The translations under genes and the position numbers were made by a program. A DNA stretch of 64,000 nucleotides, taken from the IMG/VR virus record IMGVR_UViG_3300018080_000098, positions 285,794 through 349,793 of that record; one strand, given 5' to 3'. The notes beneath the pieces are model-generated. The model searched no databases and was not told where the DNA came from. It worked only from the letters and a program-made list of their open reading frames with translations. This document shows, one piece after another, positions 1-64,000 of this stretch; within the stretch, counting starts at the first letter, position 1, and each line of letters opens with the position of its first letter.

Positions 1-67
1 GTCTTGGGTTGTTCAATCAGTTTCTATCGGGGATTGATTCGACAGTCCAATTCAGGAGCTCCCAGTC

Positions 68-1195
68 ATGGCTCTGCACAAGAAAACACCGCTGAAAAAT
101 ATTACCTTCAAGGGCGCCAACTACAAGCTCGCAGACGGTGCAGATTTGCCTGTGCCAGAGTTCTCCCCCGAGCTGGCACCCTCCGAAGAAAACATCTACG
201 TCCGCATGTCCATGGACGACTACCAGCTACTGGCTTCCCTGCCTGAATCTACGTACGGTCCAGTCAAAAGACTTCTAAGCCGCTTCAATCGAAAGAAACT
301 CGAGTCTGGTCGTGCGGAAGTCATGGCAACAGAGACAGAAGTAGCCGATGTCATCGCGGCGTTAGAGGATTTCATCGACGAAGAGGAAGGGGCAGCAGCT
401 TCCACAGTGCACGCTCAGGACATGCTCGCCAAGTGGAAGCGCAACTACCTAATGCCTGATAAACCTCTTCCCAAACCGATGCCCAGCTACACCTCAGATC
501 TCCCCCGAAGCACCAACGTGCGTGTGTTCAACTACAAGGGTGCCAAATACGTTCTGGTAGAGGCGGACGATACTCCCCCCGATTACATGAAAAAGCGGGA
601 GTCGCCCACTTACGAGGAAGTAATCGATCAAGAAATCTTCAGCGACCTCGTCAAGAACATCAAGCCCTCTATCCGCGACAACATTCCCGTTTCGCAGCTG
701 AAGCGAAGTGTGGACGCTGTACAGCAAGCTGAAGGCTCTCTGCGGAAAGCGAGTGATGCGCTGAATAACGACCGACGTCCTGGTGTCCGCTGGCTCACTG
801 ATGCCTTTTTCTCTGGCAATCAAGGCATTCTCAACAAGCTCATGGAAGACCCGGAGCTCGTGCGCACTTCCATCAACCAATACATCGAGGACCTCCAGAC
901 TGCTCTTGCCGCCGCGCAGACCGCAGTAACTGTGATCACCGACATCTCCAACATGGTGGAAGAGAAAGACTGGGCTAGTAAGTGGACGATGAAGAAGCGA
1001 CGCAGTGAGCTCCGCAAAGAGATCCTCGAGAAAGCCTACGGCATGTCCGCCCAGGAAATCAAGGATTTCTTCAGCGAAGCGTACGCCATCAAACAGAAGC
1101 GCTCAGAGGAAAAGAAACCAGAGAAGCAAGCGACCGCTTCCACTGTACCACGCACCGTCAAATTCAAAGGCCACCCCTACGTTCTGGTTGCTTAG
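68..1195 (+). CDS. Probable virion/internal protein with 3 copies of the [IV]x[YFV]xGxxY motif
   Basis: 375-aa ORF; motifs ITFKGANY, FNYKGAKY, VKFKGHPY. Virion role is inference. Confidence 0.75.
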   Translation: MALHKKTPLKNITFKGANYKLADGADLPVPEFSPELAPSEENIYVRMSMDDYQLLASLPESTYGPVKRLLSRFNRKKLESGRAEVMATETEVADVIAALEDFIDEEEGAAASTVHAQDMLAKWKRNYLMPDKPLPKPMPSYTSDLPRSTNVRVFNYKGAKYVLVEADDTPPDYMKKRESPTYEEVIDQEIFSDLVKNIKPSIRDNIPVSQLKRSVDAVQQAEGSLRKASDALNNDRRPGVRWLTDAFFSGNQGILNKLMEDPELVRTSINQYIEDLQTALAAAQTAVTVITDISNMVEEKDWASKWTMKKRRSELRKEILEKAYGMSAQEIKDFFSEAYAIKQKRSEEKKPEKQATASTVPRTVKFKGHPYVLVA

Positions 1196-1197
1196 CG

Positions 1198-2175
1198 ATG
1201 CGGAAACGTGGATTCACCATCGAGGAAGCAGAACGGGTAGCTACAGAGCTTGGTCTTCTGTGGCCCGAAGTTCTATTCGGCGTCGAGCAATTCCGTAAAG
1301 GCATGGACGTCGAGCTCGAGCATGGCAAGCTGCACGCCGAGACAAACGTCACCAACGACGACCCGGTACTCACCGGAAAGATAGCGTGGGCCCACCTGAT
1401 GGAGCGCCCTGATTACTACGAGCTCTTGGAGCTGGTAGAGAGCGGTGCCATCAAGATGCAAGAGGGCCCCGAGATGACCACCAAGGAAATAGCGGACGCT
1501 GCGCAGGACTACGCACGCACCGTATCTTTTGCAGACTCCAACAACGGGGAGCGAGGAACCATGGAGCACCCGAATTTCATCAAGGTCGCAGGTCAACTGT
1601 ATCAGCTGGAGGAGACTCCTGAAGAGAAGCCGCTTCCCCAAGTCATCCGCGTAAACGGGTTCGAGTACGAACGCGCCGCAGAGGAGCCCGAATCCTCCCC
1701 TGAGTACATCCGTGTGAAGGGGATGCTGTTTAAGCGGGACGACGAGCTCACCCTTCACGAGGCTGCCAAGAAGAAGGGTAAAGGCAAAAAGGATGACGAA
1801 AAGGAGAAGGGGAAGAAGGGGAAGGGAAAGAAGAAGAAGGACGATAAAAAAGATACCAAGAAGGGTAAGGGCAGCAAGAAGAAAAAAGACGACAAGAAGG
1901 GGAAGGGAAAGTGGAGCACCCTTCCCAAAGGGTGGACCAAAAAGTCGGCTGAGTCGTTCTGGAATTCCATCGGTGGCTCTGTTACGAAGTGCAGAGAAAA
2001 GCTGAAGGATGCTAAAGAGATAGATGATACCGGGGCATTCTGCGCCTCATTAAAAGACTACGCCCAGGGGGAGGGTTGGCGTAAAGGCCCTCGTAAAAAG
2101 AAGACCAAGAAAAAGGCCTCCACTGCTCCACAATTCATCAATTACAAGGGCACTCGGTACGAGCTGGAGAGCTAA
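1198..2175 (+). CDS. DUF5661-like N-terminal domain + Lys-rich tract + 4 GxxY motifs
   Basis: N-terminus EQFRKGMDVELEHG...TNVTNDDPVLTGKIAWAHLMERPDYY recalls DUF5661; K/G/D low-complexity tract follows. Confidence 0.75.
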   Translation: MRKRGFTIEEAERVATELGLLWPEVLFGVEQFRKGMDVELEHGKLHAETNVTNDDPVLTGKIAWAHLMERPDYYELLELVESGAIKMQEGPEMTTKEIADAAQDYARTVSFADSNNGERGTMEHPNFIKVAGQLYQLEETPEEKPLPQVIRVNGFEYERAAEEPESSPEYIRVKGMLFKRDDELTLHEAAKKKGKGKKDDEKEKGKKGKGKKKKDDKKDTKKGKGSKKKKDDKKGKGKWSTLPKGWTKKSAESFWNSIGGSVTKCREKLKDAKEIDDTGAFCASLKDYAQGEGWRKGPRKKKTKKKASTAPQFINYKGTRYELES

Positions 2176-2176
2176 A

Positions 2177-2629
2177 ATGTCTGCACCGGACACCATCACC
2201 TACCAAGGCCGCGAGTACGTTCGAGTAGCTGGAGCGGGCACGCCTGAGGAGTTGCGGCAGCAGTCCATCGTTCTCCACGAGCTCGCACAGCAGCTTCGGC
2301 CCAGCATCGCGAGCTCGGATATCGCGGGCGAGCTCAGTTCCATACGGGAAGCGTTGACCAACATGGTACGCGCCAACAATTTCCTGCTGGGCGAATCTCA
2401 CTTGCTACCCAACAGTGTTCCTGGTAACAGCGAACGCATATTCGCTTTGGCTACAGCGGCTGCTGATGAGGTTACCAACCTGGGCGACCGGTTGCAGAAG
2501 TTGGCGGCTCGTTTGGGAACGTGGGCACTCAAAATCGATGAGCTCGTGAAGGAAAAGGCAGCTCGAGAAGACGTGCCCACGAAGGTGGTCAAGCAGCAAG
2601 AGTCGAAACAGTTTAGTCACCTTTGGTAG
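2177..2629 (+). CDS. Hypothetical protein with N-terminal GxxY motif
   Basis: TAAAATG coupling to upstream gene; PDTITYQGREY. Confidence 0.75.
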   Translation: MSAPDTITYQGREYVRVAGAGTPEELRQQSIVLHELAQQLRPSIASSDIAGELSSIREALTNMVRANNFLLGESHLLPNSVPGNSERIFALATAAADEVTNLGDRLQKLAARLGTWALKIDELVKEKAAREDVPTKVVKQQESKQFSHLW

Positions 2630-2639
2630 GAGTTGACCG

Positions 2640-3044
2640 ATGAGCCATCCTCAATACATAGAGTTGGACGGAAACATCTACCGCTTGGTGGAAGCTGCGG
2701 AGGAGCAGCGAGCTCCCGTTTCCTACGGGGACGCAATGCGCGCTCTCAAAGCGGTGTACTTTCGGTTCTTCGAGAAAGCCGACCCGGATCCGGCGCTCCA
2801 CGCCATCCTGGATGTGCTGAACTTCGCTCACGCAGCAGCGAAGGATGTGGAGAAGCAGCTGCCCGATGCCGCGCGTCCCAGTAAGTGGAGTGTGTCCGAC
2901 GAGTTTCGGGATACGTTCAATCAGCTTGAGAGAACGTACAAGAAGCTGGACCAGGCATTCCGTGCGGCGGACCGTCGGAAGGCTCTGCAGAAGTTCCTGA
3001 TGGCTCGTGGCATTCACGTTCCGGAAGCGGAGCGCATCGACTAA
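2640..3044 (+). CDS. Hypothetical protein with N-terminal GxxY motif
   Basis: GGAG RBS; PQYIELDGNIY. Confidence 0.75.
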   Translation: MSHPQYIELDGNIYRLVEAAEEQRAPVSYGDAMRALKAVYFRFFEKADPDPALHAILDVLNFAHAAAKDVEKQLPDAARPSKWSVSDEFRDTFNQLERTYKKLDQAFRAADRRKALQKFLMARGIHVPEAERID

Positions 3045-3045
3045 A

Positions 3046-4827
3046 ATGTCTTTCCGTCGGACAGCGATCCTCAAGAAGTGTCGTGACCAGGATAAAAAGC
3101 CTGGACGCAAGTATCCTGTGAGCGAGCAGGAGTATTGCTTGTGGGACACTGAGGAAAAGAAGATTTTGATGGCGGGTCCGAAAGCAGCGGTCAAGAAGCA
3201 AGAGAAAGCCGTTCAGTACTACAAGCGGCAAGGGGCTCCCGTCCCGGAGTGCACTGAAATGCAGCAAGCCAGCACTATTAGATACAAAGGCGCTTCTTAC
3301 GTAGCTCTGCGGGCAGGCCGTCGTTTGGTTACGGCGCAAGGTCCCTCAGAGCGTGTTAAGGAAGAGCTCCGGATTATGTCTCCCGAGCTTCGCGGTGACC
3401 TTGACGAGTTGGTCCGCGAGCTAGGTATCCCCGCGTGGCGTATTGTGATGGACGCGCAGGACCGTGGGATGTCGGTCTTCAAGGAGATTCAAGAGCTCCG
3501 TGGTGACCCCGAGAGCGCTTCGGAACTGAAGCAGTTGGTGGAGCTCGAGCAAGGCTACATTCAGGAGCACGGCGTAGAAAAAGAGTACGAAGGCGTGGAG
3601 TGGGAGCCGAAGGTTCCAAAGAAAACTGCCCCTCCTGTTCCTGCTATAGAGTTGGTATCTCCTGAGGAGCAACGAGAACTCGGCCCTGCGAAGGACGTCA
3701 TAAAAGAACGCATCGAAGAACGGGCTCGGAAAAGACGGCGCAGACAACCAGAAAAGCTTGCTCCTGCGAAGGACGTAATAAAACAACGCATCGAAGAGCG
3801 AAAAGAGCGGTCTCAGCAGAAGCAATTCCAGCGAAAAGAAAAGAAGCTGTCGCCGCAAAGGGAACTCGTCAAGACTGTTGAGGTCGTCGACCTTCCTTAC
3901 GAGGTCGAGGAACGGTTCTCCGAGAAGGCTCGTCGTGAGAAACTTCGTCGGGAGATCATGGCTCTCGAGTCCCGGCTCGACTTCAAAAATCTATTCCCAA
4001 AAGAGCTCACAGAAGACGACATTGAGTTCGCGTTGCCCTACTATCGGAAGCTCAAACAGAAGCACAACGAAGGGGGTAAACGGCGTGCGAATGTTGTAAA
4101 ATATAAGGGAGCCTACTACACCCCAGTAGAAGCGCTTAAACAAGAAGTCGACCCTTCCAAAAGGCTTCCTCAACAACAGGGCATCAACGAATTCGTTTCC
4201 ACACAAATTCACATGCACCGTTTGGATACAGCGCTTCAGAACGCGGAGAAAGTGTTCGATACTCTAGTAGCTTCTCCCGGGCTGGAGAAGTACGACGACA
4301 AGCGACAGCAGATAGACGCACAGCTGAGTGAGGTACGTCGGAACGTTGAGGTAGTAAAATCTCTGACCCAATGCATGGGTGACACTATCGAAGCCCAACA
4401 GGAAACTATTGGGCGTTTTCAAGATGCCTTACAGCAACTACAAGAACAACGCACGTCGAGTGCACAAGGAACTAGCGGAATGGCTACCCAAGAAGAAACT
4501 CCCCAGATGGTAAAGTACGCCGGTCACTTCTACGTGCTCGCGGAAGACGAGGACAAGGAGCCAGAAGAGGTAGAGGAGCTCGAGGAAGAGGTCGAGGAGC
4601 ACCTGGAGGAGGAAGCTGAAGAGATGGAGCTCCTGGATGCGCTGAAGTCGCACTGGCAGACCATCCTCGACAAGCTTCCGGACGACCTCGAGGTGGACGA
4701 CGAGTTCGAGGCTGCTCTCAACGGCATTGATGAAGTCATCTCCGTGATGGACAAAATCCACGCGGAGTACGCCGAGGAGCCTCCGGGTGAAGAGGAAGGT
4801 CTACCGGAAGAACCTGAAGCTGAGTGA
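3046..4827 (+). CDS. Coiled-coil, acidic-tailed probable virion protein with 3 GxxY motifs
   Basis: Start moved to ATG 3046 (TAAAATG); IRYKGASY, VKYKGAYY, VKYAGHFY; Glu-rich C-terminus. Confidence 0.75.
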   Translation: MSFRRTAILKKCRDQDKKPGRKYPVSEQEYCLWDTEEKKILMAGPKAAVKKQEKAVQYYKRQGAPVPECTEMQQASTIRYKGASYVALRAGRRLVTAQGPSERVKEELRIMSPELRGDLDELVRELGIPAWRIVMDAQDRGMSVFKEIQELRGDPESASELKQLVELEQGYIQEHGVEKEYEGVEWEPKVPKKTAPPVPAIELVSPEEQRELGPAKDVIKERIEERARKRRRRQPEKLAPAKDVIKQRIEERKERSQQKQFQRKEKKLSPQRELVKTVEVVDLPYEVEERFSEKARREKLRREIMALESRLDFKNLFPKELTEDDIEFALPYYRKLKQKHNEGGKRRANVVKYKGAYYTPVEALKQEVDPSKRLPQQQGINEFVSTQIHMHRLDTALQNAEKVFDTLVASPGLEKYDDKRQQIDAQLSEVRRNVEVVKSLTQCMGDTIEAQQETIGRFQDALQQLQEQRTSSAQGTSGMATQEETPQMVKYAGHFYVLAEDEDKEPEEVEELEEEVEEHLEEEAEEMELLDALKSHWQTILDKLPDDLEVDDEFEAALNGIDEVISVMDKIHAEYAEEPPGEEEGLPEEPEAE

Positions 4828-5176
4828 CCCTTTGCTTAAGGAAGCCAGGATAGCTACCGAGGACCAGAAGCTTCCGGAGCTACTGAAGGAGCTTCCTCGG
4901 CAACTGCGCAGCGATGCACGAGTGGAAGAGTTGCTCGTGCGCGCTATCGTCCTGGCCTTCATTCTTCCGTTGCAGGGTAAAGCTTTGCAATCGCGACCTG
5001 GGATGGCTCTTGTTTACCAGAAGCTTTTCGGGAACGCGTGGAGTGCTGCAGCAGCGATGGTACGTAGGATCCGTCCTGGGGTGCTGGCAGAAACCCGGAA
5101 GTTACTCCGAGTGGGCCCCGAAGCGTACACCAATACGGCGCTTCGTGAAATAAGCGAGCTTTTCAAGGCGAGCTAA
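4787..5176 (+). CDS. Hypothetical protein (start uncertain)
   Basis: Fills gap between neighbours; stop overlaps next ATG; true start probably near 4820-4835. Confidence 0.5.
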   Translation: MKRKVYRKNLKLSDPLLKEARIATEDQKLPELLKELPRQLRSDARVEELLVRAIVLAFILPLQGKALQSRPGMALVYQKLFGNAWSAAAAMVRRIRPGVLAETRKLLRVGPEAYTNTALREISELFKAS

Positions 5177-5478
5177 TGTCCAACAAGGCACCGAACTACA
5201 TCAGAGTCAACGGGCGCGTCTACAAACGGGCGAAGGTTTGGCAACTTTCTCCAGAAGACAAAACCGTATTCGAGCGCTTGATGTACGAGTGGTTGGATGG
5301 TGAGGGTTGGCGCAGCCTTTTCACTTACGATTTTGGCCATTGGCCTGCAGAGCGCCTTGGAGACCGAATGGCTGAAGAGTTTGGCGCCTACCTTGGTAGT
5401 CTAGCAGAAGAAGCTCTTCCGTGGAAAGAGTACGCGATGGAGCTCAAGCGTGCAAAGAATCAAAAGAAGGAACGATAA
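5176..5478 (+). CDS. Hypothetical protein with N-terminal GxxY motif
   Basis: TAATG overlap; PNYIRVNGRVY. Confidence 0.75.
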   Translation: MSNKAPNYIRVNGRVYKRAKVWQLSPEDKTVFERLMYEWLDGEGWRSLFTYDFGHWPAERLGDRMAEEFGAYLGSLAEEALPWKEYAMELKRAKNQKKER

Positions 5479-5479
5479 A

Positions 5480-5851
5480 ATGTCTGAACGCCATCCAGAG
5501 TTCATCATGGTCCGCGGGCGCAAGTACCGCTTGGCTGCCAAGAAAACGGTCACGCCTGAAGATGTCAAAGAAAGCATCTCCCAAGCGGCGGACAAAGCGG
5601 CCATCGAGAACATCATCAGCAACCTCGTGGTACACGCGGGCCACATCCAAGAAGCGGCACCCCGCATCCTCGAGATGCTGGAGGGTCCAAAATCCAAAGC
5701 GGACAAGGCGGTCGACCAACTGAAGGCACACTGTTCTGTCCTCCAAGAATTCTTGGGGCAACTCATGCCGACCTATAACCGGTACAGCCAGAAACATCCT
5801 CCTCGTAAGAAAAAGAACAAGGAAGAAGAAACTCCGGCTGCTGAGGAGTAG
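5480..5851 (+). CDS. Hypothetical protein with N-terminal GxxY motif
   Basis: Start moved to ATG 5480 (TAAAATG); PEFIMVRGRKY. Confidence 0.75.
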   Translation: MSERHPEFIMVRGRKYRLAAKKTVTPEDVKESISQAADKAAIENIISNLVVHAGHIQEAAPRILEMLEGPKSKADKAVDQLKAHCSVLQEFLGQLMPTYNRYSQKHPPRKKKNKEEETPAAEE

Positions 5852-5857
5852 AGTTTC

Positions 5858-7210
5858 GTGGATCGCGACGCAGACGGAAAAGTCGAAGTCTCCGACGATG
5901 AGACTTTCGACCTGCTCCAAATCGGGCAGCACGTTGAAACACCCCTCGGTCCTGGCGTGATCTCGCGCATTGGTCTGCAAGCTGCTCGTTACGGTGACCG
6001 CATCGAGCTCGAGCCTCCGGTGGTTACAGTGGAGCTGGATGACCCTGAACCTGGACAGCCAGACGAAGTTAATGTCTGTATGTGTAGGTTGGGGCTCGAG
6101 GACCCGAAACACGAAGCGATCATTAGTAAAGAATTCGCTCGACTGTGGCCCCCTATTGAAGAAGAAGTGCCGGAGGATGTGCACATGCTTATGGACGTAA
6201 AGAAAAACGAAGAGGACATGGAAAAAGTCCGGTCCCGCTTCGACCAGCAGACCATGACTGCGCACCGTGTGGCCTCTGTAGCCCTTCGGCACCGTCGCCA
6301 GCGCCGCATCTACCAAGACTTCGTTACGTTGGCTATGCACCTAGCAGAGCCCGCCATCGATGAGACCAGCATTCTCGAACCTGGAACGGTGGTTACGGGA
6401 GTGGAGGGTGTGGACCTGGGGGAAGCTGGTGTCGTCGTCAAGAAAATGAAACTAAAGGGGAGAGATGGAGAGGACGCTGGACAGGTCTATGTAGTTCTGT
6501 ATAACCCCGACTCTGACACCCTTCGCCAGCTGACTGTTCCGGAAGACTCCAAATTCATGGGCCACGATGGTGTAGGTGCCACAGATATGATGCCGACGGT
6601 GTACGATCCGCAGGCGTTGGACAGCCCAGAGCTCCACCCGATTCGGATTTTGCCCAACACGTACCTTCCACAGAACCCGAACTACCCGAGCTCTATTACG
6701 GATACCGTGTGGAGGCCGACGATTCGCCAGACGCCAATCCGCTACTACAAGGTCCGCGAGGCTGGAGGTTTCCAGCGGCGCCCCGATTACAAGGACCCAC
6801 AGGAGTGGCCACCCACCAGTACGGTGAACTACCCTACCCCGGACACTGTGAACCCTCCGGGTAAGCAGCGTACACGGAAGCGTGGGAAGGATGCGTACGA
6901 CCCTCACGATCAAACTCCGGACATGGATGAGAAGGTCAACCAGAAGATGGAGGACCTGGCCATGAAGTTCTGGGGTGATTATCAGCGGTATCGGGAGCAG
7001 AAGATCCCTGGCAAGGGAAGCACGCTCGACATTCACATCGAGGACTTTGCAGACGTGTTCCAGGGTCGCACTGAGATGAGCGACGATGACATGCTCAACC
7101 TGTTCAACTATCTGGTGCAGATTGGGATGATGGACGAATCGATGCTCCACAAGTACCTCATGCGCCAGGACGAGAAGTTCCGCCAGGTGAACCTCCGCAC
7201 TCACTACTAG
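5858..7210 (+). CDS. Hypothetical protein, possibly with SH3/KOW-like beta segments
   Basis: 450-aa ORF, GTG start; LQIGQHVETPLGPGVI and LEPGTVV...GVVVKK segments. Confidence 0.65.
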   Translation: MDRDADGKVEVSDDETFDLLQIGQHVETPLGPGVISRIGLQAARYGDRIELEPPVVTVELDDPEPGQPDEVNVCMCRLGLEDPKHEAIISKEFARLWPPIEEEVPEDVHMLMDVKKNEEDMEKVRSRFDQQTMTAHRVASVALRHRRQRRIYQDFVTLAMHLAEPAIDETSILEPGTVVTGVEGVDLGEAGVVVKKMKLKGRDGEDAGQVYVVLYNPDSDTLRQLTVPEDSKFMGHDGVGATDMMPTVYDPQALDSPELHPIRILPNTYLPQNPNYPSSITDTVWRPTIRQTPIRYYKVREAGGFQRRPDYKDPQEWPPTSTVNYPTPDTVNPPGKQRTRKRGKDAYDPHDQTPDMDEKVNQKMEDLAMKFWGDYQRYREQKIPGKGSTLDIHIEDFADVFQGRTEMSDDDMLNLFNYLVQIGMMDESMLHKYLMRQDEKFRQVNLRTHY

Positions 7211-7218
7211 GTGCGCCT

Positions 7219-8733
7219 ATGGTTAAACAGCCACCCAGCAAAACTCTGTTGTACAAAGGGGCTACCTACGATGCTGTAGAGCTGCCGAAGGCTCTTTTGT
7301 ACCGAGGGGCTGCGTACGAGTTGGTGACAGCTGCTGAGGATGATAAAGAAACCGGACGCGCGGTAAAAGATGTTCTGCAAACACTGAAAGAGAAAGCGCC
7401 ACAGCTTAACGATGCAGAAGAAACTTCGATGGAAGAACGTCTTGCGCCCATTACCGTAGAGGAGGAGAAGGTAGTTGAGGAGAAAGCTCCTCCAGAAAAG
7501 GAAGAAGTTCCTCTTCTGTTTGGAAAGGAGCTGCTTAATTCTTTGGAGCCCTTCGTTGCGGAATTACGTAAAGATGTACAAGGGTGGTTGTCCAAATATG
7601 GTATTGATGCCTCAGGAGAAATTGCAGTAGAGGCAGATGAAGCCGACGGTATCGATATGGGGGTGCCAATAGCTACTAAGAATTTCTCTGCACTTCCTAA
7701 TACGAGCCTCTCCTTTGACTACTACATCAGGCTACCCGAAGAGGATTTGGAGGCGTTGCGCGCACGTGGACTCACCGATATAGAAAAAGAAGGTTTTGCC
7801 GGGCGTATTCTTCGGAACATCAAAAACTTGGTAGGTAGCAACAACAAGTTGCAAGAGGTCGTGCTCCACTTCTGCAACCACGGTTTTGTAGGCACAGGGA
7901 ATACAGTCGGAGAGCTCCTGGATACTGTAGGATTTCTGCAAAAGAAAACACAAGTACGCCCCGGTGAGCTTTTGGAGGTACCTGAAGAGGAGGCTTCCGA
8001 AGAGAATATTAAAGAGTGGGTGTCTGAAGTCTTTAAGCAAATTATTGAAAACGAGATGCACCACCATGCAGGAGTAGACATCTTCCGCAAGTCACAGTGG
8101 GGCGACATCGGAAAAATGAAGGAAGTCCTCAAAGGATTGCAAGCTAAAAACATTCTTGGCGGTGACCAGGTAAGCGTGTTGATGAAATTTTTAGGGGGGT
8201 TGAAACCTACTGAGTACGCTTCCATGATCCGCGATATTCTTACACCTACAAGAGCCACAGAAAAATACAGTCTGCGCAAGGTGGTCGAAGCAAAGATTGC
8301 TGAGCTTACCAAGCACGAACAGTACAAAGGGGAAGTGAAATTCGGAATAGCCGATGATGGTAATATTGTAGCAGCTATTGATGCACCTTACCCATTTCAG
8401 TACATACTCAAACAGCGCACTGGAGGGAAGATAGAGCTTCTTCACGCAGACACAGAAATCTGTGACTTCAGTTTTATTGTGGATACGGAGCAGGCCGCGA
8501 AGGATTTGTTGACTGCAAGCTTGAATATGGCGGATGCGTACAAGCGTGCAGTGAACCCCTCTGTGAGCCAGAACAGAAAAGAGCGAGAAAAGGAGGAGCT
8601 CTTTTTGAAGATCCACGATCTTTCCAAGAAGCTTCATGAGCAAGAAGGGTTGGAAGTGGAACATCCTACAGAAGAGGAATCTGTGGGCGCCCAGCAAATG
8701 CCGGGGTACGAGTCCACACGTGTGCAGGAATAA
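7219..8733 (+). CDS. Acidic probable virion protein with 2 tandem GxxY motifs
   Basis: 504 aa; LLYKGATY and LLYRGAAY at N-terminus; last gene before a promoter-containing gap. Confidence 0.75.
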   Translation: MVKQPPSKTLLYKGATYDAVELPKALLYRGAAYELVTAAEDDKETGRAVKDVLQTLKEKAPQLNDAEETSMEERLAPITVEEEKVVEEKAPPEKEEVPLLFGKELLNSLEPFVAELRKDVQGWLSKYGIDASGEIAVEADEADGIDMGVPIATKNFSALPNTSLSFDYYIRLPEEDLEALRARGLTDIEKEGFAGRILRNIKNLVGSNNKLQEVVLHFCNHGFVGTGNTVGELLDTVGFLQKKTQVRPGELLEVPEEEASEENIKEWVSEVFKQIIENEMHHHAGVDIFRKSQWGDIGKMKEVLKGLQAKNILGGDQVSVLMKFLGGLKPTEYASMIRDILTPTRATEKYSLRKVVEAKIAELTKHEQYKGEVKFGIADDGNIVAAIDAPYPFQYILKQRTGGKIELLHADTEICDFSFIVDTEQAAKDLLTASLNMADAYKRAVNPSVSQNRKEREKEELFLKIHDLSKKLHEQEGLEVEHPTEEESVGAQQMPGYESTRVQE

Positions 8734-8861
8734 CGGCACCTGCATCGAGTGATCTCCCTCCCACCACTCCACCAACTTTTTCCGGTTGGCAAATCACAAC
8801 CCTCCCGCTAACATCCCAAAAACATTACTGTTCTTCCTGTAAGCTGCCTTCCACAAAAAAC

Positions 8862-8889
8862 TTGACTCCCTCGAACTCGCTGGTATACT
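8862..8889 (+). promoter_or_regulatory. sigma70-type promoter
   Basis: TTGACT-N16-TATACT with TGn extended -10, upstream of ATG 8920. Confidence 0.7.
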
Positions 8890-8919
8890 TGCTTCTTGTC
8901 CAAGGGAAGCAGGTACACA

Positions 8920-10278
8920 ATGCTGGGAACGATCCGAGTACGTCTCACCTCCGTGCTAGAGCGGGCACGTATCCTTTCAAAGATCCAAGATTTAGCAAGA
9001 GTTTTGGCACGTTACGTATGCCGACTCATAGGAGCGCGAATATTCAGGCACGAGATCCGGGGGATACTTTCAGAGTATGACAATGCTCAGAAAGAGGTCC
9101 TTGATCTGAAGGAAGACCTGGACAATTCGGTACGGAAGAACCGGTTGTTCAGGGCTATACACGAGCTAGCTGGAACGGTATTTTCCTCGCCTTCTGAAGT
9201 AGTTAGCACAGCAACTCGATATGGTGTAGATGGGGATGACGTGTGGTTTCTTTACGCAGCGTTATCAGAGGATGATGTTAGTGAGATAGCGTCGTTTGTT
9301 CTATCGGAGAGCGACTACTCGGACGAAGAAGTTCTACAAATATTGAAGGATACGTCGTACTTGGCGCGGCGTTTAGTACATCGGAAGTTGTGGTTTATTT
9401 TGGCTCACGATCCGATGTTTGAGAGTGCGGAGGATCTGGTTGGGGAGCTGCATGTAGCGGTGTTGCGAGTGATCCGGGAGTACGAGGTACAGTGCACAAC
9501 AAGTGCGCACATGACAGCTAGGGTAGCGAAGTCTGTGAAGAACGAAGCTATCAATCTGGTGGAAAAGCATGGACGGGAGAAACGTCGGGTGGTGGGGCGT
9601 GTACGGGAAAGTCGAGCTCAGCGGGTGTTGTACCATTTGGATGTGCAGAGTGGGGTGGTAACGGAGGTGGAGGTATTTGCGCATCGGGAGCTTCGGCAGG
9701 TACGGGGTGGAAACGTATTGGTAGCGGTGCGAAATTTGACAACGCGTGAGTGGATGGTGGTGCACCACAAGCGGCTGTACGAATCGATGGAGGAGGCGGA
9801 ACACGCGCGTTCTTTGCGGCTAGCTGGTAGGCGCAGCAAGCGGGCACGGTACGCAGACCTGGCTCCTCAGGACATTGACGACTTCCAGCTGAACGTGTTA
9901 TCTATCGATGTGATGGACGAACGTCAAGGAGCTCGTCCTTTCGCGGAGACGTGTGCAGCGGAGGAGCGTACGTGGAAGCTGGACGACGGGCAGCGGCGGG
10001 AAGACATTCTGAAGAGCATCAGTCCGCGCAGCCGTCCATTCGTGGAGCTCGTGTTCGAGTCTGCGGTGGACGAGCTTTTCGACGCGTGGTGTGAGGACCA
10101 CGGGTACAATACGGCTACCTTCGACCTGGCGAAAATGGGCCGCGTAGCATGTCGGTACTTACGTGTGACGAAGCAGCAGCTGCGGAAAGACCTAGCCGAT
10201 ACTCCGGCTGCACTGTGGAGCGATCAGCAGATTGACTTGATTCTAGACCACACTTCTGGTACAACGGTTGACAACTAA
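8920..10278 (+). CDS. Sigma-factor-like protein (region 2-like segment)
   Basis: AEDLVGELHVAVLRVIREYE...VAKSVKNEAINLVEKH resembles sigma region 2; C-terminal helical segment may be an HTH. Start moved to ATG 8920. Confidence 0.5.
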   Translation: MLGTIRVRLTSVLERARILSKIQDLARVLARYVCRLIGARIFRHEIRGILSEYDNAQKEVLDLKEDLDNSVRKNRLFRAIHELAGTVFSSPSEVVSTATRYGVDGDDVWFLYAALSEDDVSEIASFVLSESDYSDEEVLQILKDTSYLARRLVHRKLWFILAHDPMFESAEDLVGELHVAVLRVIREYEVQCTTSAHMTARVAKSVKNEAINLVEKHGREKRRVVGRVRESRAQRVLYHLDVQSGVVTEVEVFAHRELRQVRGGNVLVAVRNLTTREWMVVHHKRLYESMEEAEHARSLRLAGRRSKRARYADLAPQDIDDFQLNVLSIDVMDERQGARPFAETCAAEERTWKLDDGQRREDILKSISPRSRPFVELVFESAVDELFDAWCEDHGYNTATFDLAKMGRVACRYLRVTKQQLRKDLADTPAALWSDQQIDLILDHTSGTTVDN

Positions 10279-11179
10279 AGCACCGAGAATTCACCGACGC
10301 CTTTGCGAATGGTGTAACAGATTCTACAGCGGCCCTACGGGTACACGGTGCACCTGTGGAAGCATGGGACGGATTTTTACCCGCCCTTTCGGCTCAGCTA
10401 AACGGGACAGACTTATGGATCACATACCTTTCAACCACACCTTTTTCCACATCGCTACGGTGACTCCTAATTGGGAACCCTACGACCCGAACGACCCAGG
10501 TTTTCCTCACCCCGTGCACCATCAACCTATAGGTGCTAGCCTTCTTCGCTTGACCAAGGAGAAGGACGAAGATGGGGAAGCCCAAGTTGCGGTCACCATC
10601 ACCTCGAAGGTCATCAAGAACCTCGAGCAGGAGGAGCGAGGTCTGGTAGCTGCCTTCTTCGAGAAAGTACCAGGGGAAACCTCCTTCCTGGTGTCGTTCA
10701 ACGGGCGCTCCTTCGCCCTTCCTGTGATGGTCTACCGAGCTCTGAGGCACGGTGTGAACGCGTCCAAGTACCTCCAGGAACAGGAAGTGTTCACCGCGCG
10801 CTACTCGTCGCAACACGTCGACTTGGCGGACTTCCTCTCGGGCTACGGAACACTCGCCCAAGATGGGGCGTCTCTATCCCTCTACGCGCAGATGCTCGGG
10901 CTTGCCAAGCGCCCCTACCTCAAGGTAGAGGAAGCCTTCCAGAAGGGTCAAACAGACGCCATTAAGGAACGTTTGGAGGTGGACGTCCTGATTATGGCAG
11001 CCATCTTCTTCCGGCTCCTACTTTCACAAGGGCGCCTTACTCTGGATAGCTTTCGAGCTGTATCCAAACTCACTCTGCGTAAATATTTCGATCAGAACGA
11101 TCTGGCTGCCAAGTACCTCGAAGACTCAAACATTACTGAGTACTTCCGAGGTGGCGTACCAGCTGAGAAGAAAAAATGA
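10268..11179 (+). CDS. PolB-type 3'-5' exonuclease-like protein (DNA_pol_B_exo2-like), likely inactive, with N-terminal Cys cluster
   Basis: LVSFNGRSFALPVMVYRALRHGV and RYSSQHVDLADFLSGYG match the family as I recall it; acidic Exo I/II residues are replaced. Confidence 0.7.
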   Translation: MTTKAPRIHRRLCEWCNRFYSGPTGTRCTCGSMGRIFTRPFGSAKRDRLMDHIPFNHTFFHIATVTPNWEPYDPNDPGFPHPVHHQPIGASLLRLTKEKDEDGEAQVAVTITSKVIKNLEQEERGLVAAFFEKVPGETSFLVSFNGRSFALPVMVYRALRHGVNASKYLQEQEVFTARYSSQHVDLADFLSGYGTLAQDGASLSLYAQMLGLAKRPYLKVEEAFQKGQTDAIKERLEVDVLIMAAIFFRLLLSQGRLTLDSFRAVSKLTLRKYFDQNDLAAKYLEDSNITEYFRGGVPAEKKK

Positions 11180-11418
11180 CCCCAGACAACGCACCTGCTA
11201 CTGAACCACGAGCAGCCGCGAAATCCTCCACTCGGAAGAGGAAGTCTACTCGTAAGTCGCTCAAAATTTCGCACGACCCAGAAGAGTGCAGTCACACCAT
11301 CTTTCGCTACACACCCAAACGAGCTCGTCAAATCTGTGTATCCTGCAAGTCCGTGCGTCGTATTAGCATCAAAGCAGACAACACCGCCACCGTAGGTCCG
11401 TGGCGCCCACCTGCGTAG
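11176..11418 (+). CDS. Small basic protein, possible Zn ribbon
   Basis: ATGA overlap; CSH...CVSC. Confidence 0.55.
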   Translation: MTPDNAPATEPRAAAKSSTRKRKSTRKSLKISHDPEECSHTIFRYTPKRARQICVSCKSVRRISIKADNTATVGPWRPPA

Positions 11419-11445
11419 AATTGCTGTTGTAAGAAGGAGGGGGAT

Positions 11446-11961
11446 TTAGCGCAGGTCTGCGTTGGCGCAGCTCTGCTCGAACTCGCGGGCTGTCGTCCAG
11501 TGATCCAGACAGGCAGCGCACTGAACACTACCATCGGGCTGCTTGTCGAAGAGAGCTCCCGTTCTGCAGGTGGGGCACTCGAGGCAATCCTGGCAGATAG
11601 CGGGCTCGTCGGTGCCCAGTCTGCTCCAGGCGGTCCTGTGAGGATGGTACACGTCTTTACCGCACACCCGGCAAATGGGGGCAGCTTCCGCGTACGCTTT
11701 GTGGATAACCTCTCGGTCGAGCTCGAGGCGCGTGCGCCAACGAGCTTGACATTTCGTGCACCGTACCGCGGTCAGCTTCTGCTTCGTGGCCACACAGATG
11801 TAGGGTTCTGTCTGGAAGCACTCCTCAGCGGGGGTGCCACACTCAGGGCAGCTGTGGCAGCTGCGACAAACGGAGACGCTGTAGAAGCTGATACTGTGTA
11901 TCCGATGGCACACAGCGCATTCACCCTGGATTGATTCTTTGACTTGTCCGTAATCTTGCAT
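11446..11961 (-). CDS. Multi-CxxC zinc-finger protein
   Basis: At least 7 CxxC pairs in 171 aa. Confidence 0.7.
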   Translation of the reverse strand: MQDYGQVKESIQGECAVCHRIHSISFYSVSVCRSCHSCPECGTPAEECFQTEPYICVATKQKLTAVRCTKCQARWRTRLELDREVIHKAYAEAAPICRVCGKDVYHPHRTAWSRLGTDEPAICQDCLECPTCRTGALFDKQPDGSVQCAACLDHWTTAREFEQSCANADLR

Positions 11962-12019
11962 GAGTCACCTCCGCTACCGTCCCCTTCAATTTAACAACTC
12001 GGCTGTACTTTGTCAAGTA

Positions 12020-13414
12020 TTAGTTGAGATCTGACGAAGAGGGTGCGGAATTCCAGAGGGGTCTCCAGCCTGCCAGTTTTTGCTTCAGCATTTCTTCCTG
12101 AATATGATTCAGGCTCATTGTGAGTGCTTCGTGGAGCTCGGAGCGTCCTGTTGCGAAGGGCGCGGTGACGTCGTCCGTTTCCATGCTTTCCACCACTTCG
12201 AGGGACTCCTCGACGTAGCGTTTGGCGACTACCAGGTTGCCGTATCGATTCATGAGTACGGACATGTTGCTCAGCGCTGCCACGAGGCTGGATTTGTGTT
12301 GGTCGGATTGCTCTGCGAGTTTTCTGCTTCGTGTGATGGCACGTCGGAATGTTTCTTGCGCTTCTACAAGGTTGCCTTGCACGCCGTGTACGATACCCAG
12401 CTCGTTCATGTAATTGGTGTGTTGGTCCTGAAAGTAGGTGTTCAGAGGGACCTTATCCATTGCTACTGAGCACCACTTCATTGCGTAGTGGAAGTTTTCG
12501 CGGGCGTCGTCCCACGATTCCGCTACACTGTAAAGCTCTGCTTTCTTGTGGAAGGCTACGCTGGCAAGGAAGGCACCTTTGGCGGTGATTTTTCTTTTGG
12601 GGATGGTAGTGACCCGATGGATTGCTTCCTCCACCATTTGGATGCACTTTCTGTGTTTATCTCTCATCATGAGTACCTCGGCGTAACCGAGGAGCGCTGC
12701 TACGTGGTCAATTGAGTTAAGCTTGTGGCTTTTTACTAGTGTTGAATAGAGTTCGTCAGCCAGCCCAACAGCTGCTCCTACTCGTGGCTCATCTTCATCA
12801 TCGTGGAATATTCGTGCTAGTAGCCACGCACTAGGTGCAGCTCTTTTAGTGATTCGCAGTTCCACGTAATCAGGGTCGTCGGTTTCGTACGTCTTTTTGA
12901 ATGCTTCTACACCAGCGGCCACATCCAGGATGGAGATAAGGTTGTGTTGTGCAAACTTGTATTCCTTCATCGTGTTCAGTGCGAGAGCAATATGGAACAG
13001 GAAATCCAGGCCAGCCTCTACGTAATGGAAGGGTGCGTTATCTATGTCTGTATGTTTTTTCAATATTTGGAAGGCTCCTCCCAGCAGCGCGAGGGATGCC
13101 ATTGGGTCTTCATAGACCATCCCATAGCATTCCTTTTCTAGGAAGAGCTGTTTGATGAACAAAGAGTATTGTAGCTCATCCTCTTCACGAAGTCCTTCCG
13201 GCGGGTAGTTCGTGAATATGTAAAGGAGGTCGCTTGTTTGTTTGGACTGGCGCATCCCGGTTGAGATCTCTTCGAACTCGTTGAGTGTAGCTATCGCTAC
13301 TGAGACGTATTCCGCGTTGTAACCTTTGGGAAGGTTATCCCGCAGACCTACCAGGATAGAATGTACAAGGCGTGCGTTTGGCATTGGTGTTTGCATAACA
13401 GCAGTTATACTCAT
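12020..13414 (-). CDS. TPR-like alpha-helical repeat protein
   Basis: C-terminal helical repeats such as MNELGIVHGVQGNLVEAQETFRRA and LSNMSVLMNRYGNLVVAKRYVEESL. Confidence 0.7.
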   Translation of the reverse strand: MSITAVMQTPMPNARLVHSILVGLRDNLPKGYNAEYVSVAIATLNEFEEISTGMRQSKQTSDLLYIFTNYPPEGLREEDELQYSLFIKQLFLEKECYGMVYEDPMASLALLGGAFQILKKHTDIDNAPFHYVEAGLDFLFHIALALNTMKEYKFAQHNLISILDVAAGVEAFKKTYETDDPDYVELRITKRAAPSAWLLARIFHDDEDEPRVGAAVGLADELYSTLVKSHKLNSIDHVAALLGYAEVLMMRDKHRKCIQMVEEAIHRVTTIPKRKITAKGAFLASVAFHKKAELYSVAESWDDARENFHYAMKWCSVAMDKVPLNTYFQDQHTNYMNELGIVHGVQGNLVEAQETFRRAITRSRKLAEQSDQHKSSLVAALSNMSVLMNRYGNLVVAKRYVEESLEVVESMETDDVTAPFATGRSELHEALTMSLNHIQEEMLKQKLAGWRPLWNSAPSSSDLN

Positions 13415-13432
13415 AAGTAGCTAAGAAGTCAA

Positions 13433-14065
13433 CTACTTCGGCATCCATATCTTTTGTTTCCAGAGGATAGTGCTTTTCTTGTTTCGGTGCAGGACGTTCC
13501 AGAGCAGTGTACTATCTATGTCTAGTTGCAGTTTGTCTATAGGTATTTGGACGCCGCCTGTAAGTACCTGGACGCCACCTACAAGCTGTTTCTTATTCCA
13601 GTCTTCCTTGACGTTATTCAGCTGTATCCCATGACGGGTTGCGGCTGCTTTTACATTTTCCCACCCCTTCTTGGCGAGTGTAAGCGCTTCTTCTTTTGTG
13701 ACGTGTACCGCCAGTGACATGACCCCATTTTTACCTTGGAGCGCCCAAGATCCGTCTTCGATAGCGACGTATTCCTTCATCTGGATGATGACTGCTTCTC
13801 GTAGCAGGTTAACAGAATCTTGCGCGGTCTCTTTCGCGATGTCTTTGACGAGGCCCTGCTTGAGCGCTTTGTTCATGAGCGCTATCGTGGGAGGGGCCAT
13901 GTTGTCCACTGGTTTGAAGTTCGTTTCTATCCAGTACTGAGGATGGACAACAACTTCTACACCTGCATGTGAAGGATGTTCCTCTTCAAGGAGCGGAGAG
14001 GGGGATGCAGCATTCTGCTTTCCGCGCAATCGAGCTAATATATTTGAAAGTACTTTCCCAACCAT
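13433..14065 (-). CDS. Hypothetical protein
   Basis: 210-aa ORF in co-directional run. Confidence 0.65.
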   Translation of the reverse strand: MVGKVLSNILARLRGKQNAASPSPLLEEEHPSHAGVEVVVHPQYWIETNFKPVDNMAPPTIALMNKALKQGLVKDIAKETAQDSVNLLREAVIIQMKEYVAIEDGSWALQGKNGVMSLAVHVTKEEALTLAKKGWENVKAAATRHGIQLNNVKEDWNKKQLVGGVQVLTGGVQIPIDKLQLDIDSTLLWNVLHRNKKSTILWKQKIWMPK

Positions 14066-14068
14066 CAG

Positions 14069-14449
14069 CTACACACGATAACCTTTGCCAGTAGTCTTCT
14101 CTTCAATATTATTCAGAATGCTTTCGCACGTATCACTGATGAACACGTCGATGGCTTCCTTTAGCGACAGTGCTGGTCGCATACGTTCTGCGAGCACCTT
14201 CATCTTTTCTGGGCTAGCTTCCTGCTTTTTCATCACCTGAAGAGACATCATGATTGCGGTCGAGTGGTTCGCCAACTTCTCTGCAATCTCCAGGATGGGA
14301 GCGAGCTCCTGCAGGTCAGCTATCAACGCTTTGATGTTGTGGCACTTGGGGTCAATTTTCGTTTGCCACTTTGTTGTCTTCTCGGGAGGAGGCCCAAGGG
14401 GGTTGTCAACACTTCCAGGTTCAGCTGCACTTCGTTTGTCGTTTGCCAT
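14069..14449 (-). CDS. Hypothetical protein
   Basis: GAGG RBS before ATG; packed against next gene. Confidence 0.65.
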   Translation of the reverse strand: MANDKRSAAEPGSVDNPLGPPPEKTTKWQTKIDPKCHNIKALIADLQELAPILEIAEKLANHSTAIMMSLQVMKKQEASPEKMKVLAERMRPALSLKEAIDVFISDTCESILNNIEEKTTGKGYRV

Positions 14450-14506
14450 GATTTCACCTCTCTACGTATTTTACAAGATACGGATTGGGGGATACACGGG
14501 GGTAGA

Positions 14507-15178
14507 TTAGTCGGAACTTTCTATTGTTCTGGCATCGATTAGCTTCTCTAAACGGTCACATTCATTGAGTAATTTTATATCGTCGTCTTTGTGGCGGTCC
14601 AGATACGCTCGAGCTTCCTCCAGCATTTCTTTGAGGTTTTCGATAGTTCCAGTGTTCTGTTTGAGCGTCCACCCTACTAAGAAAATAAGTACGTTTGCTG
14701 CGTCACGATACTTCTCTATGACCTTGAATGCGTCGATAGCAGCTTGCATGTACCATCCAGCTTCCTGCACGTTCATTTCAGTGGAGTAGCTGTCGAGTGC
14801 GTTGATGTACTGTCTTCCTTCTCGGTACAACGTTAACGCGATTCCAGGCATTGCTTTCCGAATAGCTTCTTCTCGGAGCTCATCTACGCGCTGCTTCACT
14901 CGGGTCCGTGCTCGTGCGGAAGGAGACTCCTTTGGGGGAGCTCGCTTCTTCACCCTTTGGGCTACAGCGCGTCTGCGCTGTTTAGCCTTTTGAGCTCGGG
15001 GGCGTCTTGGAGGGCCCACTCGAGGCTTCACTGCTGGTACCAGGTCTTCCACTTCTTCCCCGTCGGAGTTTCCTTCTTCGATTAGAGAGGGCTCGTCTGA
15101 TGTGACAATACCACCGAGGAAGGCCAAACGGTTACCCCAAGCGGCTTCTTGGGGGTCTTTTTTACGCTTCTTCGTCAC
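14507..15178 (-). CDS. Hypothetical protein with basic N-terminal half
   Basis: 223-aa ORF, GTG start overlapping upstream stop. Confidence 0.6.
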   Translation of the reverse strand: MTKKRKKDPQEAAWGNRLAFLGGIVTSDEPSLIEEGNSDGEEVEDLVPAVKPRVGPPRRPRAQKAKQRRRAVAQRVKKRAPPKESPSARARTRVKQRVDELREEAIRKAMPGIALTLYREGRQYINALDSYSTEMNVQEAGWYMQAAIDAFKVIEKYRDAANVLIFLVGWTLKQNTGTIENLKEMLEEARAYLDRHKDDDIKLLNECDRLEKLIDARTIESSD

Positions 15179-15755
15179 TGTACGGAATGGTGCTAAGGAG
15201 GTGGAAGGGTTTCTTTACCTGGTGGTCGTACTGGGCTGCGGTTTCCAAAGCGGTAAGCATAGGTTCCGCTGGACTGGGGAGGTTAGGTGCAGTTCTAGCT
15301 TTCTCTAGGATGGTGAGCGCTCCTTGTGCTACCCAGCCGCCGGACCCGATGGCGACGACTTGCGGCTCCGCTACTTCGAGCCAGCAATCCTTGTCGACGA
15401 TGAGGTACATGCTTCCGTTCATCCCTACCAAGATAGCGCTTCCGTCGTCGGAGTGGCGGTTGAAACTTTTCCACAGACTAGCTTTTTCCAGGATACTGGT
15501 AAGGAGCGTTTTAACGTACGAGAATGTGACCGACTTCTCGAGTGTTTCTTCAGCCAGCTCATCGTGAAGTGTGCATAGTACTGCAGCGTCTCCGGTAACT
15601 CCGATGAGGACTTGCTCATCGTTGCCTTCGATAGGAACGGTGATGATTTTTCTGGGGGACTTGGCTTCCCAGACAGCTCCGTCGGACAGGGTGAAGGCAG
15701 AGTCACACCCCATGTAAACGACGCCATTGTTCTGCAATGCTACGATACAGCTCAA
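15162..15755 (-). CDS. HslV/proteasome-beta-like Ntn peptidase
   Basis: MSCIVAL...MGCDSA N-terminus, a K33-like Lys (PRKII) and AIGSGG motif; TTG start with GAGG RBS. Confidence 0.7.
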   Translation of the reverse strand: MSCIVALQNNGVVYMGCDSAFTLSDGAVWEAKSPRKIITVPIEGNDEQVLIGVTGDAAVLCTLHDELAEETLEKSVTFSYVKTLLTSILEKASLWKSFNRHSDDGSAILVGMNGSMYLIVDKDCWLEVAEPQVVAIGSGGWVAQGALTILEKARTAPNLPSPAEPMLTALETAAQYDHQVKKPFHLLSTIPYSDEEA

Positions 15756-16324
15756 TCGAGCACCTCCTCTTGTGTTTGCCGGGCCTCTCGAAGGCCACCA
15801 ATTTTGTCCATTACCACTTCTTCTACCATCTTGTGAACTCGCTGGTAGCTGTCATCTGCTACGCTTTTCCGCCATTCATTCACAATATGCGGAAGCATGT
15901 GTAGTAGCACGTATTTGTTGTGTACGTCAAGATCAGATGGTGAAGCCATTCTTGCAGTACTGAGTGGGGGCGACTCCTCCAAATGGATGTTTATTTGTGG
16001 CGCACCTTTGCTGTCGAAAGTAAATGACATACATTTAATCTCGTTGAAGAACCTGGATTGCCGATGAAGGTTTCGATGTAAAGATTGGTCGGCGGGCGCT
16101 GCGGCTAGTGCATCCAGTACTTCATCTGAATTCGTTGGGACGATCGCTCGAGCTTTCTTCCCTTCAGCTTGCATCTCTTCGTGCACCTCGTTGAGCGCTT
16201 CGTTCAGCTCTTTCGAGATGATTTGGGAGAGTGTAGGGGACGTATTCAGCGTTGTCACGAGGATAGTCGCTGAGAATTTCTTGATGAAGCGAGCTTCGAG
16301 GTCGACGTTTTTATTTTTGGCCAC
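15752..16324 (-). CDS. Hypothetical protein
   Basis: 190-aa ORF, coupled overlaps at both ends. Confidence 0.6.
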   Translation of the reverse strand: MAKNKNVDLEARFIKKFSATILVTTLNTSPTLSQIISKELNEALNEVHEEMQAEGKKARAIVPTNSDEVLDALAAAPADQSLHRNLHRQSRFFNEIKCMSFTFDSKGAPQINIHLEESPPLSTARMASPSDLDVHNKYVLLHMLPHIVNEWRKSVADDSYQRVHKMVEEVVMDKIGGLREARQTQEEVLD

Positions 16325-16670
16325 GATCGACGATCTCCTTGCATGATAGGTAGCCGATAGCTTCCATCATAGCGATTAGCCGCACAGCTTCTGAGGCGAT
16401 GCTTACCGCTACCTGGTTGTCTTCGTGGCTTTTGAGGATCTCGGCCACTTCGAGGAGGATATCTTTCCCGAGGAGGTCGTGGAGCGCTTGCCCCATGGTG
16501 ACCACTCCAAAGAGGAAAGAGTTGTCTTGTGCAGCGAGCAGTGTCTGCAGCTCCTTTGGAATAAGGGGAAGGAGTTGTTGGACACGTTCCAGGTTGGGTG
16601 CTTCCTTGACGACCTGTTGTGCGTACTCGAGGTCGAGGGGAGGAAGATTATCTTGGGGTGTAGAATCCAT
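16311..16670 (-). CDS. Hypothetical protein
   Basis: Start moved to ATG 16670 (MDSTPQ). Confidence 0.6.
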   Translation of the reverse strand: MDSTPQDNLPPLDLEYAQQVVKEAPNLERVQQLLPLIPKELQTLLAAQDNSFLFGVVTMGQALHDLLGKDILLEVAEILKSHEDNQVAVSIASEAVRLIAMMEAIGYLSCKEIVDRGQK

Positions 16671-16680
16671 GGTTGTCCTA

Positions 16681-16920
16681 CTAATTTTGCTTGTGGTGTT
16701 TGTTCCATAGGAGAATTGGTGGAGTGCCAAGCAGCGCAAAGGTTGTTACGAACGCTGCAAAGCTGGCCAACATTCCTACACTTGCTGCTACGGGTTCAAG
16801 GTAGTAGTCTCCTACTAGCTGTGCTTTGATGTACGACTTGAGCGGCAGTGTGAGGAAGAGGCTCAGAAAGAGTGCGGCAGCTCCTCCAACGGCGCCCATG
16901 ATGGAAGCCGTTCTACTCAT
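16681..16920 (-). CDS. Small two-TM membrane protein
   Basis: Two hydrophobic stretches. Confidence 0.55.
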   Translation of the reverse strand: MSRTASIMGAVGGAAALFLSLFLTLPLKSYIKAQLVGDYYLEPVAASVGMLASFAAFVTTFALLGTPPILLWNKHHKQN

Positions 16921-17377
16921 CAGAGCTTTCCTCTTTTTCTGCGTCCTCTCGGTCGGTCATGACGTTAGCCGCCATCCAACCTACACCTTCGACTACAGAG
17001 GAAACGGTGATGATGAGGCGGTCGGTGGGGTACTGTAGCTGTTCGCCGTTTATCTGGCTTCCGGGAGTGACCACACCTCTGGCTTGCTGTAGGGTAATGA
17101 GGCGTCTGCGGACATCGTCGAGTAGTGCTTTGAGACCGATGTCGTGGGCGCATTGAATGCCATTCAGAAAGCCCAGAACGAAGTCGTCGGGCTGCTCTTC
17201 CAGCATCTCTTTGATGCCTGTAGGCAGTTGGAGGATAATAGCTCGTGCTTGTGCTGTGTGATGCCATCCTTCAGCTACTTTACGGGCGAAGTCCATCCCG
17301 AGGGGCTGCATTTTTACCTTGGGTGGCTTTCCGTCTGCATCATCCGTCGCTGGTGCGGGTTTTTCATCTCCAGCCAT
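16913..17377 (-). CDS. Hypothetical protein
   Basis: Start moved to ATG 17377 (MAGDEKP), AAAGGA RBS. Confidence 0.6.
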   Translation of the reverse strand: MAGDEKPAPATDDADGKPPKVKMQPLGMDFARKVAEGWHHTAQARAIILQLPTGIKEMLEEQPDDFVLGFLNGIQCAHDIGLKALLDDVRRRLITLQQARGVVTPGSQINGEQLQYPTDRLIITVSSVVEGVGWMAANVMTDREDAEKEESSDE

Positions 17378-17402
17378 TGTGTTGTTCCTTTCACCTGTGA
17401 CT

Positions 17403-17750
17403 CTATCTTTTTTGCTTTCCAGTGTCAAGCTTGTTTGTCGACTTTTCTTTGCTAGCGTTAAGGAATCGTTTGAGTTTTTGCTTCAATTGCATCCATTTTA
17501 AAGGATTTCGTTTAGCTTGTGCTGCCCAGCGCCTGTAGTTTCGTGAAATATACGTGAGAATACCTATTCCGTTATCTTTTGGTAGTGTTTTTGTGTGCAT
17601 GATAGCTACTGCATCTTTTTGCTGTTGGGCAATGCGGTGAAGGTGATCTTTTTCACCCGCGTGCAGTTGCAGTAGACCGATTGCTGTGATAACAACCGTA
17701 ACCAGGATAAAGCTGCTCCTGAGAGCGAGCTCAAGCTTTCTTTTGGGCAT
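17403..17750 (-). CDS. Hypothetical protein with N-terminal TM helix
   Basis: SSFILVTVVITAIGLLQL segment. Confidence 0.55.
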   Translation of the reverse strand: MPKRKLELALRSSFILVTVVITAIGLLQLHAGEKDHLHRIAQQQKDAVAIMHTKTLPKDNGIGILTYISRNYRRWAAQAKRNPLKWMQLKQKLKRFLNASKEKSTNKLDTGKQKR

Positions 17751-17997
17751 CAGGAAGCAGCTGCGCGACTAGTTTAACGAAAACGGGAAGAGGAATCAGC
17801 CGACGGGAGCGCCCGGAGAGGCCACGAGATAGGTGGTCGATTTGGTCTTCTTCAATCTGCACCGAGACCAGGATTCTGGTTGGGTCTTCTTGGAATACTT
17901 CTTCTACTGTGACCACATTGCGCTCTATCAATGCGTCAAACGCGTCTGAGTGGACGACGATTAGCTCTGGAGAGGGTATTTTTGTGGAACCGGACAT
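17731..17997 (-). CDS. Hypothetical protein
   Basis: 88-aa ORF with RBS-like GAAGG. Confidence 0.55.
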   Translation of the reverse strand: MSGSTKIPSPELIVVHSDAFDALIERNVVTVEEVFQEDPTRILVSVQIEEDQIDHLSRGLSGRSRRLIPLPVFVKLVAQLLPDAQKKA

Positions 17998-18026
17998 GCG
18001 ACTACCTTCAAGCTGTTTGCGAAAAG

Positions 18027-18323
18027 CTAACTACTCTGCGAGTCTTCTTCTATTTTACAGTTTGACCTTCGGAAGTAGAGTTCGAGCACGGTGCCGACCG
18101 CGGCCACCGCGAGCACCGTAAAAAACCAACCTTCGGGGACAAACCAGGGATTGGTCGGGGTGAGCTTCGCGCACACCGCGAGAAACAGGAGGAACGCGAG
18201 GAGAACTCCGGCAGCGTACGCGGTAATGGCAACGCAAAGAAATCGAAGAACCGCTATCAAGGATAACAATCCATAGGGCAGATGGCGTAGACTTCCAGAC
18301 CGTCGCAGATACCGTTGCCGCAA
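18027..18323 (-). CDS. Small multi-TM membrane protein (start uncertain)
   Basis: Three hydrophobic segments; overlaps end of upstream gene. Confidence 0.45.
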   Translation of the reverse strand: MRQRYLRRSGSLRHLPYGLLSLIAVLRFLCVAITAYAAGVLLAFLLFLAVCAKLTPTNPWFVPEGWFFTVLAVAAVGTVLELYFRRSNCKIEEDSQSS

Positions 18324-19741
18324 GTAGAGAGGCAGTCAGGCGGACAATTGTTCATCGTTTCTCCCATATCGCACGAACCGTCACCGCAATTCTGAGCACA
18401 ATCGAGGCTACAGTTGCTATACGCTTCCCCATAACCAACTGCACAGATACCATCACCGCAGCTTCCGGGGCAATCCTGCTGGCAGGTCACCCAGGTTTCT
18501 GCGCCATCGCAAAGATTGTTTCCGCAGACACCAGCACCGCAATCAGCTGGGCAGCTACCCGCGTCCTCTCCATGAATAGCCAGGCACAATCCGTCACCGC
18601 AACTGGTGCCACAATCCATAGGACAGCTAATAGGGCCTTCGCTGCCTTCGCAAGTGCCGTTGCCGCAGACGTTGGGGGGACAGTCGAAGGAGCAGTTTAG
18701 AGAATTCTCCCCGAGAGAGATCTCGCAGGTACCGTTGCCACACAGCCCGGGTCCGCAATCCTGTGGGCAGCTTTGTACATCCTCAGTGGGTTCGCACAAG
18801 CTGTTACCGCAAACGTAGGTGGTTGGGCAGTCCTGCGGGCACGATATGGCGTTGTCGGCAAAGTTGGGATCGCAGACACCGTCACCGCAGATGGGCCACG
18901 TACAGTCTTCTCGGCACGCATCCGGTGTGGTGTCGCTATTGAAGACGCCGTTGTCGCACGCCTCGCCAGTTTCTTGAATGCCGTTACCGCAGACGGGGCT
19001 AGTGGGCTCGGTTTCGCAGACGGCGTTACAACCGTCCCCGTCGACGGTGTTTCCGTCGTCGCACTCTTCCCCAGTGTCCTGGACGCCGTCGCCACAGTAG
19101 GCCACCAAGCAATTCAGCCGACAAGCGTCGGGCTCGGTATCGGAGTTGTCGACTCCGTCGTCGCACTCTTCACCCGGTTCTTGAACTCCGTTACCGCAGA
19201 AGGGGTCGGTAGGTTCGGTTTCGCAGATGGAGCTACACCCGTCCCCGTCGACGGTGTTACCGTCGTCGCACTCTTCCCCGGTATCTTGGACACCGTCCCC
19301 GCAGAAGGGGACCTCGCAATCGAGGCGACATGCGTCGGGTTGCGAGTTGGAGTTGCTGGAGCCGTCGTCGCAGGCTTCCCCGACCTCTTGGATACCGTTG
19401 CCGCAGACGGGGTCCGCCTCCGTTTCGCAGGTACCGGAGCAACCGTCTCCGCTGGTGCTGTTGCCGTCGTCGCACTCTTCTCCGGTGTCCTGCACACCGT
19501 CTCCGCAGTAGAAGACGGTGCAGTCGAGGCGACACGCGTCCGGTTCCGTATCGGAGTTAGCCGCGCCGTCGTCGCACTCCTCGCCCCAGTTCTGAACTCC
19601 GTCCCCGCACTCTCCTGGGTTGTCGTTCTGGTTTATGTTGTTGGCGTTGGTGCCAGCGTCGTTACCGTTCGTGAAGGTGTCTCCACTCGTACCACAGGCA
19701 GCCAGCATCAGTACCATTAGCAGTGCAAAAATTCGTTCCAT
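18257..19741 (-). CDS. Myxobacterial-type cysteine-rich repeat lipoprotein (DUF4215/myxo_disulf_rpt-like)
   Basis: Start moved to ATG 19741 (GGAGG RBS); lipobox LAA/C; repeated CGDGVQDTGEECDDGN...DGC and CGNGxC...E...SCPxDC units. Confidence 0.85.
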   Translation of the reverse strand: MERIFALLMVLMLAACGTSGDTFTNGNDAGTNANNINQNDNPGECGDGVQNWGEECDDGAANSDTEPDACRLDCTVFYCGDGVQDTGEECDDGNSTSGDGCSGTCETEADPVCGNGIQEVGEACDDGSSNSNSQPDACRLDCEVPFCGDGVQDTGEECDDGNTVDGDGCSSICETEPTDPFCGNGVQEPGEECDDGVDNSDTEPDACRLNCLVAYCGDGVQDTGEECDDGNTVDGDGCNAVCETEPTSPVCGNGIQETGEACDNGVFNSDTTPDACREDCTWPICGDGVCDPNFADNAISCPQDCPTTYVCGNSLCEPTEDVQSCPQDCGPGLCGNGTCEISLGENSLNCSFDCPPNVCGNGTCEGSEGPISCPMDCGTSCGDGLCLAIHGEDAGSCPADCGAGVCGNNLCDGAETWVTCQQDCPGSCGDGICAVGYGEAYSNCSLDCAQNCGDGSCDMGETMNNCPPDCLSTCGNGICDGLEVYAICPMDCYP

Positions 19742-19797
19742 GGTAAAATCCTCCCAAAAAATCAATGTCCCCAGTATTGACGATGTCAAGAAAGATG

Positions 19798-20292
19798 TCA
19801 AGAAAATTGTGGTGAGGTTGCACGAGTAATGAGCCAAAGAAGCATATACACTTCCTCGCTTCTATCGAGTTCCACGGAGAATTGTTTCTTGTTGTCAGCG
19901 TACGCACCGAAAACGCGCTCATCCGGAAAACCCTCGAAGTATACACCATGAATGGATTCTTCCGCATATTTCCCGAAAAGATCGTGAAAATCCACGTCGA
20001 TTTCCACTGGTGAGTCAACCGACACTTTGTAGTCGTGAAAATTGTCGCGAATAGTGAAAACGACCCCTCCTGGGGTACGTAGTTCCACGACGGGTAGTCT
20101 AATAGACTTAGAAGTGTGGGTGCTGATTACTATAGGCTTCAGTGTCTTATACACCTTATAATCTGCGCCTGGGGGACAAACTGCCCACGTCAAACGGTGG
20201 AAGAAGTCGAATTGCACGTGTGCAGCTTTCTTCCACACCATTTCATCTGCAGGAACATTCTCCTTGCACCACTCTTCGAGCGTAATGGTCAT
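19798..20292 (-). CDS. Hypothetical phage protein
   Basis: Start moved to ATG 20292 (MTITLEEW); GGAGG RBS supplied by the pentamer tract. Confidence 0.7.
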   Translation of the reverse strand: MTITLEEWCKENVPADEMVWKKAAHVQFDFFHRLTWAVCPPGADYKVYKTLKPIVISTHTSKSIRLPVVELRTPGGVVFTIRDNFHDYKVSVDSPVEIDVDFHDLFGKYAEESIHGVYFEGFPDERVFGAYADNKKQFSVELDRSEEVYMLLWLITRATSPQFS

Positions 20293-20297
20293 CGTAA

Positions 20298-20377
20298 CCT
20301 CCTTGGATTGCCTTACCAGGCGTGGCCAAGCCAAGCCATACCGTGCTCCACGGTACCAAGCACCACGCAGCCACGCC
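20298..20377 (-). repeat. 5-nt periodic (N)GY-NN tract T1, candidate guide RNA directly 3' of the RAMP-like gene
   Basis: Minus strand: GGCgt GGCtg CGTgg TGCtt GGTac CGTgg AGCac GGTat GGCtt GGCtt GGCca CGCct GGTaa GGCaa TCCaa GGAgg; first 14 units all NGY. Confidence 0.9.
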
Positions 20378-20386
20378 CGGTAAAAT

Positions 20387-20974
20387 CTACGCCACCGCTT
20401 CAGCGTCGTCCTCGACCACCTCCCATCCAGTCACCTGGAACTTCCCGAAGGTTCCCTTCTTCGTAGGCCGGTAGTCGCCCAGCCCCACACGCTTCCCCGC
20501 AGCCTCCACGATGTCGTGAATGAGGTTTACATCGAACACATCCTCGTCCACCTCGAGCGTGAACTTCAGCTTCCACTTGTCCAGGCGTGCCCGGTGGCGC
20601 AGCACCGCACCCTTCGTGGAGGGATTCACCACCCGGCGGCTGTCCACCTCGAACTTCTTCGTGCCAAACGAGCACGTGAGCTCCTCTACCGTCACGCCTC
20701 CCGTGAGCAGCGTCCCACTCGTTGTGGTTACCTTGTTCTTTCCCAGCTTGAAGAACTTCCCGGCCTCGATGAGACACGCCAGGATGTTGGTCCCCGGGAA
20801 GTGGAGCATTCCCTTGTTGTCCATGTAGGCGCTCCGTTCCGCTTCCTCCCGTGGCGCGAGCTTCTTCTTGCGCGTCGGGCGGTGCCCCGCCGAGAGCTCC
20901 ATCTCCGCCGCGTCGGTGAACCGGTTCATGAGTAGGGGGGTTTTTCCTTCGATTTGCACTTTCACAATGGCCAT
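20387..20974 (-). CDS. Solitary Cas7/RAMP-like RNA-binding protein (Vipr-like)
   Basis: RAMP-like motifs: VQIEGKTPLLM, FPGTNILACL, and C-terminal G-rich loop GLGDYRPTKKGTFGKF; no other cas gene in window; pentamer tract immediately downstream. Confidence 0.75.
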   Translation of the reverse strand: MAIVKVQIEGKTPLLMNRFTDAAEMELSAGHRPTRKKKLAPREEAERSAYMDNKGMLHFPGTNILACLIEAGKFFKLGKNKVTTTSGTLLTGGVTVEELTCSFGTKKFEVDSRRVVNPSTKGAVLRHRARLDKWKLKFTLEVDEDVFDVNLIHDIVEAAGKRVGLGDYRPTKKGTFGKFQVTGWEVVEDDAEAVA

Positions 20975-21076
20975 GGCGTCTGTTCCTTTCTGTTCTGTGA
21001 TCTATTCCTCGCCTAACAATACCCCGTCCCAATGGCCACTAATCAAAGGGGACGGGCTTCGCGCAACATTGCGCGC

Positions 21077-21286
21077 CTAATCAATGCTTCTACTTCGCTG
21101 CCACGCGAAACAGCCCTCCGCGCCCACGCACCCCAGCCACAACACCCACACCCACCAGGGCAGCACAAACAATGCCAGGTAATCGTTGAACGCTACCGCT
21201 AACGCTACCAGGAAGAGCACCGGTCCCATTCCTAGCACGGCGACAGTAACGGTAAACACCCTAAATATTTTTATCAAGAAGGTCAC
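21077..21286 (-). CDS. Small membrane protein
   Basis: 69 aa, almost entirely hydrophobic. Confidence 0.55.
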   Translation of the reverse strand: MTFLIKIFRVFTVTVAVLGMGPVLFLVALAVAFNDYLALFVLPWWVWVLWLGCVGAEGCFAWQRSRSID

Positions 21287-22067
21287 CTGATGCCCAGAAA
21301 CCTGCGTCCTTCAAGATAGCTTCACACTCCTGCCGATAGCCCTTCTTGAGCTCGATTACGTTCACACCCGGGTGGCGCATCAACCACAAACCGAACACGG
21401 AATTGGTAGCCACAATAAACTGCACTTTCCCAGAGCACCCCTCACGCTGCACCCACTGCCACAACGGGAGTTTGGTAGGCCAGTCCAGAACAGCGTCAGG
21501 CTCGTCGAGAAGAACTGTTGGAGGCCCCTTTTCAATAACAGGCTCGAGCAGCTCTTGCGCCATCTTGATTCTGTGCGCCCATACGTCGTTCACGTTGTTC
21601 GGGGTAATTCTCCAATTGATGCTTTCTTCCTGCGAGCGCTGTACTAGACGCATAAAGCGTCCTGCAACCTGCTGCCCTGCAGATCCCTTGTCGGTTGCAT
21701 TTATGACACCCTCCATCCCAAAATCCCAATCGAATCCACCTCCCACTAGCCCCACTTGTACAGAAGGGTCAAAGTACATCACAGACTTTCCATCAGACTT
21801 GATGGACATGTTCTTCCTGGGGGTATTTCGGAAACCGAACCCAAAGAGCTCATCAATTGACTGCTGGGTAACTGTAGAAGTTCCTCCCTGTTCGCAGTGC
21901 GTGATCCGCGCCAGCGCTTTTATTACCGTGGACTTCCCCGACCCATTCGGGCCCCAGAGCACGTTGACACACGGCTCAAAGTTGAACGTACGCCGTTTAG
22001 GGAACGGTTTCGACCACCACGTAATGGGTGGCTTGTCTCGATTTATTACCTTCAGCTGCTCGATCAT
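21261..22067 (-). CDS. ABC/SMC-like ATPase (AAA_21-like)
   Basis: Walker A GPNGSGKS, degenerate signature SAGQQ, Walker B LLDEPD. Confidence 0.8.
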   Translation of the reverse strand: MIEQLKVINRDKPPITWWSKPFPKRRTFNFEPCVNVLWGPNGSGKSTVIKALARITHCEQGGTSTVTQQSIDELFGFGFRNTPRKNMSIKSDGKSVMYFDPSVQVGLVGGGFDWDFGMEGVINATDKGSAGQQVAGRFMRLVQRSQEESINWRITPNNVNDVWAHRIKMAQELLEPVIEKGPPTVLLDEPDAVLDWPTKLPLWQWVQREGCSGKVQFIVATNSVFGLWLMRHPGVNVIELKKGYRQECEAILKDAGFWASGDLLDKNI

Positions 22068-22876
22068 CAGTCCACCGCACAGTAGTATCCAGGCATCGGA
22101 CGCTGCAGGTTGCCCTTTTTAAGCTGACGCTGCAGGTACTTCGAGATGGCGTTGTTGGTGGGAATCGCTTTGCGGGGAACGCTCTTGTTTGCCTCCAAAA
22201 GCGCTCGCAAGTCCGTCACCGCGAGCATCTCGTACTCCGCTAGCAGCTTGTCCGCTGGGTCCATCCAAGCTGTCCGAGGCTTACCACCACGGACATTTTT
22301 CTTCCGCTTGGACGCGTTCTTACCGTTGCCCTTCTTCGCCCTAGCAACAGCTTTCTTCTCTACCTTTTTGTTCATGAACGGAGACTTGGCTCCATCCCGC
22401 CATCGGTAAGCGCCCTTCGCTACTTTGACAAGCTTCTTCTCCTTGGCAAGCTTGTCGATGTAGTACCACACCAACCCGTAAGTGATGTCATTGTACATGG
22501 GCGACAGCTCCATGGTCAGATAGGTGACAATGTCCACTACCGAGTGCGCTTTTTTGGTACTGAAGAACTTGCGCGCAATGGCTTTCTTCGCGTCCTTAAA
22601 AGAATGCTCAGGAGGAGATTGAGGACGTTTGACCGCTGCCTTCATCTTTTCTACCCGTTGCTTCCCCTCCTCGAGCTCCTCCATGTCTTTCAGCTTTTCC
22701 AGTGCTTGTGTTACTGCAGTGTACACGCCACCTGTTTTTACAAGCTCGCGCTGAGCCTGCTCAAGTATGCGCTTCTGCTCCACCATCAGTTTCTGGAGCT
22801 CCTCACTCTGCTTGATGAGGAGAGCCCTCGTGTGGACGATCGCTTCCGGTTCTGCTGCCTTCTTTTTTCGAGACAT
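22067..22876 (-). CDS. Coiled-coil protein with two winged-helix-like DNA-binding segments
   Basis: N-terminal coiled coil; LAKEKKLVKVAKGAYRW and LKKGNLQRPMPGYY resemble wHTH wings. Confidence 0.6.
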   Translation of the reverse strand: MSRKKKAAEPEAIVHTRALLIKQSEELQKLMVEQKRILEQAQRELVKTGGVYTAVTQALEKLKDMEELEEGKQRVEKMKAAVKRPQSPPEHSFKDAKKAIARKFFSTKKAHSVVDIVTYLTMELSPMYNDITYGLVWYYIDKLAKEKKLVKVAKGAYRWRDGAKSPFMNKKVEKKAVARAKKGNGKNASKRKKNVRGGKPRTAWMDPADKLLAEYEMLAVTDLRALLEANKSVPRKAIPTNNAISKYLQRQLKKGNLQRPMPGYYCAVD

Positions 22877-22905
22877 TAATAATCACCTCCGAGAATTGTT
22901 TCTCA

Positions 22906-22934
22906 GTGATACCAACCCCCACTTACGTTGTCAA
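22906..22934 (-). promoter_or_regulatory. sigma70-type promoter
   Basis: TTGACA-N17-TATCAC on minus strand upstream of 22876. Confidence 0.55.
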
Positions 22935-22953
22935 GAAAATAATAGGAGGGAAT

Positions 22954-23008
22954 AAGCCTTGCGTTGCACCGCCCAGGCTGACAGTGCTACGGTGCACCAT
23001 AGCGCACG
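22954..23008 (-). repeat. (N)GY-NN pentamer tract T2
   Basis: CGTgc GCTat GGTgc ACCgt AGCac TGTca GCCtg GGCgg TGCaa CGCaa GGCtt. Confidence 0.7.
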
Positions 23009-23011
23009 TGG

Positions 23012-24169
23012 CTACCGTTTCGCTACACGTTCCGTCTTTTCCCATACACGCCACCGAAGATGAACGCCGTCCACCATCTCCATCCGAGCCCAGTGTACCC
23101 GCTTTTTCGGACCTTCCTTCCAACCGGTGACCCACTCCTTCTCCGCTTTCTTGATCCACGTCGGCAGCGTCGGAGACATCGGACCCGTTTCTCCCTTCAG
23201 CCACACCAGGCACTGGTCTGCCGGGATGTGCTTCTGCACAGCCGTCGTCCAGAAGGAATACTCGGTGCAGCGAGTCAAGAAACGAAGCTGCTCGATGAAA
23301 CCGGTGAGACGGCTCTTCAACGACCGCGCAGCCTTGAAGTCCTCCTGCGTAGCCTCGTAAGGCGTGTACTCTCCCTCGAGCTCCACACCGTCCACTTTCG
23401 CCTCGAAGGCCCACACCTTGATAGCCTCGTCCTCACCTACCTTCTCACTCTTCGGCCACTCCGGCGGCTTAATGTCGAGCTCCTCCCGCAACCGCTTCAC
23501 CTCCGCGCGCAAAAATCGAAGCTCGTCCTCCAACCGCGAAATAGCAGCCTTCGCCACCAGATAGTACACCCCGTAGAAAGAAGGCCACCGCATCGGGTGT
23601 ACCAGGTACTGGAACCGCAACTCGTTCGCCGCACCGCTCAGCTTCTCGAACACGTCGTTCGGCAAGCCCGTCGGCATGATGTCCACCGATTCCCAACCCT
23701 TGTACCACTTCCCCGTCACGTCCTGCAGCAGCATCGCCCGGTAAGCTCCCACCTCAGCATCCGTCGTCCCGTCTTCCTTGGTTTTCGCTTGGATAACATT
23801 CATATCCTCAATACGAATACCGAATGAGAATGCTGCTTTGTTGGAGGTGAGCCCACTCAAACGACCGTGCCGGTTCTCCTTCGACGTGACCCACTCACCC
23901 TCACGTTTCGTGGACGCGCGGCGCGATTGGTACTTTGGCAGATTCACTACCACCCGGTTCTCTACCAGCGGCGTGAGAAAAGCTGCCAGGTCCAGGTCGG
24001 TTACCGGAACACCATCCGGGTCTACCCAGGCTACTCCGGGCTTCCGCTTGTCGAGGTTGTACCCCCACGCATCCAGTAGCCGTTTGCAGAGGACGCGCAT
24101 GTCCTCCTGTCTGTTCTTGACGATGTCCAGGTCCCGAGCGTCGATTGTTTTTCTTTCTGACGTTACCAT
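23012..24169 (-). CDS. Hypothetical phage protein
   Basis: Start moved to ATG 24169 (MVTSERK; AGGAG RBS); the ORF-track extension runs through pentamer tracts. Confidence 0.75.
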   Translation of the reverse strand: MVTSERKTIDARDLDIVKNRQEDMRVLCKRLLDAWGYNLDKRKPGVAWVDPDGVPVTDLDLAAFLTPLVENRVVVNLPKYQSRRASTKREGEWVTSKENRHGRLSGLTSNKAAFSFGIRIEDMNVIQAKTKEDGTTDAEVGAYRAMLLQDVTGKWYKGWESVDIMPTGLPNDVFEKLSGAANELRFQYLVHPMRWPSFYGVYYLVAKAAISRLEDELRFLRAEVKRLREELDIKPPEWPKSEKVGEDEAIKVWAFEAKVDGVELEGEYTPYEATQEDFKAARSLKSRLTGFIEQLRFLTRCTEYSFWTTAVQKHIPADQCLVWLKGETGPMSPTLPTWIKKAEKEWVTGWKEGPKKRVHWARMEMVDGVHLRWRVWEKTERVAKR

Positions 24170-24189
24170 GTTCTCTGTCTCCTGTTGAC

Positions 24190-24249
24190 TATCCTTGCAA
24201 TGCCTTAGTGGGCATAGGCTCGCTTTGCCACTCCCAGCCTGAGCACACT
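24190..24249 (-). repeat. (N)GY-NN pentamer tract T3
   Basis: AGTgt GCTca GGCtg GGAgt GGCaa AGCga GCCta TGCcc ACTaa GGCat TGCaa GGAta. Confidence 0.7.
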
Positions 24250-24272
24250 TCGTATTACTATCTTTACAAGAT

Positions 24273-24377
24273 GAACCTTGGACTACGATACGCTGCCACG
24301 CATTAGACGCCATCGCAATATATTGCGCTACGATGCCTTGCACTACTTGGCGTCACCACACTCTGCAACACTCAACC
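24273..24377 (-). repeat. (N)GY-NN pentamer tract T4 (21 units, possibly two fused tracts)
   Basis: GGTtg AGTgt TGCag AGTgt GGTga CGCca AGTag TGCaa GGCat CGTag CGCaa TATat TGCga TGGcg TCTaa TGCgt GGCag CGTat CGTag TCCaa GGTtc. Confidence 0.8.
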
Positions 24378-24383
24378 AAGAAA

Positions 24384-24770
24384 CTACTCTTCTTCAATGC
24401 GCTCCGGCAAAGCGTACGTGTGCTGCGCCCAGATGTAAGGCTTCAGCAAACTGGCTACTCGTATGTACTCAGGATTTTCCTGCGCCCACTTTTTAGCTCG
24501 TTTGGTTGCCTGCTCGAAAATGCTTTGCGCTTGCCTGTATGTAAAAGTGAGTAGGACTTCGTCGTCACCATCGTGATCGATTGCTTTTTGTGCTTCCTCC
24601 AGAACAATTAAGCAATCCAGGCAGATAGGTGAAACCAGATACGCACCACTGAACTTGGTGGTACTTTCGTTGAAACGTCTGTCACATTGGGAACAAGTCA
24701 GACCGTTCACTGAAGGGAACCGTTGCTCTCGTGGGACCTCTTCCTTCCGTTCGTAGCTCCATTTGTACAT
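24384..24770 (-). CDS. Hypothetical protein with Zn-finger-like CxxC pairs
   Basis: CSQC...CLDC; RBS supplied by tract T5. Confidence 0.65.
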   Translation of the reverse strand: MYKWSYERKEEVPREQRFPSVNGLTCSQCDRRFNESTTKFSGAYLVSPICLDCLIVLEEAQKAIDHDGDDEVLLTFTYRQAQSIFEQATKRAKKWAQENPEYIRVASLLKPYIWAQHTYALPERIEEE

Positions 24771-24775
24771 AACAA

Positions 24776-24855
24776 ACTCCTTGCAGCGCTTTACTCCACT
24801 TCACACTAGCTAGCCACACACCGCCGAGCTCCACAGTACTTCGCCGGGCGACGCC
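24776..24855 (-). repeat. (N)GY-NN pentamer tract T5
   Basis: GGCgt CGCcc GGCga AGTac TGTgg AGCtc GGCgg TGTgt GGCta GCTag TGTga AGTgg AGTaa AGCgc TGCaa GGAgt. Confidence 0.85.
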
Positions 24856-24858
24856 AGG

Positions 24859-25146
24859 TCAGTCTTTCGACAACTCCAACGGAACACACGTGTCCACACA
24901 CTGCTCAAAGCACTTCTTGTGCTTCTGCAGCACCTTTTCTTTGTAGCGATCTTTCAGTACGGATTCGGTAGGGAGGTCGAAATAGTAAAGCGCACTGATC
25001 ACGACAGCCGAGCACAGGATTTCGAGGAAAATAACACGCCAGCCTATCCCGCCCTTCTCGCTGAACCAGTTGTTCAGCAGAGCTGAAAGCACGATTACGC
25101 CCATGCAGATACTGACACCCATCACGATGATTTCGTTGTGCGTCAA
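24859..25146 (-). CDS. Small two-TM membrane protein
   Basis: TTG start after GGAG; two hydrophobic helices. Confidence 0.6.
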   Translation of the reverse strand: MTHNEIIVMGVSICMGVIVLSALLNNWFSEKGGIGWRVIFLEILCSAVVISALYYFDLPTESVLKDRYKEKVLQKHKKCFEQCVDTCVPLELSKD

Positions 25147-25152
25147 AACAGA

Positions 25153-25221
25153 CTCCTTGCCTCACCGGTCCACGCTCCACCGAAGCTTGCCCCACGCAGC
25201 CCCGCCACTCCGGGCGATGCC
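25153..25221 (-). repeat. (N)GY-NN pentamer tract T6
   Basis: GGCat CGCcc GGAgt GGCgg GGCtg CGTgg GGCaa GCTtc GGTgg AGCgt GGAcc GGTga GGCaa GGAg. Confidence 0.8.
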
Positions 25222-25232
25222 TGGTGCGTTTA

Positions 25233-25302
25233 TTTCCTTGCCAAACCATACGTGACCATACCATTCCGCGGGTTGCGGTTCCGAGACGAGCGGCGCCACT
25301 CC
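25233..25302 (-). repeat. (N)GY-NN pentamer tract T7
   Basis: GGAgt GGCgc CGCtc GTCtc GGAac CGCaa CCCgc GGAat GGTat GGTca CGTat GGTtt GGCaa GGAaa. Confidence 0.75.
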
Positions 25303-25306
25303 GGGC

Positions 25307-25864
25307 CTAGTGATTGCTGATCCGCTTGTGGGGAAGGTTCTGGAAAACGTTTCCGTGCTCGAGTGTTGTGGACACGTCACCATCGTTGTCACTGTACGCG
25401 AACCGAAGGATAACCTTTCCTTCATTCTCCTCCAAAAATTTTCGCGCAGCTTCTTCTTGATTTGCATAGATTTCTTTTTCTTCTTCCTCGCGCGCTTTGT
25501 CCCTTTCGGGACCTTTTTCTTTGTACTTCTCCCAATAGTGCTTTCTGTACTGCCTACTGGTGTAGCACCCTGGTATTCCGGGGATCTCCTTTTCGATGTA
25601 GAACATGTCCCAGTACACGAGGTTGTGCAGATCGTCCGCGATGGTCTCGAGAGAGTAGGGAAGCTTGTGCAGCTGCGCTTGTATGTCATTCCACACGACT
25701 TGCGCGAGTGTTTTCGTGGGGACTGGGTCACCGTAAACATCCAGCTCTTGTGTGTCTCCAAACAGAAGCTCCTGCAGGGCGTCAGCACTTTCAGGGATCT
25801 CGTCGAACGCCACAATGAAAGAGGAGCTCGAGCTGTTACTCACGAATCCGTTACGAATTTTCAT
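25307..25864 (-). CDS. MKIRxGFVSNSSSSSF-motif protein 1
   Basis: Start moved to ATG 25864 (AGGAGG RBS); begins MKIRNGFVSNSSSSSF. Confidence 0.8.
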   Translation of the reverse strand: MKIRNGFVSNSSSSSFIVAFDEIPESADALQELLFGDTQELDVYGDPVPTKTLAQVVWNDIQAQLHKLPYSLETIADDLHNLVYWDMFYIEKEIPGIPGCYTSRQYRKHYWEKYKEKGPERDKAREEEEKEIYANQEEAARKFLEENEGKVILRFAYSDNDGDVSTTLEHGNVFQNLPHKRISNH

Positions 25865-26216
25865 TTTGGTCCTCCTTCTTTTTCGGCACCCAAAAGATTC
25901 CCACCCGCTCATACTCCACCCCTTCAGCTTCCTCTTTCGCGCGTTTCTCTGCACGCTTCTGTGCTCGTTTCGCAGCTTCTGCTTTAAGCTTTGCCGTTGT
26001 CTCTTGCGTGGCTTCCATCATACGCGCTGTAGCGTCTGTGAGTTTCTCTTCGTCGAGCGACATGAGGATGATCTGAATAATCTCGTCACGGCCTAGAACC
26101 TCTTCATTCGCTAAAGGTTCACAGCACCTAGGGCATCCGTAGGCCGCACCTGCATCTTTCGCTCTCTTTTTGAGCTCCTCGTCAGCGAACGCTTCGATAA
26201 GCTCAGGCCGCGTCAT
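25851..26216 (-). CDS. Hypothetical protein with CxxC and coiled coil
   Basis: Start moved to ATG 26216 (MTRPEL). Confidence 0.6.
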   Translation of the reverse strand: MTRPELIEAFADEELKKRAKDAGAAYGCPRCCEPLANEEVLGRDEIIQIILMSLDEEKLTDATARMMEATQETTAKLKAEAAKRAQKRAEKRAKEEAEGVEYERVGIFWVPKKKEDQNENS

Positions 26217-26288
26217 CGCTGGCTGCTCCTTGTTAGAAAGGCAGCGTCCGCACAATTTCAGAGGGAAAAAGTCAAACATAGAAACCTC

Positions 26289-26684
26289 CTAACCCATCCT
26301 CGTTCCCACGAACAGCTTGATGGGAGCTTCCTCTTTCGACAAGCCCAATCTCTCCCGAGCTTCCCCGGCCGACGCCAGCAGTTCTACCACATCGAACTCA
26401 TACTGGTCTGGAGGACTCGTGTCACTCCAACCAGCTACCTCGACACCAACCAAGTCTTTGCCGGGAGGAGCTCCGTTCTCCTCGTGATCACATACTGTGT
26501 ACTTCCCGTTGTGCATCAAGTCGTGGAACTCGTCCTCCCCCTCTTCAATGGAGTTCCAGGTGTGCACGTCGTAGAGGTGCTGTAGGTAATACTGCCACGA
26601 GAACTTCTCACGGGGTACCGTGAAGCCCATGATGACGAAGCTGCTGGTAGAACTGTTGCTTACGAAACCTGTGCGGATTTTCAT
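26289..26684 (-). CDS. MKIRxGFVSNSS-motif protein 2
   Basis: Begins MKIRTGFVSNSSTSSF. Confidence 0.8.
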   Translation of the reverse strand: MKIRTGFVSNSSTSSFVIMGFTVPREKFSWQYYLQHLYDVHTWNSIEEGEDEFHDLMHNGKYTVCDHEENGAPPGKDLVGVEVAGWSDTSPPDQYEFDVVELLASAGEARERLGLSKEEAPIKLFVGTRMG

Positions 26685-26685
26685 C

Positions 26686-27234
26686 TTATGACTCCATGAC
26701 TACCACGAAGGGTAGGTGCTCGAGAAAATCGAAGTTGTTGAACATCTCCTGCTCCACGGGACCACATCCGGAACCGTAGCCCAGCAGGTAGACTTCTTTC
26801 GTGTCGTGGGGAGGGAAGCAGCGCATCGAGGCACCGTAGCTTCTAGCTTTCTCTACCATTAATTCGATGACCGCTTTGCCAAACGCTGCTGGATCCTGCT
26901 CCTCCAGATCGAACAGCTTCTCCTGTTCTTCCTTGGGAACGTTCATGGTTTGGAGTGCGTCCTCCACATCGCGGATATAGTACCGCTCTCGGCACATAAA
27001 CACAAGCCTACTAATAACGTCATCAATCTGACGCTGCTCCTGAATATCCTTCCATAGCTGCTCCGCTAACATGCGTGCAGTGATGGTGTCCTCTTCATCA
27101 TCCCAAGCTCGGGACTCGTAGCCTTCTGGGAAAAAGATTTCCTCCACATCCTCTACCGACTCCGGGCGCGATGGAAGAATGACCACGAAGCTCGAGGAAC
27201 TCGAATTGCTAACGAAACCGGTGCGGATTTTCAT
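26686..27234 (-). CDS. MKIRxGFVSNSS-motif protein 3
   Basis: Begins MKIRTGFVSNSSSSSF. Confidence 0.8.
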   Translation of the reverse strand: MKIRTGFVSNSSSSSFVVILPSRPESVEDVEEIFFPEGYESRAWDDEEDTITARMLAEQLWKDIQEQRQIDDVISRLVFMCRERYYIRDVEDALQTMNVPKEEQEKLFDLEEQDPAAFGKAVIELMVEKARSYGASMRCFPPHDTKEVYLLGYGSGCGPVEQEMFNNFDFLEHLPFVVVMES

Positions 27235-27551
27235 AGCTCACCCCACTCGTGCCAGGTGGCGTAGTTGTCGTCGACTTCCACGTGGTCCAGCGATACGCCG
27301 ATCGCTTCCAGGAAAGCTTCCATGTCGATGTTGTCCATGATGGTGCTACCCTCGACTGTAGTGTCCGTTTCGTGGATCGCCCACTCATCACTGTCCCGAG
27401 GTTTGTAGCGCTGCCCGTATTTCGCGGGGTCTTTTTTGATTTTGTGCAGGTGGCTCTTGATGAGCTTGATTTGGGCAGGGCTTATCCACTCCTTCTGAAT
27501 TACGAAGGATGAGCTCGAGCTATTGCTCACGAAGCCTACTCGGACTTTCAT
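27231..27551 (-). CDS. MKIRxGFVSNSS-motif protein 4
   Basis: Begins MKVRVGFVSNSSSSSF. Confidence 0.8.
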   Translation of the reverse strand: MKVRVGFVSNSSSSSFVIQKEWISPAQIKLIKSHLHKIKKDPAKYGQRYKPRDSDEWAIHETDTTVEGSTIMDNIDMEAFLEAIGVSLDHVEVDDNYATWHEWGEL

Positions 27552-27560
27552 CGTCTGCTC

Positions 27561-27914
27561 CTACCAATACATCTGTAACCCTGCCGCCTCGTCACCAGCG
27601 GCCAGTATTTTCTTTTTGACTTCTTCCCAAGCGTCGTAAATTTTGTCGTGCAAGTCGTCGTCGAATGCGCACTCGTCGGGGAAGTCTGCATGATCCATCG
27701 CCATCTCTACCCACGACATTCCACCATCACCGTAAGTGGCGAACGCCATGAAAGTACGCCCAAGAAGTTTGATGTTCCCCTGCTCAAAGAAGTCCGCGAT
27801 AGCATCCTCCAACGGAGTTAGCGTCGGCTTTACCTTCTCCCATGTTTCCGTTGTTGCAAGCAACAGGAAGCTTGCAGAGCTCGAGTTGCTAACGAAACCT
27901 GTGCGGATTTTCAT
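27561..27914 (-). CDS. MKIRxGFVSNSS-motif protein 5
   Basis: Start moved to ATG 27914; begins MKIRTGFVSNSSSASF. Confidence 0.8.
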   Translation of the reverse strand: MKIRTGFVSNSSSASFLLLATTETWEKVKPTLTPLEDAIADFFEQGNIKLLGRTFMAFATYGDGGMSWVEMAMDHADFPDECAFDDDLHDKIYDAWEEVKKKILAAGDEAAGLQMYW

Positions 27915-27928
27915 GCCCGTCTCCTTTA

Positions 27929-28279
27929 CTACCAATCGTCTCCGTTGGTAGTCACCAGGTCTGGATTCTCCATCAGCTTATGCGCCGTGTCCGACCACGC
28001 TCTGTGGACGTCCGTACCGAAACGTTCAGAAGGAGGGCCATCGTAGTTATGCGTATCCTCTTCCTCCATCCACGTGGACCAACTCGTAGAGTGGCTACTC
28101 CACGTAGAGAAGGACACGATGTCGATACCGCAGAAGTTGTCCTTTTGCATGATGGCTTCCGCTACCGCGATTTGAAAAGGTTCGAGCCCTCTTTTCACCT
28201 TCTCCCAGTTCTCCGCTGTCGTCGTGAGAACGAAAGAGGAAGAGCTCGAGTTGCTAACGAAACCAGTGCGAATTTTCAT
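27929..28279 (-). CDS. MKIRxGFVSNSS-motif protein 6
   Basis: Begins MKIRTGFVSNSSSSSF. Confidence 0.8.
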   Translation of the reverse strand: MKIRTGFVSNSSSSSFVLTTTAENWEKVKRGLEPFQIAVAEAIMQKDNFCGIDIVSFSTWSSHSTSWSTWMEEEDTHNYDGPPSERFGTDVHRAWSDTAHKLMENPDLVTTNGDDW

Positions 28280-28357
28280 AATACTTTCCTCCTACGTCCA
28301 TTCCCGGTGGGTGAGCACCGAACCATTCAGATACGTGAGCGATTGGTGTACGTTCTC

Positions 28358-29152
28358 CTAAAACTCAAAGGTGGCCCCTTTCCCTACGAAGCCCCAAAAG
28401 CCTGCTTCTACAGCTTTTTCTTGCCACTCTTCCCATTCTTTAATGATGTTGTCATGATAATGAACGAGCCTCATTTTTCCCTTCGTATCCGAATTGAGCT
28501 CACAGAGCTCCTCAAAGTGGGCGTGTACCCCCGATTTAAAGGGAAGTGTTTCTACATCATGAAAAATGATTGCTGCTTCGTTGTAGAAGTCGCGGATCTG
28601 GTTGGGCGCATGCTGGGTATCTGTCGTCAGAAAAACTTTTTCATCTGTGGAAGCTCTGAACATGAGTCCGAAAGATGGCTCAAATGTGAACGCATTCACA
28701 AAATGGATCATTTGTATGAGGCGGAAGTTTGGGCAGCTGGCTTCGGAGGGGATCACGAAAGATTGGTTGCGCTCGATAACATGGACATCGAAGTACGTAT
28801 CGAGCGTGGCGCGTTTCACTTGGAGGGAAGCGAGTCCAGCACTCAGACCGCGTTCCCATAGGGCGTCCACCATGAACTCAGAGATGAACATGTCGGGACG
28901 CCCTTTGTACCGGGGGTCGAAGTAGGAGGAAAACGCCAAGTATTCCAGGCCACCGATGTGGTCCGCATGCAGATGCGAAATGTACACTCCGTTGATGTCT
29001 AGGTAACTAAGTCCTTGAGCTGCGAGGGAGAAACGTATGTCACCACCGCAGTCGATGAGGAGCTTGTAGCCACGGTCGAATTCGATGAGTGCGTTCGTCT
29101 GGAAGTTTTCCAGAGTAAAAGCGTTGCCGGTTCCGAGCCAGGTAATTTTCAT
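28358..29152 (-). CDS. MBL-fold metallo-hydrolase, Apyc1-like cyclic-nucleotide phosphodiesterase
   Basis: GTGNAF, LLIDCG, HLHADHIGGLE (HxHxDH), TTDT, FHD...GVHA, HYHDN; start moved to ATG 29152. Confidence 0.8.
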   Translation of the reverse strand: MKITWLGTGNAFTLENFQTNALIEFDRGYKLLIDCGGDIRFSLAAQGLSYLDINGVYISHLHADHIGGLEYLAFSSYFDPRYKGRPDMFISEFMVDALWERGLSAGLASLQVKRATLDTYFDVHVIERNQSFVIPSEASCPNFRLIQMIHFVNAFTFEPSFGLMFRASTDEKVFLTTDTQHAPNQIRDFYNEAAIIFHDVETLPFKSGVHAHFEELCELNSDTKGKMRLVHYHDNIIKEWEEWQEKAVEAGFWGFVGKGATFEF

Positions 29153-29472
29153 GGTACACTCCATGTTCTTTTGGGTTCGTCTGTAGGAACCTCGAACGGT
29201 GAAAAACCGTACTCTTCTTCAAACACGTACCATACCATCCCGAAGGTCCAGGTACGAAAAATGCTGTCCCGCATACGCTTGCAAGACATACACGTCTTCG
29301 CTTCAAACCACGACCCATCGCAGCAACCCTTTACGTGCTCGTAGTGCTCACCGGGACAAATGAGCTCCCAACACTCTCCGCAGCGGTGCTTTTTGCGCGC
29401 CTTGCGGATGGTGATTGTACACGGGTCGACAGGTTCCGCGTCGTAACCACCGTCTATGCAGCTCTCGTACAC
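29149..29472 (-). CDS. Cys-rich phage protein
   Basis: RKARKKHRCGEC...CMSC. Confidence 0.65.
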   Translation of the reverse strand: MYESCIDGGYDAEPVDPCTITIRKARKKHRCGECWELICPGEHYEHVKGCCDGSWFEAKTCMSCKRMRDSIFRTWTFGMVWYVFEEEYGFSPFEVPTDEPKRTWSVP

Positions 29473-29484
29473 AGGAAGAATTCC

Positions 29485-30894
29485 TCAGAACTTGATTTGG
29501 ATAGTCCCAAATGGGTCCGTGTCGCTACCGAAGATGGTGCTAGTACCATCTCGGAAGAAGTCTTTCCTATGAAGGTAAGCGTACCCTCCGCTAACCCTCT
29601 CGATTTTCACCCATTTGCTGTTTGCAAACTCCAGTTTCAGCTTCGTTTTTCCATCGGGCGCGAGTACCCAGTAGCTCCCCTCACTCACCCGAGAGATGTC
29701 GAGGACGGTGATAAACATTTCGTGGTCGGTCGCGTGGGTGTAAAAACGGAACCGGTCCAGCGGACCGTTCACGAACCCCTTTCCGATGAACAATTGCAGC
29801 CTCTCTTTCAGAGTGTCTACAAAAGTGGTCAGCTCCTTCAAGGAGCCGTCGGGGTTAGGCTGCAAATGGTGCCACATCCATTCACGGAGCTGGGTACGCA
29901 CTTCATCGTCCCATTCCATTTTGGAAAGAGAGTGTGGGCTGGAGGTGATGTGACGCTGAGCGATACGTTTGATGCTACCAGGAACTGTTACTTCTTCCTC
30001 TTCCTTTTCAGAGTAGACTTCGTCCCACGTTTTTTGAAGGGTAGTGGGGAAGTCCGCCTTGGTTGGCGCCACGTTAGCAGGAGGGGATGCTGTGTCAAAT
30101 CCAGCTTCCTTTCTTCTTGAATATGGCCAGAGATGCTCCGGGATCCCGAAAGCTGTCAATTTCGCTTGTGTAAGCTCACCGTATTCATCTGCGTAGCTCC
30201 AAATCTTTGTTGGGGGCCCCGAAGTTGTTGTAGGTGTCCACAAGTGCCCACACGATGCGTTCTCAGCGTCGCAGATGGCACACGTACCCTTCTCCACAAG
30301 AGCTCCCATCGAGTGGCCTTTGCTGGGCGTTTTTTCTGGCTCCTGTCGCTCGTAGAAGAAACCTTGGTACTTCAGTGACTTCGGCGGCTTGAGCTCCTTG
30401 GGCTCGTTGGTACCCCTGATTGCCACCCTTTCCATCATGTGGGCGTGATCTTGTTCACCCGCTGCGATAAAGGTATTCTTGATCGTCTCCCACTTCATCT
30501 CCACAGGCTCGTCGAAAATAAACTTTATCTTCGGTCGCTCCAGCAAATCCACCACGAGCTGCGCGGGCAGCCGCATTTTCTCGAAGCCCTCTTCTTGACA
30601 AAGAGCAAACTCGCGCTGTACCTGCAAGAGGTCCCATGCTTTTTTGTTCCACCATCTCCCGCGCCTCAACACCTCCTCAACCAAGGATAAGGGAAGCACT
30701 ATACTTCCGTCTTTCGTAGTCCGGTCGTGACGGTACTTTTTCTGAACGTGCGTATGCCAAGTTACTACCTGCTTAGCCCGAACCAGTAGGTCCTGAAGCT
30801 CCTCCGTCAACTTTCCGGGCCAGACGGACTTGTCTCGCGCTTTGATGGAAAACTTGAAGCTGGGAAATTCGTCGTTGTTTTTGTTCGCTGGCAT
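29485..30894 (-). CDS. Hypothetical protein
   Basis: 469-aa ORF, GAGGAG RBS, internal CAIC...C..H. Confidence 0.7.
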   Translation of the reverse strand: MPANKNNDEFPSFKFSIKARDKSVWPGKLTEELQDLLVRAKQVVTWHTHVQKKYRHDRTTKDGSIVLPLSLVEEVLRRGRWWNKKAWDLLQVQREFALCQEEGFEKMRLPAQLVVDLLERPKIKFIFDEPVEMKWETIKNTFIAAGEQDHAHMMERVAIRGTNEPKELKPPKSLKYQGFFYERQEPEKTPSKGHSMGALVEKGTCAICDAENASCGHLWTPTTTSGPPTKIWSYADEYGELTQAKLTAFGIPEHLWPYSRRKEAGFDTASPPANVAPTKADFPTTLQKTWDEVYSEKEEEEVTVPGSIKRIAQRHITSSPHSLSKMEWDDEVRTQLREWMWHHLQPNPDGSLKELTTFVDTLKERLQLFIGKGFVNGPLDRFRFYTHATDHEMFITVLDISRVSEGSYWVLAPDGKTKLKLEFANSKWVKIERVSGGYAYLHRKDFFRDGTSTIFGSDTDPFGTIQIKF

Positions 30895-30904
30895 TAGCTT
30901 CTCC

Positions 30905-32026
30905 TCAATAAATGTCGAACTCCGGACACTGCCGACAACCCGACACCAAACACTTCTTACCCTTCGCCGTTGCCAGGAGCTCCTCGCGCCACTTCACCGT
31001 CCGCGGATGATACCACACGTCCCGCAGAAAGTCCTCTGCCTCGATCACGTCGATACCCTCGAAGCCGCTTTCTTCGAGGAAAGAACAGGGAAACATACGA
31101 CCTCTTACATCCACGTAAACCGAGAACAGCGTGGACTCGCAGGGCTCTGCCAACATCTCGTACTGTTCGTAGTTTTCCGAATCCTCCACCGACTTGAGAA
31201 ATAGGGGTGCGGAGCAGCTGTCGAAGCCGATGCCAACACCCTTGTCCATGGCTGTCTGCACGAGCTTCTGGTACTTAGCAGCGCTTCGGAGTGGTGTAAA
31301 GGACTTACCACGCCCAGCGGGTTTGAGGGCGAGGAAGACGATGGCCCTGAGCCCCTTCAGACGCGGGTCGTTCTTGGCGTCCTCGAGGAGCTCGAAGCAA
31401 GAGTCGTACGTTTCCTCGCAGAGCAGCTGGTGAATGTTGACCTGCTCGAGACCAGCTTTCGACAGTTGCTCTACGGCGTCGTAGCACACGTCCTTCGGGT
31501 CGTACCGGGACACCGCGACCGCGCCACACAGGTTCGCCAGCGCAGCGTACTTGTCGTCGTCCATCCGCGCGCCGTTGATGGTCACGTTTGGGATGACGCC
31601 GTTTTCTCGGCAGTGGCTGAAGATGGCCCACAGGTCGGGGTTGGCGTCGATGGAGCCGATGCCAAAGGCGATCTGAGTTAGTGGTTTTGGGAGTTTCTCG
31701 AAGACCTTTTTGAAGGTTTCGAGGGACATGTTTTCCCCAGTTGGGCGGTTGGACTTGTAGCAGAATTTGCACGGGGTCCCAGTGATGCCGTCACAGACAG
31801 TGGACAGCTCGATATCTGCGAGCTCGGGGCCCCAGGGTGCCATTTCCGGGTCATCCTTTTTGGTGGCCCCCCACCGAGCGAAGAAACCATCGTCCTTCCG
31901 AAAAATGTAGTTGTAGTTTTCGGACGCGAGGGCTTTCAGGTGTGAAGACTCTTGGATTCTACAAGTGGGAATGCTTTCTAGGAAGGCCAAGCGGTTTTCA
32001 AACGTGGGGTCTGATTTTGTGGTCAT
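30905..32026 (-). CDS. Radical SAM enzyme with SPASM/twitch-like C-terminus
   Basis: CX7CX2C motif (CDGITGTPCKFC), PNVTING, C-terminal CES...FPCSF...CLVSGCRQC. Confidence 0.85.
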   Translation of the reverse strand: MTTKSDPTFENRLAFLESIPTCRIQESSHLKALASENYNYIFRKDDGFFARWGATKKDDPEMAPWGPELADIELSTVCDGITGTPCKFCYKSNRPTGENMSLETFKKVFEKLPKPLTQIAFGIGSIDANPDLWAIFSHCRENGVIPNVTINGARMDDDKYAALANLCGAVAVSRYDPKDVCYDAVEQLSKAGLEQVNIHQLLCEETYDSCFELLEDAKNDPRLKGLRAIVFLALKPAGRGKSFTPLRSAAKYQKLVQTAMDKGVGIGFDSCSAPLFLKSVEDSENYEQYEMLAEPCESTLFSVYVDVRGRMFPCSFLEESGFEGIDVIEAEDFLRDVWYHPRTVKWREELLATAKGKKCLVSGCRQCPEFDIY

Positions 32027-32049
32027 AGTAATGTTGCTCCTCGTAATAA

Positions 32050-32114
32050 TTGCCTTGCATTACCAAACAGTGCCTAGCCCAACTCGACGTGAGCACGCCG
32101 TACTGAGCGCGGCA
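32050..32114 (-). repeat. (N)GY-NN pentamer tract T8
   Basis: TGCcg CGCtc AGTac GGCgt GCTca CGTcg AGTtg GGCta GGCac TGTtt GGTaa TGCaa GGCaa. Confidence 0.85.
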
Positions 32115-32122
32115 GAGTATTT

Positions 32123-32151
32123 AAGCTACCAGCTCTATTTTACTGCGTCAA
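32123..32151 (-). promoter_or_regulatory. sigma70-type promoter driving tract T8 and the radical SAM operon
   Basis: TTGACG-N17-TAGCTT; tract begins 8 nt downstream of the -10 box. Confidence 0.65.
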
Positions 32152-32159
32152 GAAAATAA

Positions 32160-32783
32160 TCAGCCATCCAGCTGCGGAATCAGGAAGCTCACGAAGCACA
32201 CGCCGACGAGAACAGTACCGAATTTGTCGTCCACGACGAGGTCTTTGATGTGGTACTGCTGGTTGGCCATGAAATAGTGCTTGTTGCCTACGATGTGGCT
32301 AGACTGACTAGCCGGTCCGTAGCGACGCTCGAACAGACCGTTCATCGACTGGGTGAGCATCTTCCGAGCCTTCTCCGTAGAGCCACACCCTTCGTACTCA
32401 CAGGCGAAGCCGCCCACAAGTTCGTCAGAACGCTCTTCAGCAGGAAATGTCTTGTACACATCAAACGTGGCCACCCCCGCACAGAGGTGCTGCCCTTCTT
32501 CGCCGTTCATCTGGGCCATAATGCACTCGAGCACCATCCCGTGGTGCATGAGGCCCTGCTCCTGTGCGTCCTGGAGGGTGATCTGCTCCGCTTCCTTCGG
32601 AATCACACTCGTGTATTTTACGATGTTGCAGTTCTCGATGCCACCCTCGAGCAACGCGATGTCGTAGTCGGTCGTCTCCCACGGATCCGACCCGGGGCCG
32701 AAGTTGCTCTGCCCGGCGCCCGCGACGACGATGTATTTCTCGGGAATGCAGCTGGCTGTTCGGATCAGCTTGTGCTCACTCAT
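32160..32783 (-). CDS. pdaD: Pyruvoyl-dependent arginine decarboxylase
   Basis: ALLEGGIENCNIVKYTSVIP with Thr-Ser self-cleavage site as in chlamydial AaxB; G..LECIMA and GFACEY motifs. Confidence 0.8.
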   Translation of the reverse strand: MSEHKLIRTASCIPEKYIVVAGAGQSNFGPGSDPWETTDYDIALLEGGIENCNIVKYTSVIPKEAEQITLQDAQEQGLMHHGMVLECIMAQMNGEEGQHLCAGVATFDVYKTFPAEERSDELVGGFACEYEGCGSTEKARKMLTQSMNGLFERRYGPASQSSHIVGNKHYFMANQQYHIKDLVVDDKFGTVLVGVCFVSFLIPQLDG

Positions 32784-33366
32784 TCTCGTCTCCTATAATT
32801 CTCGGATTCCCGACAGCGTAGCCATGCTTGTCGTACTCCGTGGGCCAACGTTGCAGCGCGAGTATCTGAACTCGCTTCTCATTGGTAATTTTGAGAGCGT
32901 GCTGCTCATCTCTGGCTAGCACACCATTCAATACCATGAACTCTGTGCTGTTTAAGCGCTCCTCTACTTCCTTGCTTTCACCGTTGGCCCAAAAGCGTTT
33001 GTGCGAGGACTTCCAACCTTTGGAGTCGGGGACGGGCGGACCGTAAAAGGAAACTTTATTTCTGGCTTTGAGAGCGTCTGCGAGTGATTTGCGACGGACC
33101 GCGGAAGTCTCACCATCCTTCGACATAAAGACATAGAAGCCGTACTTATCTTTTGGCACCTCCGGGAAGGCTGCGTCAACTTCCCAAGTTTCGACACGGT
33201 AATCCGGAGTGTACCGGTAGCTACCATCCTCGTTACAAACGTTTTCACCGTCTTCCTTTTCGGTGTTGTGGAGTTTGCAGAACTCGTGTGCTTTTTCTTT
33301 GGTGGAGAACATGGCGGCGATTCCGTAGTCAGAATACTCACCACATGTTACTACATATACTTCCAT
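32776..33366 (-). CDS. Hypothetical phage protein
   Basis: MEVYVVTCGEYSDYGIAAMFSTKEKA; follows tract T9. Confidence 0.7.
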   Translation of the reverse strand: MEVYVVTCGEYSDYGIAAMFSTKEKAHEFCKLHNTEKEDGENVCNEDGSYRYTPDYRVETWEVDAAFPEVPKDKYGFYVFMSKDGETSAVRRKSLADALKARNKVSFYGPPVPDSKGWKSSHKRFWANGESKEVEERLNSTEFMVLNGVLARDEQHALKITNEKRVQILALQRWPTEYDKHGYAVGNPRIIGDENE

Positions 33367-33369
33367 GGG

Positions 33370-33439
33370 TTACCTAACCTTGCATCACGTGGGCGTGCTG
33401 TGCGCAACCGCGCATGAGCTTGCAGCACTCGGCCGCTCC
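33370..33439 (-). repeat. (N)GY-NN pentamer tract T9
   Basis: GGAgc GGCcg AGTgc TGCaa GCTca TGCgc GGTtg CGCac AGCac GCCca CGTga TGCaa GGTta GGTaa. Confidence 0.8.
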
Positions 33440-33448
33440 TCGAGACGT

Positions 33449-33726
33449 TTATGGGCGTTTGTTGATTTTACGTACTTCGTCGATCGCTTCCAGCACAAAC
33501 TGCAAGCGCTTCTCGTCTTTAGCTACCAAGCGATTGCGCTCAGCAATCGCTACTTGACGATCACACACGGAGTTTGGGTAGTGCTTGATCCACCCTTCGT
33601 GTGTAGTCAGACGTCGAAGTGTGTTCTTGTTGTCACATTTGTACACTCGGTACTCTGTGACAAAAACACCAGCGTCTACTCCCTCAAAACTAAGATGCGC
33701 CCTGTATTTGAAAAAATGTTGTACAT
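33449..33726 (-). pseudogene. Hypothetical gene with apparent frameshift at a T6 run
   Basis: RBS-backed ATG 33726 frame stops after 16 codons; adding one T joins it to the open frame ending at 33449. Confidence 0.45.
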
Positions 33727-33731
33727 CGTAA

Positions 33732-33796
33732 TCTCCTTGCGTTGCCTTACTGCACAGCTCCCTACCTTTCCAGACCAGGCGTTGCTCCGCTCTGCA
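33732..33796 (-). repeat. (N)GY-NN pentamer tract T10
   Basis: TGCag AGCgg AGCaa CGCct GGTct GGAaa GGTag GGAgc TGTgc AGTaa GGCaa CGCaa GGAga. Confidence 0.8.
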
Positions 33797-33809
33797 GTAG
33801 AATACCTCG

Positions 33810-34001
33810 TTAAAGCTCGTCGGCTCTCATGCTCTTCTTCCAAACGACCGCTCCGTTCTCGTCGAGAATGCGGAGCTCCGCTTGGACAGCTTTGTCAACT
33901 CGAGGAATTTCGTCGTCGCTGGAAGCCCACGAAAAATGGGATGCCAGGGCCTCCGCTACTTGCCGTAGCCTGCTTACCAAGTGCCTACGTTCTTCTGACA
34001 T
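33810..34001 (-). CDS. Hypothetical protein
   Basis: Start moved to ATG 34001 (MSEERR) behind tract T11. Confidence 0.6.
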   Translation of the reverse strand: MSEERRHLVSRLRQVAEALASHFSWASSDDEIPRVDKAVQAELRILDENGAVVWKKSMRADEL

Positions 34002-34002
34002 C

Positions 34003-34057
34003 TCGCCTTTCCTTGCACCGCCCGGCCCGACTGTGCTACGCCAAGCCACCTATAGCC
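34003..34057 (-). repeat. (N)GY-NN pentamer tract T11
   Basis: GGCta TAGgt GGCtt GGCgt AGCac AGTcg GGCcg GGCgg TGCaa GGAaa GGCga. Confidence 0.75.
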
Positions 34058-34085
34058 TCTATTTTACAATACACCGCGAGTTACT

Positions 34086-34631
34086 TTAATGGGTCTGTGG
34101 TGAAACCCGTTTTGGTACCCACTTTAACTTGGTAGAAGGCACCCTCCAGACAATATCCGCGCGAACACCATCTACCCGGTAGGATAGTCTACCATTGGGA
34201 TCATCGAGTAGATCTTGGACCCGAAGGACGCAGGCGTTCGCTTTCGCGTGCCATAGTTGGCGGTACGCAGGCGCATACTTGCTGATAGGTCTCCCTGTGA
34301 TGTAGGAACAGTTGTACGGAACGACCCCGTCGCCAGGAAAGCCGCCACGTATGGCAACGTTCCAATCGTTGTCTGTTCCCATTGGATGACAGTCGCTCAT
34401 CGCAAGCTCGTACTTCCTGCAGTAACACTTTTCACAAACGTTGTCTTGCTTCTCCTCGAAGTGCTTAACCCTTTCCGAAAGCTTGCGAATCAGCTTGCGC
34501 TGCGTAGCCTTCTGCATCTGCAGACGTGCTACCTGCTGCTTGAGCGCACACGCTTGGCCGCAGGGCTGCATTTCTGTAGCACCGCCAGTGCAGCTACTTA
34601 GCAAAAACAACCATACAATGATGTACCTCAT
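34086..34631 (-). CDS. Probable secreted lipoprotein
   Basis: Start moved to ATG 34631; MRYIIVWLFLLSS/C lipobox-like N-terminus. Confidence 0.65.
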   Translation of the reverse strand: MRYIIVWLFLLSSCTGGATEMQPCGQACALKQQVARLQMQKATQRKLIRKLSERVKHFEEKQDNVCEKCYCRKYELAMSDCHPMGTDNDWNVAIRGGFPGDGVVPYNCSYITGRPISKYAPAYRQLWHAKANACVLRVQDLLDDPNGRLSYRVDGVRADIVWRVPSTKLKWVPKRVSPQTH

Positions 34632-34640
34632 ACTATACGA

Positions 34641-34670
34641 ACTCCTTGCATTGCCGGGCCTTGACATGCC
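34641..34670 (-). repeat. Degenerate (N)GY-NN tract T12
   Basis: GGCat GTCaa GGCcc GGCaa TGCaa GGAgt; phase is disrupted further upstream. Confidence 0.5.
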
Positions 34671-34740
34671 CACGCAAACCCACCCAGTGCTTCTATGGCA
34701 GACCAGTACTCGAGCTCAGTCGTCGGATGTTTTTTCAGCA

Positions 34741-35205
34741 TTAGCGTAATCCCTTCAGTAATGCCTCCACGCGATCGGGGGCTAGTTGCTGCAGCCGTTG
34801 CTCCGCTCGTTCATAAAAAGCGGGCGGACGTCCTGCTGCAGTAATAGTTAGTACCGCAAGTAGAAGGCTGATGGACAGCCGTTCCAGGTCAACGAGACAA
34901 AGAAGCTCATCTACGCACACAAACCTCCCAGCCAACAGCTGATTATCTACCCTGCGGAACAGCATATCGATAGCTGAATCGGTTTCCTCTGCACAACGGT
35001 ACCAGTCAAGCAGCCAAAGACTGTTCGTGAACTCTCCGTGCTCCACCCAGTAGGCGTACTCTCCCCACGTCATCCCCAGGAAGTCGTGGAGCTCTTTTCC
35101 GGACCCTCCCTTGTGCCACTCGTCGATGTAGGCGTCGATTTCTTCGGCGCGCACGAGCCCCTTCAAATATTTGGCTGTGAAACTCTTTGGAGGTCTTACC
35201 TGCAT
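34741..35205 (-). CDS. Hypothetical protein
   Basis: Start moved to ATG 35205 (MQVRPP; GGAG RBS). Confidence 0.6.
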   Translation of the reverse strand: MQVRPPKSFTAKYLKGLVRAEEIDAYIDEWHKGGSGKELHDFLGMTWGEYAYWVEHGEFTNSLWLLDWYRCAEETDSAIDMLFRRVDNQLLAGRFVCVDELLCLVDLERLSISLLLAVLTITAAGRPPAFYERAEQRLQQLAPDRVEALLKGLR

Positions 35206-35231
35206 TGGCGCTCCACGTAAGACGCTAGGAG

Positions 35232-35546
35232 CTACCCATTGGGGCGCTTGAAAATACACTCGTAGCCCCAAGTGTTCTTCTCGTTGCGCGCTCGACGGCA
35301 GTGGACAAGCTCCCACCCCTTTTCGCCCAGGTCGTTGAACTTGTCGGTCAGCTTGCTGTCGGTGGCGAAATCACCGCCGTACTCCCACTTCTGGGTCTGG
35401 GCTTTCGTGGGAACCCCTCCCAGCAGAGTCACCGCGAAGTTGGCCGTGAATACGATAGCGATGATCATCAGCCAGACCCACGTCCAACTCTTTTTGGGAG
35501 GGGGCGGGGGTGGCTGCATAGCGTTGTTTTGAGGCATTCCTTGCAT
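35232..35546 (-). CDS. Membrane-anchored DUF4177-like protein
   Basis: TM helix then QKWEY...FNDLGEKGWELV. Confidence 0.7.
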   Translation of the reverse strand: MQGMPQNNAMQPPPPPPKKSWTWVWLMIIAIVFTANFAVTLLGGVPTKAQTQKWEYGGDFATDSKLTDKFNDLGEKGWELVHCRRARNEKNTWGYECIFKRPNG

Positions 35547-35623
35547 GTTGTCTCTCCTTTATGAAGTTCTATACCCAAACAACGTACAGAACGTAATTTA
35601 CGATGTCAAGAAAATAATCAGTA

Positions 35624-35678
35624 GTACCGCGCATTACATCTCCTGGCCGTACCCGGCATAAGATGACGCTGCCTTGCT
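35624..35678 (-). repeat. (N)GY-NN pentamer tract T13
   Basis: AGCaa GGCag CGTca TCTta TGCcg GGTac GGCca GGAga TGTaa TGCgc GGTac; lacks the usual GCAAGG end. Confidence 0.6.
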
Positions 35679-35919
35679 ACCACTCCCTGTTCGGGAAAGC
35701 CTTCTGCAAAACTTCGCGGAACACTTCCCGTACGAGGATCAATTTTCTGATGTCGTCCCGGTCCAGCTTATTGTTGGCCAGCGCAACGTCGATAGCAGTA
35801 CAGTTCGCGTGGATGTGCGCCACGGCGAACCTCGCGGTTAGAGTCTCGAGGTCCTCCTGGCTCATTTCCTCGAGCTCTGCTGCCGACAGTTTCTCGAAGT
35901 CTTTAATCACTCCATTCAT
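35677..35919 (-). CDS. Hypothetical protein
   Basis: Start moved to ATG 35919 (AAGGAG RBS). Confidence 0.6.
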   Translation of the reverse strand: MNGVIKDFEKLSAAELEEMSQEDLETLTARFAVAHIHANCTAIDVALANNKLDRDDIRKLILVREVFREVLQKAFPNREW

Positions 35920-36109
35920 CGTGATACACTCCTTCTCCCCCACATTTCACAGTCTTGGGATCCCCTCTAACGAAAATACCGCTCTGTGTGGGCTCCCCAC
36001 AGAAGCAGCACGGGAACGGCTTGAGTCGGACGGTGTAGCGCACAGGCTGCCTATCGCTACGTATCCGCCACCAACAATTCTCGCAGATAATGTGCGTCCA
36101 TCTGGACAT
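35903..36109 (-). CDS. Small Zn-finger-like protein
   Basis: CENC...CCFC; RBS from tract T14. Confidence 0.65.
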   Translation of the reverse strand: MSRWTHIICENCWWRIRSDRQPVRYTVRLKPFPCCFCGEPTQSGIFVRGDPKTVKCGGEGVYHDEWSD

Positions 36110-36115
36110 GCTATA

Positions 36116-36170
36116 TTTCCTTGCGTTGCGTTTCCTTAGTCAGCCACGCACTAACACGGGTGGCCCCACA
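36116..36170 (-). repeat. (N)GY-NN pentamer tract T14
   Basis: TGTgg GGCca CCCgt GTTag TGCgt GGCtg ACTaa GGAaa CGCaa CGCaa GGAaa. Confidence 0.6.
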
Positions 36171-36285
36171 ATAAGAGTAGTATCAACGTAAACACACCGC
36201 TCAGCACAATACCGAGCGCTGCCGACTCAAGTAAGAGATAGGCGTACGCAACAAGCAGCATCCCTGTGGGCGGCGCTCCTCGCAT
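36151..36285 (-). CDS. Possible 44-aa membrane peptide (below ORF-track cutoff)
   Basis: MRGAPPTGMLLVAYAYLLLESAALGIVLSGVFTLILLLLWGHPC; fills the gap. Confidence 0.4.
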   Translation of the reverse strand: MRGAPPTGMLLVAYAYLLLESAALGIVLSGVFTLILLLLWGHPC

Positions 36286-36288
36286 GGA

Positions 36289-36930
36289 TTACTTGTGCTC
36301 CTGATGCCACACAATGAGCACCTTGGTTGCGTCATCTATGTCGATCCCCAGGTTCAATATCCTGTCCGCTATCTCGAGGTACCGTTTACGTATAGCACAC
36401 GGACGCTCCCAGCTGCTGGTGTGCCAGCTACAGCACTCGTCGTCGCACAGCCTAGTGTGTAGCTGTTCCGCGCACTGCTGCAGGTACGCAGTCGTAGGCC
36501 GTAGCTCGTTCCTTCTTGTTATGAAATATTTGTCAGCTGCTTCTACGATAGGCCCACCATCTGGTTCGAACTCCACTCCCCTACGCACAGCGTTTATCAC
36601 GTCAGTGAGAATGTTACGTAGATCGGGGTCCTTTACCTTATGCAGCCGTTTAGCAGCTTTGCGTAGAAGGTCCCACGCTGAGTCTGGCCGCTCCATCTCA
36701 ACCGCTGTGTGATTATCCGCTTCGGTGTGGAGCCCACACTCCATCCCACAGTGACACACGCACTCTTCGTGCTCCTCCAGATGCACGAGGGGAATAGCTA
36801 CGTACTTCCGACCGGGGCTCGAGGCGTACACTGTAGGCAGCCAGTCCTCCTTCGGTGGACTCAGCGCGTTCAGTAAAATCGCGAGAGTGTTCCTGTAAAT
36901 CCAGACTTCTTTGAGAGGCTTGTCTGCCAT
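36289..36930 (-). CDS. Hypothetical protein with Cys/His clusters
   Basis: Start moved to ATG 36930 (MADKPL) behind tract T15. Confidence 0.65.
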   Translation of the reverse strand: MADKPLKEVWIYRNTLAILLNALSPPKEDWLPTVYASSPGRKYVAIPLVHLEEHEECVCHCGMECGLHTEADNHTAVEMERPDSAWDLLRKAAKRLHKVKDPDLRNILTDVINAVRRGVEFEPDGGPIVEAADKYFITRRNELRPTTAYLQQCAEQLHTRLCDDECCSWHTSSWERPCAIRKRYLEIADRILNLGIDIDDATKVLIVWHQEHK

Positions 36931-36934
36931 AAAA

Positions 36935-36999
36935 TCTCCTTGCATTACCGTTCCAGACACCGCCATGGCGCACATTGCGCCTCCAAGGCCAGCCGCACG
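36935..36999 (-). repeat. (N)GY-NN pentamer tract T15
   Basis: CGTgc GGCtg GCCtt GGAgg CGCaa TGTgc GCCat GGCgg TGTct GGAac GGTaa TGCaa GGAga. Confidence 0.75.
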
Positions 37000-37284
37000 T
37001 CAACTATCCTCGTCATCGTTTATTTCTACTACGTCGTCGGGATTCGTCACGTAATCCTCTAACGACGACAACACGATCGCCATCGTTTGTGTCAAAGTGG
37101 TACGTGTAGCGAGGTTAGCTCCCTTGTCCTGAAACTGCTTGAGCATCTTATTCATCCAATGGAGCTCTTTGAGCAGCAGTCCCTCGGTCTCGTCCGTGAT
37201 GTCACCCGACCGTTTCGTTTTAACATTGTGAGGCAACAGTGATGACATTACTACTTTCTTTTTATAGGTCCTCGGGTGACTCAC
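37000..37284 (-). CDS. Hypothetical protein
   Basis: Start moved to GTG 37284 behind tract T16. Confidence 0.55.
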   Translation of the reverse strand: MSHPRTYKKKVVMSSLLPHNVKTKRSGDITDETEGLLLKELHWMNKMLKQFQDKGANLATRTTLTQTMAIVLSSLEDYVTNPDDVVEINDDEDS

Positions 37285-37288
37285 AATA

Positions 37289-37348
37289 TTTCCTTGCGTT
37301 GCCCTACCGGGCCTTACTTCGCCCCGCTGGGCTTTGCCTGGCAGTGGA
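37289..37348 (-). repeat. (N)GY-NN pentamer tract T16 (overlaps 3' end of upstream CDS)
   Basis: TCCac TGCca GGCaa AGCcc AGCgg GGCga AGTaa GGCcc GGTag GGCaa CGCaa GGAaa. Confidence 0.8.
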
Positions 37349-37718
37349 CTGTATCCCAAGTTCGTTTTCTAAGTTGCTGCAAAGCGTTTTTATAGTCTTC
37401 CGGCGAATCGAGAGTCCAATCGTGGGTGGAAAGCTCGAAGAGCTCTAGGTCCCGGTTGAACGCTACGTCTAGAATTCGAACGGGCTCGCAAAAAGCGCGT
37501 TTACTGTGCAGAAGGATGTCTTTTGTGGGAACGAAGGGAAGGGTGAAGTATCTGTCCATCACTGTCTCCTCTTCGTAGGGCAAGCTCATCCACTTGTTGC
37601 GCTTAATGATTTCCACAGACATAAGGAAAGAGGAAGCGTCGGGAGGGGCTTTCCACTCGTCGGGCATGGGGTGCTTCCAGCCAACTTTTATACGGAGGCG
37701 ACAGTTGTACTCGGGCAT
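37314..37718 (-). CDS. Hypothetical protein
   Basis: ATG behind tract T17. Confidence 0.65.
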   Translation of the reverse strand: MPEYNCRLRIKVGWKHPMPDEWKAPPDASSFLMSVEIIKRNKWMSLPYEEETVMDRYFTLPFVPTKDILLHSKRAFCEPVRILDVAFNRDLELFELSTHDWTLDSPEDYKNALQQLRKRTWDTVHCQAKPSGAK

Positions 37719-37726
37719 CGTTCGTT

Positions 37727-37786
37727 ATTCCTTGCGTCACGTTGCCGCGCCCTACCCCGGTTTGCCAGTGCTAGCCGGGCGCGACC
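37727..37786 (-). repeat. (N)GY-NN pentamer tract T17
   Basis: GGTcg CGCcc GGCta GCAct GGCaa ACCgg GGTag GGCgc GGCaa CGTga CGCaa GGAat. Confidence 0.8.
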
Positions 37787-37901
37787 GGGTTTCGTTACTT
37801 GTTATCTTCCAAGCGTTCCCACAATTGTTTTACCATTTCAAGTAGCGCTAAATCAAAAGCGCGCCGATGTTGCTCCTCGTACGTCATCGAGATAGCTTTC
37901 T

Positions 37902-38144
37902 TTATTCTTTTGCTACCGACCACCCGCGCCGCCCGCGCTGGACACCTTCCAAGAAGGCAGCCAACTCGGGCAAGCCATTCGACTGGAAAAGGATATCCGA
38001 TTGGAGAAGAACGTCCCCTTCGGGAGGAACGTGCTCCTCAGCTATAACAGTGGCCCACGTTTCGCCCCACATAACCGCCAATCCGAGCTCTCGAGCAAGT
38101 GCACTGCATCGCACTGCCTCACCGTATTTCTCCATCTGTTTCAT
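37902..38144 (-). CDS. Hypothetical protein
   Basis: TAAATG coupling to upstream gene. Confidence 0.55.
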   Translation of the reverse strand: MKQMEKYGEAVRCSALARELGLAVMWGETWATVIAEEHVPPEGDVLLQSDILFQSNGLPELAAFLEGVQRGRRGWSVAKE

Positions 38145-38339
38145 TTACTTCTCCTCCAGTTTTGCCCAACGGCAATCCGGGCAAAGGTCTTCTCCGCCAG
38201 GGCGACCAACGCTCCACCCGAGTTTCCGAAGGTCATTACGCAATTGATGCACAGGTCTGCGTGTCGGTCCCCGGCTCCAACCGAATCGGGAGTGCACCTG
38301 GTTGCACCCGTCACAAATAATTCGTAGTTCAATGCTCAT
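38145..38339 (-). CDS. Small Zn-finger-like phage protein
   Basis: Start moved to ATG 38339; CDGC...GW...DLCPDC. Confidence 0.65.
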   Translation of the reverse strand: MSIELRIICDGCNQVHSRFGWSRGPTRRPVHQLRNDLRKLGWSVGRPGGEDLCPDCRWAKLEEK

Positions 38340-38343
38340 TAAA

Positions 38344-38388
38344 GCTCCTCGCGTTGCCGCACCCAGCGTTGCATAACCGTTCAACGCC
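38344..38388 (-). repeat. (N)GY-NN pentamer tract T18
   Basis: GGCgt TGAac GGTta TGCaa CGCtg GGTgc GGCaa CGCga GGAgc. Confidence 0.7.
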
Positions 38389-38391
38389 TAG

Positions 38392-38640
38392 CTAAGCATG
38401 TCGCCAATCAGGCTGCAACTCCTCGAACGCTTTACACTCCCAGGGACCATCCCGCCTCGGCACGTCCTTTAGGTATTTTACAGGGCCCTCTCGCCGCTCT
38501 CGAAACAATCGAGCTCGAGGTTCACCTTCTTCCCGACCGAACCACGCTTGCTGCTCTTGCAGATGACAATACTCGAAGGTCTTGTCACCGCGAGGACCAC
38601 CCCAGTGAACACAGCGTCGACACAAGCTATTCGCCATCAT
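38392..38640 (-). CDS. Small Cys-containing protein
   Basis: AAGGAGG RBS; CRRCVHW...C...C. Confidence 0.6.
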   Translation of the reverse strand: MMANSLCRRCVHWGGPRGDKTFEYCHLQEQQAWFGREEGEPRARLFRERREGPVKYLKDVPRRDGPWECKAFEELQPDWRHA

Positions 38641-38831
38641 CTTCCTCCTTCACGTAGCGTCCTCGGTCGCGGCCACCGTAGCCTCCATCAAGAAACTACG
38701 CGTAACGCCATGTTATCCCCTCGTGCTCAATAAGAGTAGGCACTAAACGGCTATCATTGCCCAAGTCCAACACGAGCTCGTCCTTCTCAACAGACAAAAC
38801 ACGGAAAAGTAATCTCGCGTAGGCTTTCGTT

Positions 38832-39041
38832 TTACTCGCCATCATCTTCCTCCCGGGCACGTCTAGCGAGCGCCCGCTTCAACATCCGCTCACCGCACTT
38901 TCTAGCTGCACCTCTACTCCTGTGGGCGTGTCGACACGTGGCCACCACTTTCCCGTCATCGTCGAGGACAACAGGATAACAGTACTTGGGCATCTCGTGT
39001 ACTTTAATCTTCATCACCACAACCCCGATCGCGCGCAACAA
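38832..39041 (-). CDS. Hypothetical protein
   Basis: CRHAH motif; overlaps upstream stop. Confidence 0.5.
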   Translation of the reverse strand: MLRAIGVVVMKIKVHEMPKYCYPVVLDDDGKVVATCRHAHRSRGAARKCGERMLKRALARRAREEDDGE

Positions 39042-40680
39042 GCTCAGCGAGCTCCTTCTTCAAGGCATCCCGCTCAGCCTCCACGCCCTTACGGTACTCG
39101 ATAGCCATTTCCATGCTCTCGTACAGAATAGCCTGGAACTCCTCGCGCGCCTCATCCAGCCTGGCGGCGTACTCTCCCTGCAGACGCGCAGCCACCGCCC
39201 CAGCAGCACAGGATGGACAGGGGTGCCGTACCTCGTTCCCCGAAAACCCGGTGCCCTGGCATTCCATGCAGCAACCCGTTTGCTCAGGAACACCGCGGAC
39301 GGGGAAACGATACCACTCCATCCCGCTTCGCCCATCCATCTCTGCCTGGTGGTGATCTGGTGGAGCGAAAGCTACGGCTCCAAGGGCTGGGGTTTTTCCG
39401 TTGGCTCGCGTTGGCAGCCTAACCCAAACCTCCCCCTGGTCTGCGATCGGCTTTTCCAGCTCTTTGTCCCGGGCTTTCCGCTCCTCCATTTCTGCCTTCA
39501 GCGCGTCCCTCGTGCTGCGAAGCTCGTTGACGCGAGCCAGAAGTGCCTCGCTCATCGGCAGGGACAACCGACACATGGCTGAGCTTAATTCCCCCTGTCC
39601 GCTCTCAAGGCGCTTTCGCATCAGTCCTACCGTTTCAATTATGTCTGCGATGTTAAATGTACTCATGTCTTCACATTCCTCCACCCCCTCCCTCTGCGGC
39701 GGGGCAGACCGGACTGCACAATGAATAAACCAGTCCATCCTGGGGATATCCCAATTAACGCACCCACACGGCGGGGGACCCGCTCCACACAGAGTTGGCC
39801 AACAGCCCCCGCACACGGGACAGAGCGGCGTTTTTTCGGGTAGGCGAATCGGTGCCTTTTCCCACGACTCCATTTCCAGGAGGCGGGTGTGTAGCGCATT
39901 CCGCTGCGCTTTCCAGTTCTGCTCCACCTTTTTGGCGTGGGCTTCAGCGGCTTCGGCGCGGGCTAGGGTTATCTGGAGTTGGTTACAAACCTCCACAATG
40001 TCATAGCCCAGATCGGCAGCCTGTTTGCATCCCTCACACTCCTGCGGTTTCTCGGCGCCGGTTACCTTAATCGGCCCCCACAGGTTGACAGTATTCAGGT
40101 CTTCTTTTGTTGTTCCGGCAACGAATGGGCCATTCTTGGTATCTCTGCCAATCCAAACAGTGGGTGGGGCCTGCTCACGTTCCCTTTCTCCTTGAAGTAG
40201 GGCTCCGTGAATAGGCACGCGGTAGAGATATAATCCGCAGTGGTCACCGTTGGGGTACTCGCTCCACACGCGCATGTTGTCGCAGTGATCGTGCTCTCCG
40301 TCGTCGCCATCTGGCAGGATGTGCTCGTTGCACTCTGGCGGCAACCCCACCCATACCTCCCCAACCCCCTGCGCCTCGGGTTCGCTAACACGCGGGGCTC
40401 CGTGAACGGGGACGCGTTTGTATTTCTGGACAGGTTCTGCCCACACGTCCAGCCAAACCGGGACAGTCTCCCCGTGGTGCTTGATGGTAAACAGCGTCCC
40501 GTTCCCTCGCTCTGATTCGTCACCGAACACGTGCACCCAAACATCCGAGGCGGTCTCCGTCTCCAATTCCTCTATCCTGTCCAGCGCGGCGCGGGTTATG
40601 GAAAGGAGCTCTATGTAGCACTCGCGGATATCCATCTTGGCCAACTTGTCCATCCGCTCTCTCAATTTCTTAGTGTCCAT
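39004..40680 (-). CDS. Mosaic hypothetical protein with internal repeats and coiled coils
   Basis: 558 aa; GEVWVGLP/GEVWVRLP and three RVPxHG-like segments; CxxC pairs. Confidence 0.7.
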   Translation of the reverse strand: MDTKKLRERMDKLAKMDIRECYIELLSITRAALDRIEELETETASDVWVHVFGDESERGNGTLFTIKHHGETVPVWLDVWAEPVQKYKRVPVHGAPRVSEPEAQGVGEVWVGLPPECNEHILPDGDDGEHDHCDNMRVWSEYPNGDHCGLYLYRVPIHGALLQGEREREQAPPTVWIGRDTKNGPFVAGTTKEDLNTVNLWGPIKVTGAEKPQECEGCKQAADLGYDIVEVCNQLQITLARAEAAEAHAKKVEQNWKAQRNALHTRLLEMESWEKAPIRLPEKTPLCPVCGGCWPTLCGAGPPPCGCVNWDIPRMDWFIHCAVRSAPPQREGVEECEDMSTFNIADIIETVGLMRKRLESGQGELSSAMCRLSLPMSEALLARVNELRSTRDALKAEMEERKARDKELEKPIADQGEVWVRLPTRANGKTPALGAVAFAPPDHHQAEMDGRSGMEWYRFPVRGVPEQTGCCMECQGTGFSGNEVRHPCPSCAAGAVAARLQGEYAARLDEAREEFQAILYESMEMAIEYRKGVEAERDALKKELAELVARDRGCGDED

Positions 40681-40694
40681 CGTCTTCTCCTTTA

Positions 40695-40904
40695 CTACTC
40701 GCTCCTCAACAAAGCTACCACTCCCCGCTTCCGTACCTCCCGACGCCGAAAATAAAACTCCCAGGACCCCGCCACCCTACGAAAGAAAGTCACCCACCGC
40801 CGCGCCACTACCAAATCCCCCACCCGCGTCTTCAACCACACCCCCTCCAGCTTCAGCCCACGACAAGAGTCGCAAACGTACAAACGAGCACTAGAGCAGC
40901 TCAT
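40695..40904 (-). CDS. Hypothetical protein
   Basis: Start moved to ATG 40904; region has strong strand compositional bias. Confidence 0.4.
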   Translation of the reverse strand: MSCSSARLYVCDSCRGLKLEGVWLKTRVGDLVVARRWVTFFRRVAGSWEFYFRRREVRKRGVVALLRSE

Positions 40905-40968
40905 ACTAAACAAGTTCCCCTGCTCCCAGGCTACCCGAGGCTCCTGCGACAACTCTCTCCACCTGTGT

Positions 40969-41181
40969 CTACACCGTTTCACTGTCGCCCTCCTTCGCAC
41001 ACCCCTCGCTCCGCCGATGACGCGCCCCACACCGAAAACACAACCGCACACCATCGAAGCGCCGCTTCACTTCTCCCGTAGCCCACGACGCACACCCCAA
41101 CACCCGAGCTCGAGCATTACAGGGACTGCCGTCGTTGTAGTACAAAGGTTTATCTACTGTGTCCCAGTAGGAACTACTCAT
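40969..41181 (-). CDS. Hypothetical protein
   Basis: Start moved to ATG 41181 (MSSSYW; GGAG RBS). Confidence 0.45.
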   Translation of the reverse strand: MSSSYWDTVDKPLYYNDGSPCNARARVLGCASWATGEVKRRFDGVRLCFRCGARHRRSEGCAKEGDSETV

Positions 41182-41365
41182 CGCTTCTCCTTCCACACTC
41201 ACAAGAAGGACCGTCCTCAGACCACCCCACGTGCGCCTCTCCTAGCAGGCGCCGCATGCACGTGGCTGTGCTGTCGCGCACCTCCACCAAGCCCCACGCT
41301 TCCGTGAACGCTCTCTCGCTAAAGAAACCCTGGTCAGCGAAAGCTAGTACCTCGTCGCGCGTCAT
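41174..41365 (-). CDS. Hypothetical protein
   Basis: ATGA-coupled to upstream gene. Confidence 0.5.
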   Translation of the reverse strand: MTRDEVLAFADQGFFSERAFTEAWGLVEVRDSTATCMRRLLGEAHVGWSEDGPSCECGRRSDE

Positions 41366-42117
41366 TTGTCACCCTCATCATCCCACAGAGTCAACTTCAC
41401 AGGAATTCTTTTATCCATCAAGTACTCCAAACGGCCACTCACCTCCATAGCTACCATGTCATCGGCAGGCAAACGGACAGACAAATCCACGCCAGCACTC
41501 TCGCCACCCCACGAAGGAAACTCCAGCCGCACAACCAACCCTTCCAATCCCTTCACACTCTCCGCGAAGTACACCAGAGGATACTTGCGTACACCCTTCC
41601 CGGGCAAAGGAGGCTCCGGTGGACCCGGCAACCCCAGAGACCCCTCGGCGCGCGAAAACTCCCCCTCTCCCTCTCCCTCCCCCACAACACTAGCACCCCC
41701 AATACACAGTCCATCAGCATCCTCGAAAGCAGGAAGACCCAGACACTCACGAATAGCAGCAACAGGGATACCCACGAGCTCCCCTCTAGAGTTGATACCC
41801 TGCTCACTGAACCCCTTACGCTGGTACTCCAGGATAGTGTAAGCACACAGGGCTACGACCTTCTTTATCTTCTCGAGAGCTTCGTTCCTCTCACACACGA
41901 GAGACTCTACCATGGCATCCTGCTTACGGGTAGTGTCGTCACCCCTCCTCCATTTACCCTCGTGCTCCTCCAACCACTCCTCGAACTCCCTACAGCTGGC
42001 TACACCGTGGCGTACCCTACGTTGGCACTCCTCCACAGATACAAGAGCATACTCAGAGTTGTGGTAGCACTCGTCACACGGGATAGGGGAACCCTTCTTC
42101 TCAATCTCACCGCTCAT
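41362..42117 (-). CDS. Hypothetical protein
   Basis: 251 aa; TAAATG coupling. Confidence 0.6.
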   Translation of the reverse strand: MSGEIEKKGSPIPCDECYHNSEYALVSVEECQRRVRHGVASCREFEEWLEEHEGKWRRGDDTTRKQDAMVESLVCERNEALEKIKKVVALCAYTILEYQRKGFSEQGINSRGELVGIPVAAIRECLGLPAFEDADGLCIGGASVVGEGEGEGEFSRAEGSLGLPGPPEPPLPGKGVRKYPLVYFAESVKGLEGLVVRLEFPSWGGESAGVDLSVRLPADDMVAMEVSGRLEYLMDKRIPVKLTLWDDEGDK

Positions 42118-42309
42118 TTATTCGTCTCCCAGCACTTCAGGTGCCACCGCAGCCTCACAACCACCACTTCTTCGCTCATGGTAACGCATAGCCTGCATGC
42201 GAGGCAATACTACACGACACCAACAGGAGGAACACACGTACTGAATAGTAGTAGCTCCACCAGAGTGAACAGAGACAGGTATTCCACAGTACGGACAGAT
42301 GCCTAGCAT
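42118..42309 (-). CDS. Small Zn-ribbon-like protein
   Basis: CPYC...CSSC; RBS from tract T19. Confidence 0.6.
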   Translation of the reverse strand: MLGICPYCGIPVSVHSGGATTIQYVCSSCWCRVVLPRMQAMRYHERRSGGCEAAVAPEVLGDE

Positions 42310-42315
42310 TTAAAC

Positions 42316-42400
42316 ACTCCTCGCTTTACCTTGCAGTGCAGTACACCGTCATGCCTCACCACACCCAGCGCCACGTCACCTTACGCCACCTCGCTTCGCA
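42316..42400 (-). repeat. (N)GY-NN pentamer tract T19
   Basis: TGCga AGCga GGTgg CGTaa GGTga CGTgg CGCtg GGTgt GGTga GGCat GACgg TGTac TGCac TGCaa GGTaa AGCga GGAgt. Confidence 0.85.
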
Positions 42401-42810
42401 ACGTTGGTGTAATAGATTTTGTCTTTTGCTGGAGCTTCGGGCGTTGCCCTCCGAGCCCGAAGCGGTTGGTTAAGAAGGCTCCGTAATACTCGAGTACCTG
42501 GAATTCCTGGCCCCATGGTAAAGAGTCCCAGGAACTACCAGCGTACCCCGGGTGGCCAGCGACCACCGATTAAATGGTGACCACTTTTTCATGCAACCGA
42601 GTGTAGGAGAGTTGCCAGCTAACTGTCAAGTTTTTTCTGGAGCTCCTGGGAGATTGTTTAGCAGTGACCTCTGGGATGAAGCGGAACCGAGGAATATTTT
42701 TTGTTGTGTGCTCTGAGAAAAGAAATAAATTTGGTGGAGAGACAGCTGTGAAGTAGAAACGTTTTTCTTCAAAAAGTGACAGAGGAGATGTGCAGAGGAA
42801 GTGAATAAAG

Positions 42811-43030
42811 TGGAACACAGGGACAGTGGAACATCGGGAACACCGTGGAACAGTATTGGAACATCCTGGAGCAGAGAAAGGAACAACCAGTACCAGCATG
42901 GAACATTTCAAGATGACAAATGTGGAACAATCAGTATCCAACTGGAACATCCTGGACCAACAAAAGGAACATCATGGTACACCAGGAATATACTGGAACA
43001 TGATGGAACAACCGCTAACCAGTTGGAACA
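42811..43030 (+). repeat. GGAACA direct-repeat cluster (iteron-like; candidate origin)
   Basis: 13 GGAACA copies (mostly TGGAACA) in about 220 bp, all on one strand, next to an AT-rich non-coding stretch (43200-43560). Confidence 0.7.
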
Positions 43031-43659
43031 TAGACCCAGAACAATACAACCCAAATGTAAAAACCCCAAACATAACCAGAATATACAAGAGAACACAAAC
43101 AGCGAAAATAACACCAAAAGAACAAGTGGGATACAGTGGGACAAAGTGGGGAGAAGAGGGGAACATTGGGTTCCAGCCCCCTATACCCCTATATACCTCC
43201 TAAAAACCGTGTATTTCCGTGTATTTAGCCTATATAGGGCCCTATATACCCCATATTACAGGCCTTTTTGGCGATCAGATCCCCTGTTTTCCGTGTCTAC
43301 AGACCCTATTAGTCCACTATTACCCGCTCCCAACCCCTACAGATCCCCTATTACGGGTAGACTTAGTCCTATTTCTGCACCCAGATCCCCAACAAAAAAC
43401 ATGCCAATAAAAAGTAATAAATGTTTTCCTTGGCACTTGACATTGTATTGTTTGATCTGTTTTGTGCTTGGGGATCTATTATTTCCATTAAATCATGGTA
43501 ACTTTACATTGTCAAGTAAAAAATAAATTCTTTTTTCTGCGTAAGTGTGTTGACAACGTAAAGATCGTTGTTACGCGTACCCTGGTCTAATGGTTTAACC
43601 GAATACCGTAGGGGAAGGGGCTCCGGGAATTCCCGGAGCCCTGGGGGAGGGGACGCGGG

Positions 43660-43965
43660 CTAGTTGAACTGGCGGACGGGCGGACCGGCGTTGACGCAGA
43701 TGTATCGGTCCTCCTCCGGGACCTTCACTCCGCGCTCTTCGAGCCAAACCGCCAGGGCGTGCACAATGAACTTGAACGTTTCCGTCATCACGTGCAGATC
43801 GTTGTGGGGGCCTTCGGGAATCTGCCGACGCTTGATGATCAGCTTGATGGCCCTTTCCGTGGCCTTCTGCATGCCCGGCCGCTTGAGAGCATCCCTGATC
43901 TCCTGATCCCCGGCGTGCGCCGCGACCATCTTCCGGATCTTCCGGCAACGTTGCTTCAGAGTCAT
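43660..43965 (-). CDS. Hypothetical early-cassette protein
   Basis: AAAGGA RBS; own promoter/leader upstream. Confidence 0.65.
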   Translation of the reverse strand: MTLKQRCRKIRKMVAAHAGDQEIRDALKRPGMQKATERAIKLIIKRRQIPEGPHNDLHVMTETFKFIVHALAVWLEERGVKVPEEDRYICVNAGPPVRQFN

Positions 43966-44548
43966 TCACGTTCCTTTCGTTGACTGCGGTTTCCGTCGAC
44001 ACACCAAATATAATAACGCACAGCTGCATCGGCAACCCATTAAATGAAATATTTTTGACACACCACCCCAGGGGACCTTAGACTAGAACTAATGGTTTAA
44101 CCGAATACCCAGGATATAAAAAATCCCCGGGTGGCGAGAGTAGACCACCCGAGGAGAGGTCAACGGGGTGAACTGGGGTCCTTTCTTTTCCTGCGAACCC
44201 GGGCCCACCTGAATCGCAATCCGCGAAGCACCACCAGTCTCCGTTGGCTACCGGTCCGACGCGGTAACCCTGGCAGCGTTTCGCGAGCAACAGAACCAGA
44301 CAGGGAACGCGGCCACCAAAGGCCAATTGATCGTCGTGTTTCCTCTCTGCTCCTGTTCCGTCCGACCACTCAAAGATAAGTCGCCACCCGAAAAACGCAA
44401 GAGGGAAAAATGAGATATTTTTGACGCGCCGAAACGCGCCATTCGATTTAATTGAACGCGCGCCCGCGCACACGCGAGATTAGGAGTATTGGTTAAACCA
44501 ACTAGACAAGGTGACAGCCCAGAGCTCGAGCCCTGGGTGCCCCTTTGT

Positions 44549-44722
44549 CTACTCCTCTTCCAGCTTGACGCAGATGGAGATGAGGGTATCCCGATGGGTC
44601 ACGAGGTACTCGACCCCGTTTCTCTCGGGCAGCGGGATGATCGCGCCGAGCAGGTAATCGTCGCGCTTCTCTTTGAAAAGGGTACGGACGCTTTCGATAA
44701 CGTCCTTCAGTGCTTGGTCCAT
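44549..44722 (-). CDS. 57-aa hypothetical protein (not in ORF track)
   Basis: AAAGGAGG RBS; MDQALKDVIESVRTLFKEKRDDYLLG...KLEEE. Confidence 0.65.
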   Translation of the reverse strand: MDQALKDVIESVRTLFKEKRDDYLLGAIIPLPERNGVEYLVTHRDTLISICVKLEEE

Positions 44723-44736
44723 GGGACCTCCTTTGT

Positions 44737-45132
44737 TTAGCAGTAGACCTGACGCTTCAGGGCGTGCCAGTAGTTACGGTGGGCGTCCGCGGGGCGCTGG
44801 TAGCCCTTGCCGTGGCAACGGAAGCAGATACCACCGGGCCCCTTGGGTTGGCCGTTCTCGACCATGGTGACAAACTGCCCCGTACCCGCGCACCGTTTGC
44901 AGTGCCAGGACACCCGACGCGCGTACTTCACCCAGTCCTGGGGAGTGGGCTCAGTGACCCCGGCCTTTTCCATGAGCTTGCGCACTGCGGCGTCGAATTT
45001 CTCATTGGTGGGGTACTCGGCGGAGCCGGAGTAGGACACCTTGACGGTGTACTTACGCGCGGCGCGGTACGCCTTACGGCAGCCTTCATCCGTGGTGAGA
45101 TCGTATCCCTCGAATTTCGGCATTCTCGACAT
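44737..45132 (-). CDS. DnaJ-type Zn-finger-like protein
   Basis: CKRCAGTG and CFRCHGKG (CxxCxGxG) motifs. Confidence 0.7.
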   Translation of the reverse strand: MSRMPKFEGYDLTTDEGCRKAYRAARKYTVKVSYSGSAEYPTNEKFDAAVRKLMEKAGVTEPTPQDWVKYARRVSWHCKRCAGTGQFVTMVENGQPKGPGGICFRCHGKGYQRPADAHRNYWHALKRQVYC

Positions 45133-45141
45133 GGGGTACTC

Positions 45142-45357
45142 CTACCGGCACAGCCGGTGCGGGTCGTCGTTCGCCCGGCAGTTGATCCAGTTGCGCGGGT
45201 CCTCGGGCCGCGAGCGCACGTTGAGGTCCTCGTCCAGCTGGGGGATCAGGTCGCGCAGGACGTCGTTGGTCCGCTCGCGGTGCCTGAGCCACACCAGGAC
45301 GACCAGCTCCCGCTTGGCCTCACGCTTCTCCTCGTCCGTCATGTTGGGGTAGTGCAT
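45142..45357 (-). CDS. Hypothetical early-cassette protein
   Basis: Start moved to ATG 45357 (GGAG RBS). Confidence 0.65.
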   Translation of the reverse strand: MHYPNMTDEEKREAKRELVVLVWLRHRERTNDVLRDLIPQLDEDLNVRSRPEDPRNWINCRANDDPHRLCR

Positions 45358-45448
45358 GTGTGTTTCTCCGCTGCTAGGTGTTTCCGTCCGACTGCACACA
45401 AGGTAAGCACGCGCATTACATTGTCAAGAAACTTTTTTCAAAAATATT

Positions 45449-45649
45449 TCACGCGCCATGGTTAGCACCCTCCAACCATTCCTCTATTATCAAACGGGAA
45501 TACCATTTTCTTTCCCGGTCTTGTCGGCACTCCCACATAAAAGCGATCTGTTCCTCTATACTCCTACGCTCTAACCAATGAGGGCACACCTCGCAAGCGA
45601 TATGGTTCTCACCTAGGGGAAGGTTGTACGGGCAGGTGTTACAGGTCAT
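45449..45649 (-). CDS. Small Cys-rich protein
   Basis: CNTC...CEVC; ATGA-coupled. Confidence 0.55.
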   Translation of the reverse strand: MTCNTCPYNLPLGENHIACEVCPHWLERRSIEEQIAFMWECRQDRERKWYSRLIIEEWLEGANHGA

Positions 45650-45813
45650 TCGACTTCACCCGTAAGCAGAGCTCTCAGGTCTGCTTGTAGTTCACTAGCT
45701 ATAACTAGGTGTCTCTCGGTGGCCTGGGTATCCCCTTTGATGCACGCTGCTAGCGCGCGGTCTAGCTGAATCCGAACATTATCACTGTACCAGCGAATCA
45801 GATTGTTCCACAT
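45646..45813 (-). CDS. 55-aa hypothetical protein (not in ORF track)
   Basis: AAGGAGG RBS; MWNNLIRWYSDNVRIQ...LLTGEVE. Confidence 0.6.
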   Translation of the reverse strand: MWNNLIRWYSDNVRIQLDRALAACIKGDTQATERHLVIASELQADLRALLTGEVE

Positions 45814-45916
45814 GTTGCGCCTCCTTCATAAGAAGAACGCGCGTATGCGAAAAACCTGACAAGAAAAATGCGTGCCGGGGAGGGCTACTGGTTAAACCGA
45901 ATGGTAAGGGGAAGGG

Positions 45917-46090
45917 CTAGGCTGGGTCCTGCTGGACCTTACCCCGGCAGGCTTTTTTGCGCTGGGCGTTGCGCTTGTTGGGGTGGCGACCCGCGCCACT
46001 GCGCCACGAGGCGATCAGCGCGTAGGGGTTACGCTTAGCCTTCGTGGCCTTGCGCACGCGCCGCTGTTTTTTCTTTCGCCTACGTGCCAT
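45917..46090 (-). CDS. Small very basic protein
   Basis: Start moved to ATG 46090 (MARRRKKK); RNPYA motif. Confidence 0.55.
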   Translation of the reverse strand: MARRRKKKQRRVRKATKAKRNPYALIASWRSGAGRHPNKRNAQRKKACRGKVQQDPA

Positions 46091-46234
46091 GCGTACAATG
46101 TAGCAACGATGCTTTACTGCGTCAAGCGGCAACTAAAATATTTTGCACAGGATGTTAGGTTAAACCAATAAACACAGACAAAGAAAACCCGGAGCCGTGG
46201 CCCCGGGTATTAGGGAGGATAGGTTGCTAGTAGG

Positions 46235-46678
46235 TTACTGCGCCGTCTGGAGCGCCAACGAGGGGTCGATGACGGCGGCGACGACGAGGTATTTCCCTTT
46301 GACGGTCCCGAAGGACAGCAGGCCCAGCTTGGGGCGGTAGCCCAGAATACTGGTCACAGCCTGCATGGCGTGGTCCCCGGCGATTTTGCCGCGCTTTTCC
46401 TGATTGAGTACAACGATGGAGACGGAGGTTGTACTCCGCGACATGCAGCCCCGCGTGACCACGACGTAGGCGTGGCTGGTCTTGGCTTTCCCGAGCACCT
46501 TGCAGCGGGAGCTGAGCTTGCTCGGCTGGGCGGTCTGCGTTTTCTTGGGCTTGTGCGCCGTGGGGTTGTGCGTCTGCGCCGCGCAACCCGTTCCGAAAAG
46601 CAGGGAAACGAGAACGGCGAACAGCGCGCCCGCCGCCATCAGGGAAACCACTTGGCCTGCCTCTTTCAAATTGTCCAT
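46235..46678 (-). CDS. Membrane-anchored/lipoprotein-like early protein
   Basis: GGAGG RBS; hydrophobic helix ending GTGC. Confidence 0.65.
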   Translation of the reverse strand: MDNLKEAGQVVSLMAAGALFAVLVSLLFGTGCAAQTHNPTAHKPKKTQTAQPSKLSSRCKVLGKAKTSHAYVVVTRGCMSRSTTSVSIVVLNQEKRGKIAGDHAMQAVTSILGYRPKLGLLSFGTVKGKYLVVAAVIDPSLALQTAQ

Positions 46679-46836
46679 TGTTGCCTCCGCTCGCTAGTTG
46701 TTTCCGTCCGACTGCGAAAAAGATAATCACGCAACTTGACGCGGTCAAGTGACAAAATGAAATATTTTTTACGTGCATCCCCAGGGGCAGGGCTATCGGT
46801 TTAACCGAGTAGAGTACGGGGGCGCACCCCGTGCAG

Positions 46837-47022
46837 CTAAAGCCTCCTCTCCCAACTCGCATTGGGGGTGAACCAGATGCTTTCGTTGCCGCACGCGTTT
46901 CGGCGTGCCTCGGCTTCCGTCGAATATTCGGCAGCCTGTTGACGGTCGCTTGTGTAGGACCGCTCAGAGCCGGGACGCGCTACGTACTTTCCGTCACTTG
47001 TCCGCTTGATTACGTAGACCAT
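46837..47022 (-). CDS. Hypothetical early-cassette protein
   Basis: Start moved to ATG 47022 (MVYVIKRTSDGKY). Confidence 0.6.
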   Translation of the reverse strand: MVYVIKRTSDGKYVARPGSERSYTSDRQQAAEYSTEAEARRNACGNESIWFTPNASWERRL

Positions 47023-47023
47023 C

Positions 47024-47413
47024 CTAGTAGCACTCCGTCCAGTGCTCACCCGTCTCCTCGCCCCACTGGGAACGGGGCGCCAGAGCCTGCCCGGACATGT
47101 TGTAGTCCGTCTCGCACTCGTAGCAGGTGTTCGTGAACCGGGACAGTTCCACCTCTTCCCCACAGCTACACCGACCCACGCGGGGATGGCGGTAGGTCCA
47201 CTCCCGCTTGATGACCCCGCGGCAAACTACGTCAACCTCGCCGCATAAACACTTGCCAAAATTCTCGCGCGCCGCTGGGTGCATGGCGTCGATGTCCACG
47301 TTCCCGTCTTCGTCACAGTCGAACGTGAAACCCCAACCCCGATGCCCTCGGTAATCGAAGTCCAGCGTGTAGTCCACACCCGTCTCTTCGTAAGACTCCC
47401 TGATGATCTTCAT
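47024..47413 (-). CDS. Hypothetical protein with Cys pairs
   Basis: 129 aa; coupled to neighbours. Confidence 0.7.
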   Translation of the reverse strand: MKIIRESYEETGVDYTLDFDYRGHRGWGFTFDCDEDGNVDIDAMHPAARENFGKCLCGEVDVVCRGVIKREWTYRHPRVGRCSCGEEVELSRFTNTCYECETDYNMSGQALAPRSQWGEETGEHWTECY

Positions 47414-47414
47414 C

Positions 47415-47795
47415 TTAATACCCCATCACGTCGTTGTACCCGTCGCACCCGAAGGCCATCCCCGCCTGCATGGCCATCTCGTTATCCCAATCGGAATAAT
47501 CGACGGGCTGCGGGCTGAAAGATTTGATTCGGATTTCCCGATGCACGTCGGGACCGTCGAGCACCACGTACTCCGTGTCCTTGTTGGAACAGTAACCACC
47601 CTGCACCCGCTTCCCCGACTCGAGCTCCTCGACCACCTCCTTGAGATACGCCTCCGCCTCCTCCCGCGTGGCGAAAGCCGCACCCGCCCAACAGTCGTCA
47701 TCGGTGAAGGGCTCACTGCCCCACAGGTCCACCGTGTAGTCGGTGGGCTGAACGGGCTTGTTGACGGCGTTACGATCTTCGCGATAGGTATTCAT
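47415..47795 (-). CDS. Hypothetical early-cassette protein
   Basis: First gene behind promoter/leader at ~47817. Confidence 0.7.
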   Translation of the reverse strand: MNTYREDRNAVNKPVQPTDYTVDLWGSEPFTDDDCWAGAAFATREEAEAYLKEVVEELESGKRVQGGYCSNKDTEYVVLDGPDVHREIRIKSFSPQPVDYSDWDNEMAMQAGMAFGCDGYNDVMGY

Positions 47796-47922
47796 GTGTG
47801 TGACTCCGTGTGCGTTGTCCGTCCGACAAAAACAAGATAACCATGCAGCTTGACGGCGTCAAGTTTTTCCGCAAAATATTTTTGCGCGCCTGGTAGGGTT
47901 GTCGGTTTAACCAATAGACCAG

Positions 47923-47995
47923 GGTGCATGACGGAACTCGAATCCGCAACCTCCGGGACCACAACCCGGCGCTCTACCGATTGAGCTACATGCAC
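47923..47995 (-). tRNA. trnH: tRNA-His (GTG)
   Basis: Cloverleaf: acceptor GTGCATG/CATGCAC, anticodon arm CCGGG-TTGTGGT-CCCGG, T loop TTCGAGT; discriminator C; CCA and G-1 not encoded. Confidence 0.85.
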
Positions 47996-47996
47996 A

Positions 47997-48084
47997 TGGC
48001 AGGGGTAGGATTCGAACCTACGGTGGTACTCGTGGAGTGACTAGATTTACAGTCTAGCGCCTTCAACCTCTCGGCCACCCTGCC
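47997..48084 (-). tRNA. trnY: tRNA-Tyr (GTA)
   Basis: GGCAGGG acceptor, CTAGA-CTGTAAA-TCTAG anticodon arm, long variable arm, GGTTCGAATCC; CCA not encoded. Confidence 0.9.
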
Positions 48085-48090
48085 GAAAGT

Positions 48091-48170
48091 GCTTCGGGTA
48101 GGACTGAGCCCTTTTGTTGTCCTGTGGGAAGCTATCTCCACAGCCCTGTCAATTCAGAGCTACCCGAAGC
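48091..48170 (-). ncRNA. Structured RNA with 11-bp closing stem and internal hairpins, upstream of the tRNAs
   Basis: GCTTCGGGTAG/CTACCCGAAGC closing stem; internal TGTGG/CCACA and GGAC/GTCC stems. Confidence 0.45.
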
Positions 48171-48335
48171 TGTAGGGTTAAGGGAAGCGCTTCATAGGTT
48201 TCCCTCCACGCGGCCCTCTGAGTGCCCTACGTCACTGCCTCGTTAGGTCGTGGCCACTCCCTGTTTTTTGCTGGGACCATCCAGCTTCTTCGTGGGGTGG
48301 CGTCCCCACTAGCCTGTGGTTAGCAGGCACGTTCG

Positions 48336-48509
48336 TTACATCGGGATGACCAGCACCCCGCGCTTCTCTTCGTCCTGGGGAACGTCCTCGCGCTGCCCTT
48401 CGAGGTACTCCAGATACCTCGGATCGTAGACCTCCACTCGGGGCTGCGGGCGCTCACGTTCCGCGATCTCCTGAACCAGCTTCTCACTACGTCGCCAATC
48501 GATCAACAT
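48336..48509 (-). CDS. 57-aa hypothetical protein (not in ORF track)
   Basis: GGAG RBS behind leader; MLIDWRRSEKLVQEIAE...VIPM. Confidence 0.6.
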   Translation of the reverse strand: MLIDWRRSEKLVQEIAERERPQPRVEVYDPRYLEYLEGQREDVPQDEEKRGVLVIPM

Positions 48510-48596
48510 GATTCATCTCCGTGTGCTGTTTCCGTCCGACGTGAAAAATATAACAACGCGTCTTTACGTTGTCAAGAAACTTTTTCGCGCCCGGCG

Positions 48597-48809
48597 TCAA
48601 TGCACCTCTCGGTGAGGCCTCGACAGATGAGCGATGAGCGTGGCACAGCATAGCATGTTGATATGAACCTCGTCCAGCTGCTTGGCCAGCACCTTACGGG
48701 TAGCATCCGACATAGTCTCGGTCTTCAGCTTAGTGGCCAGATGCTCCACCCAACGGGAAGCCTGCTTCCCTTCCTTCATCAACAGTTCGATTGCTTCTTT
48801 GTGCGACAT
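48597..48809 (-). CDS. Hypothetical early-cassette protein
   Basis: Start moved to ATG 48809 (MSHKEA). Confidence 0.65.
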   Translation of the reverse strand: MSHKEAIELLMKEGKQASRWVEHLATKLKTETMSDATRKVLAKQLDEVHINMLCCATLIAHLSRPHREVH

Positions 48810-48933
48810 GAAATTTCTCCGTTTCCGTCCGACGCACACAAGGTAAGCACGGCACTTTACGCGGTCAAGTATTTTTCTGCAAAATATTTCGCGCGCTATC
48901 CTACGTATCGGTTAAACCGAGTAGCTGAATAGC

Positions 48934-48968
48934 GAAGGGGATCCGTCCACACAAAACGGATCCCCTTC
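48934..48968 (-). terminator. Intrinsic terminator-like hairpin
   Basis: GAAGGGGATCCGT/ACGGATCCCCTTC stem. Confidence 0.65.
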
Positions 48969-49038
48969 TAGTAGTCTTGCCCACGGGAGTTACTTACTCT
49001 CCCTGCCTGATGTGGGCGCGTGTCGGCCAGGCGACGGA
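48969..49038 (-). ncRNA. Pseudoknot RNA candidate, copy 1
   Basis: GCCTG/CAGGC stem; loop GCCCAC pairs with downstream GTGGGC; nested GGGAG/CTCCC hairpin; homologous to 50345-50413. Confidence 0.5.
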
Positions 49039-49046
49039 GTCCTTAG

Positions 49047-49135
49047 TGCCCCATCCCGGATTTGAACCGGGAACCTCTTGGCCCGACTTTTTCACAGGTG
49101 CGGACCTGTTACTTCCTGTCGGAAGGGAACGGGGG
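49047..49135 (-). ncRNA. tRNA-like RNA with canonical T arm but non-canonical D/anticodon region
   Basis: CCCGG-TTCAAAT-CCGGG T arm; CCCCGT/ATGGGG acceptor-like stem; CTTCC/GGAAG and ACAGGT/ACCTGT hairpins; no 7-nt anticodon loop. Confidence 0.55.
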
Positions 49136-49506
49136 TATCGCCCTAGGCAATCTGTACCGCAATAAGATCACTTCATCTTTACAGACCTCCTAGGCGCTAG
49201 CCTTTCCATTCGACGGCTACCTTTCCGTCGTTGGGGCTTACGGGCGTTTCCGCCAGTGGATCTAACATAATCACGTTGCTTGACGGCGTCAAGTGAGAAA
49301 ATCGAACGCGCGTTTTCTTTTAATGAACGCGCGCACGCGCACGCGAGGTATACCATTCGGTTTAACCAGTAGACGTAGGCAAAAAGAAACGGCGTGCTTA
49401 CATCTCACACGCCGCTTCACTCAACCGTATTTAGTTTTTCTCGCTAGTCTGCTGTGTTCGGCCCCGGCCACCCACTGCTGAAGTGCCCTTTCGCAGATGG
49501 CCGGGG

Positions 49507-49707
49507 CTAGAGTAAACGAAGTCTCGGGTCTTTAGGATAGATGAGCTTGACTTTATTCCCAACACTGAAGGGCATCGGTACCACCCACCTGTCCACTGGC
49601 ATACCCCGTTGCTCGGCCGCACGCAGGGTTACCACCAGACTGCGCAGCCGCACACAACGCACCGTTGTCAATGCGACCAGCAGGATATGGAGGATACCGT
49701 TCAGCAT
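49507..49707 (-). CDS. Hypothetical protein
   Basis: 66 aa; followed by 10-bp GC hairpin. Confidence 0.5.
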   Translation of the reverse strand: MLNGILHILLVALTTVRCVRLRSLVVTLRAAEQRGMPVDRWVVPMPFSVGNKVKLIYPKDPRLRLL

Positions 49708-49714
49708 TCTAAAC

Positions 49715-49930
49715 CTAGTGGACCACGTCCCGAGGACGCATCAGGTGCCCCACCAGCAGAGCGCACACCATGACGTTTCGCCCCAGCTCCTCGATCTGAG
49801 CCCGGACCACCGCGGCCCCCGCCGACGACATGGGCTCGTTTTCCAGCACTTCCGCCAGATACTGCGCGTGCCGCAGCGATACCGCACCGTCTTCCCGAAG
49901 GGCCTCGACACTCTCGTAGACCATCGTCAT
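49715..49930 (-). CDS. Hypothetical early-cassette protein
   Basis: AAGG RBS; resembles 48597-48809 at the C-terminus (CALLVGHL vs CATLIAHL). Confidence 0.65.
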   Translation of the reverse strand: MTMVYESVEALREDGAVSLRHAQYLAEVLENEPMSSAGAAVVRAQIEELGRNVMVCALLVGHLMRPRDVVH

Positions 49931-49945
49931 CGCCTTACCCCTTTC

Positions 49946-50146
49946 CTAGCAGACCACCGCCCGCACCAGAGTCGAGTCGCTCCGGTACTCCGCGTACCGA
50001 TTGGTCGAAGCGAACCCCTCCACCGGAGCGTCCGGCATCAGGTATTGACGAATGGCCCAGAACGCCGACTTGGCCCGAAGGACCGTACTGTAGACCTTCG
50101 TCCGCTGCCCGTCCTTCTCCTCGAAATGATTGACCTGGAATCGCAT
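49946..50146 (-). CDS. Hypothetical early-cassette protein
   Basis: Start moved to ATG 50146 (MRFQVNH). Confidence 0.65.
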   Translation of the reverse strand: MRFQVNHFEEKDGQRTKVYSTVLRAKSAFWAIRQYLMPDAPVEGFASTNRYAEYRSDSTLVRAVVC

Positions 50147-50315
50147 TTTTCTCTCCGTGCGTTGTTTCCGTCCGACGAAACAAACATAAATCGCCGCAAG
50201 AAAAACGCAACCGAAAAAACGACACACGCACAAATTTTTTAATGGTCCACAGGAAAGACTCGAGCCCTACCCCTACCCTACACCTAATGGTTTAACCGAG
50301 TACCCCAATAGCGAA

Positions 50316-50341
50316 ACGGAGCCCCCACCCAAGGGCTCCGT
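50316..50341 (-). terminator. Intrinsic terminator-like hairpin
   Basis: ACGGAGCCC/GGGCTCCGT stem followed by TTCGCTATT on the minus strand, as for the hairpin at 48934. Confidence 0.6.
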
Positions 50342-50344
50342 CTC

Positions 50345-50413
50345 TAGTAGTTTCGCCCGCGGGAGTTACCTAGTCTCCCTGGCCAGCTACGGGCTTACTG
50401 GCCTGGCAACGGA
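50345..50413 (-). ncRNA. Pseudoknot RNA candidate, copy 2
   Basis: GGCCAG/CTGGCC stem; loop GCCCG pairs with CGGGC; nested GGGAG/CTCCC hairpin; ends ACTACTA as copy 1. Confidence 0.5.
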
Positions 50414-50452
50414 CATCGCCACCGTTTAGTCTAGTCGATAACAGCTACCGCG

Positions 50453-51016
50453 TCAATCGCTTTCCGCCTCGACCGCCTGGACGAGCGCCAGCATTTCCCG
50501 ACACTCCCCAGCTTTGCTCTCAGCCCACCGCGCCGCACACTCGGCCGACTCCAGACAGGCTTGGAGAATACCCTTGGACCTTGGGTGGCGCTTCCACCCC
50601 GACATCCGAGGCAGCCGACAGAAATGGACCGGGGGCAGGTAACCCAGGGCGACGAAAGCCCCGCAGATCTTCCACGTCAAATCCACCCCGCCACCCGTCA
50701 AGGCAAGCCCCGTTAACCCGTTCGAGAACTCCACGATACACAACGGGAAATCCGCGATTTTCTCCGCCGCACCCTCGCAGTCCTGAATGTCCACGGGATA
50801 CCAGTAGCTCATCATCGGACCCGTGTCGCCCTCGTACTCCGTGCCACACTCGGGGCAACAGGGGAATACCCCTACCCCCACGTACTCGTGACCACACTCG
50901 GGGCACTCCACCGCCTCGTAGACGACGTACCCTTCCAGATCCTCGCCCAGAGCCTTCCCCCAGTCGATGTCCTGGGGTGTGCTGTCCACCGCGTTACAGC
51001 TCAGCTTGTTACGCAT
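50453..51016 (-). CDS. Hypothetical phage protein with double Zn ribbon
   Basis: CPECG x2; GLALTGGGVDLTWKIC. Confidence 0.7.
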   Translation of the reverse strand: MRNKLSCNAVDSTPQDIDWGKALGEDLEGYVVYEAVECPECGHEYVGVGVFPCCPECGTEYEGDTGPMMSYWYPVDIQDCEGAAEKIADFPLCIVEFSNGLTGLALTGGGVDLTWKICGAFVALGYLPPVHFCRLPRMSGWKRHPRSKGILQACLESAECAARWAESKAGECREMLALVQAVEAESD

Positions 51017-51194
51017 GGGCCACCTCCCACCGCTCGAACGCCACCCGCGCCGACTCCTCCGCGTCCTTGTCCTTCGCCGTACCGAAGTCCGAACGAATGG
51101 ACATGAGCTCGTTGAACCCCTGCTCGTCCCCCTCCTCCGCCACCCGTTCCAGGTGACTCCACAGCTTGTCGTACCAGTGTTCTCCGAATTTCAT
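51009..51194 (-). CDS. Hypothetical early-cassette protein
   Basis: Start moved to ATG 51194 (AAGGAG RBS). Confidence 0.6.
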   Translation of the reverse strand: MKFGEHWYDKLWSHLERVAEEGDEQGFNELMSIRSDFGTAKDKDAEESARVAFERWEVAHA

Positions 51195-51385
51195 TTTGCA
51201 CTCCTTCGCAGTTTCCTTCCGACACACACAAGTTAAATCGCCGTGCGAAAAAAGCAACTGAAAAAATGAAATATTTTTGAGCGCCGCGGCGCAAGCTTAC
51301 CCTGGGGAGGCAGGGGCTATTGGTTTAACCGAATATCCTGGGGAGCCTTTCGGCTCGAGTCCCCCTATTCGGTTATGTCACTGGG

Positions 51386-51532
51386 CTAGGCGCCGACGAC
51401 GTCGATGGTCCAGCCCCGGCCGAAGGCCATGCGGTACTCCATGGCGAGGATCTCCGCCTCCTGCTTGGACTCGGCCTCGTCCACGACCTCGCTGTTGCCC
51501 TCGTAGTAACCGATAATCAGATACTTGCGCAT
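51386..51532 (-). CDS. 48-aa hypothetical protein (not in ORF track)
   Basis: AAAGGAG RBS; MRKYLIIGYYEGNSEVVDEAESKQEAE. Confidence 0.6.
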   Translation of the reverse strand: MRKYLIIGYYEGNSEVVDEAESKQEAEILAMEYRMAFGRGWTIDVVGA

Positions 51533-51545
51533 AGGGAATCTCCTT

Positions 51546-51986
51546 TCAACACCAGTAGAAACCGCACCCCTTCTCCTGGCAGTGCTCCACCAGTTCCATC
51601 AGGTCATCCAGACGACGGGTGACGTAATCGTCGTCCCGACCACAGTAGACCACCCGACACTGGCCAGTCCCCGGACCACCCGACTCGTAGGGCTCCGCCG
51701 TGGCGCCCGTGCGCACGCTGGCCACGTTGCGCGCTTTGATGATCGCGCGCCGGGTACGGGGAAGGTCCTCGACCTCGACGTGCCCGGAGTAGTCCAGGGA
51801 GCACCCCAGCAGTTCCATCATGGCGTAGGCATTGGCGTTGGCCATGTTGATCGTGGGGCAGTCGGGATCTTCCCGATAACCCGTGCAGAACGGATCGTCG
51901 TTGGTATCCGCATCACACACCTTGCAATAGGTGCAGGGACGCTTGACCATCTTATACTCGTAATCGGGATAGAAGGTGATCGACAT
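51546..51986 (-). CDS. Hypothetical early-cassette protein
   Basis: Start moved to ATG 51986; INMANANA motif. Confidence 0.7.
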   Translation of the reverse strand: MSITFYPDYEYKMVKRPCTYCKVCDADTNDDPFCTGYREDPDCPTINMANANAYAMMELLGCSLDYSGHVEVEDLPRTRRAIIKARNVASVRTGATAEPYESGGPGTGQCRVVYCGRDDDYVTRRLDDLMELVEHCQEKGCGFYWC

Positions 51987-52169
51987 GTTGTGTGCTCCAC
52001 TGTTTCCGTCCGACCAATCAAATATAAGTCGCCTCAATTTTCGCGCAACCCCACAAAAAATTATTTTTGCACGTCGCCTCCCCTCACCTACCGGTTTAAC
52101 CATTAACCCCAAACAAAGAAACGGGGAGAACCCGTAGGCCCTCCCCGCTCCCCTAACTCGTGTGCTCCC

Positions 52170-52409
52170 CTAGTCCGCGATCTCCTCCAGCGCCAGCAGA
52201 TCCCGAAGCAGCGCCCGCTCCGCCGCGCCGCCGGATCCGAAAGCACAGATCGTCACCCAACCACCCGCACCCTTCCGCAGCCAACACCCGTTCACACTCA
52301 CCGGAACCGAGCCCCCGCAGTGCTTGTCCTGCTCCCGCTCGATCGTCGCCAGCACTTCCCCCTTCACCTGCACCCGCGCCGCCGTGTCACTGATCATCTT
52401 GACTTTCAT
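52170..52409 (-). CDS. Hypothetical early-cassette protein
   Basis: Start moved to ATG 52409 (GAGGAG RBS). Confidence 0.6.
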   Translation of the reverse strand: MKVKMISDTAARVQVKGEVLATIEREQDKHCGGSVPVSVNGCWLRKGAGGWVTICAFGSGGAAERALLRDLLALEEIAD

Positions 52410-52586
52410 TTTTGATCTCCTCGCAAACTGTTTTTCCATCCGACCAATCAAATATAAATCGCCGCACAAAAAACACAAGTGACAAAATGAAATATTTTTG
52501 CGCGCAGTGCCCACGACCAGGACAACTCGGTTTAACCAAATATCGTAGGGAAGGGGGACAGGGCGCACCCTGTCCCGTGGGGTATG

Positions 52587-53159
52587 CTACTCGGCGGAGT
52601 GAATGAGGCGAGTCAACTCGTTGGACAACCGCAAAGCGTGCTCCATACCCAGGAACGTCTTGAGCAGGAACACGTTGGTCACCTTGAGCTCTCGGTCGTA
52701 GGGGTCATCCTTATGGTAGATGTCCACGTGAACGTAGTGGCCTTCGCTTCCTCCCTCGACGGCGAACACGGCGATGCGATGGACATTGTCGGGCCAGTGG
52801 GTCCACTCGCGAGTGTACCGCGCACCCGGCCCCACGTCGAAATATTCGTCGACGATCAGACCGGCGTCCTCCAGACGGCTCGACAATTTCTTGAGAATCT
52901 CCGACAGCGGGCGCCCGGACGCGCGCCGGATGTACCCCGTCTCCTCCCCCGTGGATTTCTCCACGACGGGAGCCCAGTCTTCGAGGACTAGCTCGTAGGG
53001 CTTTGTCTCGTTGGGCTCGCCCAGCACGTAGAGCTCTGCCAACTCGTCTTTGCTCAAGTTATACTTGAGGACGTGGTGACGCGCCCACGCATTTTCCGCA
53101 GCAGCGTAGGCACGCTGATCTGCCTCGTTCAATTTGTCCAAGTATTTCTTGGGGATCAT
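52587..53159 (-). CDS. Hypothetical early-cassette protein
   Basis: Start moved to ATG 53159 (AGGAG RBS). Confidence 0.7.
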   Translation of the reverse strand: MIPKKYLDKLNEADQRAYAAAENAWARHHVLKYNLSKDELAELYVLGEPNETKPYELVLEDWAPVVEKSTGEETGYIRRASGRPLSEILKKLSSRLEDAGLIVDEYFDVGPGARYTREWTHWPDNVHRIAVFAVEGGSEGHYVHVDIYHKDDPYDRELKVTNVFLLKTFLGMEHALRLSNELTRLIHSAE

Positions 53160-53374
53160 GTGTGCTCCTGTGTGTTTCCGTCCGATGCACAACAAGTTAA
53201 GGCGGCCCCACAAAAAGTCAACCAGATATTTTACAAACACCCAATTTTATTTCGATAAAATTCGACGGCGCGAAATGAATAATACCCTACGCCCTAACCC
53301 CTTCCCCCTCACCTACTGGTTTAACCATTAAACAGTGCCCCAGGACGGGGCAAGGAATGTGCTGGGCGTAGAGC

Positions 53375-53764
53375 CTAGGCGGGGTAAGGTAGGTCGTCCA
53401 CGTCTACCGAATACATCAGAGCATAATCGCCGCTGTACTCCATGTAGCCGAAGTAGACGGAACCCGGCAGATCAGCAGGCAATTTCGCATTGATCTGCTC
53501 GGCCAGTTTCTCTGTCCCTTCTTCGACGGCTTCGTTGCCGTCGTCATACTTGATGTCTTCGTCCGTGAGTACGATGTCCAGGACCTCCGCGACGTGGCGC
53601 GGGATGTAGATCCCCCGGCAGCAATCCGCGAGGATCTGCAAAGCGACCTCGCATCGATCGTCGTCGCAGTAATCCGCGAAATCGTCCGGGGTTTTCCACC
53701 CGTCCAACCAGCTACGGATCTCCGCCTCGATCCCTTCGACCATCGTTTCCGTGACCTCGATCAT
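53375..53764 (-). CDS. Acidic hypothetical early-cassette protein
   Basis: Start moved to ATG 53764 (AAGGAG RBS). Confidence 0.7.
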   Translation of the reverse strand: MIEVTETMVEGIEAEIRSWLDGWKTPDDFADYCDDDRCEVALQILADCCRGIYIPRHVAEVLDIVLTDEDIKYDDGNEAVEEGTEKLAEQINAKLPADLPGSVYFGYMEYSGDYALMYSVDVDDLPYPA

Positions 53765-53935
53765 TCTGTGTGCTCCTTTTCCGTCCGACGTGCAAAATAT
53801 AATGCGCCGCAATTCGCCGCGCAAGTGCAAAAACGACACGCACTGAATTTTTTTAATGGGCGTCCCCATACCCTATGCCCAGGGCGAGCTCGAGTAGGTT
53901 AAACCAAATAGCAAAGGGGAGAAGCTCCCCCTGGG

Positions 53936-54295
53936 CTAACAGCCCATCATCCTTTCCATCCGACACTCCTGCTCGTAGCACGCCTCGTACTCCAGGTATT
54001 GCTGGTACGCCTTACACGCTTCCGGGTTCTGCTCCTCGAACGTCTCCCAGTCCACCTCCAGCACCTTGCCCGTCGAGCGGCAAGCGGCGCACGGGCGGTC
54101 GTAACCACCCGACATGTAGTGCGCGAAGTCGTCGTGGTCCCAGTCCCGGTCCCGGTCTTCCTGCGTGATGGCTCCGAGGTAGGCCGACTCTTTACCCTCC
54201 CCGTTGCAGACGTAGCAGATCTGCCACTCCATAGGGATCTCCACACAGACTTCGTCGCCGTCGTCGTTCTCGTACTCGAAAAGTTTGCTCGGCAT
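53936..54295 (-). CDS. Acidic protein with CxxCxGxG zinc-finger motifs
   Basis: Start moved to ATG 54295; CYVCNGEG and CAACRSTG. Confidence 0.7.
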   Translation of the reverse strand: MPSKLFEYENDDGDEVCVEIPMEWQICYVCNGEGKESAYLGAITQEDRDRDWDHDDFAHYMSGGYDRPCAACRSTGKVLEVDWETFEEQNPEACKAYQQYLEYEACYEQECRMERMMGC

Positions 54296-54499
54296 CTTGC
54301 GCTCCTGATTCGGTTGTCCGTCCGACACACAAAAAGTAAACCGGCCACACAAAAAGTCAATCGAATATTTTGCAACGCACGGATTTTGTTGCAATAAAAC
54401 TTGACGACGTAAAGACGTGTACCCTAGGGGTATAGCAGCGGTGTTCGGTTAAACCAAAAGGTGAACGCCCCGGGAAGGGGCATCCCGTAGCCGAGGGGT

Positions 54500-54850
54500 C
54501 TACTCGTACCGGACACCCGGGCCGAAGCGCATCCCTGCCTCCGCTCGGCGCTCGGCTTCCTCCTCCGCCCTACACTCCCGGGCGTAGGCCAACTGCTGCT
54601 CCGTCTCCGGGTCCAGGATAGCAGCATCGCTCCAGTAGGGGCTGACCGTGAAGTGCTCGGCGCCCATCCCGCGATACTGGATCGCCCGGTTGACGTTCAC
54701 ACACAGCCGACCGAGACGCGCGGGGACACCCGGCTTGTCGGTCCATTCCGTGTGCTCGTGATACCAGCACCGATTGCTGACATGGTCCTTCACCACCAGC
54801 AAGCAAAGGGTTGCTTCTTCCAGCGGCCAAAGCTCAACGTGTGCGCGCAT
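54500..54850 (-). CDS. Hypothetical early-cassette protein
   Basis: Start moved to ATG 54850 (GGAG RBS). Confidence 0.65.
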   Translation of the reverse strand: MRAHVELWPLEEATLCLLVVKDHVSNRCWYHEHTEWTDKPGVPARLGRLCVNVNRAIQYRGMGAEHFTVSPYWSDAAILDPETEQQLAYARECRAEEEAERRAEAGMRFGPGVRYE

Positions 54851-55081
54851 TGTGTGTCTCCGTGTGCTGTTTCCGTCCGACGCACACAAGATAAATCTGG
54901 CAACCGGAAAGTCAACCAGATATTTCACAACGTCCGAATTTAATTGCGAAAAAACTTTACAACGTCAAGTGTCGTGCGCCCACCCTATCCCCAGGGGTAG
55001 GGCGTTAGGTTTAACCGAGTAATGGAAAAGAAAAAGCGCGCCCCCGAAGGGGCACGCCTTATCCGTGGCGTAGCCCACGGG

Positions 55082-55432
55082 CTACTTCTTCGCCGCCTTC
55101 TTGTCGGGCAGGATGTCGGCGTTCTCCTCGATGAACGCCTCCACCCGCTCCTTGTTCTCGAACAGACGCTTCCACTGGCTCTTGTAGAGGGACACGGGGA
55201 AGCGCATCAGACCGTACACGCAGACGCAGCCCTTCTGGCTGGCCTTGATCGTCAGCTCACCCTGAGCCCGGGTCTTCTTGGCCTGGAGGTTGGCGACCTC
55301 CCGCTTCATGGCCTCCAGCTCCGCGCGGAGGGCGTCGGCTTCGCTCTGCTCGTCGGTCTGGGCCTGAGCCTCGGGGGCGTCCTTGGTAGCGGCTTTTTTC
55401 GTGGGCTTACCGTTGATCGGGTTCTTTTTCAT
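55082..55432 (-). CDS. K[VA]SxKGxVxVYG..RFP-family small protein, copy 1
   Basis: Start moved to ATG 55432; paralogue of 55899-56240. Confidence 0.75.
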   Translation of the reverse strand: MKKNPINGKPTKKAATKDAPEAQAQTDEQSEADALRAELEAMKREVANLQAKKTRAQGELTIKASQKGCVCVYGLMRFPVSLYKSQWKRLFENKERVEAFIEENADILPDKKAAKK

Positions 55433-55725
55433 GCTGTCATCTCCGTGGGCATTGTGCCCGGCTGTTGATTGCGGCGGCTGCTGAATTGCTCCGTCCGACG
55501 CTGCAAAGATAGCAACGCGCGCCGCCCCGCACAAGTGCCAAATTGAATTTAATTTGCAAGGTGCGAATTTTTCAAACGAAAAACTTTACGCTGTCAAGTG
55601 CGGCGCCCCTTGTGCGCGGATAGCCTATCGCGCCACACCCCTAGGGGTACAGGGTATCCCCTGGGCCTCCCCGGAGGCGTTAGGTTTAACCGAATATCCA
55701 CCCCGTCCCCTTGTCATCGGTGTTA

Positions 55726-55840
55726 GGTTTAACCGGGACGGCTGCGGCGCCGCACCCTTTATAGACTATCCAGATCCCCCAGGGGTTATTCACTGACCAC
55801 CCTACCCAACTGGACCACCCACATTTTGTATAGAGAGAAC
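55726..55840. repeat. Long conserved intergenic element C, copy 1
   Basis: GGTTTAACC...GCTGCG...CCTTTATAGACTATCCAGATCCCC...TTTTGTATAGAGAGAAC. Confidence 0.75.
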
Positions 55841-55844
55841 ACCC

Positions 55845-55877
55845 CTTCCCCGGGTAGCACTACGCTACCCGGGGAAG
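55845..55877 (-). terminator. Intrinsic terminator-like hairpin
   Basis: CTTCCCCGGGTAGC/GCTACCCGGGGAAG stem just after stop at 55899. Confidence 0.65.
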
Positions 55878-55898
55878 CGCGGCTGCGTAGCAGCGTAG

Positions 55899-56240
55899 CT
55901 ACTTGGCAGCCTTGTCCTTCTTGTCCGGGAGCAGGTCCTCGTGCTCCTCGATGAACGCCTCGATGTCATCCTTCATGGCGAACAGCCTACGCCACTGCGA
56001 CTTGTAGAACGAGATGGGGAAGCGGCCCATACCGTACACGGACACGCAGCCCTTCTTGCTCACCTTGATGGTGTTCTTCGCCTTGCCCTGCGCGGCGGCA
56101 AGCTGCTGCTTGGCCTGCGCCAACTCCAGCTTGAGAGCGGCAAGCTCCGCCTCGTCTGCGCTCGGCTCGGGGGCCACCTCGGGCTTGCTGGGCTTGCGGG
56201 TTTTCTTTCCGGTGATCAGGTTCTTCTTCGCCATAGTCAT
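55899..56240 (-). CDS. K[VA]SxKGxVxVYG..RFP-family small protein, copy 2
   Basis: KVSKKGCVSVYGMGRFPISFYKSQW; paralogue of 55082-55432. Confidence 0.75.
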   Translation of the reverse strand: MTMAKKNLITGKKTRKPSKPEVAPEPSADEAELAALKLELAQAKQQLAAAQGKAKNTIKVSKKGCVSVYGMGRFPISFYKSQWRRLFAMKDDIEAFIEEHEDLLPDKKDKAAK

Positions 56241-56509
56241 CTCCGTTTGGCCTGTGGGCTGTGCGCCCTGGTTTGTTTGTGTCGGGTGCGTCCGACAGAA
56301 CCCACAGTATCAAAGCAGCATTACGTCGTCAAGTATTTAATCGAATATTTTACAAGCCCGTAAATTGATTTGGATTATGCAGCACCGCACAACACGCTGC
56401 ATCCCTTAGCGCGTACAGCCCATACTCCATCGGGTACAGGGTAGGGCCAGGACGTTCGGTTAAACCAAATGTCCAACGCGCATAGGGTAGGACGTATCCC
56501 ACGCCGTTA

Positions 56510-56634
56510 GGTTTAACCCGTACCCTGCTGCGCCGCGCTGCGTCGTGCAGCCTTTATAGTCTATCCAGATCCCCAGGCCCTCCCAGAATATACCAGAGTA
56601 ATATTTACCACCCCTCATTTTGTATAGAGAGAAC
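56510..56634. repeat. Long conserved intergenic element C, copy 2
   Basis: GGTTTAACC...GCTGCGCCGCGCTGCGTCG...CAGCCTTTATAGTCTATCCAGATCCCC...TTTTGTATAGAGAGAAC. Confidence 0.8.
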
Positions 56635-56641
56635 TACCCCC

Positions 56642-56836
56642 CTACCACCCCTGCCAACGCTTGGGCTTGCGCCACCCCACGCACTGCTCGTAGTGCTCCA
56701 ACGCACCAGACTGCCGCGGGTTGCAACAGTGACACACGTACATAATGATAGGCTTGCCGTCCGCATCATTACCTACCAACTGCGCCTCCATGTTCTGCGC
56801 GCACCGCGGGCAAATACTTTCCTCGGGTCTGCTCAT
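56642..56836 (-). CDS. Small Zn-finger-like protein
   Basis: Start moved to ATG 56836; CPRC...CHCC. Confidence 0.55.
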   Translation of the reverse strand: MSRPEESICPRCAQNMEAQLVGNDADGKPIIMYVCHCCNPRQSGALEHYEQCVGWRKPKRWQGW

Positions 56837-57045
56837 GATGCTTTCCCCTCCCGCCACTTCCGCATGGCCTGGTTATATCCCGAGTCCGGGTTGCACAGGA
56901 TACAGTCCCCGTGCCCGCAGTCCCGCACCCCGTTCGACTGCGCGGCATCCTGGCGCCGCTCCACCGCACCCACGCCCACCCGCTCCCGGTACTGCGTACA
57001 CACTACACAGGCGCAGTGTACCGCGTTGTGTCCTTTGGGCAGCAT
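56833..57045 (-). CDS. Small Cys-rich protein
   Basis: HCACVVC...CGHGDCILC. Confidence 0.55.
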   Translation of the reverse strand: MLPKGHNAVHCACVVCTQYRERVGVGAVERRQDAAQSNGVRDCGHGDCILCNPDSGYNQAMRKWREGKAS

Positions 57046-57047
57046 GA

Positions 57048-57218
57048 CTACTCCTCGTGCTCCAGCTTCACGAACTCCACTATCCTCGGAACCCCGTCCG
57101 TGCTGTACTCACTGTACCCATCGAACGTGTAGCCCCGCTCCGCAGCTTCCGCGAAACTCGCTTCACAGTTGGGCCGTACCAGATATTTCACGGCCTTGAG
57201 TTTCTTTTCTTTGTCCAT
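57048..57218 (-). CDS. Hypothetical protein
   Basis: Start moved to ATG 57218. Confidence 0.5.
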   Translation of the reverse strand: MDKEKKLKAVKYLVRPNCEASFAEAAERGYTFDGYSEYSTDGVPRIVEFVKLEHEE

Positions 57219-57228
57219 TGGAACCACC

Positions 57229-58119
57229 CTAGAACGCACTCGCCTTCAGCGGGCTACCGCAGATGGGGCAGTGGGGTACGCCGTCCTCGTCCACGTAGAT
57301 GTACCCGGCGCCCGGCTCGGGGTCCGACCCGTCCTCCATCTCCGCATCGTACTTGACGATCTCGCAGTCCTTCAGCGCCACGACGTCATTACCGTTCGGG
57401 TCACAGGCGTACTCCTCGTACCCGTTGCACAGCTCCCAGTGTGCGCCGCACGGACCACCGTCCGACCCACCATCCATCCGAAGCTGCTCGGGACGGTTCG
57501 CCGTGTCCTCACAGTAGATCGTCGCCCGCCCGTCGTCGAACATCGCGAGCTCACTGTTGCCGCTCACGTCGAAGGCCACCGCCCGGGTGTACCCACCGCG
57601 CACGTCCGCGCCGCCGTGAATTTGGAGCAGCACGTGACCACCGTCCTCGTCCTCCCAGTAACAATACTGGATGACCTGCGACAGCAGCGACTCGTGGTTG
57701 TAGGTGTTCACCGTCACCGGCGAACCCTCACCGTAGATGCCGCCGAACTCCGTGCCGTACTCCTCGGCCTCCATCTCCAGCAGCTTCATGAACTCCTCGA
57801 CACAGGCGAACCAGGACTCGTCCTCCATCTCGCCCGTCGTCGCGAAAGTGTGGAACCGCTTGTCCAACTCCTCGTTGTACTCCAGCCGGTCCTTCAGCCA
57901 GTGGTACAGGTTGAGCGTGATGTCCAGGTAGTCCCAGCTACCGTCCAGCACAGCCTCGGGCTCGTTCTCGAAAGCCCGACCCTGGTTACGTTGCCAGTGA
58001 CGACCACACGCCCCGCCACTGTCCATCATATGAATACCCGTCCGCTCGGTCAACATGTCGTGAATGACCTGAGCCGTCACGTCCTGAATGTCCTGGTCGT
58101 TGTCCTTGATGGCGTTCAT
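57229..58119 (-). CDS. Conserved-looking phage hypothetical protein
   Basis: Start moved to ATG 58119; TGIHMMDSGGACGRHWQRN, VNTYN, LLQIHGGADVRGGYT motifs. Confidence 0.75.
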   Translation of the reverse strand: MNAIKDNDQDIQDVTAQVIHDMLTERTGIHMMDSGGACGRHWQRNQGRAFENEPEAVLDGSWDYLDITLNLYHWLKDRLEYNEELDKRFHTFATTGEMEDESWFACVEEFMKLLEMEAEEYGTEFGGIYGEGSPVTVNTYNHESLLSQVIQYCYWEDEDGGHVLLQIHGGADVRGGYTRAVAFDVSGNSELAMFDDGRATIYCEDTANRPEQLRMDGGSDGGPCGAHWELCNGYEEYACDPNGNDVVALKDCEIVKYDAEMEDGSDPEPGAGYIYVDEDGVPHCPICGSPLKASAF

Positions 58120-58341
58120 TTCGCTTGCCTCCGATGCGGTTTGTTTTTTCCGTCCGACGAAACAAATATAAATTCGGCGCACAAAAAAGTCAATCAAATA
58201 TTTTTGACGCGCCGATTTTTTCGCGGGTATGCCTCCCTTCCCGCACGCACTCTATAATAGGTATACCCTACACTCTACCCCTCGAGCTCCCCGTTCGGTT
58301 TAACCATACGCCCTACCCCATACCCCTTGTCCACGTTGTTC

Positions 58342-58467
58342 GGTTTAACCAACAGACCTGCCGCGCCGCGCTGCGTCGAGCAGCCTTTATAGTCTATCCA
58401 GACCCGCCAGGAATATTTCGCACGCTGCCAAACGAATAGACTAAAGGGAATTTTGTATAGAGAGAAC
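58342..58467. repeat. Long conserved intergenic element C, copy 3
   Basis: Same blocks plus GGAATATTT.CACGCTGCC...GACTAAAGGGAA shared with copy 4. Confidence 0.8.
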
Positions 58468-58695
58468 CTACCCCTCCGGGTTGCTCCTATTACATCGACC
58501 GTTCATCGTCGAAGCCTCCCACCCCACCTCTTTGCGCTCGCGCCATTCTGCTACCGCTTTATCCACTTCGGCTTGTCGCTCCGGTGGAGGATCGGCATAG
58601 CGTTCCCTCGGTAGGATACAGTGGCACGTTGGCCCACAGCACCAACTGAATTTACACTGCTCGCAGTCATAGCGATAACGTGGTACGCGGTCCAT
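58468..58695 (-). CDS. Small Cys-rich protein
   Basis: CEQC...CCGPTCHC. Confidence 0.55.
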   Translation of the reverse strand: MDRVPRYRYDCEQCKFSWCCGPTCHCILPRERYADPPPERQAEVDKAVAEWRERKEVGWEASTMNGRCNRSNPEG

Positions 58696-58696
58696 T

Positions 58697-59179
58697 CTAC
58701 CACTCCCCCAGCCTACTTAGCTCCGTAGGATACACCCTGTCCTCCGGCAACGGGTAGTCCTCGTCCGACACGAACACGTAGCCCACCAGGCTAGTGTAGG
58801 GTGGGTTCCTGTCGTGGCTCCCGTCGTCCACCCACACTTCGTACAGTAGTACCTGCGGGTAGTCTTTCAACGGGCGCCGGGTCCTCGGCAGCACCACGTC
58901 GCCGCGTTCACTCTTGGGCTTGTCTAGTGGTCTGCTGTCCAACTCTAAGTCCAGGTCCCGAATGGTCCAGCCCTTGCCGTCGAACGCTCGCAGGTCCGTG
59001 GAAAATACACGAGCCACCCGGGGCGCCACGAGCGTAGGCTTTGTCACCGTGACCCGAGTAGGCAAGTACAGGTCCACAGGTAGCCGCATGAAAAACTGCG
59101 ACACCTTGGGGCACTGGAATTCCTCCAAGGGAATAAACTCTCCCAGCGTCACCGTGGGTTTGGGGTTGGGCTTCGGCAC
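58697..59179 (-). CDS. Hypothetical protein
   Basis: AAGGAG RBS; GTG start. Confidence 0.6.
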   Translation of the reverse strand: MPKPNPKPTVTLGEFIPLEEFQCPKVSQFFMRLPVDLYLPTRVTVTKPTLVAPRVARVFSTDLRAFDGKGWTIRDLDLELDSRPLDKPKSERGDVVLPRTRRPLKDYPQVLLYEVWVDDGSHDRNPPYTSLVGYVFVSDEDYPLPEDRVYPTELSRLGEW

Positions 59180-59189
59180 CGGCTACTCC

Positions 59190-59591
59190 TTATTTCAGTT
59201 CCGCCGTGGCACCCACGTTCTTGAGCGCCTTGACCAGCGCCAGCTTGCGACCACCCGAGAGCTTCTGGGTTCCCCGGAATTTGTTGTCCAGCTTTACCGG
59301 GGTACGTTCGGACAACTCCTTCGCCTCCTTCAGCCCAATCTCCAGGTGCTCACGCAGCGCCTTGATTACCTGGATTTTCTGTTGTCCGTGGTTTACCAGG
59401 ACAAGGCTTCCCATGATGGCGTTCTCTGCACCCTCCGGGTCCTTCACTGCTTCCGTGAACAGATGCAATACACAACGGCTCACCGTGATACCGTACATGT
59501 GATTCAGCGTACCTACCACCGCCATCGCTTCGCGCGGGGTTAGCGTGCTCAGTCCCTCGGCCAGCAGAGAAATCTTTTCCTTGTTTCGCAT
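59190..59591 (-). CDS. rplL: Ribosomal protein bL12 (L7/L12) homologue, copy 1
   Basis: NTD-like LSTLTPREAMAVV...YGITV; CTD QKIQVIKALREHLEIGLKEAKELSE; ends ALKNVGATAELK. Confidence 0.8.
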   Translation of the reverse strand: MRNKEKISLLAEGLSTLTPREAMAVVGTLNHMYGITVSRCVLHLFTEAVKDPEGAENAIMGSLVLVNHGQQKIQVIKALREHLEIGLKEAKELSERTPVKLDNKFRGTQKLSGGRKLALVKALKNVGATAELK

Positions 59592-59692
59592 TGTCTTTAG
59601 CTCCTGTGCGTTTTTCCGTCCGACGCAATCAAAAATATCAAACGCTCATTACGTTGTCAAGAAAAAAAAATCGGCGCGCGGCTTCGCCTTCA

Positions 59693-59715
59693 CTAGCTAG
59701 TTATTATCTAGCATC
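59693..59715 (+). promoter_or_regulatory. Conserved upstream motif of + strand gene (candidate phage-specific promoter), copy 1
   Basis: CTAGCTAGTTATTATCTAGCATC, near-identical to 63100-63122; both precede CAGGAG RBS and an MPAK start. Confidence 0.55.
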
Positions 59716-59739
59716 ACACCCACACAGGAGAACTCCCTT

Positions 59740-59989
59740 ATGCCTGCAAAAACGAATTAAAGTCAACGGGCAGACCTACATAGCTGCGGACGCCTACAGC
59801 CAGCAACTACTAGGAAACATCAAACAGACTATCAAGGAAGCACTCGACGCCTTCACTCTCTACAACGGGTATGCCTACGGGGCTCGAGCAGAGGAGCTAG
59901 ACGCAGGCCTTCGACAAGACCTGGAAGAAACCGAAAGCAACCTGCGCAATAAGCTAGACGCCCTCAAGAATCTCGCGGCTAGACTGTAG
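59740..59989 (+). pseudogene. GxxY-motif small gene interrupted by one extra A in an A5 run
   Basis: ATG CCT GCA AAA ACG AAT TAA; removing one A gives MPAKRIKVNGQTYIAAD..., parallel to 63146 MPAKHIQVNGHKY. Confidence 0.65.
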
Positions 59990-60013
59990 CCCTACCCCTT
60001 CCCCACGTTGTTC

Positions 60014-60137
60014 GGTTTAACCGTTCGTCCGGCTGCGCCGCGCTGCGTCGGGCAGCCTTTAGACTATCCAAACCCACAGGGAATATTTTTCACGCTGCCC
60101 AGCAGACAGACTAAAGGGAATTTTGTATAGAGAGAAG
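60014..60137. repeat. Long conserved intergenic element C, copy 4
   Basis: Near-identical to copy 3; lies where + and - genes converge. Confidence 0.8.
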
Positions 60138-60347
60138 CTGGTCTACCAACCTCTTCCAGTTCTCTATCCATTCTTTTTGTTCTTGCAGACATTCCTGACA
60201 GCGGTCCGTTTGGTCTATTTTCCCTCGACACAAAGGCTCACCGCACCTTGTTCCTCCGAGCAACTCAGGCAAAAATACCAGACGCCCAGCCTCGGGGACA
60301 AAGTCTTCGTACTTGAACCGCAGGTCCCTACCCCTTCTCCAGCCCAT
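60111..60347 (-). CDS. Hypothetical protein
   Basis: Start moved to ATG 60347; 3' end runs into element C. Confidence 0.45.
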   Translation of the reverse strand: MGWRRGRDLRFKYEDFVPEAGRLVFLPELLGGTRCGEPLCRGKIDQTDRCQECLQEQKEWIENWKRLVDQLLSIQNSL

Positions 60348-60597
60348 CGAGCAGCTTGTCCAGCACCACGTCGTGCATGAGCTTGCGGCGGATAGTGTAC
60401 CCCGAATCAAAACGAGTGTCCGCAAACTCTACCATGTTCACCATGCCCATGAACAACACCACGAAATCCTCGGTGGACATGCGCCGCAATACCCGGTCCA
60501 CGTACCAGTCCAGCCCGTAGTGGGAACTCTTCCCGTAACGCTCCTCGTCCTGAGCTTTGTCCTTCCGAGCCTGCTCTATGACTTCGCGGATAGTCAT
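60328..60597 (-). CDS. Hypothetical protein
   Basis: AGGA RBS; 89 aa. Confidence 0.6.
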   Translation of the reverse strand: MTIREVIEQARKDKAQDEERYGKSSHYGLDWYVDRVLRRMSTEDFVVLFMGMVNMVEFADTRFDSGYTIRRKLMHDVVLDKLLDGLEKG

Positions 60598-60609
60598 GGT
60601 TCCTACCTG

Positions 60610-60828
60610 CTACTCCTGCACGTGAAGACTACCCGCGAGCATCCCCCACAATTCGTCCAGCGTGACACCGGACTCCAAGATGTACTCCACTTGTTCGGTA
60701 AGCCCACCGTTGTTGATGGCGCTCGCTTCACCGGCTTTCAGGTCGTGGACAATCTCGTCCAGGTCCACAGACTCGCACCCGTCTGCCTCCAGCAGCTTGA
60801 CCACCCGGTCCAACTCTTTCGCGTCCAT
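60610..60828 (-). CDS. Hypothetical phage protein
   Basis: LDEIVHDLKAGEASAINNGGLTEQVEYI motif. Confidence 0.65.
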   Translation of the reverse strand: MDAKELDRVVKLLEADGCESVDLDEIVHDLKAGEASAINNGGLTEQVEYILESGVTLDELWGMLAGSLHVQE

Positions 60829-60831
60829 GAC

Positions 60832-60996
60832 TTACTCCTGCTCCTTTTTCTTTTGGAGCCCCACCCCTCCACACTTCGTGCAGCGGTCCACACCCTCCGG
60901 GTCTTTCAGACTCGAACCGTACCCGTCGCAGTGATCACAGAATTCGTACCCGTGAGCCTCGGGGTTCATCATTACGTCGAAGTCCAGAACTTTCAT
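60832..60996 (-). CDS. Small DnaJ-type Zn-finger-like protein
   Basis: Start moved to ATG 60996; CDHCDGYG and CTKCGGVG. Confidence 0.6.
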   Translation of the reverse strand: MKVLDFDVMMNPEAHGYEFCDHCDGYGSSLKDPEGVDRCTKCGGVGLQKKKEQE

Positions 60997-61077
60997 TTCC
61001 GTCTCTCCGTTTCGCAATTCGTGCGATCGAAAATATCAAACGCGCTTTACGCCGTCAAGAAAAAATTTCGCAAGCAG

Positions 61078-61518
61078 CTAAAAGTCGTGAACGTCCCCAC
61101 ACTCCGGACACGCCGCGCAAACCTCCGCACACACTATCCCGGTGTCCGGGTCGCAGTAGGGCAGCACTGTGTGCGCCGCTCCGCAACACTCGAACTCTCG
61201 ATACAACTCCGGTCCAGGTTCCGGGACCTCCCCGTAGCTGAACACAAACTGAGGGTTCACCACCGCGTACTCCCGACTGCCCCCGTCCTTCACCGAAGCG
61301 TGGGAACGGAAAGACTTGAGCGGACTCACCACCAACCGGCGTACCGTCCGGTTATACTCCCCCTCCTCGATCAGTGCCACGCGAGGTAAACTCGTCTCAC
61401 GCTCGTACCCCAGAACACACTCCCGACTGTACCCGTGAATAGTCGCGTGCCCATCCTCCCCCACCGTGAACGCTACCGTCCACACCGAATCAATCAGCCT
61501 CTTCGTTGCGTACCGCAT
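61078..61518 (-). CDS. Hypothetical protein
   Basis: AAGGAG RBS; C-terminal Cys cluster. Confidence 0.65.
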   Translation of the reverse strand: MRYATKRLIDSVWTVAFTVGEDGHATIHGYSRECVLGYERETSLPRVALIEEGEYNRTVRRLVVSPLKSFRSHASVKDGGSREYAVVNPQFVFSYGEVPEPGPELYREFECCGAAHTVLPYCDPDTGIVCAEVCAACPECGDVHDF

Positions 61519-61528
61519 CCGTCTCTCC

Positions 61529-61930
61529 TTACCTGAACTCCACCACCGCTCCTACACCCCGAAGCGCCTGCGCCAAAGCCAGCTTCCGCCGACCCGTCAA
61601 CTTCTCCCGATTCCGGTACTTGTTCCCCAGTACCACAGGGACCGCCTCCGACAAGTCCTTGGCTTCCTTCAGCCCGATCTCCAGATGCTCCCGCAGCACC
61701 TTGATCACCTGGATCTTCCGCTCCCCATACCCCACCAGCATCAGCTTCCCCACTACCGCCTCCGCTGACCCCTCCGGATCCTGCGCAGCCTCCCCCAGCA
61801 GATGCACCACACAACGACTCACCGTGAGCCCATACGTGTGGTTCATCGTTCCCACCACAGCCATCGCCTCGCGAGGCGTCAACGTGCTCAACGCCTCCGC
61901 CAACAAAGAAATCTTTTCGTGGTTACGCAT
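61529..61930 (-). CDS. rplL: Ribosomal protein bL12 (L7/L12) homologue, copy 2
   Basis: Paralogue of 59190-59591; RKIQVIKVLREHLEIGLKEAKDLSE; ends ALRGVGAVVEFR. Confidence 0.8.
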   Translation of the reverse strand: MRNHEKISLLAEALSTLTPREAMAVVGTMNHTYGLTVSRCVVHLLGEAAQDPEGSAEAVVGKLMLVGYGERKIQVIKVLREHLEIGLKEAKDLSEAVPVVLGNKYRNREKLTGRRKLALAQALRGVGAVVEFR

Positions 61931-62011
61931 CGCTCTAGCTCCTGTTGTTTCCGTCCGACGCGATCAAAAATATCAAATCAACTTGACGCTGTCAAGAAAA
62001 AATTTCGGCGG

Positions 62012-62533
62012 CTACTTCTCTTCTTTCCTTAACCGCAACACACCTTCTCCACCCGGGTCTACGCCCGCAGTGACACTCACCACAGACTCCACCCCTACCG
62101 TGTCCCCGTCCCAATACTCACAGTTGTCCGCGTGAGCTACCAGCGTAGCCCGAGTATCCTTGTCGAGAATATCCTGCACGCTATCAGCTTCCACGTAGAA
62201 CTCGACTTCCTCGACCACCGTCCGCTGCATCTTGACCAAGTAGACCTTGCGCTTGTCGTACTCCGTCCCGTCCGCGCAGACTACTTTCTCCAGAGTCTTC
62301 GACGTGCCTGCCCCTATCAGCTGCACCCCAACCTCCGGATTGTCCGCGTGTACCGAAATAGCAGACCCCTCCCGACCCGCTATCCTCTGTGCCAAACTGC
62401 GCGCAGTCTCCAGAGCTTCCACATGGGTAGGGATACTATCCTCGTACAGTTGCCACTCAGGCTTGTACGCTCGGTAAATACCCACCACCCAAAAAGACCC
62501 TCGGTGTTTTACGTGAACTTCCACAGCAGCCAT
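62012..62533 (-). CDS. Hypothetical protein
   Basis: AGGAG RBS; 173 aa. Confidence 0.65.
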   Translation of the reverse strand: MAAVEVHVKHRGSFWVVGIYRAYKPEWQLYEDSIPTHVEALETARSLAQRIAGREGSAISVHADNPEVGVQLIGAGTSKTLEKVVCADGTEYDKRKVYLVKMQRTVVEEVEFYVEADSVQDILDKDTRATLVAHADNCEYWDGDTVGVESVVSVTAGVDPGGEGVLRLRKEEK

Positions 62534-62542
62534 TGGCTTCTC

Positions 62543-62995
62543 CTACGCCCAAAGACTCTTGAGCTTCGTCTTCCGCGCCCGCAGGTACACCCCCCGCCCC
62601 ATGGCGAACCCGGAATAAATATCTCCCTCGAACTCGAAGCGAAGGTAGGTCCGCTCGCCCCCGAAGTTGTCGCGGCACTCGTTCAGAATGTTCACCCTGG
62701 CCGACAGTACCCCACCGGGCCAGTTGGTCACACTCTTCCCGTCACTCGACAGGTAAGCGAACACCCTACCCGTCTCCTGAATGTGAGCCTTCTCTCTTTC
62801 CGTTGCACACTCGTAGCAGAACGTCTCCCCCGTCTCCGGGTTCTCCCCGTACCCCGTGGTCATCGGCATACCGTGGGGATGCAGATGTCTCGGTGCGCTC
62901 GGCTTGTGTCCGCAGTCCAGCTTCCGCGCGTAGTACGCATCGGCAAAGTTCTGCGCGAACAGGCTACGTCTCTCTTCTTCACTCGTGTTGTGCAT
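62543..62995 (-). CDS. Hypothetical phage protein
   Basis: Start moved to ATG 62995; FCYECA, AYLSSDGKSVTNWPG motifs. Confidence 0.7.
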   Translation of the reverse strand: MHNTSEEERRSLFAQNFADAYYARKLDCGHKPSAPRHLHPHGMPMTTGYGENPETGETFCYECATEREKAHIQETGRVFAYLSSDGKSVTNWPGGVLSARVNILNECRDNFGGERTYLRFEFEGDIYSGFAMGRGVYLRARKTKLKSLWA

Positions 62996-63099
62996 TTTCT
63001 CGCTCCACTGTTTCCGTCCAACAAATCGAATATAAATCGCCGCGCCGCGTTTGTCAATCAAATATTTTTCACGCACCGATTTTTTGCGGCTCACCTTCC

Positions 63100-63122
63100 C
63101 TAGATAGTTATTCTCTAGCATC
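63100..63122 (+). promoter_or_regulatory. Conserved upstream motif of + strand gene, copy 2
   Basis: CTAGATAGTTATTCTCTAGCATC. Confidence 0.55.
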
Positions 63123-63145
63123 GTACACCAACAGGAGCATTTATC

Positions 63146-63409
63146 ATGCCTGCGAAACATATTCAGGTCAACGGCCACAAGTATCAACTCGTTACCGCAG
63201 ACCAGGACGAGCTAAACGCACTGCGCCAGCAATTAGAGCGCCACAAAAAACAGGCGAAAGAAATGTTCTTCGCCCTCGGCTACATCATATCGTGGATAGT
63301 AAAAGACGAGGTCGCCCCCAAGGTAGGAGAAGAAGTAGCGAAGGATATAAGGAGTAGGCTGGAGAGTATCAGAAACAACCTACGTTCATTAGGGTGGCCG
63401 TCCGGATAA
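63146..63409 (+). CDS. Small GxxY-motif protein on the + strand within the early region
   Basis: CAGGAG RBS; MPAKHIQVNGHKYQLVTA. Confidence 0.7.
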   Translation: MPAKHIQVNGHKYQLVTADQDELNALRQQLERHKKQAKEMFFALGYIISWIVKDEVAPKVGEEVAKDIRSRLESIRNNLRSLGWPSG

Positions 63410-63462
63410 CCCCTCAAGCTCCATCCCTACCCCCTGAGCGTACACCCACCTCCCCGTCGTTC

Positions 63463-63596
63463 GGTTTAACCATTCGTCCCGCTGCGCCGCGGCGCATCGA
63501 AGCAGCTCACCAACCCTTTAGACTATCCAGATGCGACAACAATATTTTTGAAGGTGCGAAGCGGTTAGACTATCCACAATTTTGTATAGAGAGAAC
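63463..63596. repeat. Long conserved intergenic element C, copy 5
   Basis: GGTTTAACC...GCTGCGCCGC...CCTTTAGACTATCCAGAT...TAGACTATCCA...TTTTGTATAGAGAGAAC. Confidence 0.75.
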
Positions 63597-63601
63597 CTAC
63601 C

Positions 63602-64000
63602 CTACCCACACTCAGGACACTCATCACCGTGCGTCAGAAGCGCCCCGCACTCAGCGCAAGCCGGAACTTCGATTACGTGATCCTTCAGCCACTGAGCCGC
63701 TAGGTCGATAAAGGCTTTGTACTCCTTCAGCTCCTCTTCAGAGTAGCCGTGAGACTCCCCGATCTCCCGGTAGTTCTTCAGCCAATACTCCACCGTATGT
63801 ACCTCACACCCCACGGCAATCTTGTCCGCGGCGGCTGTAGTCAGGAAATACCGAGAGCCCTGGATTTGCAGCGGCGAAATTTCCCAAGCACTCCCGTACA
63901 CCCGAGCATCCCCGTACACCCGAGCATCCCCGTACACCCGAGCATCCCCGTACACCCGAGCATCCCCGTACACCCGAGCATCCCCGTACACCCGAGCATC
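63602..64000 (-). CDS. Hexapeptide (VYGDAR) repeat protein, 5' end outside window
   Basis: 18-bp tandem repeat CCCGTACACCCGAGCATC (x6) at ~63893-64000 encodes VYGDAR; left-handed beta-helix-like; C-terminal CAEC...CPEC. Confidence 0.75.
   Translation of the reverse strand, partial: DARVYGDARVYGDARVYGDARVYGDARVYGDARVYGSAWEISPLQIQGSRYFLTTAAADKIAVGCEVHTVEYWLKNYREIGESHGYSEEELKEYKAFIDLAAQWLKDHVIEVPACAECGALLTHGDECPECG

What the first reader, a model, noticed from the sequence alone, without database searches (positions are those of the whole stretch)
20298..20974. Solitary Cas7/RAMP-like gene with an adjacent GGY-NN pentamer tract: a VIPR-type RNA-guided system
Seen: a 195-aa protein with RAMP hallmarks (EGKTPLLM, FPGTNILACL, G-rich loop GLGDYRPTKKGTFGKF). 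Nine nt after its stop, 14 consecutive 5-nt units begin; all are NGY+NN, 9 are GGY, and the dinucleotides vary. With G at about 0.3 and Y at about 0.5, 14 in a row is of order 1e-12 by chance. No cas1/2, nuclease or CRISPR array is in the window. Established: Cas7-family proteins polymerise on guide RNA with fixed periodicity. From memory, unverified here, recently described VIPR systems pair a viral RAMP protein with GGY/NN RNAs whose NN dinucleotides specify a gapped DNA target (two bases paired, one skipped). Inference: this locus is such a system. The T1 code would be GT-TG-GG-TT-AC-GG-AC-AT-TT-TT-CA-CT, acting as a programmable DNA-binding repressor against competing elements or for self-regulation.
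Basis: partly seen in the sequence, partly recalled or inferred. Interest (0 to 1): 0.95.

Follow-up and report, generated by a model that had tools for sequence, protein, structure and literature searches.

The report
VIPR RNA-guided system in jumbo phage
A small Cas7-like gene followed by fourteen five-base repeat units, in a 350-kb phage contig, is a real member of the recently described VIPR family of RNA-guided DNA binders, and its guide code matches a tiny, very conserved bacterial gene.

Summary
A 195-aa ORF (20387-20974, minus strand) is followed, 9 nt after its stop, by 14 consecutive NGY-NN pentamers (20308-20377), 9 of them GGY.

A profile of the protein family matches the solved SUSP1 Vipr protein over its full length (E 2.4e-15). 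The predicted fold is Cas7/Csm3-like. In 60 of 82 related phage loci the same kind of tract starts just after the vipr stop.

VIPR is already published (three 2026 preprints), so this is a new member of a known kind.

New points:
- The window lies in a 349,793-bp viral contig.
- It carries nine further tracts, all on the same strand. Each sits between a stop codon and the ribosome-binding site of the next gene.
- This clade has Asn where SUSP1 has the His that reads the first G, and that repeat position is relaxed.
- T1 folds into a hairpin that one relative keeps through compensatory changes.
- Read by the published one-base-skip rule, T1 units 1-10 match 30 database sites exactly. Twenty-eight of these lie in one 36-aa basic bacterial gene, with the skipped base at the codon wobble position.

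The target call is suggestive and not calibrated. RNA expression, protein binding and repression are untested.

The parts
20387..20974 (-). vipr gene: 195-aa minimal RAMP (Cas7-like) protein
   Evidence: Sequence and profile match to PDB 36pp_D 'SUSP1 Vipr protein'. phrog_4652 at E 2e-21 and no Pfam family at its threshold. AF2 model with Foldseek hits to Csm3/Cas7 and to viral RAMP proteins.
20308..20377 (-). T1: 14 NGY-NN pentamers, the candidate vrRNA repeat region. Units 1-12 are variable; units 13-14 (GGTAA GGCAA) are the clade's constant 3' end.
   Evidence: A same-position tract occurs in 60 of 82 related loci. Orthologous tracts are present in L088/L089 and L004.
20298..20307 (-). TCCAAGGAGG: the clade's short tail motif (TCCAAGG), overlapping the Shine-Dalgarno of the next gene
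   Evidence: CCAAGG lies within 12 nt of the tract end in 19% of 207 family tracts against 0.5% background. AAGG sits at the junction in 45% against 3.9%.
20311..20385 (-). Long imperfect hairpin spanning the 9-nt leader and T1 units 1-13
   Evidence: MFE -46.7 kcal/mol, z -3.9 to -4.3. z is about -2.4 when the NGY scaffold is preserved. L088 shows two compensatory pair changes.
19798..20292 (-). Downstream 164-aa gene, whose ribosome-binding site abuts T1. Probably not a dedicated accessory gene.
   Evidence: 60% identical gene in the same place in L088. Homologs also occur without vipr. No family hit. The single-sequence model is poor, pLDDT 42.5.
21261..22067 (-). 268-aa P-loop ATPase (AAA_23/ABC/SMC head). 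Candidate accessory gene by synteny only.
   Evidence: Conserved directly upstream of vipr in L004, L085 and L086.
22067..22876 (-). 269-aa protein with two weak AbiEi-like winged-helix hits. Candidate DNA-binding accessory gene by synteny only.
   Evidence: Partial homolog upstream of the ATPase in L004.
24283..24377 (-). T2: 11 perfect units, then 8 more in register (3 of them broken), ending at TCCAAGG. A further degenerate tract lies at about 24195-24259. The downstream gene really starts at ATG 24169.
   Evidence: A tract occurs at the same position in L004.
24781..24855 (-). T3: 15 units (14 conforming), from 3 nt after a stop codon to the SD of the next gene
32050..32114 (-). T4: 13 units (12 conforming), upstream of a 373-aa Fe-S/radical-SAM-like gene
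33370..33434 (-). T5: 13 units (11 conforming)
33737..33796 (-). T6: 12 units (10 conforming)
34013..34047 (-). T7: 7 units
37294..37343 (-). T8: 10 perfect units
38349..38398 (-). T9: 10 units (9 conforming)
42321..42400 (-). T10: 16 units (15 conforming)

Best explanation
The locus is a VIPR system (Viral Interference Programmable Repeat) carried by a very large uncultured phage.

Shown here:
- The 195-aa protein is a homolog of the structurally solved SUSP1 Vipr protein, with a Cas7-like fold.
- T1 is a pentamer tract of the kind found next to vipr genes throughout this clade.

Inferred from the published mechanism:
- T1 is transcribed together with vipr, because there are only 9 nt between the stop codon and the tract and no promoter or terminator lies between them.
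- One Vipr protomer binds each 5-nt unit and holds the G-Y scaffold.
- The NN dinucleotides are presented to base-pair with double-stranded DNA that carries the same dinucleotides separated by one skipped base.
- The bound filament blocks transcription.

Inferred from database matches: the target of T1 is codons 8-17 (KKIVPVKPHT) of a 36-aa, very basic, very conserved bacterial protein gene, with every skipped base at a codon wobble position. On this reading the phage would silence a cellular gene, presumably in its host.

The nine other tracts (T2-T10) are most simply further guides embedded in the spacers of the phage's own operons.
For: Protein:
- phmmer against PDB: E 2.2e-4. Family profile: E 2.4e-15 over positions 2-183 of the profile and 2-188 of the 202-aa chain.
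- SUSP1 RNA contacts D177/W178/R179 and R138 (preprint 720927) align with D167/Y168/R169 and R128. R169 and R128 are invariant and D167 nearly invariant in 33 family members; Y168 is not among the conserved columns.
- Fold hits to Csm3/Cas7 (E 1.5e-7, probability 1.0, TM about 0.5) and to viral RAMP proteins (TM 0.72).

Tract:
- 14 of 14 units conform to NGY.
- 60 of 82 related loci have such a tract within 300 nt after the vipr stop on the same strand, mostly within 25 nt. Across these loci there are 268 tracts on the vipr strand and 154 on the opposite strand.
- 71% of family tracts end in GYAA, against 5.9% background. T1 ends in GGTAA GGCAA TCCAAGG.
- Positive control: the Pseudomonas phage LESphi2 homolog (28% identity) has three canonical GGY-NN tracts beside it.

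Constraint on the code:
- Against the L088 ortholog (Vipr 83% identical), units 1-10 carry 7 substitutions, all at scaffold positions and none in the 20 NN bases (hypergeometric p about 0.02).
- Against L004, all 5 substitutions are in the scaffold and none in the 14 NN bases (p about 0.06). Both counts are my own, made.

Target:
- The pattern built from units 1-10 gave 0 hits in IMG/VR, 21 in metagenome contigs and 9 in GTDB genomes.
- 28 of the 30 hits lie in one homologous 36-aa gene, on the opposite strand, with the skip at the wobble position.
- The matched block is the most invariant part of that protein.
- No self-target in the window, as the preprints report for natural systems.
Against: - No RNA data exist. 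Expression, processing and Vipr binding of T1 are all inferred.
- T1 is a stable hairpin that one relative keeps through compensatory changes. This competes with filament assembly and could by itself explain why the NN bases are conserved.
- The closest relatives L002/L003 and L085-L087 (74-81% identity) have no tract after vipr.
- No pseudoknot-type tail like that of SUSP1 is evident, and no dedicated vap gene was identified.
- SUSP1 H17, which reads the first G, is Asn here.
- The target significance is not calibrated. About one hit per 6e11 bases is expected by chance, and one chance hit inside a conserved coding block drags in all its homologs. My estimate for such a cluster arising by chance is 1e-2 to 1e-3.
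- Units 11-14 do not match the target.
- The host is unknown, so it is unknown whether it carries the small gene.
- T2, T3, T8 and T10 gave no exact hit in IMG/VR.
Confidence: 0.75

Rival explanations
1. The tracts act in cis on the phage's own messages. Vipr polymerises on the NGY-NN spacer of a polycistronic mRNA and covers or exposes the adjacent ribosome-binding site, or else triggers cleavage. Vipr would then be a translational or mRNA-stability regulator of about ten phage genes, instead of or in addition to a DNA-targeting effector.
For: - All ten window tracts and all four tracts in L004 lie between a stop codon and the start of the next co-directional gene. Gaps to the start codon are 3-23 nt, and the last units run into AAGGAG.
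- In relatives, a tract often ends at the ribosome-binding site of vipr itself (L006, L007, L021, L042, L067), which would give autoregulation.
- T1 abuts the SD of the 164-aa gene.
Against: - In many family members the tracts form arrays with no ORF after them, and the tail there is GGRTTTTTAAT rather than an SD.
- TCCAAGG also occurs between two tracts (L007), so it is a tail motif and not necessarily an SD.
- The published Vipr mechanism is DNA binding.
- The NN conservation and the codon-phased database match of T1 are not predicted by a purely cis role.
Confidence: 0.13
2. T1 is mainly a structured 3'-UTR element, such as a terminator-like or RNase-processed hairpin that ends or stabilises the vipr message. 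Its pentamer periodicity would be a relic or a by-product. The working guides, if any, would be the other tracts.
For: - MFE -46.7 kcal/mol, with no shuffle folding as well.
- Two compensatory pair changes in L088.
- Relatives that lack T1 have a short hairpin at the same position, in L085 followed by a T-run.
- A GC step repeating every 5 nt is self-complementary, so a hairpin can carry the period on both arms.
Against: - No T-run follows the T1 hairpin, and the terminator scan finds nothing there.
- 18% of 148 family tracts fold this well against mononucleotide shuffles. With the scaffold preserved, T1 is only z -2.4, p about 0.02.
- The clade's 3' end motif is intact.
- 14 of 14 units conform, including the loop and the bulged parts that the hairpin does not constrain.
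Confidence: 0.08
3. The protein is a stray CRISPR Cas7/Csm3 subunit, or a decoy of one acting as an anti-CRISPR, and is unrelated to the tract.
For: The best solved-structure fold matches are type III and type VII Cas7-family subunits.
Against: - Its only sequence-level match in the PDB is the SUSP1 Vipr protein.
- No CRISPR array is present in the window.
- PADLOC cas and defence models do not hit it.
- Gene-tract adjacency is conserved in 60 of 82 loci.
Confidence: 0.02

Closest known systems
SUSP1 / Pseudomonas fulva VIPR systems (type II; preprints 10.64898/2026.04.26.720920 and ...720927)
   Same: - Phage-encoded RAMP protein of about 200 aa, homologous over its full length.
- The thumb Arg and most of the G-loop RNA contacts are conserved.
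- Pentamer-repeat RNA gene directly beside vipr, on the same strand, with 9-16 units.
- No cas genes or CRISPR array.
- No self-target.
- The predicted target is a coding sequence with the skipped base at the wobble position.
   Different: - The scaffold is N-G-Y rather than G-G-Y: the first position is G in only 41-45% of units. This matches the YNNNG variant the authors mention.
- The His that reads G1 is Asn here.
- The tail is a short GCAA-GGYAA-TCCAAGG motif, not a pseudoknot of about 40 nt.
- No vap1-like gene.
- There is one tract beside vipr and nine scattered over 22 kb, instead of a local array.
- The predicted target is a cellular gene, not a satellite or prophage.
Solo (orphan) vrRNAs of phages and satellites (preprint 10.64898/2026.10.15.759431)
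   Same: vrRNA-like tracts located away from any vipr gene.
   Different: There the solo vrRNAs sit in elements that lack vipr and hijack another element's protein. Here the dispersed tracts are on the same genome and the same strand as vipr, inside operon spacers.
Class 1 CRISPR backbone subunits (Cas7/Csm3/Cmr4, type III and type VII)
   Same: RRM core, glycine-rich loop and thumb hairpin. The fold match has probability 1.0. One protomer binds per fixed-length RNA segment (established knowledge).
   Different: - 11-16% sequence identity and TM only about 0.5.
- 5-nt rather than 6-nt periodicity.
- No Cas5, Cas10, Cas6, Cas1 or Cas2 and no repeat-spacer array.
- The guide information is discontinuous.
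Pseudomonas phage vB_Pae_LESphi2 gene P21_9 (OQ594955.1), annotated as hypothetical protein
   Same: 28% identical over the full length. Three GGY-NN tracts lie beside it, each ending GGCAA/GGCGA followed by GGG.
   Different: The scaffold is canonical GGY, the tracts lie upstream of the gene, and the locus is next to the cI/cro switch of a temperate phage.

Membership tests
VIPR (Vipr protein + vrRNA) | Vipr protein: minimal RAMP homologous to the characterised Vipr proteins | tested here: met
   phmmer E 2.2e-4 and family-profile E 2.4e-15 against PDB 36pp_D 'SUSP1 Vipr protein', full length.
VIPR (Vipr protein + vrRNA) | RAMP fold with RRM core, glycine-rich loop and thumb | tested here: met
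   AF2 model pLDDT 84.9, pTM 0.80. More than 100 Foldseek hits at E<=1e-3; the 50 best listed are all chains of type III (Csm/Cmr) or type VII CRISPR effector complexes. The G-loop is GLGDYRPTKKGTFG. The beta-hairpin at residues 109-131 carries the invariant R128.
VIPR (Vipr protein + vrRNA) | Residues that hold the GGY scaffold in SUSP1 (H17, R138, D177, W178, R179) | tested here: inconclusive
   R138, D177 and R179 align with identical residues (R128, D167, R169). W178 aligns with Tyr and H17 with Asn (preprint 720927). The Asn goes together with a relaxed first repeat position; that link is my inference.
VIPR (Vipr protein + vrRNA) | Adjacent tandem pentamer RNA gene, GGY/NN or related consensus, 9-16 units | tested here: met
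   14 units, 9 GGY and 5 NGY, starting 9 nt after the stop codon. Gene-tract adjacency is conserved in 60 of 82 relatives.
VIPR (Vipr protein + vrRNA) | Invariable 3' tail after the repeats | tested here: inconclusive
   A short clade-wide end motif is present (GYAA units, then TCCAAGG or GGRTTTTTAAT). No pseudoknot-like structure was found, and the tail overlaps an SD.
VIPR (Vipr protein + vrRNA) | vipr-accessory (vap) gene | tested here: inconclusive
   The downstream 164-aa gene also occurs without vipr. The upstream ATPase and the wHTH protein are syntenic only in the closest relatives. In the wider clade vipr sits in a recombination/replication module.
VIPR (Vipr protein + vrRNA) | Viral location, no CRISPR array | tested here: met
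   The window lies in IMGVR_UViG_3300018080_000098, 349,793 bp. No array was found. Not every ORF was screened for cas genes.
VIPR (Vipr protein + vrRNA) | vrRNA is expressed and co-purifies with Vipr | not testable with these tools
   No transcriptome or biochemistry is available for this uncultured phage.
VIPR (Vipr protein + vrRNA) | Natural targets follow the one-base-skip rule, with no self-target | tested here: inconclusive
   T1 units 1-10 gave 30 exact hits, 28 of them in one 36-aa gene with the skip at the wobble position. No self-target. Other skip lengths and shuffled controls could not be run on those collections. Four other guides had no hit in IMG/VR.
CRISPR-Cas class 1 effector | Repeat-spacer array plus Cas5 / large subunit / adaptation genes | tested here: not met
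   No array. No PADLOC hit for the protein or for its neighbours beyond a generic P-loop.

The most novel reading that the evidence does not exclude
A jumbo phage uses VIPR against its host rather than against rival mobile elements. The vipr-adjacent guide T1 would silence a 36-aa, highly basic, cross-phylum conserved cellular gene by reading only the first two bases of ten invariant codons. The rest of the guide set would be embedded in the 5' untranslated spacers of the phage's own operons, so that guide production and translation of the flanking genes are coupled through Vipr binding. The conserved T1 hairpin would act as a switch between these two states.
Probability: 0.25. Interest if true: 0.75.

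Novelty: new member of a known kind. Interest (0 to 1): 0.5.

Why it matters
VIPR was described only in 2026 and has been characterised in two closely related clades of enterobacterial and Pseudomonas phages. This locus adds four things.

- The family, recognisable by sequence, extends into a 350-kb uncultured phage and into a large clade (238 relatives in IMG/VR). That clade has a relaxed N-G-Y scaffold and an Asn in place of the G1-reading His, a natural experiment on how the scaffold is read.
- Guides can be scattered through operon spacers rather than arrayed.
- It gives a concrete, testable target prediction in a cellular gene of unknown function. If that holds, the known role of VIPR would widen from phage-versus-phage conflict to host takeover, and a conserved small protein would be flagged as important during infection.
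- A 195-aa protein with a 14-unit guide is also another compact candidate for programmable DNA binding.

Tried and rejected
- **Pfam, NCBIfam and PADLOC on the protein:** no family at threshold. PHROGs gives only an unnamed family.
- **Self-targeting:** scanned with skip lengths 0-3. Nothing beyond shuffled guides, apart from the trivial self-match at skip 3.
- **Targeting rules tested locally:** 198 family guides against about 0.9 Mb of vipr loci under five rules (NN with skip 0, 1 or 2; NNN with skip 0 or 1). No rule beats shuffled guides, so the rule for this clade could not be tested locally.
- **Other guides hitting the small gene:** none besides the T1 orthologs.
- **Exact gapped patterns for T1, T2, T3, T8 and T10 in IMG/VR:** 0 hits each.
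- **The small gene's GKKIVPVKPH coding pattern in IMG/VR:** 0 hits.
- **Identity of the 36-aa protein:** no Pfam or NCBIfam family, no paper, only 'hypothetical protein' names, and variable chromosomal neighbours.
- **The 164-aa gene as a vap:** rejected as a dedicated partner. Its single-sequence model is too poor to search with.
- **Hammerhead or other known RNAs near the tracts:** none.
- **Promoter or terminator next to T1:** none.
- **Supplementary tables of the discovery preprint, to assign a VIPR type:** not held, so the type (I-VII) is not assigned.
- **Heuristic count of spacers with tracts:** 5 of 9, but too dependent on crude ORF calls to rely on.
- **Host:** not identified. PHROGs on ten large ORFs gave almost nothing.
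Full report
**1. The observation**

On the minus strand an ORF runs from 20974 to the TAG stop at 20389-20387 and encodes 195 aa. Nine bases later, 14 consecutive 5-nt units begin (20377 down to 20308). Every unit is N-G-Y-N-N and nine start with GG. The dinucleotide code is GT TG GG TT AC GG AC AT TT TT CA CT AA AA. The tract is followed by TCCAAGGAGG and the ATG of the next gene at 20292.

NGY occurs at 13.7% of positions. A run of 14 is expected about 5e-8 times in the window, and the longest run in 300 Markov simulations was 9. Because the tract is also a hairpin (section 5), its two arms are not fully independent, so the real figure is less extreme. The context below removes any doubt that the periodicity is real.

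**2. The protein is a Vipr**

- Pfam has nothing at threshold. PHROGs gives an unnamed family at E 2e-21.
- Against all PDB sequences the only hit is chain 36pp_D, 'SUSP1 Vipr protein' (E 2.2e-4).
- A profile of 33 homologs (38-81% identical to the query) matches the same chain at E 2.4e-15, over positions 2-183 of the profile and 2-188 of the 202-residue chain.
- The structural preprint (10.64898/2026.04.26.720927) names the residues that hold the GGY scaffold. D177, W178 and R179 in the glycine-rich loop align with D167, Y168 and R169 here. R138 in the thumb aligns with R128. R128 and R169 are invariant and D167 nearly invariant in the family; Y168 is not among the conserved columns.
- H17, which hydrogen-bonds the first G, aligns with a nearly invariant Asn17.
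- The AlphaFold model (pLDDT 84.9, pTM 0.80) hits Csm3/Cas7 subunits of type III and type VII complexes (E 1.5e-7 and up, probability 1.0, TM about 0.5). It also hits viral proteins, one of them annotated as a RAMP superfamily protein.

**3. The tract belongs to a class that travels with this protein**

The window's own contig is IMGVR_UViG_3300018080_000098, 349,793 bp.

IMG/VR holds 238 relatives. I fetched 80 loci from there, one of them a second copy of the window's own contig, and further ones from metagenome assemblies.

- In 60 of 82 loci a tract with the same N-G-Y-N-N period starts within 300 nt after the vipr stop on the same strand, usually within 25 nt. Arrays of 2-19 tracts are common.
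- Across 207 family tracts the first unit position, which my scan does not constrain, is G in 45% and T in 28%.
- The last two units contain GYAA in 71% of tracts, against 5.9% background. The tract is followed by TCCAAGG or GGRTTTTTAAT. T1 ends GGTAA GGCAA TCCAAGG.
- As a positive control, the 28%-identical homolog in Pseudomonas phage LESphi2 has three canonical GGY-NN tracts beside it.
- The discovery preprint (10.64898/2026.04.26.720920) defines vrRNAs as 9-16 YNNGG repeats and notes variant consensus forms, including YNNNG. That variant is what this clade shows.

**4. More tracts in the window**

With a score that tolerates one broken unit, the minus strand has ten tracts (T1-T10, 20.3-42.4 kb) against 0.32 expected. 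The plus strand has one weak tract.

- Each lies between a stop codon and the start of the next co-directional gene. The last units (mostly GCAA) run into a Shine-Dalgarno sequence.
- The T2 spacer really holds two or three tracts, and the gene after it starts at 24169.
- The syntenic relative L004 (Vipr 75% identical) has four tracts in the same kind of position. One precedes an RtcB RNA ligase gene.
- This scattered, spacer-embedded layout is not described in the three preprints as far as their held text shows.

**5. T1 is also a hairpin**

- The leader plus T1 folds at -46.7 kcal/mol, z -3.9, with no shuffle folding as well. The other nine tracts are not unusual, with z from -2.1 to +1.1.
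- When the G-Y scaffold is preserved, T1 is z about -2.4, p about 0.02. Against mononucleotide shuffles, 18% of family tracts fold comparably well, because a GC step every 5 nt is self-complementary.
- The ortholog L088 changes GG to CA in unit 2 and CC to TG in unit 11, which restores both base pairs.
- Relatives without T1 carry a short hairpin at the same site.
- I cannot explain why a guide that must be single-stranded inside a filament keeps this stem. Possible roles are message 3'-end protection, processing, or a switch.

**6. Substitution pattern**

These are my own counts, made on the sequences printed.

- Window against L088, units 1-10: 7 differences, all at scaffold positions and none in the 20 NN bases (hypergeometric p about 0.02). 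Units 11-12 differ in NN.
- Window against L004, units 3-9: 5 differences, all in the scaffold (p about 0.06).

The code is therefore more constrained than the scaffold. This fits a guide that tracks a conserved target, although the hairpin may contribute to the constraint.

**7. Target prediction**

The preprints establish that each NN pairs with target DNA and one target base is skipped per unit, and that natural targets are coding sequences with the skip at the wobble position.

- I turned the ortholog-conserved units 1-10 into a 29-nt pattern with 20 specified bases.
- It gave 0 hits in IMG/VR, 21 in metagenome contigs and 9 in GTDB species genomes. The genome hits are four Algoriphagus, Arthrospiribacter, Leptolyngbya PCC 6406, and Balneolaceae, Tenuifilaceae and Chloroflexota MAGs.
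- A uniform model expects about one hit in the 596 Gb of genomes.
- Twenty-eight of the 30 hits fall in one homologous gene on the opposite strand, with the skip at the wobble position. It encodes a 36-aa protein with consensus MAKTxxGKKIVPVKPHTRKxGGKxVKVxxHRRSTPN.
- T1 covers K8-T17, the most invariant block. The first ten residues of each hit are fixed by the pattern itself. The homology shows in the flanks and in the matching small ORF.
- The gene has no family, name or literature. It has variable chromosomal neighbours and host GC from 34% to 68%. It is absent from IMG/VR even with a looser pattern, and absent from the window and the vipr loci.
- The vrRNA is antisense to the gene's mRNA, so RNA pairing is not excluded.

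Limits:
- One chance hit inside a conserved coding block brings all its homologs with it.
- Units 11-14 do not match.
- The host is unknown.
- Four other guides found nothing in IMG/VR.
- No guide has a self-target in the window.

**8. Accessory genes**

- The downstream 164-aa gene is conserved after T1 in L088, but its homologs also occur without vipr.
- A P-loop ATPase and a protein with two AbiEi-like winged-helix hits lie upstream in the closest relatives only.
- In the wider clade, vipr sits among a PD-(D/E)XK exonuclease, a Sak4-like ATPase, a DUF669 SSB-like protein, a helicase and RusA.
- No vap can be named.

**9. Verdict**

- Shown: homology to a solved Vipr protein, the RAMP fold, a vrRNA-type tract in the conserved position with the clade's end motif, and nine further tracts.
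- Inferred: co-transcription, filament formation, gapped DNA recognition and repression.
- Suggestive only: the small-gene target.

Because VIPR is published and its authors already list variant scaffolds and many types, this is a new member of a known kind. Several features are worth a follow-up: the scattered guides in operon spacers, the Asn17 with a relaxed first position, the conserved hairpin, and a cellular predicted target.

Noticed in passing
window 63893-64000: A perfect 18-nt tandem repeat (CCCGTACACCCGAGCATC), six copies, running off the end of the window.
   Followed up: no
window 18257-19837 (-): A 526-aa cysteine-rich repeat protein (CGDG..EECDDGN units). Seven DNA repeats of about 102-105 nt lie inside the gene. 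Relatives score weakly for DUF4215.
   Followed up: partly
window 47922-48084 (-): Adjacent tRNA-His (GTG) and tRNA-Tyr (GTA) genes on the phage contig.
   Followed up: no
L091-L120, e.g. L116:3582-3610: A 36-aa, very basic protein family with 18 invariant residues. It is found in Bacteroidota, Chloroflexota, Cyanobacteria and many metagenomes, has no Pfam or NCBIfam model and no literature, and is absent from IMG/VR.
   Followed up: partly
L121 (OQ594955.1, Pseudomonas phage vB_Pae_LESphi2) 2094-3085: The 'hypothetical protein' P21_9 of this cystic-fibrosis-isolate prophage is a Vipr homolog. Three canonical GGY-NN tracts lie in the 470-nt spacer upstream, close to cI and cro. The record does not annotate it as VIPR.
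   Followed up: partly
L045 5331-9244 (IMGVR_UViG_3300027857_000036): Nineteen tracts within 4 kb around vipr in a 42-kb AT-rich phage, each ending in GTAA GGTTT followed by TTAATAG-like tails.
   Followed up: no
L004 341-1736: In the syntenic relative an RtcB RNA ligase gene is flanked by tracts on both sides. An RNA-repair or ligation enzyme next to guide-like RNAs may be relevant to their processing.
   Followed up: no
window 20975-21060 (-): A GC-rich stem-loop (CCCGTCCCC ... GGGACGGGG) lies just upstream of vipr, after the 69-aa membrane-like ORF. It could end the preceding transcript, which would give vipr-T1 its own start. The simple scans report no promoter there.
   Followed up: no
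L116 4955-7261: One Algoriphagus copy of the small gene lies next to a fused E2/E1(ThiF)/JAB protein, a ubiquitin-like conjugation module of the kind seen in defence islands. Other copies have unrelated neighbours.
   Followed up: no

What the first reader, a model, noticed from the sequence alone, without database searches (positions are those of the whole stretch)
20298..42400. Nineteen pentamer tracts dispersed over 22 kb, most ending in the next gene's ribosome-binding site
Seen: tracts T1-T19 (6-21 units) all lie on the coding (-) strand, mostly fill intercistronic gaps from stop to start, each has a different NN string, and nearly all end in a conserved YC/GC-AA-GG(A) block. In about 13 of 19 that end sits at Shine-Dalgarno distance from the next start codon. 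Position 1 of the trinucleotide is relaxed (NGY rather than strict GGY). None were noticed in the structural arm or the early-cassette arm. Inference: the guide repertoire is embedded in mRNAs rather than in one array. Either guides are excised from polycistronic transcripts, or the RAMP filament loaded in cis occludes the SD and acts as a translational regulon over about 13 genes, coupling guide loading to gene expression. I know of no description of this dispersed, SD-fused layout.
Basis: partly seen in the sequence, partly recalled or inferred. Interest (0 to 1): 0.85.

Follow-up and report, generated by a model that had tools for sequence, protein, structure and literature searches.

The report
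Scattered VIPR guide RNAs between genes
A giant phage scatters the pentamer-repeat guide RNAs of its VIPR system, a recently described CRISPR-like RNA-guided silencer, through 19 gaps between its genes instead of one array, and most end in a motif that also serves as the next gene's ribosome-binding site.

Summary
Nineteen tracts of NGYNN pentamers (5-16 units) lie on the coding (-) strand between 20308 and 42400. There are 8 strict runs of at least 6 units, against 0.12 expected. The ORF at 20387-20974 is a Vipr protein, the RAMP of the VIPR system described in 2026 preprints.

Three things are new:
- **Layout.** In 71 other Vipr loci, and in four 20-kb contexts, the tracts sit in compact arrays beside vipr. 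Here they are spread through intercistronic gaps and 5' leaders over 22 kb. A 75%-identical relative (L119) has tracts at the same gaps.
- **Selection.** In four orthologous tracts the NN positions change 3-4 times less often than G1 and Y3 (p=0.0003). That fits guides still in use.
- **Junction.** Most tracts end in an AA|GGA(G) junction that serves as the Shine-Dalgarno site of the next gene in about 12-13 of 19 cases. The same junction ends tracts in ORF-less arrays of relatives, so it is a family tail motif put to a second use, not a special invention.

No DNA targets were found. Translational control by Vipr is plausible but untested.

Verdict: a new variant of a known system, of moderate to high interest.

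The parts
20387..20974 (-). vipr gene: 195-aa Vipr (minimal RAMP/Cas7-like) protein with G-loop GLGDYRP
   Evidence: Profile of 58 homologs hits PDB 36pp SUSP1 Vipr at E=4.8e-30; the protein alone gives E=2e-4. AF2 model pLDDT 89.7. Foldseek top hits are Csm3/Cas7 at E=3e-7. Homologs lie next to pentamer arrays in 71 of 105 fetched stretches.
20308..20377 (-). T01: 14 units, all GY, directly after the vipr stop; tail TCCAAGGAGG, then the ATG of gene 19798-20292
   Evidence: Folds as a long hairpin, z=-3.8. Ortholog in L119.
22959..23013 (-). T02: 11 units (8 GY) at the end of a transcription unit, followed by a TTGACA promoter
   Evidence: Same position in L119 and L122 with a different NN string.
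24195..24259 (-). T03: weak tract, 13 units (8 GY); tail GGATAG, with a separate SD further downstream
24323..24377 (-). T04: 11 units, all GY, not SD-fused
   Evidence: Ortholog in L119 with conserved NN.
24781..24855 (-). T05: 15 units (14 GY); tail GGAGTTTGTT, then the ATG of gene 24384-24770
25157..25262 (-). T07 (25238-25262, 5 units) and T06 (25157-25221, 13 units) in tandem; the T06 tail GGAGTCTGTT precedes the TTG of gene 24859-25146
32050..32114 (-). T08: 13 units in the 5' leader after promoter TTGACGCAGTAAA, upstream of the radical-SAM gene; the gene has a separate SD
33370..33434 (-). T09: 11-13 units running to 3 nt before the ATG of gene 32776-33366
33737..33806 (-). T10: 14 units (11 GY); tail GGAGATTACG, then an ATG that opens a 16-codon mini-ORF
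34013..34057 (-). T11: 9 units; tail GGAAAGGCGAG, then the ATG of gene 33810-34001
34646..34680 (-). T12: 7 units (5 GY); tail GGAGTTCGTATAGT, then the ATG of gene 34086-34631
35624..35678 (-). T13: 11 units (9 GY), no GGA tail, followed by promoter TTGACATCGTAAA
36121..36150 (-). T14: short tract, 6 units (4 GY); tail GGAAATATAGC, then the ATG of ORF 35903-36109
   Evidence: Register corrected by eye.
36940..36999 (-). T15: 12 units (8 GY); tail GGAGATTTT, then the ATG of gene 36289-36930
37294..37343 (-). T16: 10 units, all GY; overlaps the last 30 nt of the upstream ORF; tail GGAAATATT, then the GTG of gene 37000-37284
37732..37786 (-). T17: 11 units (9 GY); tail GGAATAACGAACG, then the ATG of gene 37314-37718
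38349..38398 (-). T18: 10 units (9 GY); tail GGAGCTTTA, then the ATG of gene 38145-38339
42321..42400 (-). T19: 16 units (15 GY) in the 5' leader, about 200 nt after the promoter at ~42630; tail GGAGTGTTTAA, then the ATG of gene 42118-42309
20995..21030 (-). Three-unit mini-tract plus tail (GGTAT TGTTA GGCGA GGAATAGATCACAG) upstream of the vipr start, conserved in relatives; coordinates are approximate
21261..22876 (-). Two genes in conserved synteny upstream of vipr, candidate accessory (vap) genes: an SMC/ABC-type P-loop ATPase (21261-22067) and a 269-aa protein with a weak AbiEi-like HTH (22067-22876)
   Evidence: Same order in L119, L122 and L123.

Best explanation
The 19 tracts are VIPR guide RNAs (vrRNAs) for the Vipr protein encoded at 20387-20974.

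**Published mechanism, established for phage SUSP1.** One Vipr protomer binds each pentamer. It holds G2 and Y3 (and G1 where present) and presents the two variable bases. The loaded filament binds double-stranded DNA that matches the NN string with one skipped base per unit, and it silences transcription of competing genetic elements.

**What differs here.** This jumbo-phage lineage has no compact array beside vipr. The guides sit in the gaps between genes, and in 5' leaders, of the middle-gene transcription units that run the same way as vipr. They must therefore be transcribed as parts of mRNAs (shown by position only). Vipr then probably assembles on them, and the filament either protects the tract while host RNases trim the flanks or stays on the mRNA (inferred).

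**The ending.** Each tract ends in the clade's usual junction, AA|GGA(G). In this phage the start codon of the next gene lies 9-15 nt after the last unit in about 12-13 cases, so the junction also acts as that gene's Shine-Dalgarno site. A filament ending there would overlap the 30S footprint. Guide loading and translation of the downstream gene are therefore likely to compete (inferred, not shown).
For: - **Vipr identity.**. The G-loop D and R and the thumb R that contact G1, G2 and Y3 in SUSP1 (10.64898/2026.04.26.720927) are conserved.
- **Tract reality and strand bias.**
- **Family link.** The same pentamer tracts lie next to Vipr homologs, mostly on the same strand as vipr, in 71 independent viral contigs.
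- **Clade-typical consensus.** The relaxed G1 is shared with the closest Vipr subclade.
- **Family-wide junction.** AA|GGA also ends tracts in ORF-less arrays.
- **Heritable layout.** L119 (Vipr 75% identical) has tracts at orthologous gaps.
- **Selection.** In orthologous tracts the substitutions are G1 12/34, G2 5/35, Y3 13/35 (12 are C<->T), N4 4/35 and N5 3/35. Fisher p=2.6e-4, or p=0.003 without T01.
- **Structure.** Apart from T01, tract RNAs are no more structured than shuffles.
- **Transcription.** Few consensus promoters and no strong terminators lie on the - strand in the block.
- **SD use.** Start codons at SD distance in 11-13 of 19. 83 of 102 tract-less genes use the same GGAG-type SD.
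Against: - **No target found.** There is none in the window or in about 1 Mb of fetched loci. Four 8-unit cores scanned in viral contigs gave chance-level hits. The single genome hit, an Alcanivorax intergenic site with 24/28 NN matches, is what chance predicts for that database size.
- **Weak tracts.** T03, T07, T12 and T14 are short or imperfect.
- **T01.** It is a strong hairpin, which could hinder filament assembly or serve another role.
- **Tail.** No long structured 3' tail like the SUSP1 pseudoknot is evident.
- **Missing data.** There are no expression, processing or binding data.
- **Coverage.** Only 64 kb plus 9 kb of the 350-kb genome was seen, so a conventional array elsewhere cannot be excluded.
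Confidence: 0.72

Rival explanations
1. The tracts are mainly cis-acting operators. Vipr polymerises on the intercistronic tracts to block the adjacent ribosome-binding sites, or to change mRNA stability. This would form a translational regulon over about a dozen middle genes, and DNA targeting would be secondary or lost.
For: - Twelve to 13 tails lie at SD distance, and the tract's last units fall within a 30S footprint.
- In 19 of 71 other loci a tract ends just before vipr's own start, which suggests autoregulation.
- A conserved mini-tract plus tail lies upstream of vipr here and in relatives.
- No DNA targets were found.
Against: - An operator needs only the G2/Y3 scaffold, yet NN is the most conserved part of orthologous tracts.
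- Six of 19 tracts are not next to a start codon (T02, T03, T04, T07, T08, T13).
- The AA|GGA junction occurs in ORF-less arrays.
- NN strings differ among tracts, as expected for distinct guides.
Confidence: 0.2
2. The dispersed tracts are decaying, non-functional remnants of former vrRNAs that drifted into intergenic DNA. Only T01 beside vipr is active.
For: - G1 is relaxed, several tracts are imperfect (T03, T12, T14), and relatives L120-L123 have lost most tracts.
Against: - Relaxed G1 is typical of the whole subclade, including its compact arrays.
- G2 and NN are conserved while G1 and Y3 vary, and 12 of 13 Y3 changes keep a pyrimidine.
- Eight strict runs of 6 or more units persist.
Confidence: 0.05
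3. The period-5 pattern serves another factor. Candidates are a TRAP-like ring protein that binds triplets spaced by 2 nt, or a DNA-level binding array.
For: Period-5 triplet repeats that overlap an SD are how TRAP represses trpG. This rests on general knowledge of TRAP, not on a test here.
Against: - No TrpBP or other RNA-binding domain appeared in the roughly 50 ORFs scanned, about 40 of them in Pfam.
- A cognate Vipr is encoded in the block and co-occurs with such tracts in 71 other contigs.
- The strict bias towards the coding strand argues against a DNA site.
Confidence: 0.03

Closest known systems
VIPR (Viral Interference Programmable Repeat) systems: Vipr protein plus vrRNAs (bioRxiv 10.64898/2026.04.26.720920, .720927, 2026.10.15.759431)
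   Same: A small RAMP protein of about 195 aa with a G-loop and thumb. Tandem pentamers with a conserved G-Y core and variable NN. Tracts on the same strand as vipr, one of them directly beside it. A conserved 3' junction. Phage-encoded.
   Different: Guides are not in a compact, staggered or ribozyme-spaced array. They are spread over at least 22 kb, separated by protein-coding genes. Position 1 is relaxed (NGY). The tail is reduced to a short AAGGA(G) junction that doubles as the SD of the next gene. No target has been identified yet.
Orphan or solo vrRNAs on VIPR-null phages and satellites (10.64898/2026.10.15.759431)
   Same: vrRNAs found away from a vipr gene.
   Different: Here the genome does encode Vipr. 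The dispersed vrRNAs lie inside its own operons, and nothing suggests they are decoys or hijackers.
Class 1 CRISPR Cas7/Csm3 backbone on crRNA
   Same: Homologous fold, with one protomer per repeat unit of the guide.
   Different: Period 5, not 6. No CRISPR repeats, no cas genes and no adaptation module.
TRAP and T4 gp32/RegA-type translational repression by proteins coating an mRNA leader
   Same: A multimeric protein bound to a periodic or unstructured leader that overlaps the SD. This is only an analogy for the inferred side effect.
   Different: Unrelated proteins, and no guide function.

Membership tests
VIPR system | Vipr protein: minimal RAMP with RRM core, glycine-rich loop and thumb | tested here: met
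   HMM hit to PDB 36pp SUSP1 Vipr at E=4.8e-30. AF2 pLDDT 89.7. Foldseek to Csm3/Cas7 at E=3e-7. G-loop GLGDYRP and thumb RHR aligned to SUSP1 D177/W178/R179 and R138.
VIPR system | vrRNA made of 9-16 tandem GGY/NN pentamers, or a related consensus | tested here: met
   Nineteen tracts of 5-16 units. G2 and Y3 are kept; G1 is G in 42% of units. The relaxed form is shared with the closest subclade.
VIPR system | NN differs between guides while the scaffold is conserved | tested here: met
   All tract NN strings differ. In orthologs G2 and NN are conserved while G1 and Y3 vary.
VIPR system | Invariant structured 3' tail after the repeat tract | tested here: inconclusive
   Only a short conserved junction, (G/Y)GCAA|GGA(G), is present. 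No pseudoknot-like tail was seen, and what follows is a start codon.
VIPR system | vrRNAs clustered in the intergenic regions flanking vipr | tested here: not met
   Only T01 and a 3-unit mini-tract flank vipr. Eighteen others lie 2-22 kb away between genes, whereas 71 other loci and four 20-kb contexts are compact. This is the variant feature.
VIPR system | Accessory vap gene next to vipr | tested here: inconclusive
   A syntenic P-loop ATPase and an HTH-like gene lie upstream in the window, L119, L122 and L123. No comparison with the published vap1-6 was possible.
VIPR system | DNA targets matching NN with a 1-nt skip | tested here: inconclusive
   No match above chance was found. Only exact 8-10-unit cores of four tracts could be scanned.
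VIPR system | Discrete small RNAs that co-purify with Vipr | not testable with these tools
   Needs RNA-seq and pull-down.
CRISPR-Cas class 1 | CRISPR repeat-spacer array, 6-nt backbone periodicity, other cas genes | tested here: not met
   The period is 5, no direct-repeat array is present, and no cas families appeared in the Pfam or PADLOC scans.
TRAP-type attenuation/translation control | TrpBP-fold ring protein plus (G/U)AG triplets | tested here: not met
   The motif is NGY, not (G/U)AG. No TrpBP hit appeared among the roughly 40 ORFs scanned in Pfam, about 32 of them in or next to the tract block, the other eight in the arms outside the block. The Pfam scan covered most but not all small ORFs.

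The most novel reading that the evidence does not exclude
In this phage lineage the VIPR machinery may do two jobs with one RNA. Each intercistronic tract would act as a DNA-targeting guide and also as a Vipr-responsive operator on the next gene's ribosome-binding site. Rising Vipr levels would then shut down or re-time about a dozen middle genes, and its own synthesis, while arming the guides. A further possibility is that the AAGGA tail of this whole Vipr clade is a ribosome-binding-site mimic, which would explain the start-like codons 6-9 nt after it in ORF-less arrays.
Probability: 0.25. Interest if true: 0.8.

Novelty: new variant of a known kind. Interest (0 to 1): 0.62.

Why it matters
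VIPR was described only in 2026, and only with guides in arrays beside vipr. This locus shows three things.
- Guides can be carried inside ordinary operons. Searches limited to the neighbourhood of vipr will miss them, and 20-kb windows may undercount a phage's repertoire.
- Orthologous guides in two diverged phages keep their NN letters while the scaffold letters drift. That is a purely genomic signature of guide function, and it could be used to find functional vrRNAs elsewhere.
- The guide's 3' junction is also a working ribosome-binding site. This sets up a direct, testable competition between guide loading and translation, a regulatory layer not considered in the published work.

Tried and rejected
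- **Known phages.** Megablast of the region against 50,697 phage records found nothing.
- **Known RNA families.** Rfam at gathering threshold found only the two tRNAs.
- **Domain scans.** Pfam, PHROGs and PADLOC scans of about 50 ORFs found no other RNA-binding candidate. Most ORFs are orphans.
- **TRAP-like, G-quadruplex and DNA-iteron readings.** I considered these first. I dropped them once the neighbouring conserved protein proved to be Vipr.
- **Relatives of the 558-aa protein.** Only the phage itself was found.
- **Metagenome scan with the conserved T01 core.** It returned only the same phage from a sister sample, 100% identical.
- **Target searches.**
  - Sliding the full NN-x strings over the window and about 1 Mb of loci gave nothing above permuted controls.
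  - Exact 8-unit cores of T01, T05, T04 and T16 in viral contigs gave 12, 9, 18 and 5 hits, all extending at chance level.
  - The 10-unit T01 core in 596 Gb of genomes gave one hit against about 1.1 expected.
- **H17-to-N explanation for relaxed G1.** It did not hold across the family: L101 and L105 have N at that position and strict GGY.
Full report

The window is the last 64 kb of a 349,793-bp viral contig, IMGVR_UViG_3300018080_000098.

On the - strand of 20298-42400 there are 8 strict runs of (NGYNN) with at least 6 units. The longest has 14. In 300 dinucleotide-preserving shuffles the mean is 0.12, and no run exceeds 7 units. The + strand of the whole window has a single 6-unit run, in an unrelated early-region repeat.

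Allowing one missed unit and anchoring on the recurrent 3' block gives 19 tracts of 5-16 units. All are on the coding strand. Most start between 30 nt before and 45 nt after the upstream stop codon. Sixteen end in G(C/T)(A/G)A followed by GG.

In 11 tracts by a strict rule, plus T14 after a register correction, the GGA(G)/AGGT lies 9-15 nt before the start codon of an independently called gene. T10 leads only a 16-codon mini-ORF. These genes have no other Shine-Dalgarno site, and 83 of 102 tract-less genes in the window use the same GGAG-type motif.

No tract occurs in 1-20 kb or 43-64 kb. One more lies about 76 kb upstream of the window's start in the same contig, again between co-directional ORFs (L016).

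**2. What is it?**

I scanned 2.9 million viral contigs with a pattern of six GY units ending in the conserved block (GYNNN x5 + GYAAYGCAAGG). It returned 105 stretches, many holding large pentamer arrays.

Clustering all ORFs of these loci showed one protein family of about 195 aa in 71 of them. In the window it corresponds to ORF 20387-20974, directly upstream of T01. Pfam had nothing for this ORF, and PHROGs gave phrog_4652, of unknown function.

A profile of 58 members matches PDB entry 36pp, "SUSP1 Vipr protein", at E=4.8e-30. The AlphaFold2 model (pLDDT 89.7) matches Csm3/Cas7 backbone subunits of type III and VII CRISPR complexes at E of about 3e-7.

The literature search shows this is the VIPR system:
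- Vipr is a minimal RAMP.
- vrRNAs consist of 9-16 GGY/NN pentamers plus a 3' tail.
- One protomer binds each repeat.
- Double-stranded DNA is recognised through the NN letters, with one skipped base per unit.
- The outcome is transcriptional silencing of rival phages and satellites (10.64898/2026.04.26.720920, 10.64898/2026.04.26.720927, 10.64898/2026.10.15.759431).

**3. What is unusual here?**

*(a) Layout.*
- In the 71 other Vipr loci the tracts form compact arrays. Spacings are 3-100 nt, broken only by vipr itself or a neighbouring gene.
- Four 20-kb contexts of 43-57%-identical Viprs on large contigs have tracts only immediately flanking vipr.
- The published architectures are tandem, staggered, hammerhead-spaced or single.
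- In the window only T01 and a three-unit mini-tract flank vipr. The other 18 tracts are separated by protein-coding genes over 22 kb.
- The block contains few promoters: ~42630, ~35600, ~32140, ~22910 and ~19780. There are no convincing terminators on the - strand.
- So the tracts are intercistronic spacers or 5' leaders (T08, T19) of polycistronic transcripts.

*(b) The layout is inherited.*
- The closest Viprs (74-83% identical) lie on short metagenomic contigs that are syntenic with the window: ATPase, vipr, then a DUF4215 protein.
- L119 (75% identical) carries tracts at the orthologous gaps: after vipr, before and after the 385-aa gene, and a tandem pair before the next gene.
- L120-L123 have lost most tracts, so content turns over.

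*(c) Selection.*

In ungapped alignments of four orthologous tracts (T01, T04, T05, T06 against L119) the substitution counts by position are:

| Position | Changed / aligned |
|---|---|
| G1 | 12/34 |
| G2 | 5/35 |
| Y3 | 13/35 (12 are C<->T) |
| N4 | 4/35 |
| N5 | 3/35 |

- G1+Y3 against N4+N5 gives Fisher p=2.6e-4. Without the hairpin-forming T01 it is p=0.003. All four tracts show the same trend.
- This is what one expects if G2 and the pyrimidine are read by the protein, G1 is free in this clade, and NN carries information that is still in use.
- It argues against decayed relics and against a pure operator role.

*(d) Relaxed G1.* G1 is G in 42% of units here. The closest subclade shows the same: L008 0.29, L035 0.22, L029 0.08, L036 0.56. 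This is a "related consensus" of the kind the discovery paper mentions, not decay.

**4. The SD-like ending**

In relatives whose arrays contain no ORFs, the tract also ends in AA|GGA. Examples are L069 GGCAA|GGATTTTAG, L056 GGCAA|GGATACTTTAG, L101 GGCAA|GGAACTAC and L033 GGCAA|GGAACCTCC.

Among 111 tracts that had not been selected by my scan pattern:
- 36 are followed by GGA.
- 11 are followed by GG.
- 14 have AAGG within 6 nt.
- Only 8 are followed by an ORF.

The junction is therefore a clade-wide feature of the vrRNA. In 19 of 71 loci a tract ends within 45 nt of vipr's own start.

What is particular to the window's lineage is that the tail is cut down to this junction and a real start codon follows at SD distance in about a dozen places. 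That is dual use. By simple geometry, a filament covering the last units would overlap the 30S footprint, and ribosomes terminating on the upstream ORF would run into its 5' end. That Vipr represses these genes, or that translation limits guide loading, is an inference and is not shown.

Except for T01 (a long hairpin, -46.7 kcal/mol, z=-3.8), the tract RNAs are no more structured than shuffles (z from -1.8 to +1.1). That is consistent with a single-stranded filament substrate.

**5. Targets**

| Search | Result |
|---|---|
| Full NN-x strings over the window and about 1 Mb of fetched loci | No match above permuted controls, so no self-target in the window |
| Exact 8-unit cores of T01, T05, T04, T16 in viral contigs | 12, 9, 18 and 5 hits; extensions at chance level |
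| 10-unit T01 core in 596 Gb of genomes | One hit (Alcanivorax sp. DSM 26293, intergenic, 24/28 NN) against about 1.1 expected |

The searches needed exact matches and covered four tracts. The negative result is therefore weak.

**6. Verdict**

These are guides of a RAMP protein embedded in mRNAs. Excision and a translational regulon remain hypotheses.
- The system is known (VIPR). The three preprints held in the library describe neither the dispersed intercistronic layout nor the use of the tail junction as an SD.
- I rate it a new variant of a known kind.
- Limits: only 73 kb of a 350-kb genome was inspected, one diverged relative carries comparable tracts, and there are no experimental data.

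Noticed in passing
window 43000-64000, - strand: The early arm is a repeated cassette. There are 16 copies of the leader GTCGGAHGGAMA just upstream of start codons (0.02 expected), 25 copies of GGTTWAACC (0.4 expected), and 21 matches over 15 sites to the promoter core TTGACNNNGTMAA across the window (0.26 expected).
   Followed up: partly
window 47922-48084, - strand: Adjacent tRNA-His(GTG) and tRNA-Tyr(GTA) genes lie inside the early arm.
   Followed up: no
window 28358-29152, 30905-32026, 32160-32783, - strand: The tract block carries three notable genes: an Apyc1-like metallo-beta-lactamase (anti-Pycsar family, E=2.9e-22), a radical SAM/SPASM enzyme, and a pyruvoyl-dependent arginine decarboxylase. 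They are likely counter-defence or DNA/metabolite-modification genes. A PvlArgDC gene is also present in relative L120.
   Followed up: no
window 20290-20389, - strand: T01 folds into one long imperfect hairpin (-46.7 kcal/mol, z=-3.8), unlike the other tracts. It may double as a stabiliser or terminator for the vipr message. The inner stem is kept in L119.
   Followed up: partly
window ~20995-21030, - strand; L119 ~6020-6050; L122 ~2840-2870: A 2-3-unit mini-tract plus tail, GCAAGGA(N)TGATCACAG, lies upstream of vipr's start and is conserved in three relatives. It could be a nucleation or autoregulatory site.
   Followed up: no
L056 6860-7540, L069 (- strand, array): In ORF-less arrays the tail often carries ATG, GTG or TTG 6-9 nt after GGA, for example GGATACTTTGATG and GGATTTTAGTG. 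The whole tail looks like a ribosome-binding-site mimic or a relic of one.
   Followed up: no
window 33670-33736, - strand: The T10 tail-SD is followed by a 16-codon mini-ORF (MYNIFSNTGRILVLRE) rather than a gene. It may be a leader peptide or a dead start.
   Followed up: no
window 24855, 25221, 37786 (tract 5' ends); L119 ~1400: T05, T06, T17 and the L119 ortholog begin with a shared GGNNT CGCCC GG motif. This suggests paralogy by duplication or a 5' handle.
   Followed up: no
window 23012-24343, - strand: An ATG 9 nt after T04 opens a 433-codon frame that reads through weak tract T03 into the 385-aa gene. The true start of this gene, and so the status of T03, is uncertain.
   Followed up: no
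L124 2927-2955 (Alcanivorax sp. DSM 26293, NZ_FNUM01000003.1): [quoted passage not shown]
   Followed up: partly
window 18875-19609, - strand (ORF 18257-19741): The 494-aa DUF4215 protein downstream of the vipr block contains internal repeats of about 200 bp at 72-76% identity.
   Followed up: no
window 56526-56553, 58359-58383, 60026-60055, + strand: A repeated early-region element, GCTGCGCCGCGCTGCGTCG, gives the only period-5 GY runs on the + strand. It is not a tract.
   Followed up: no
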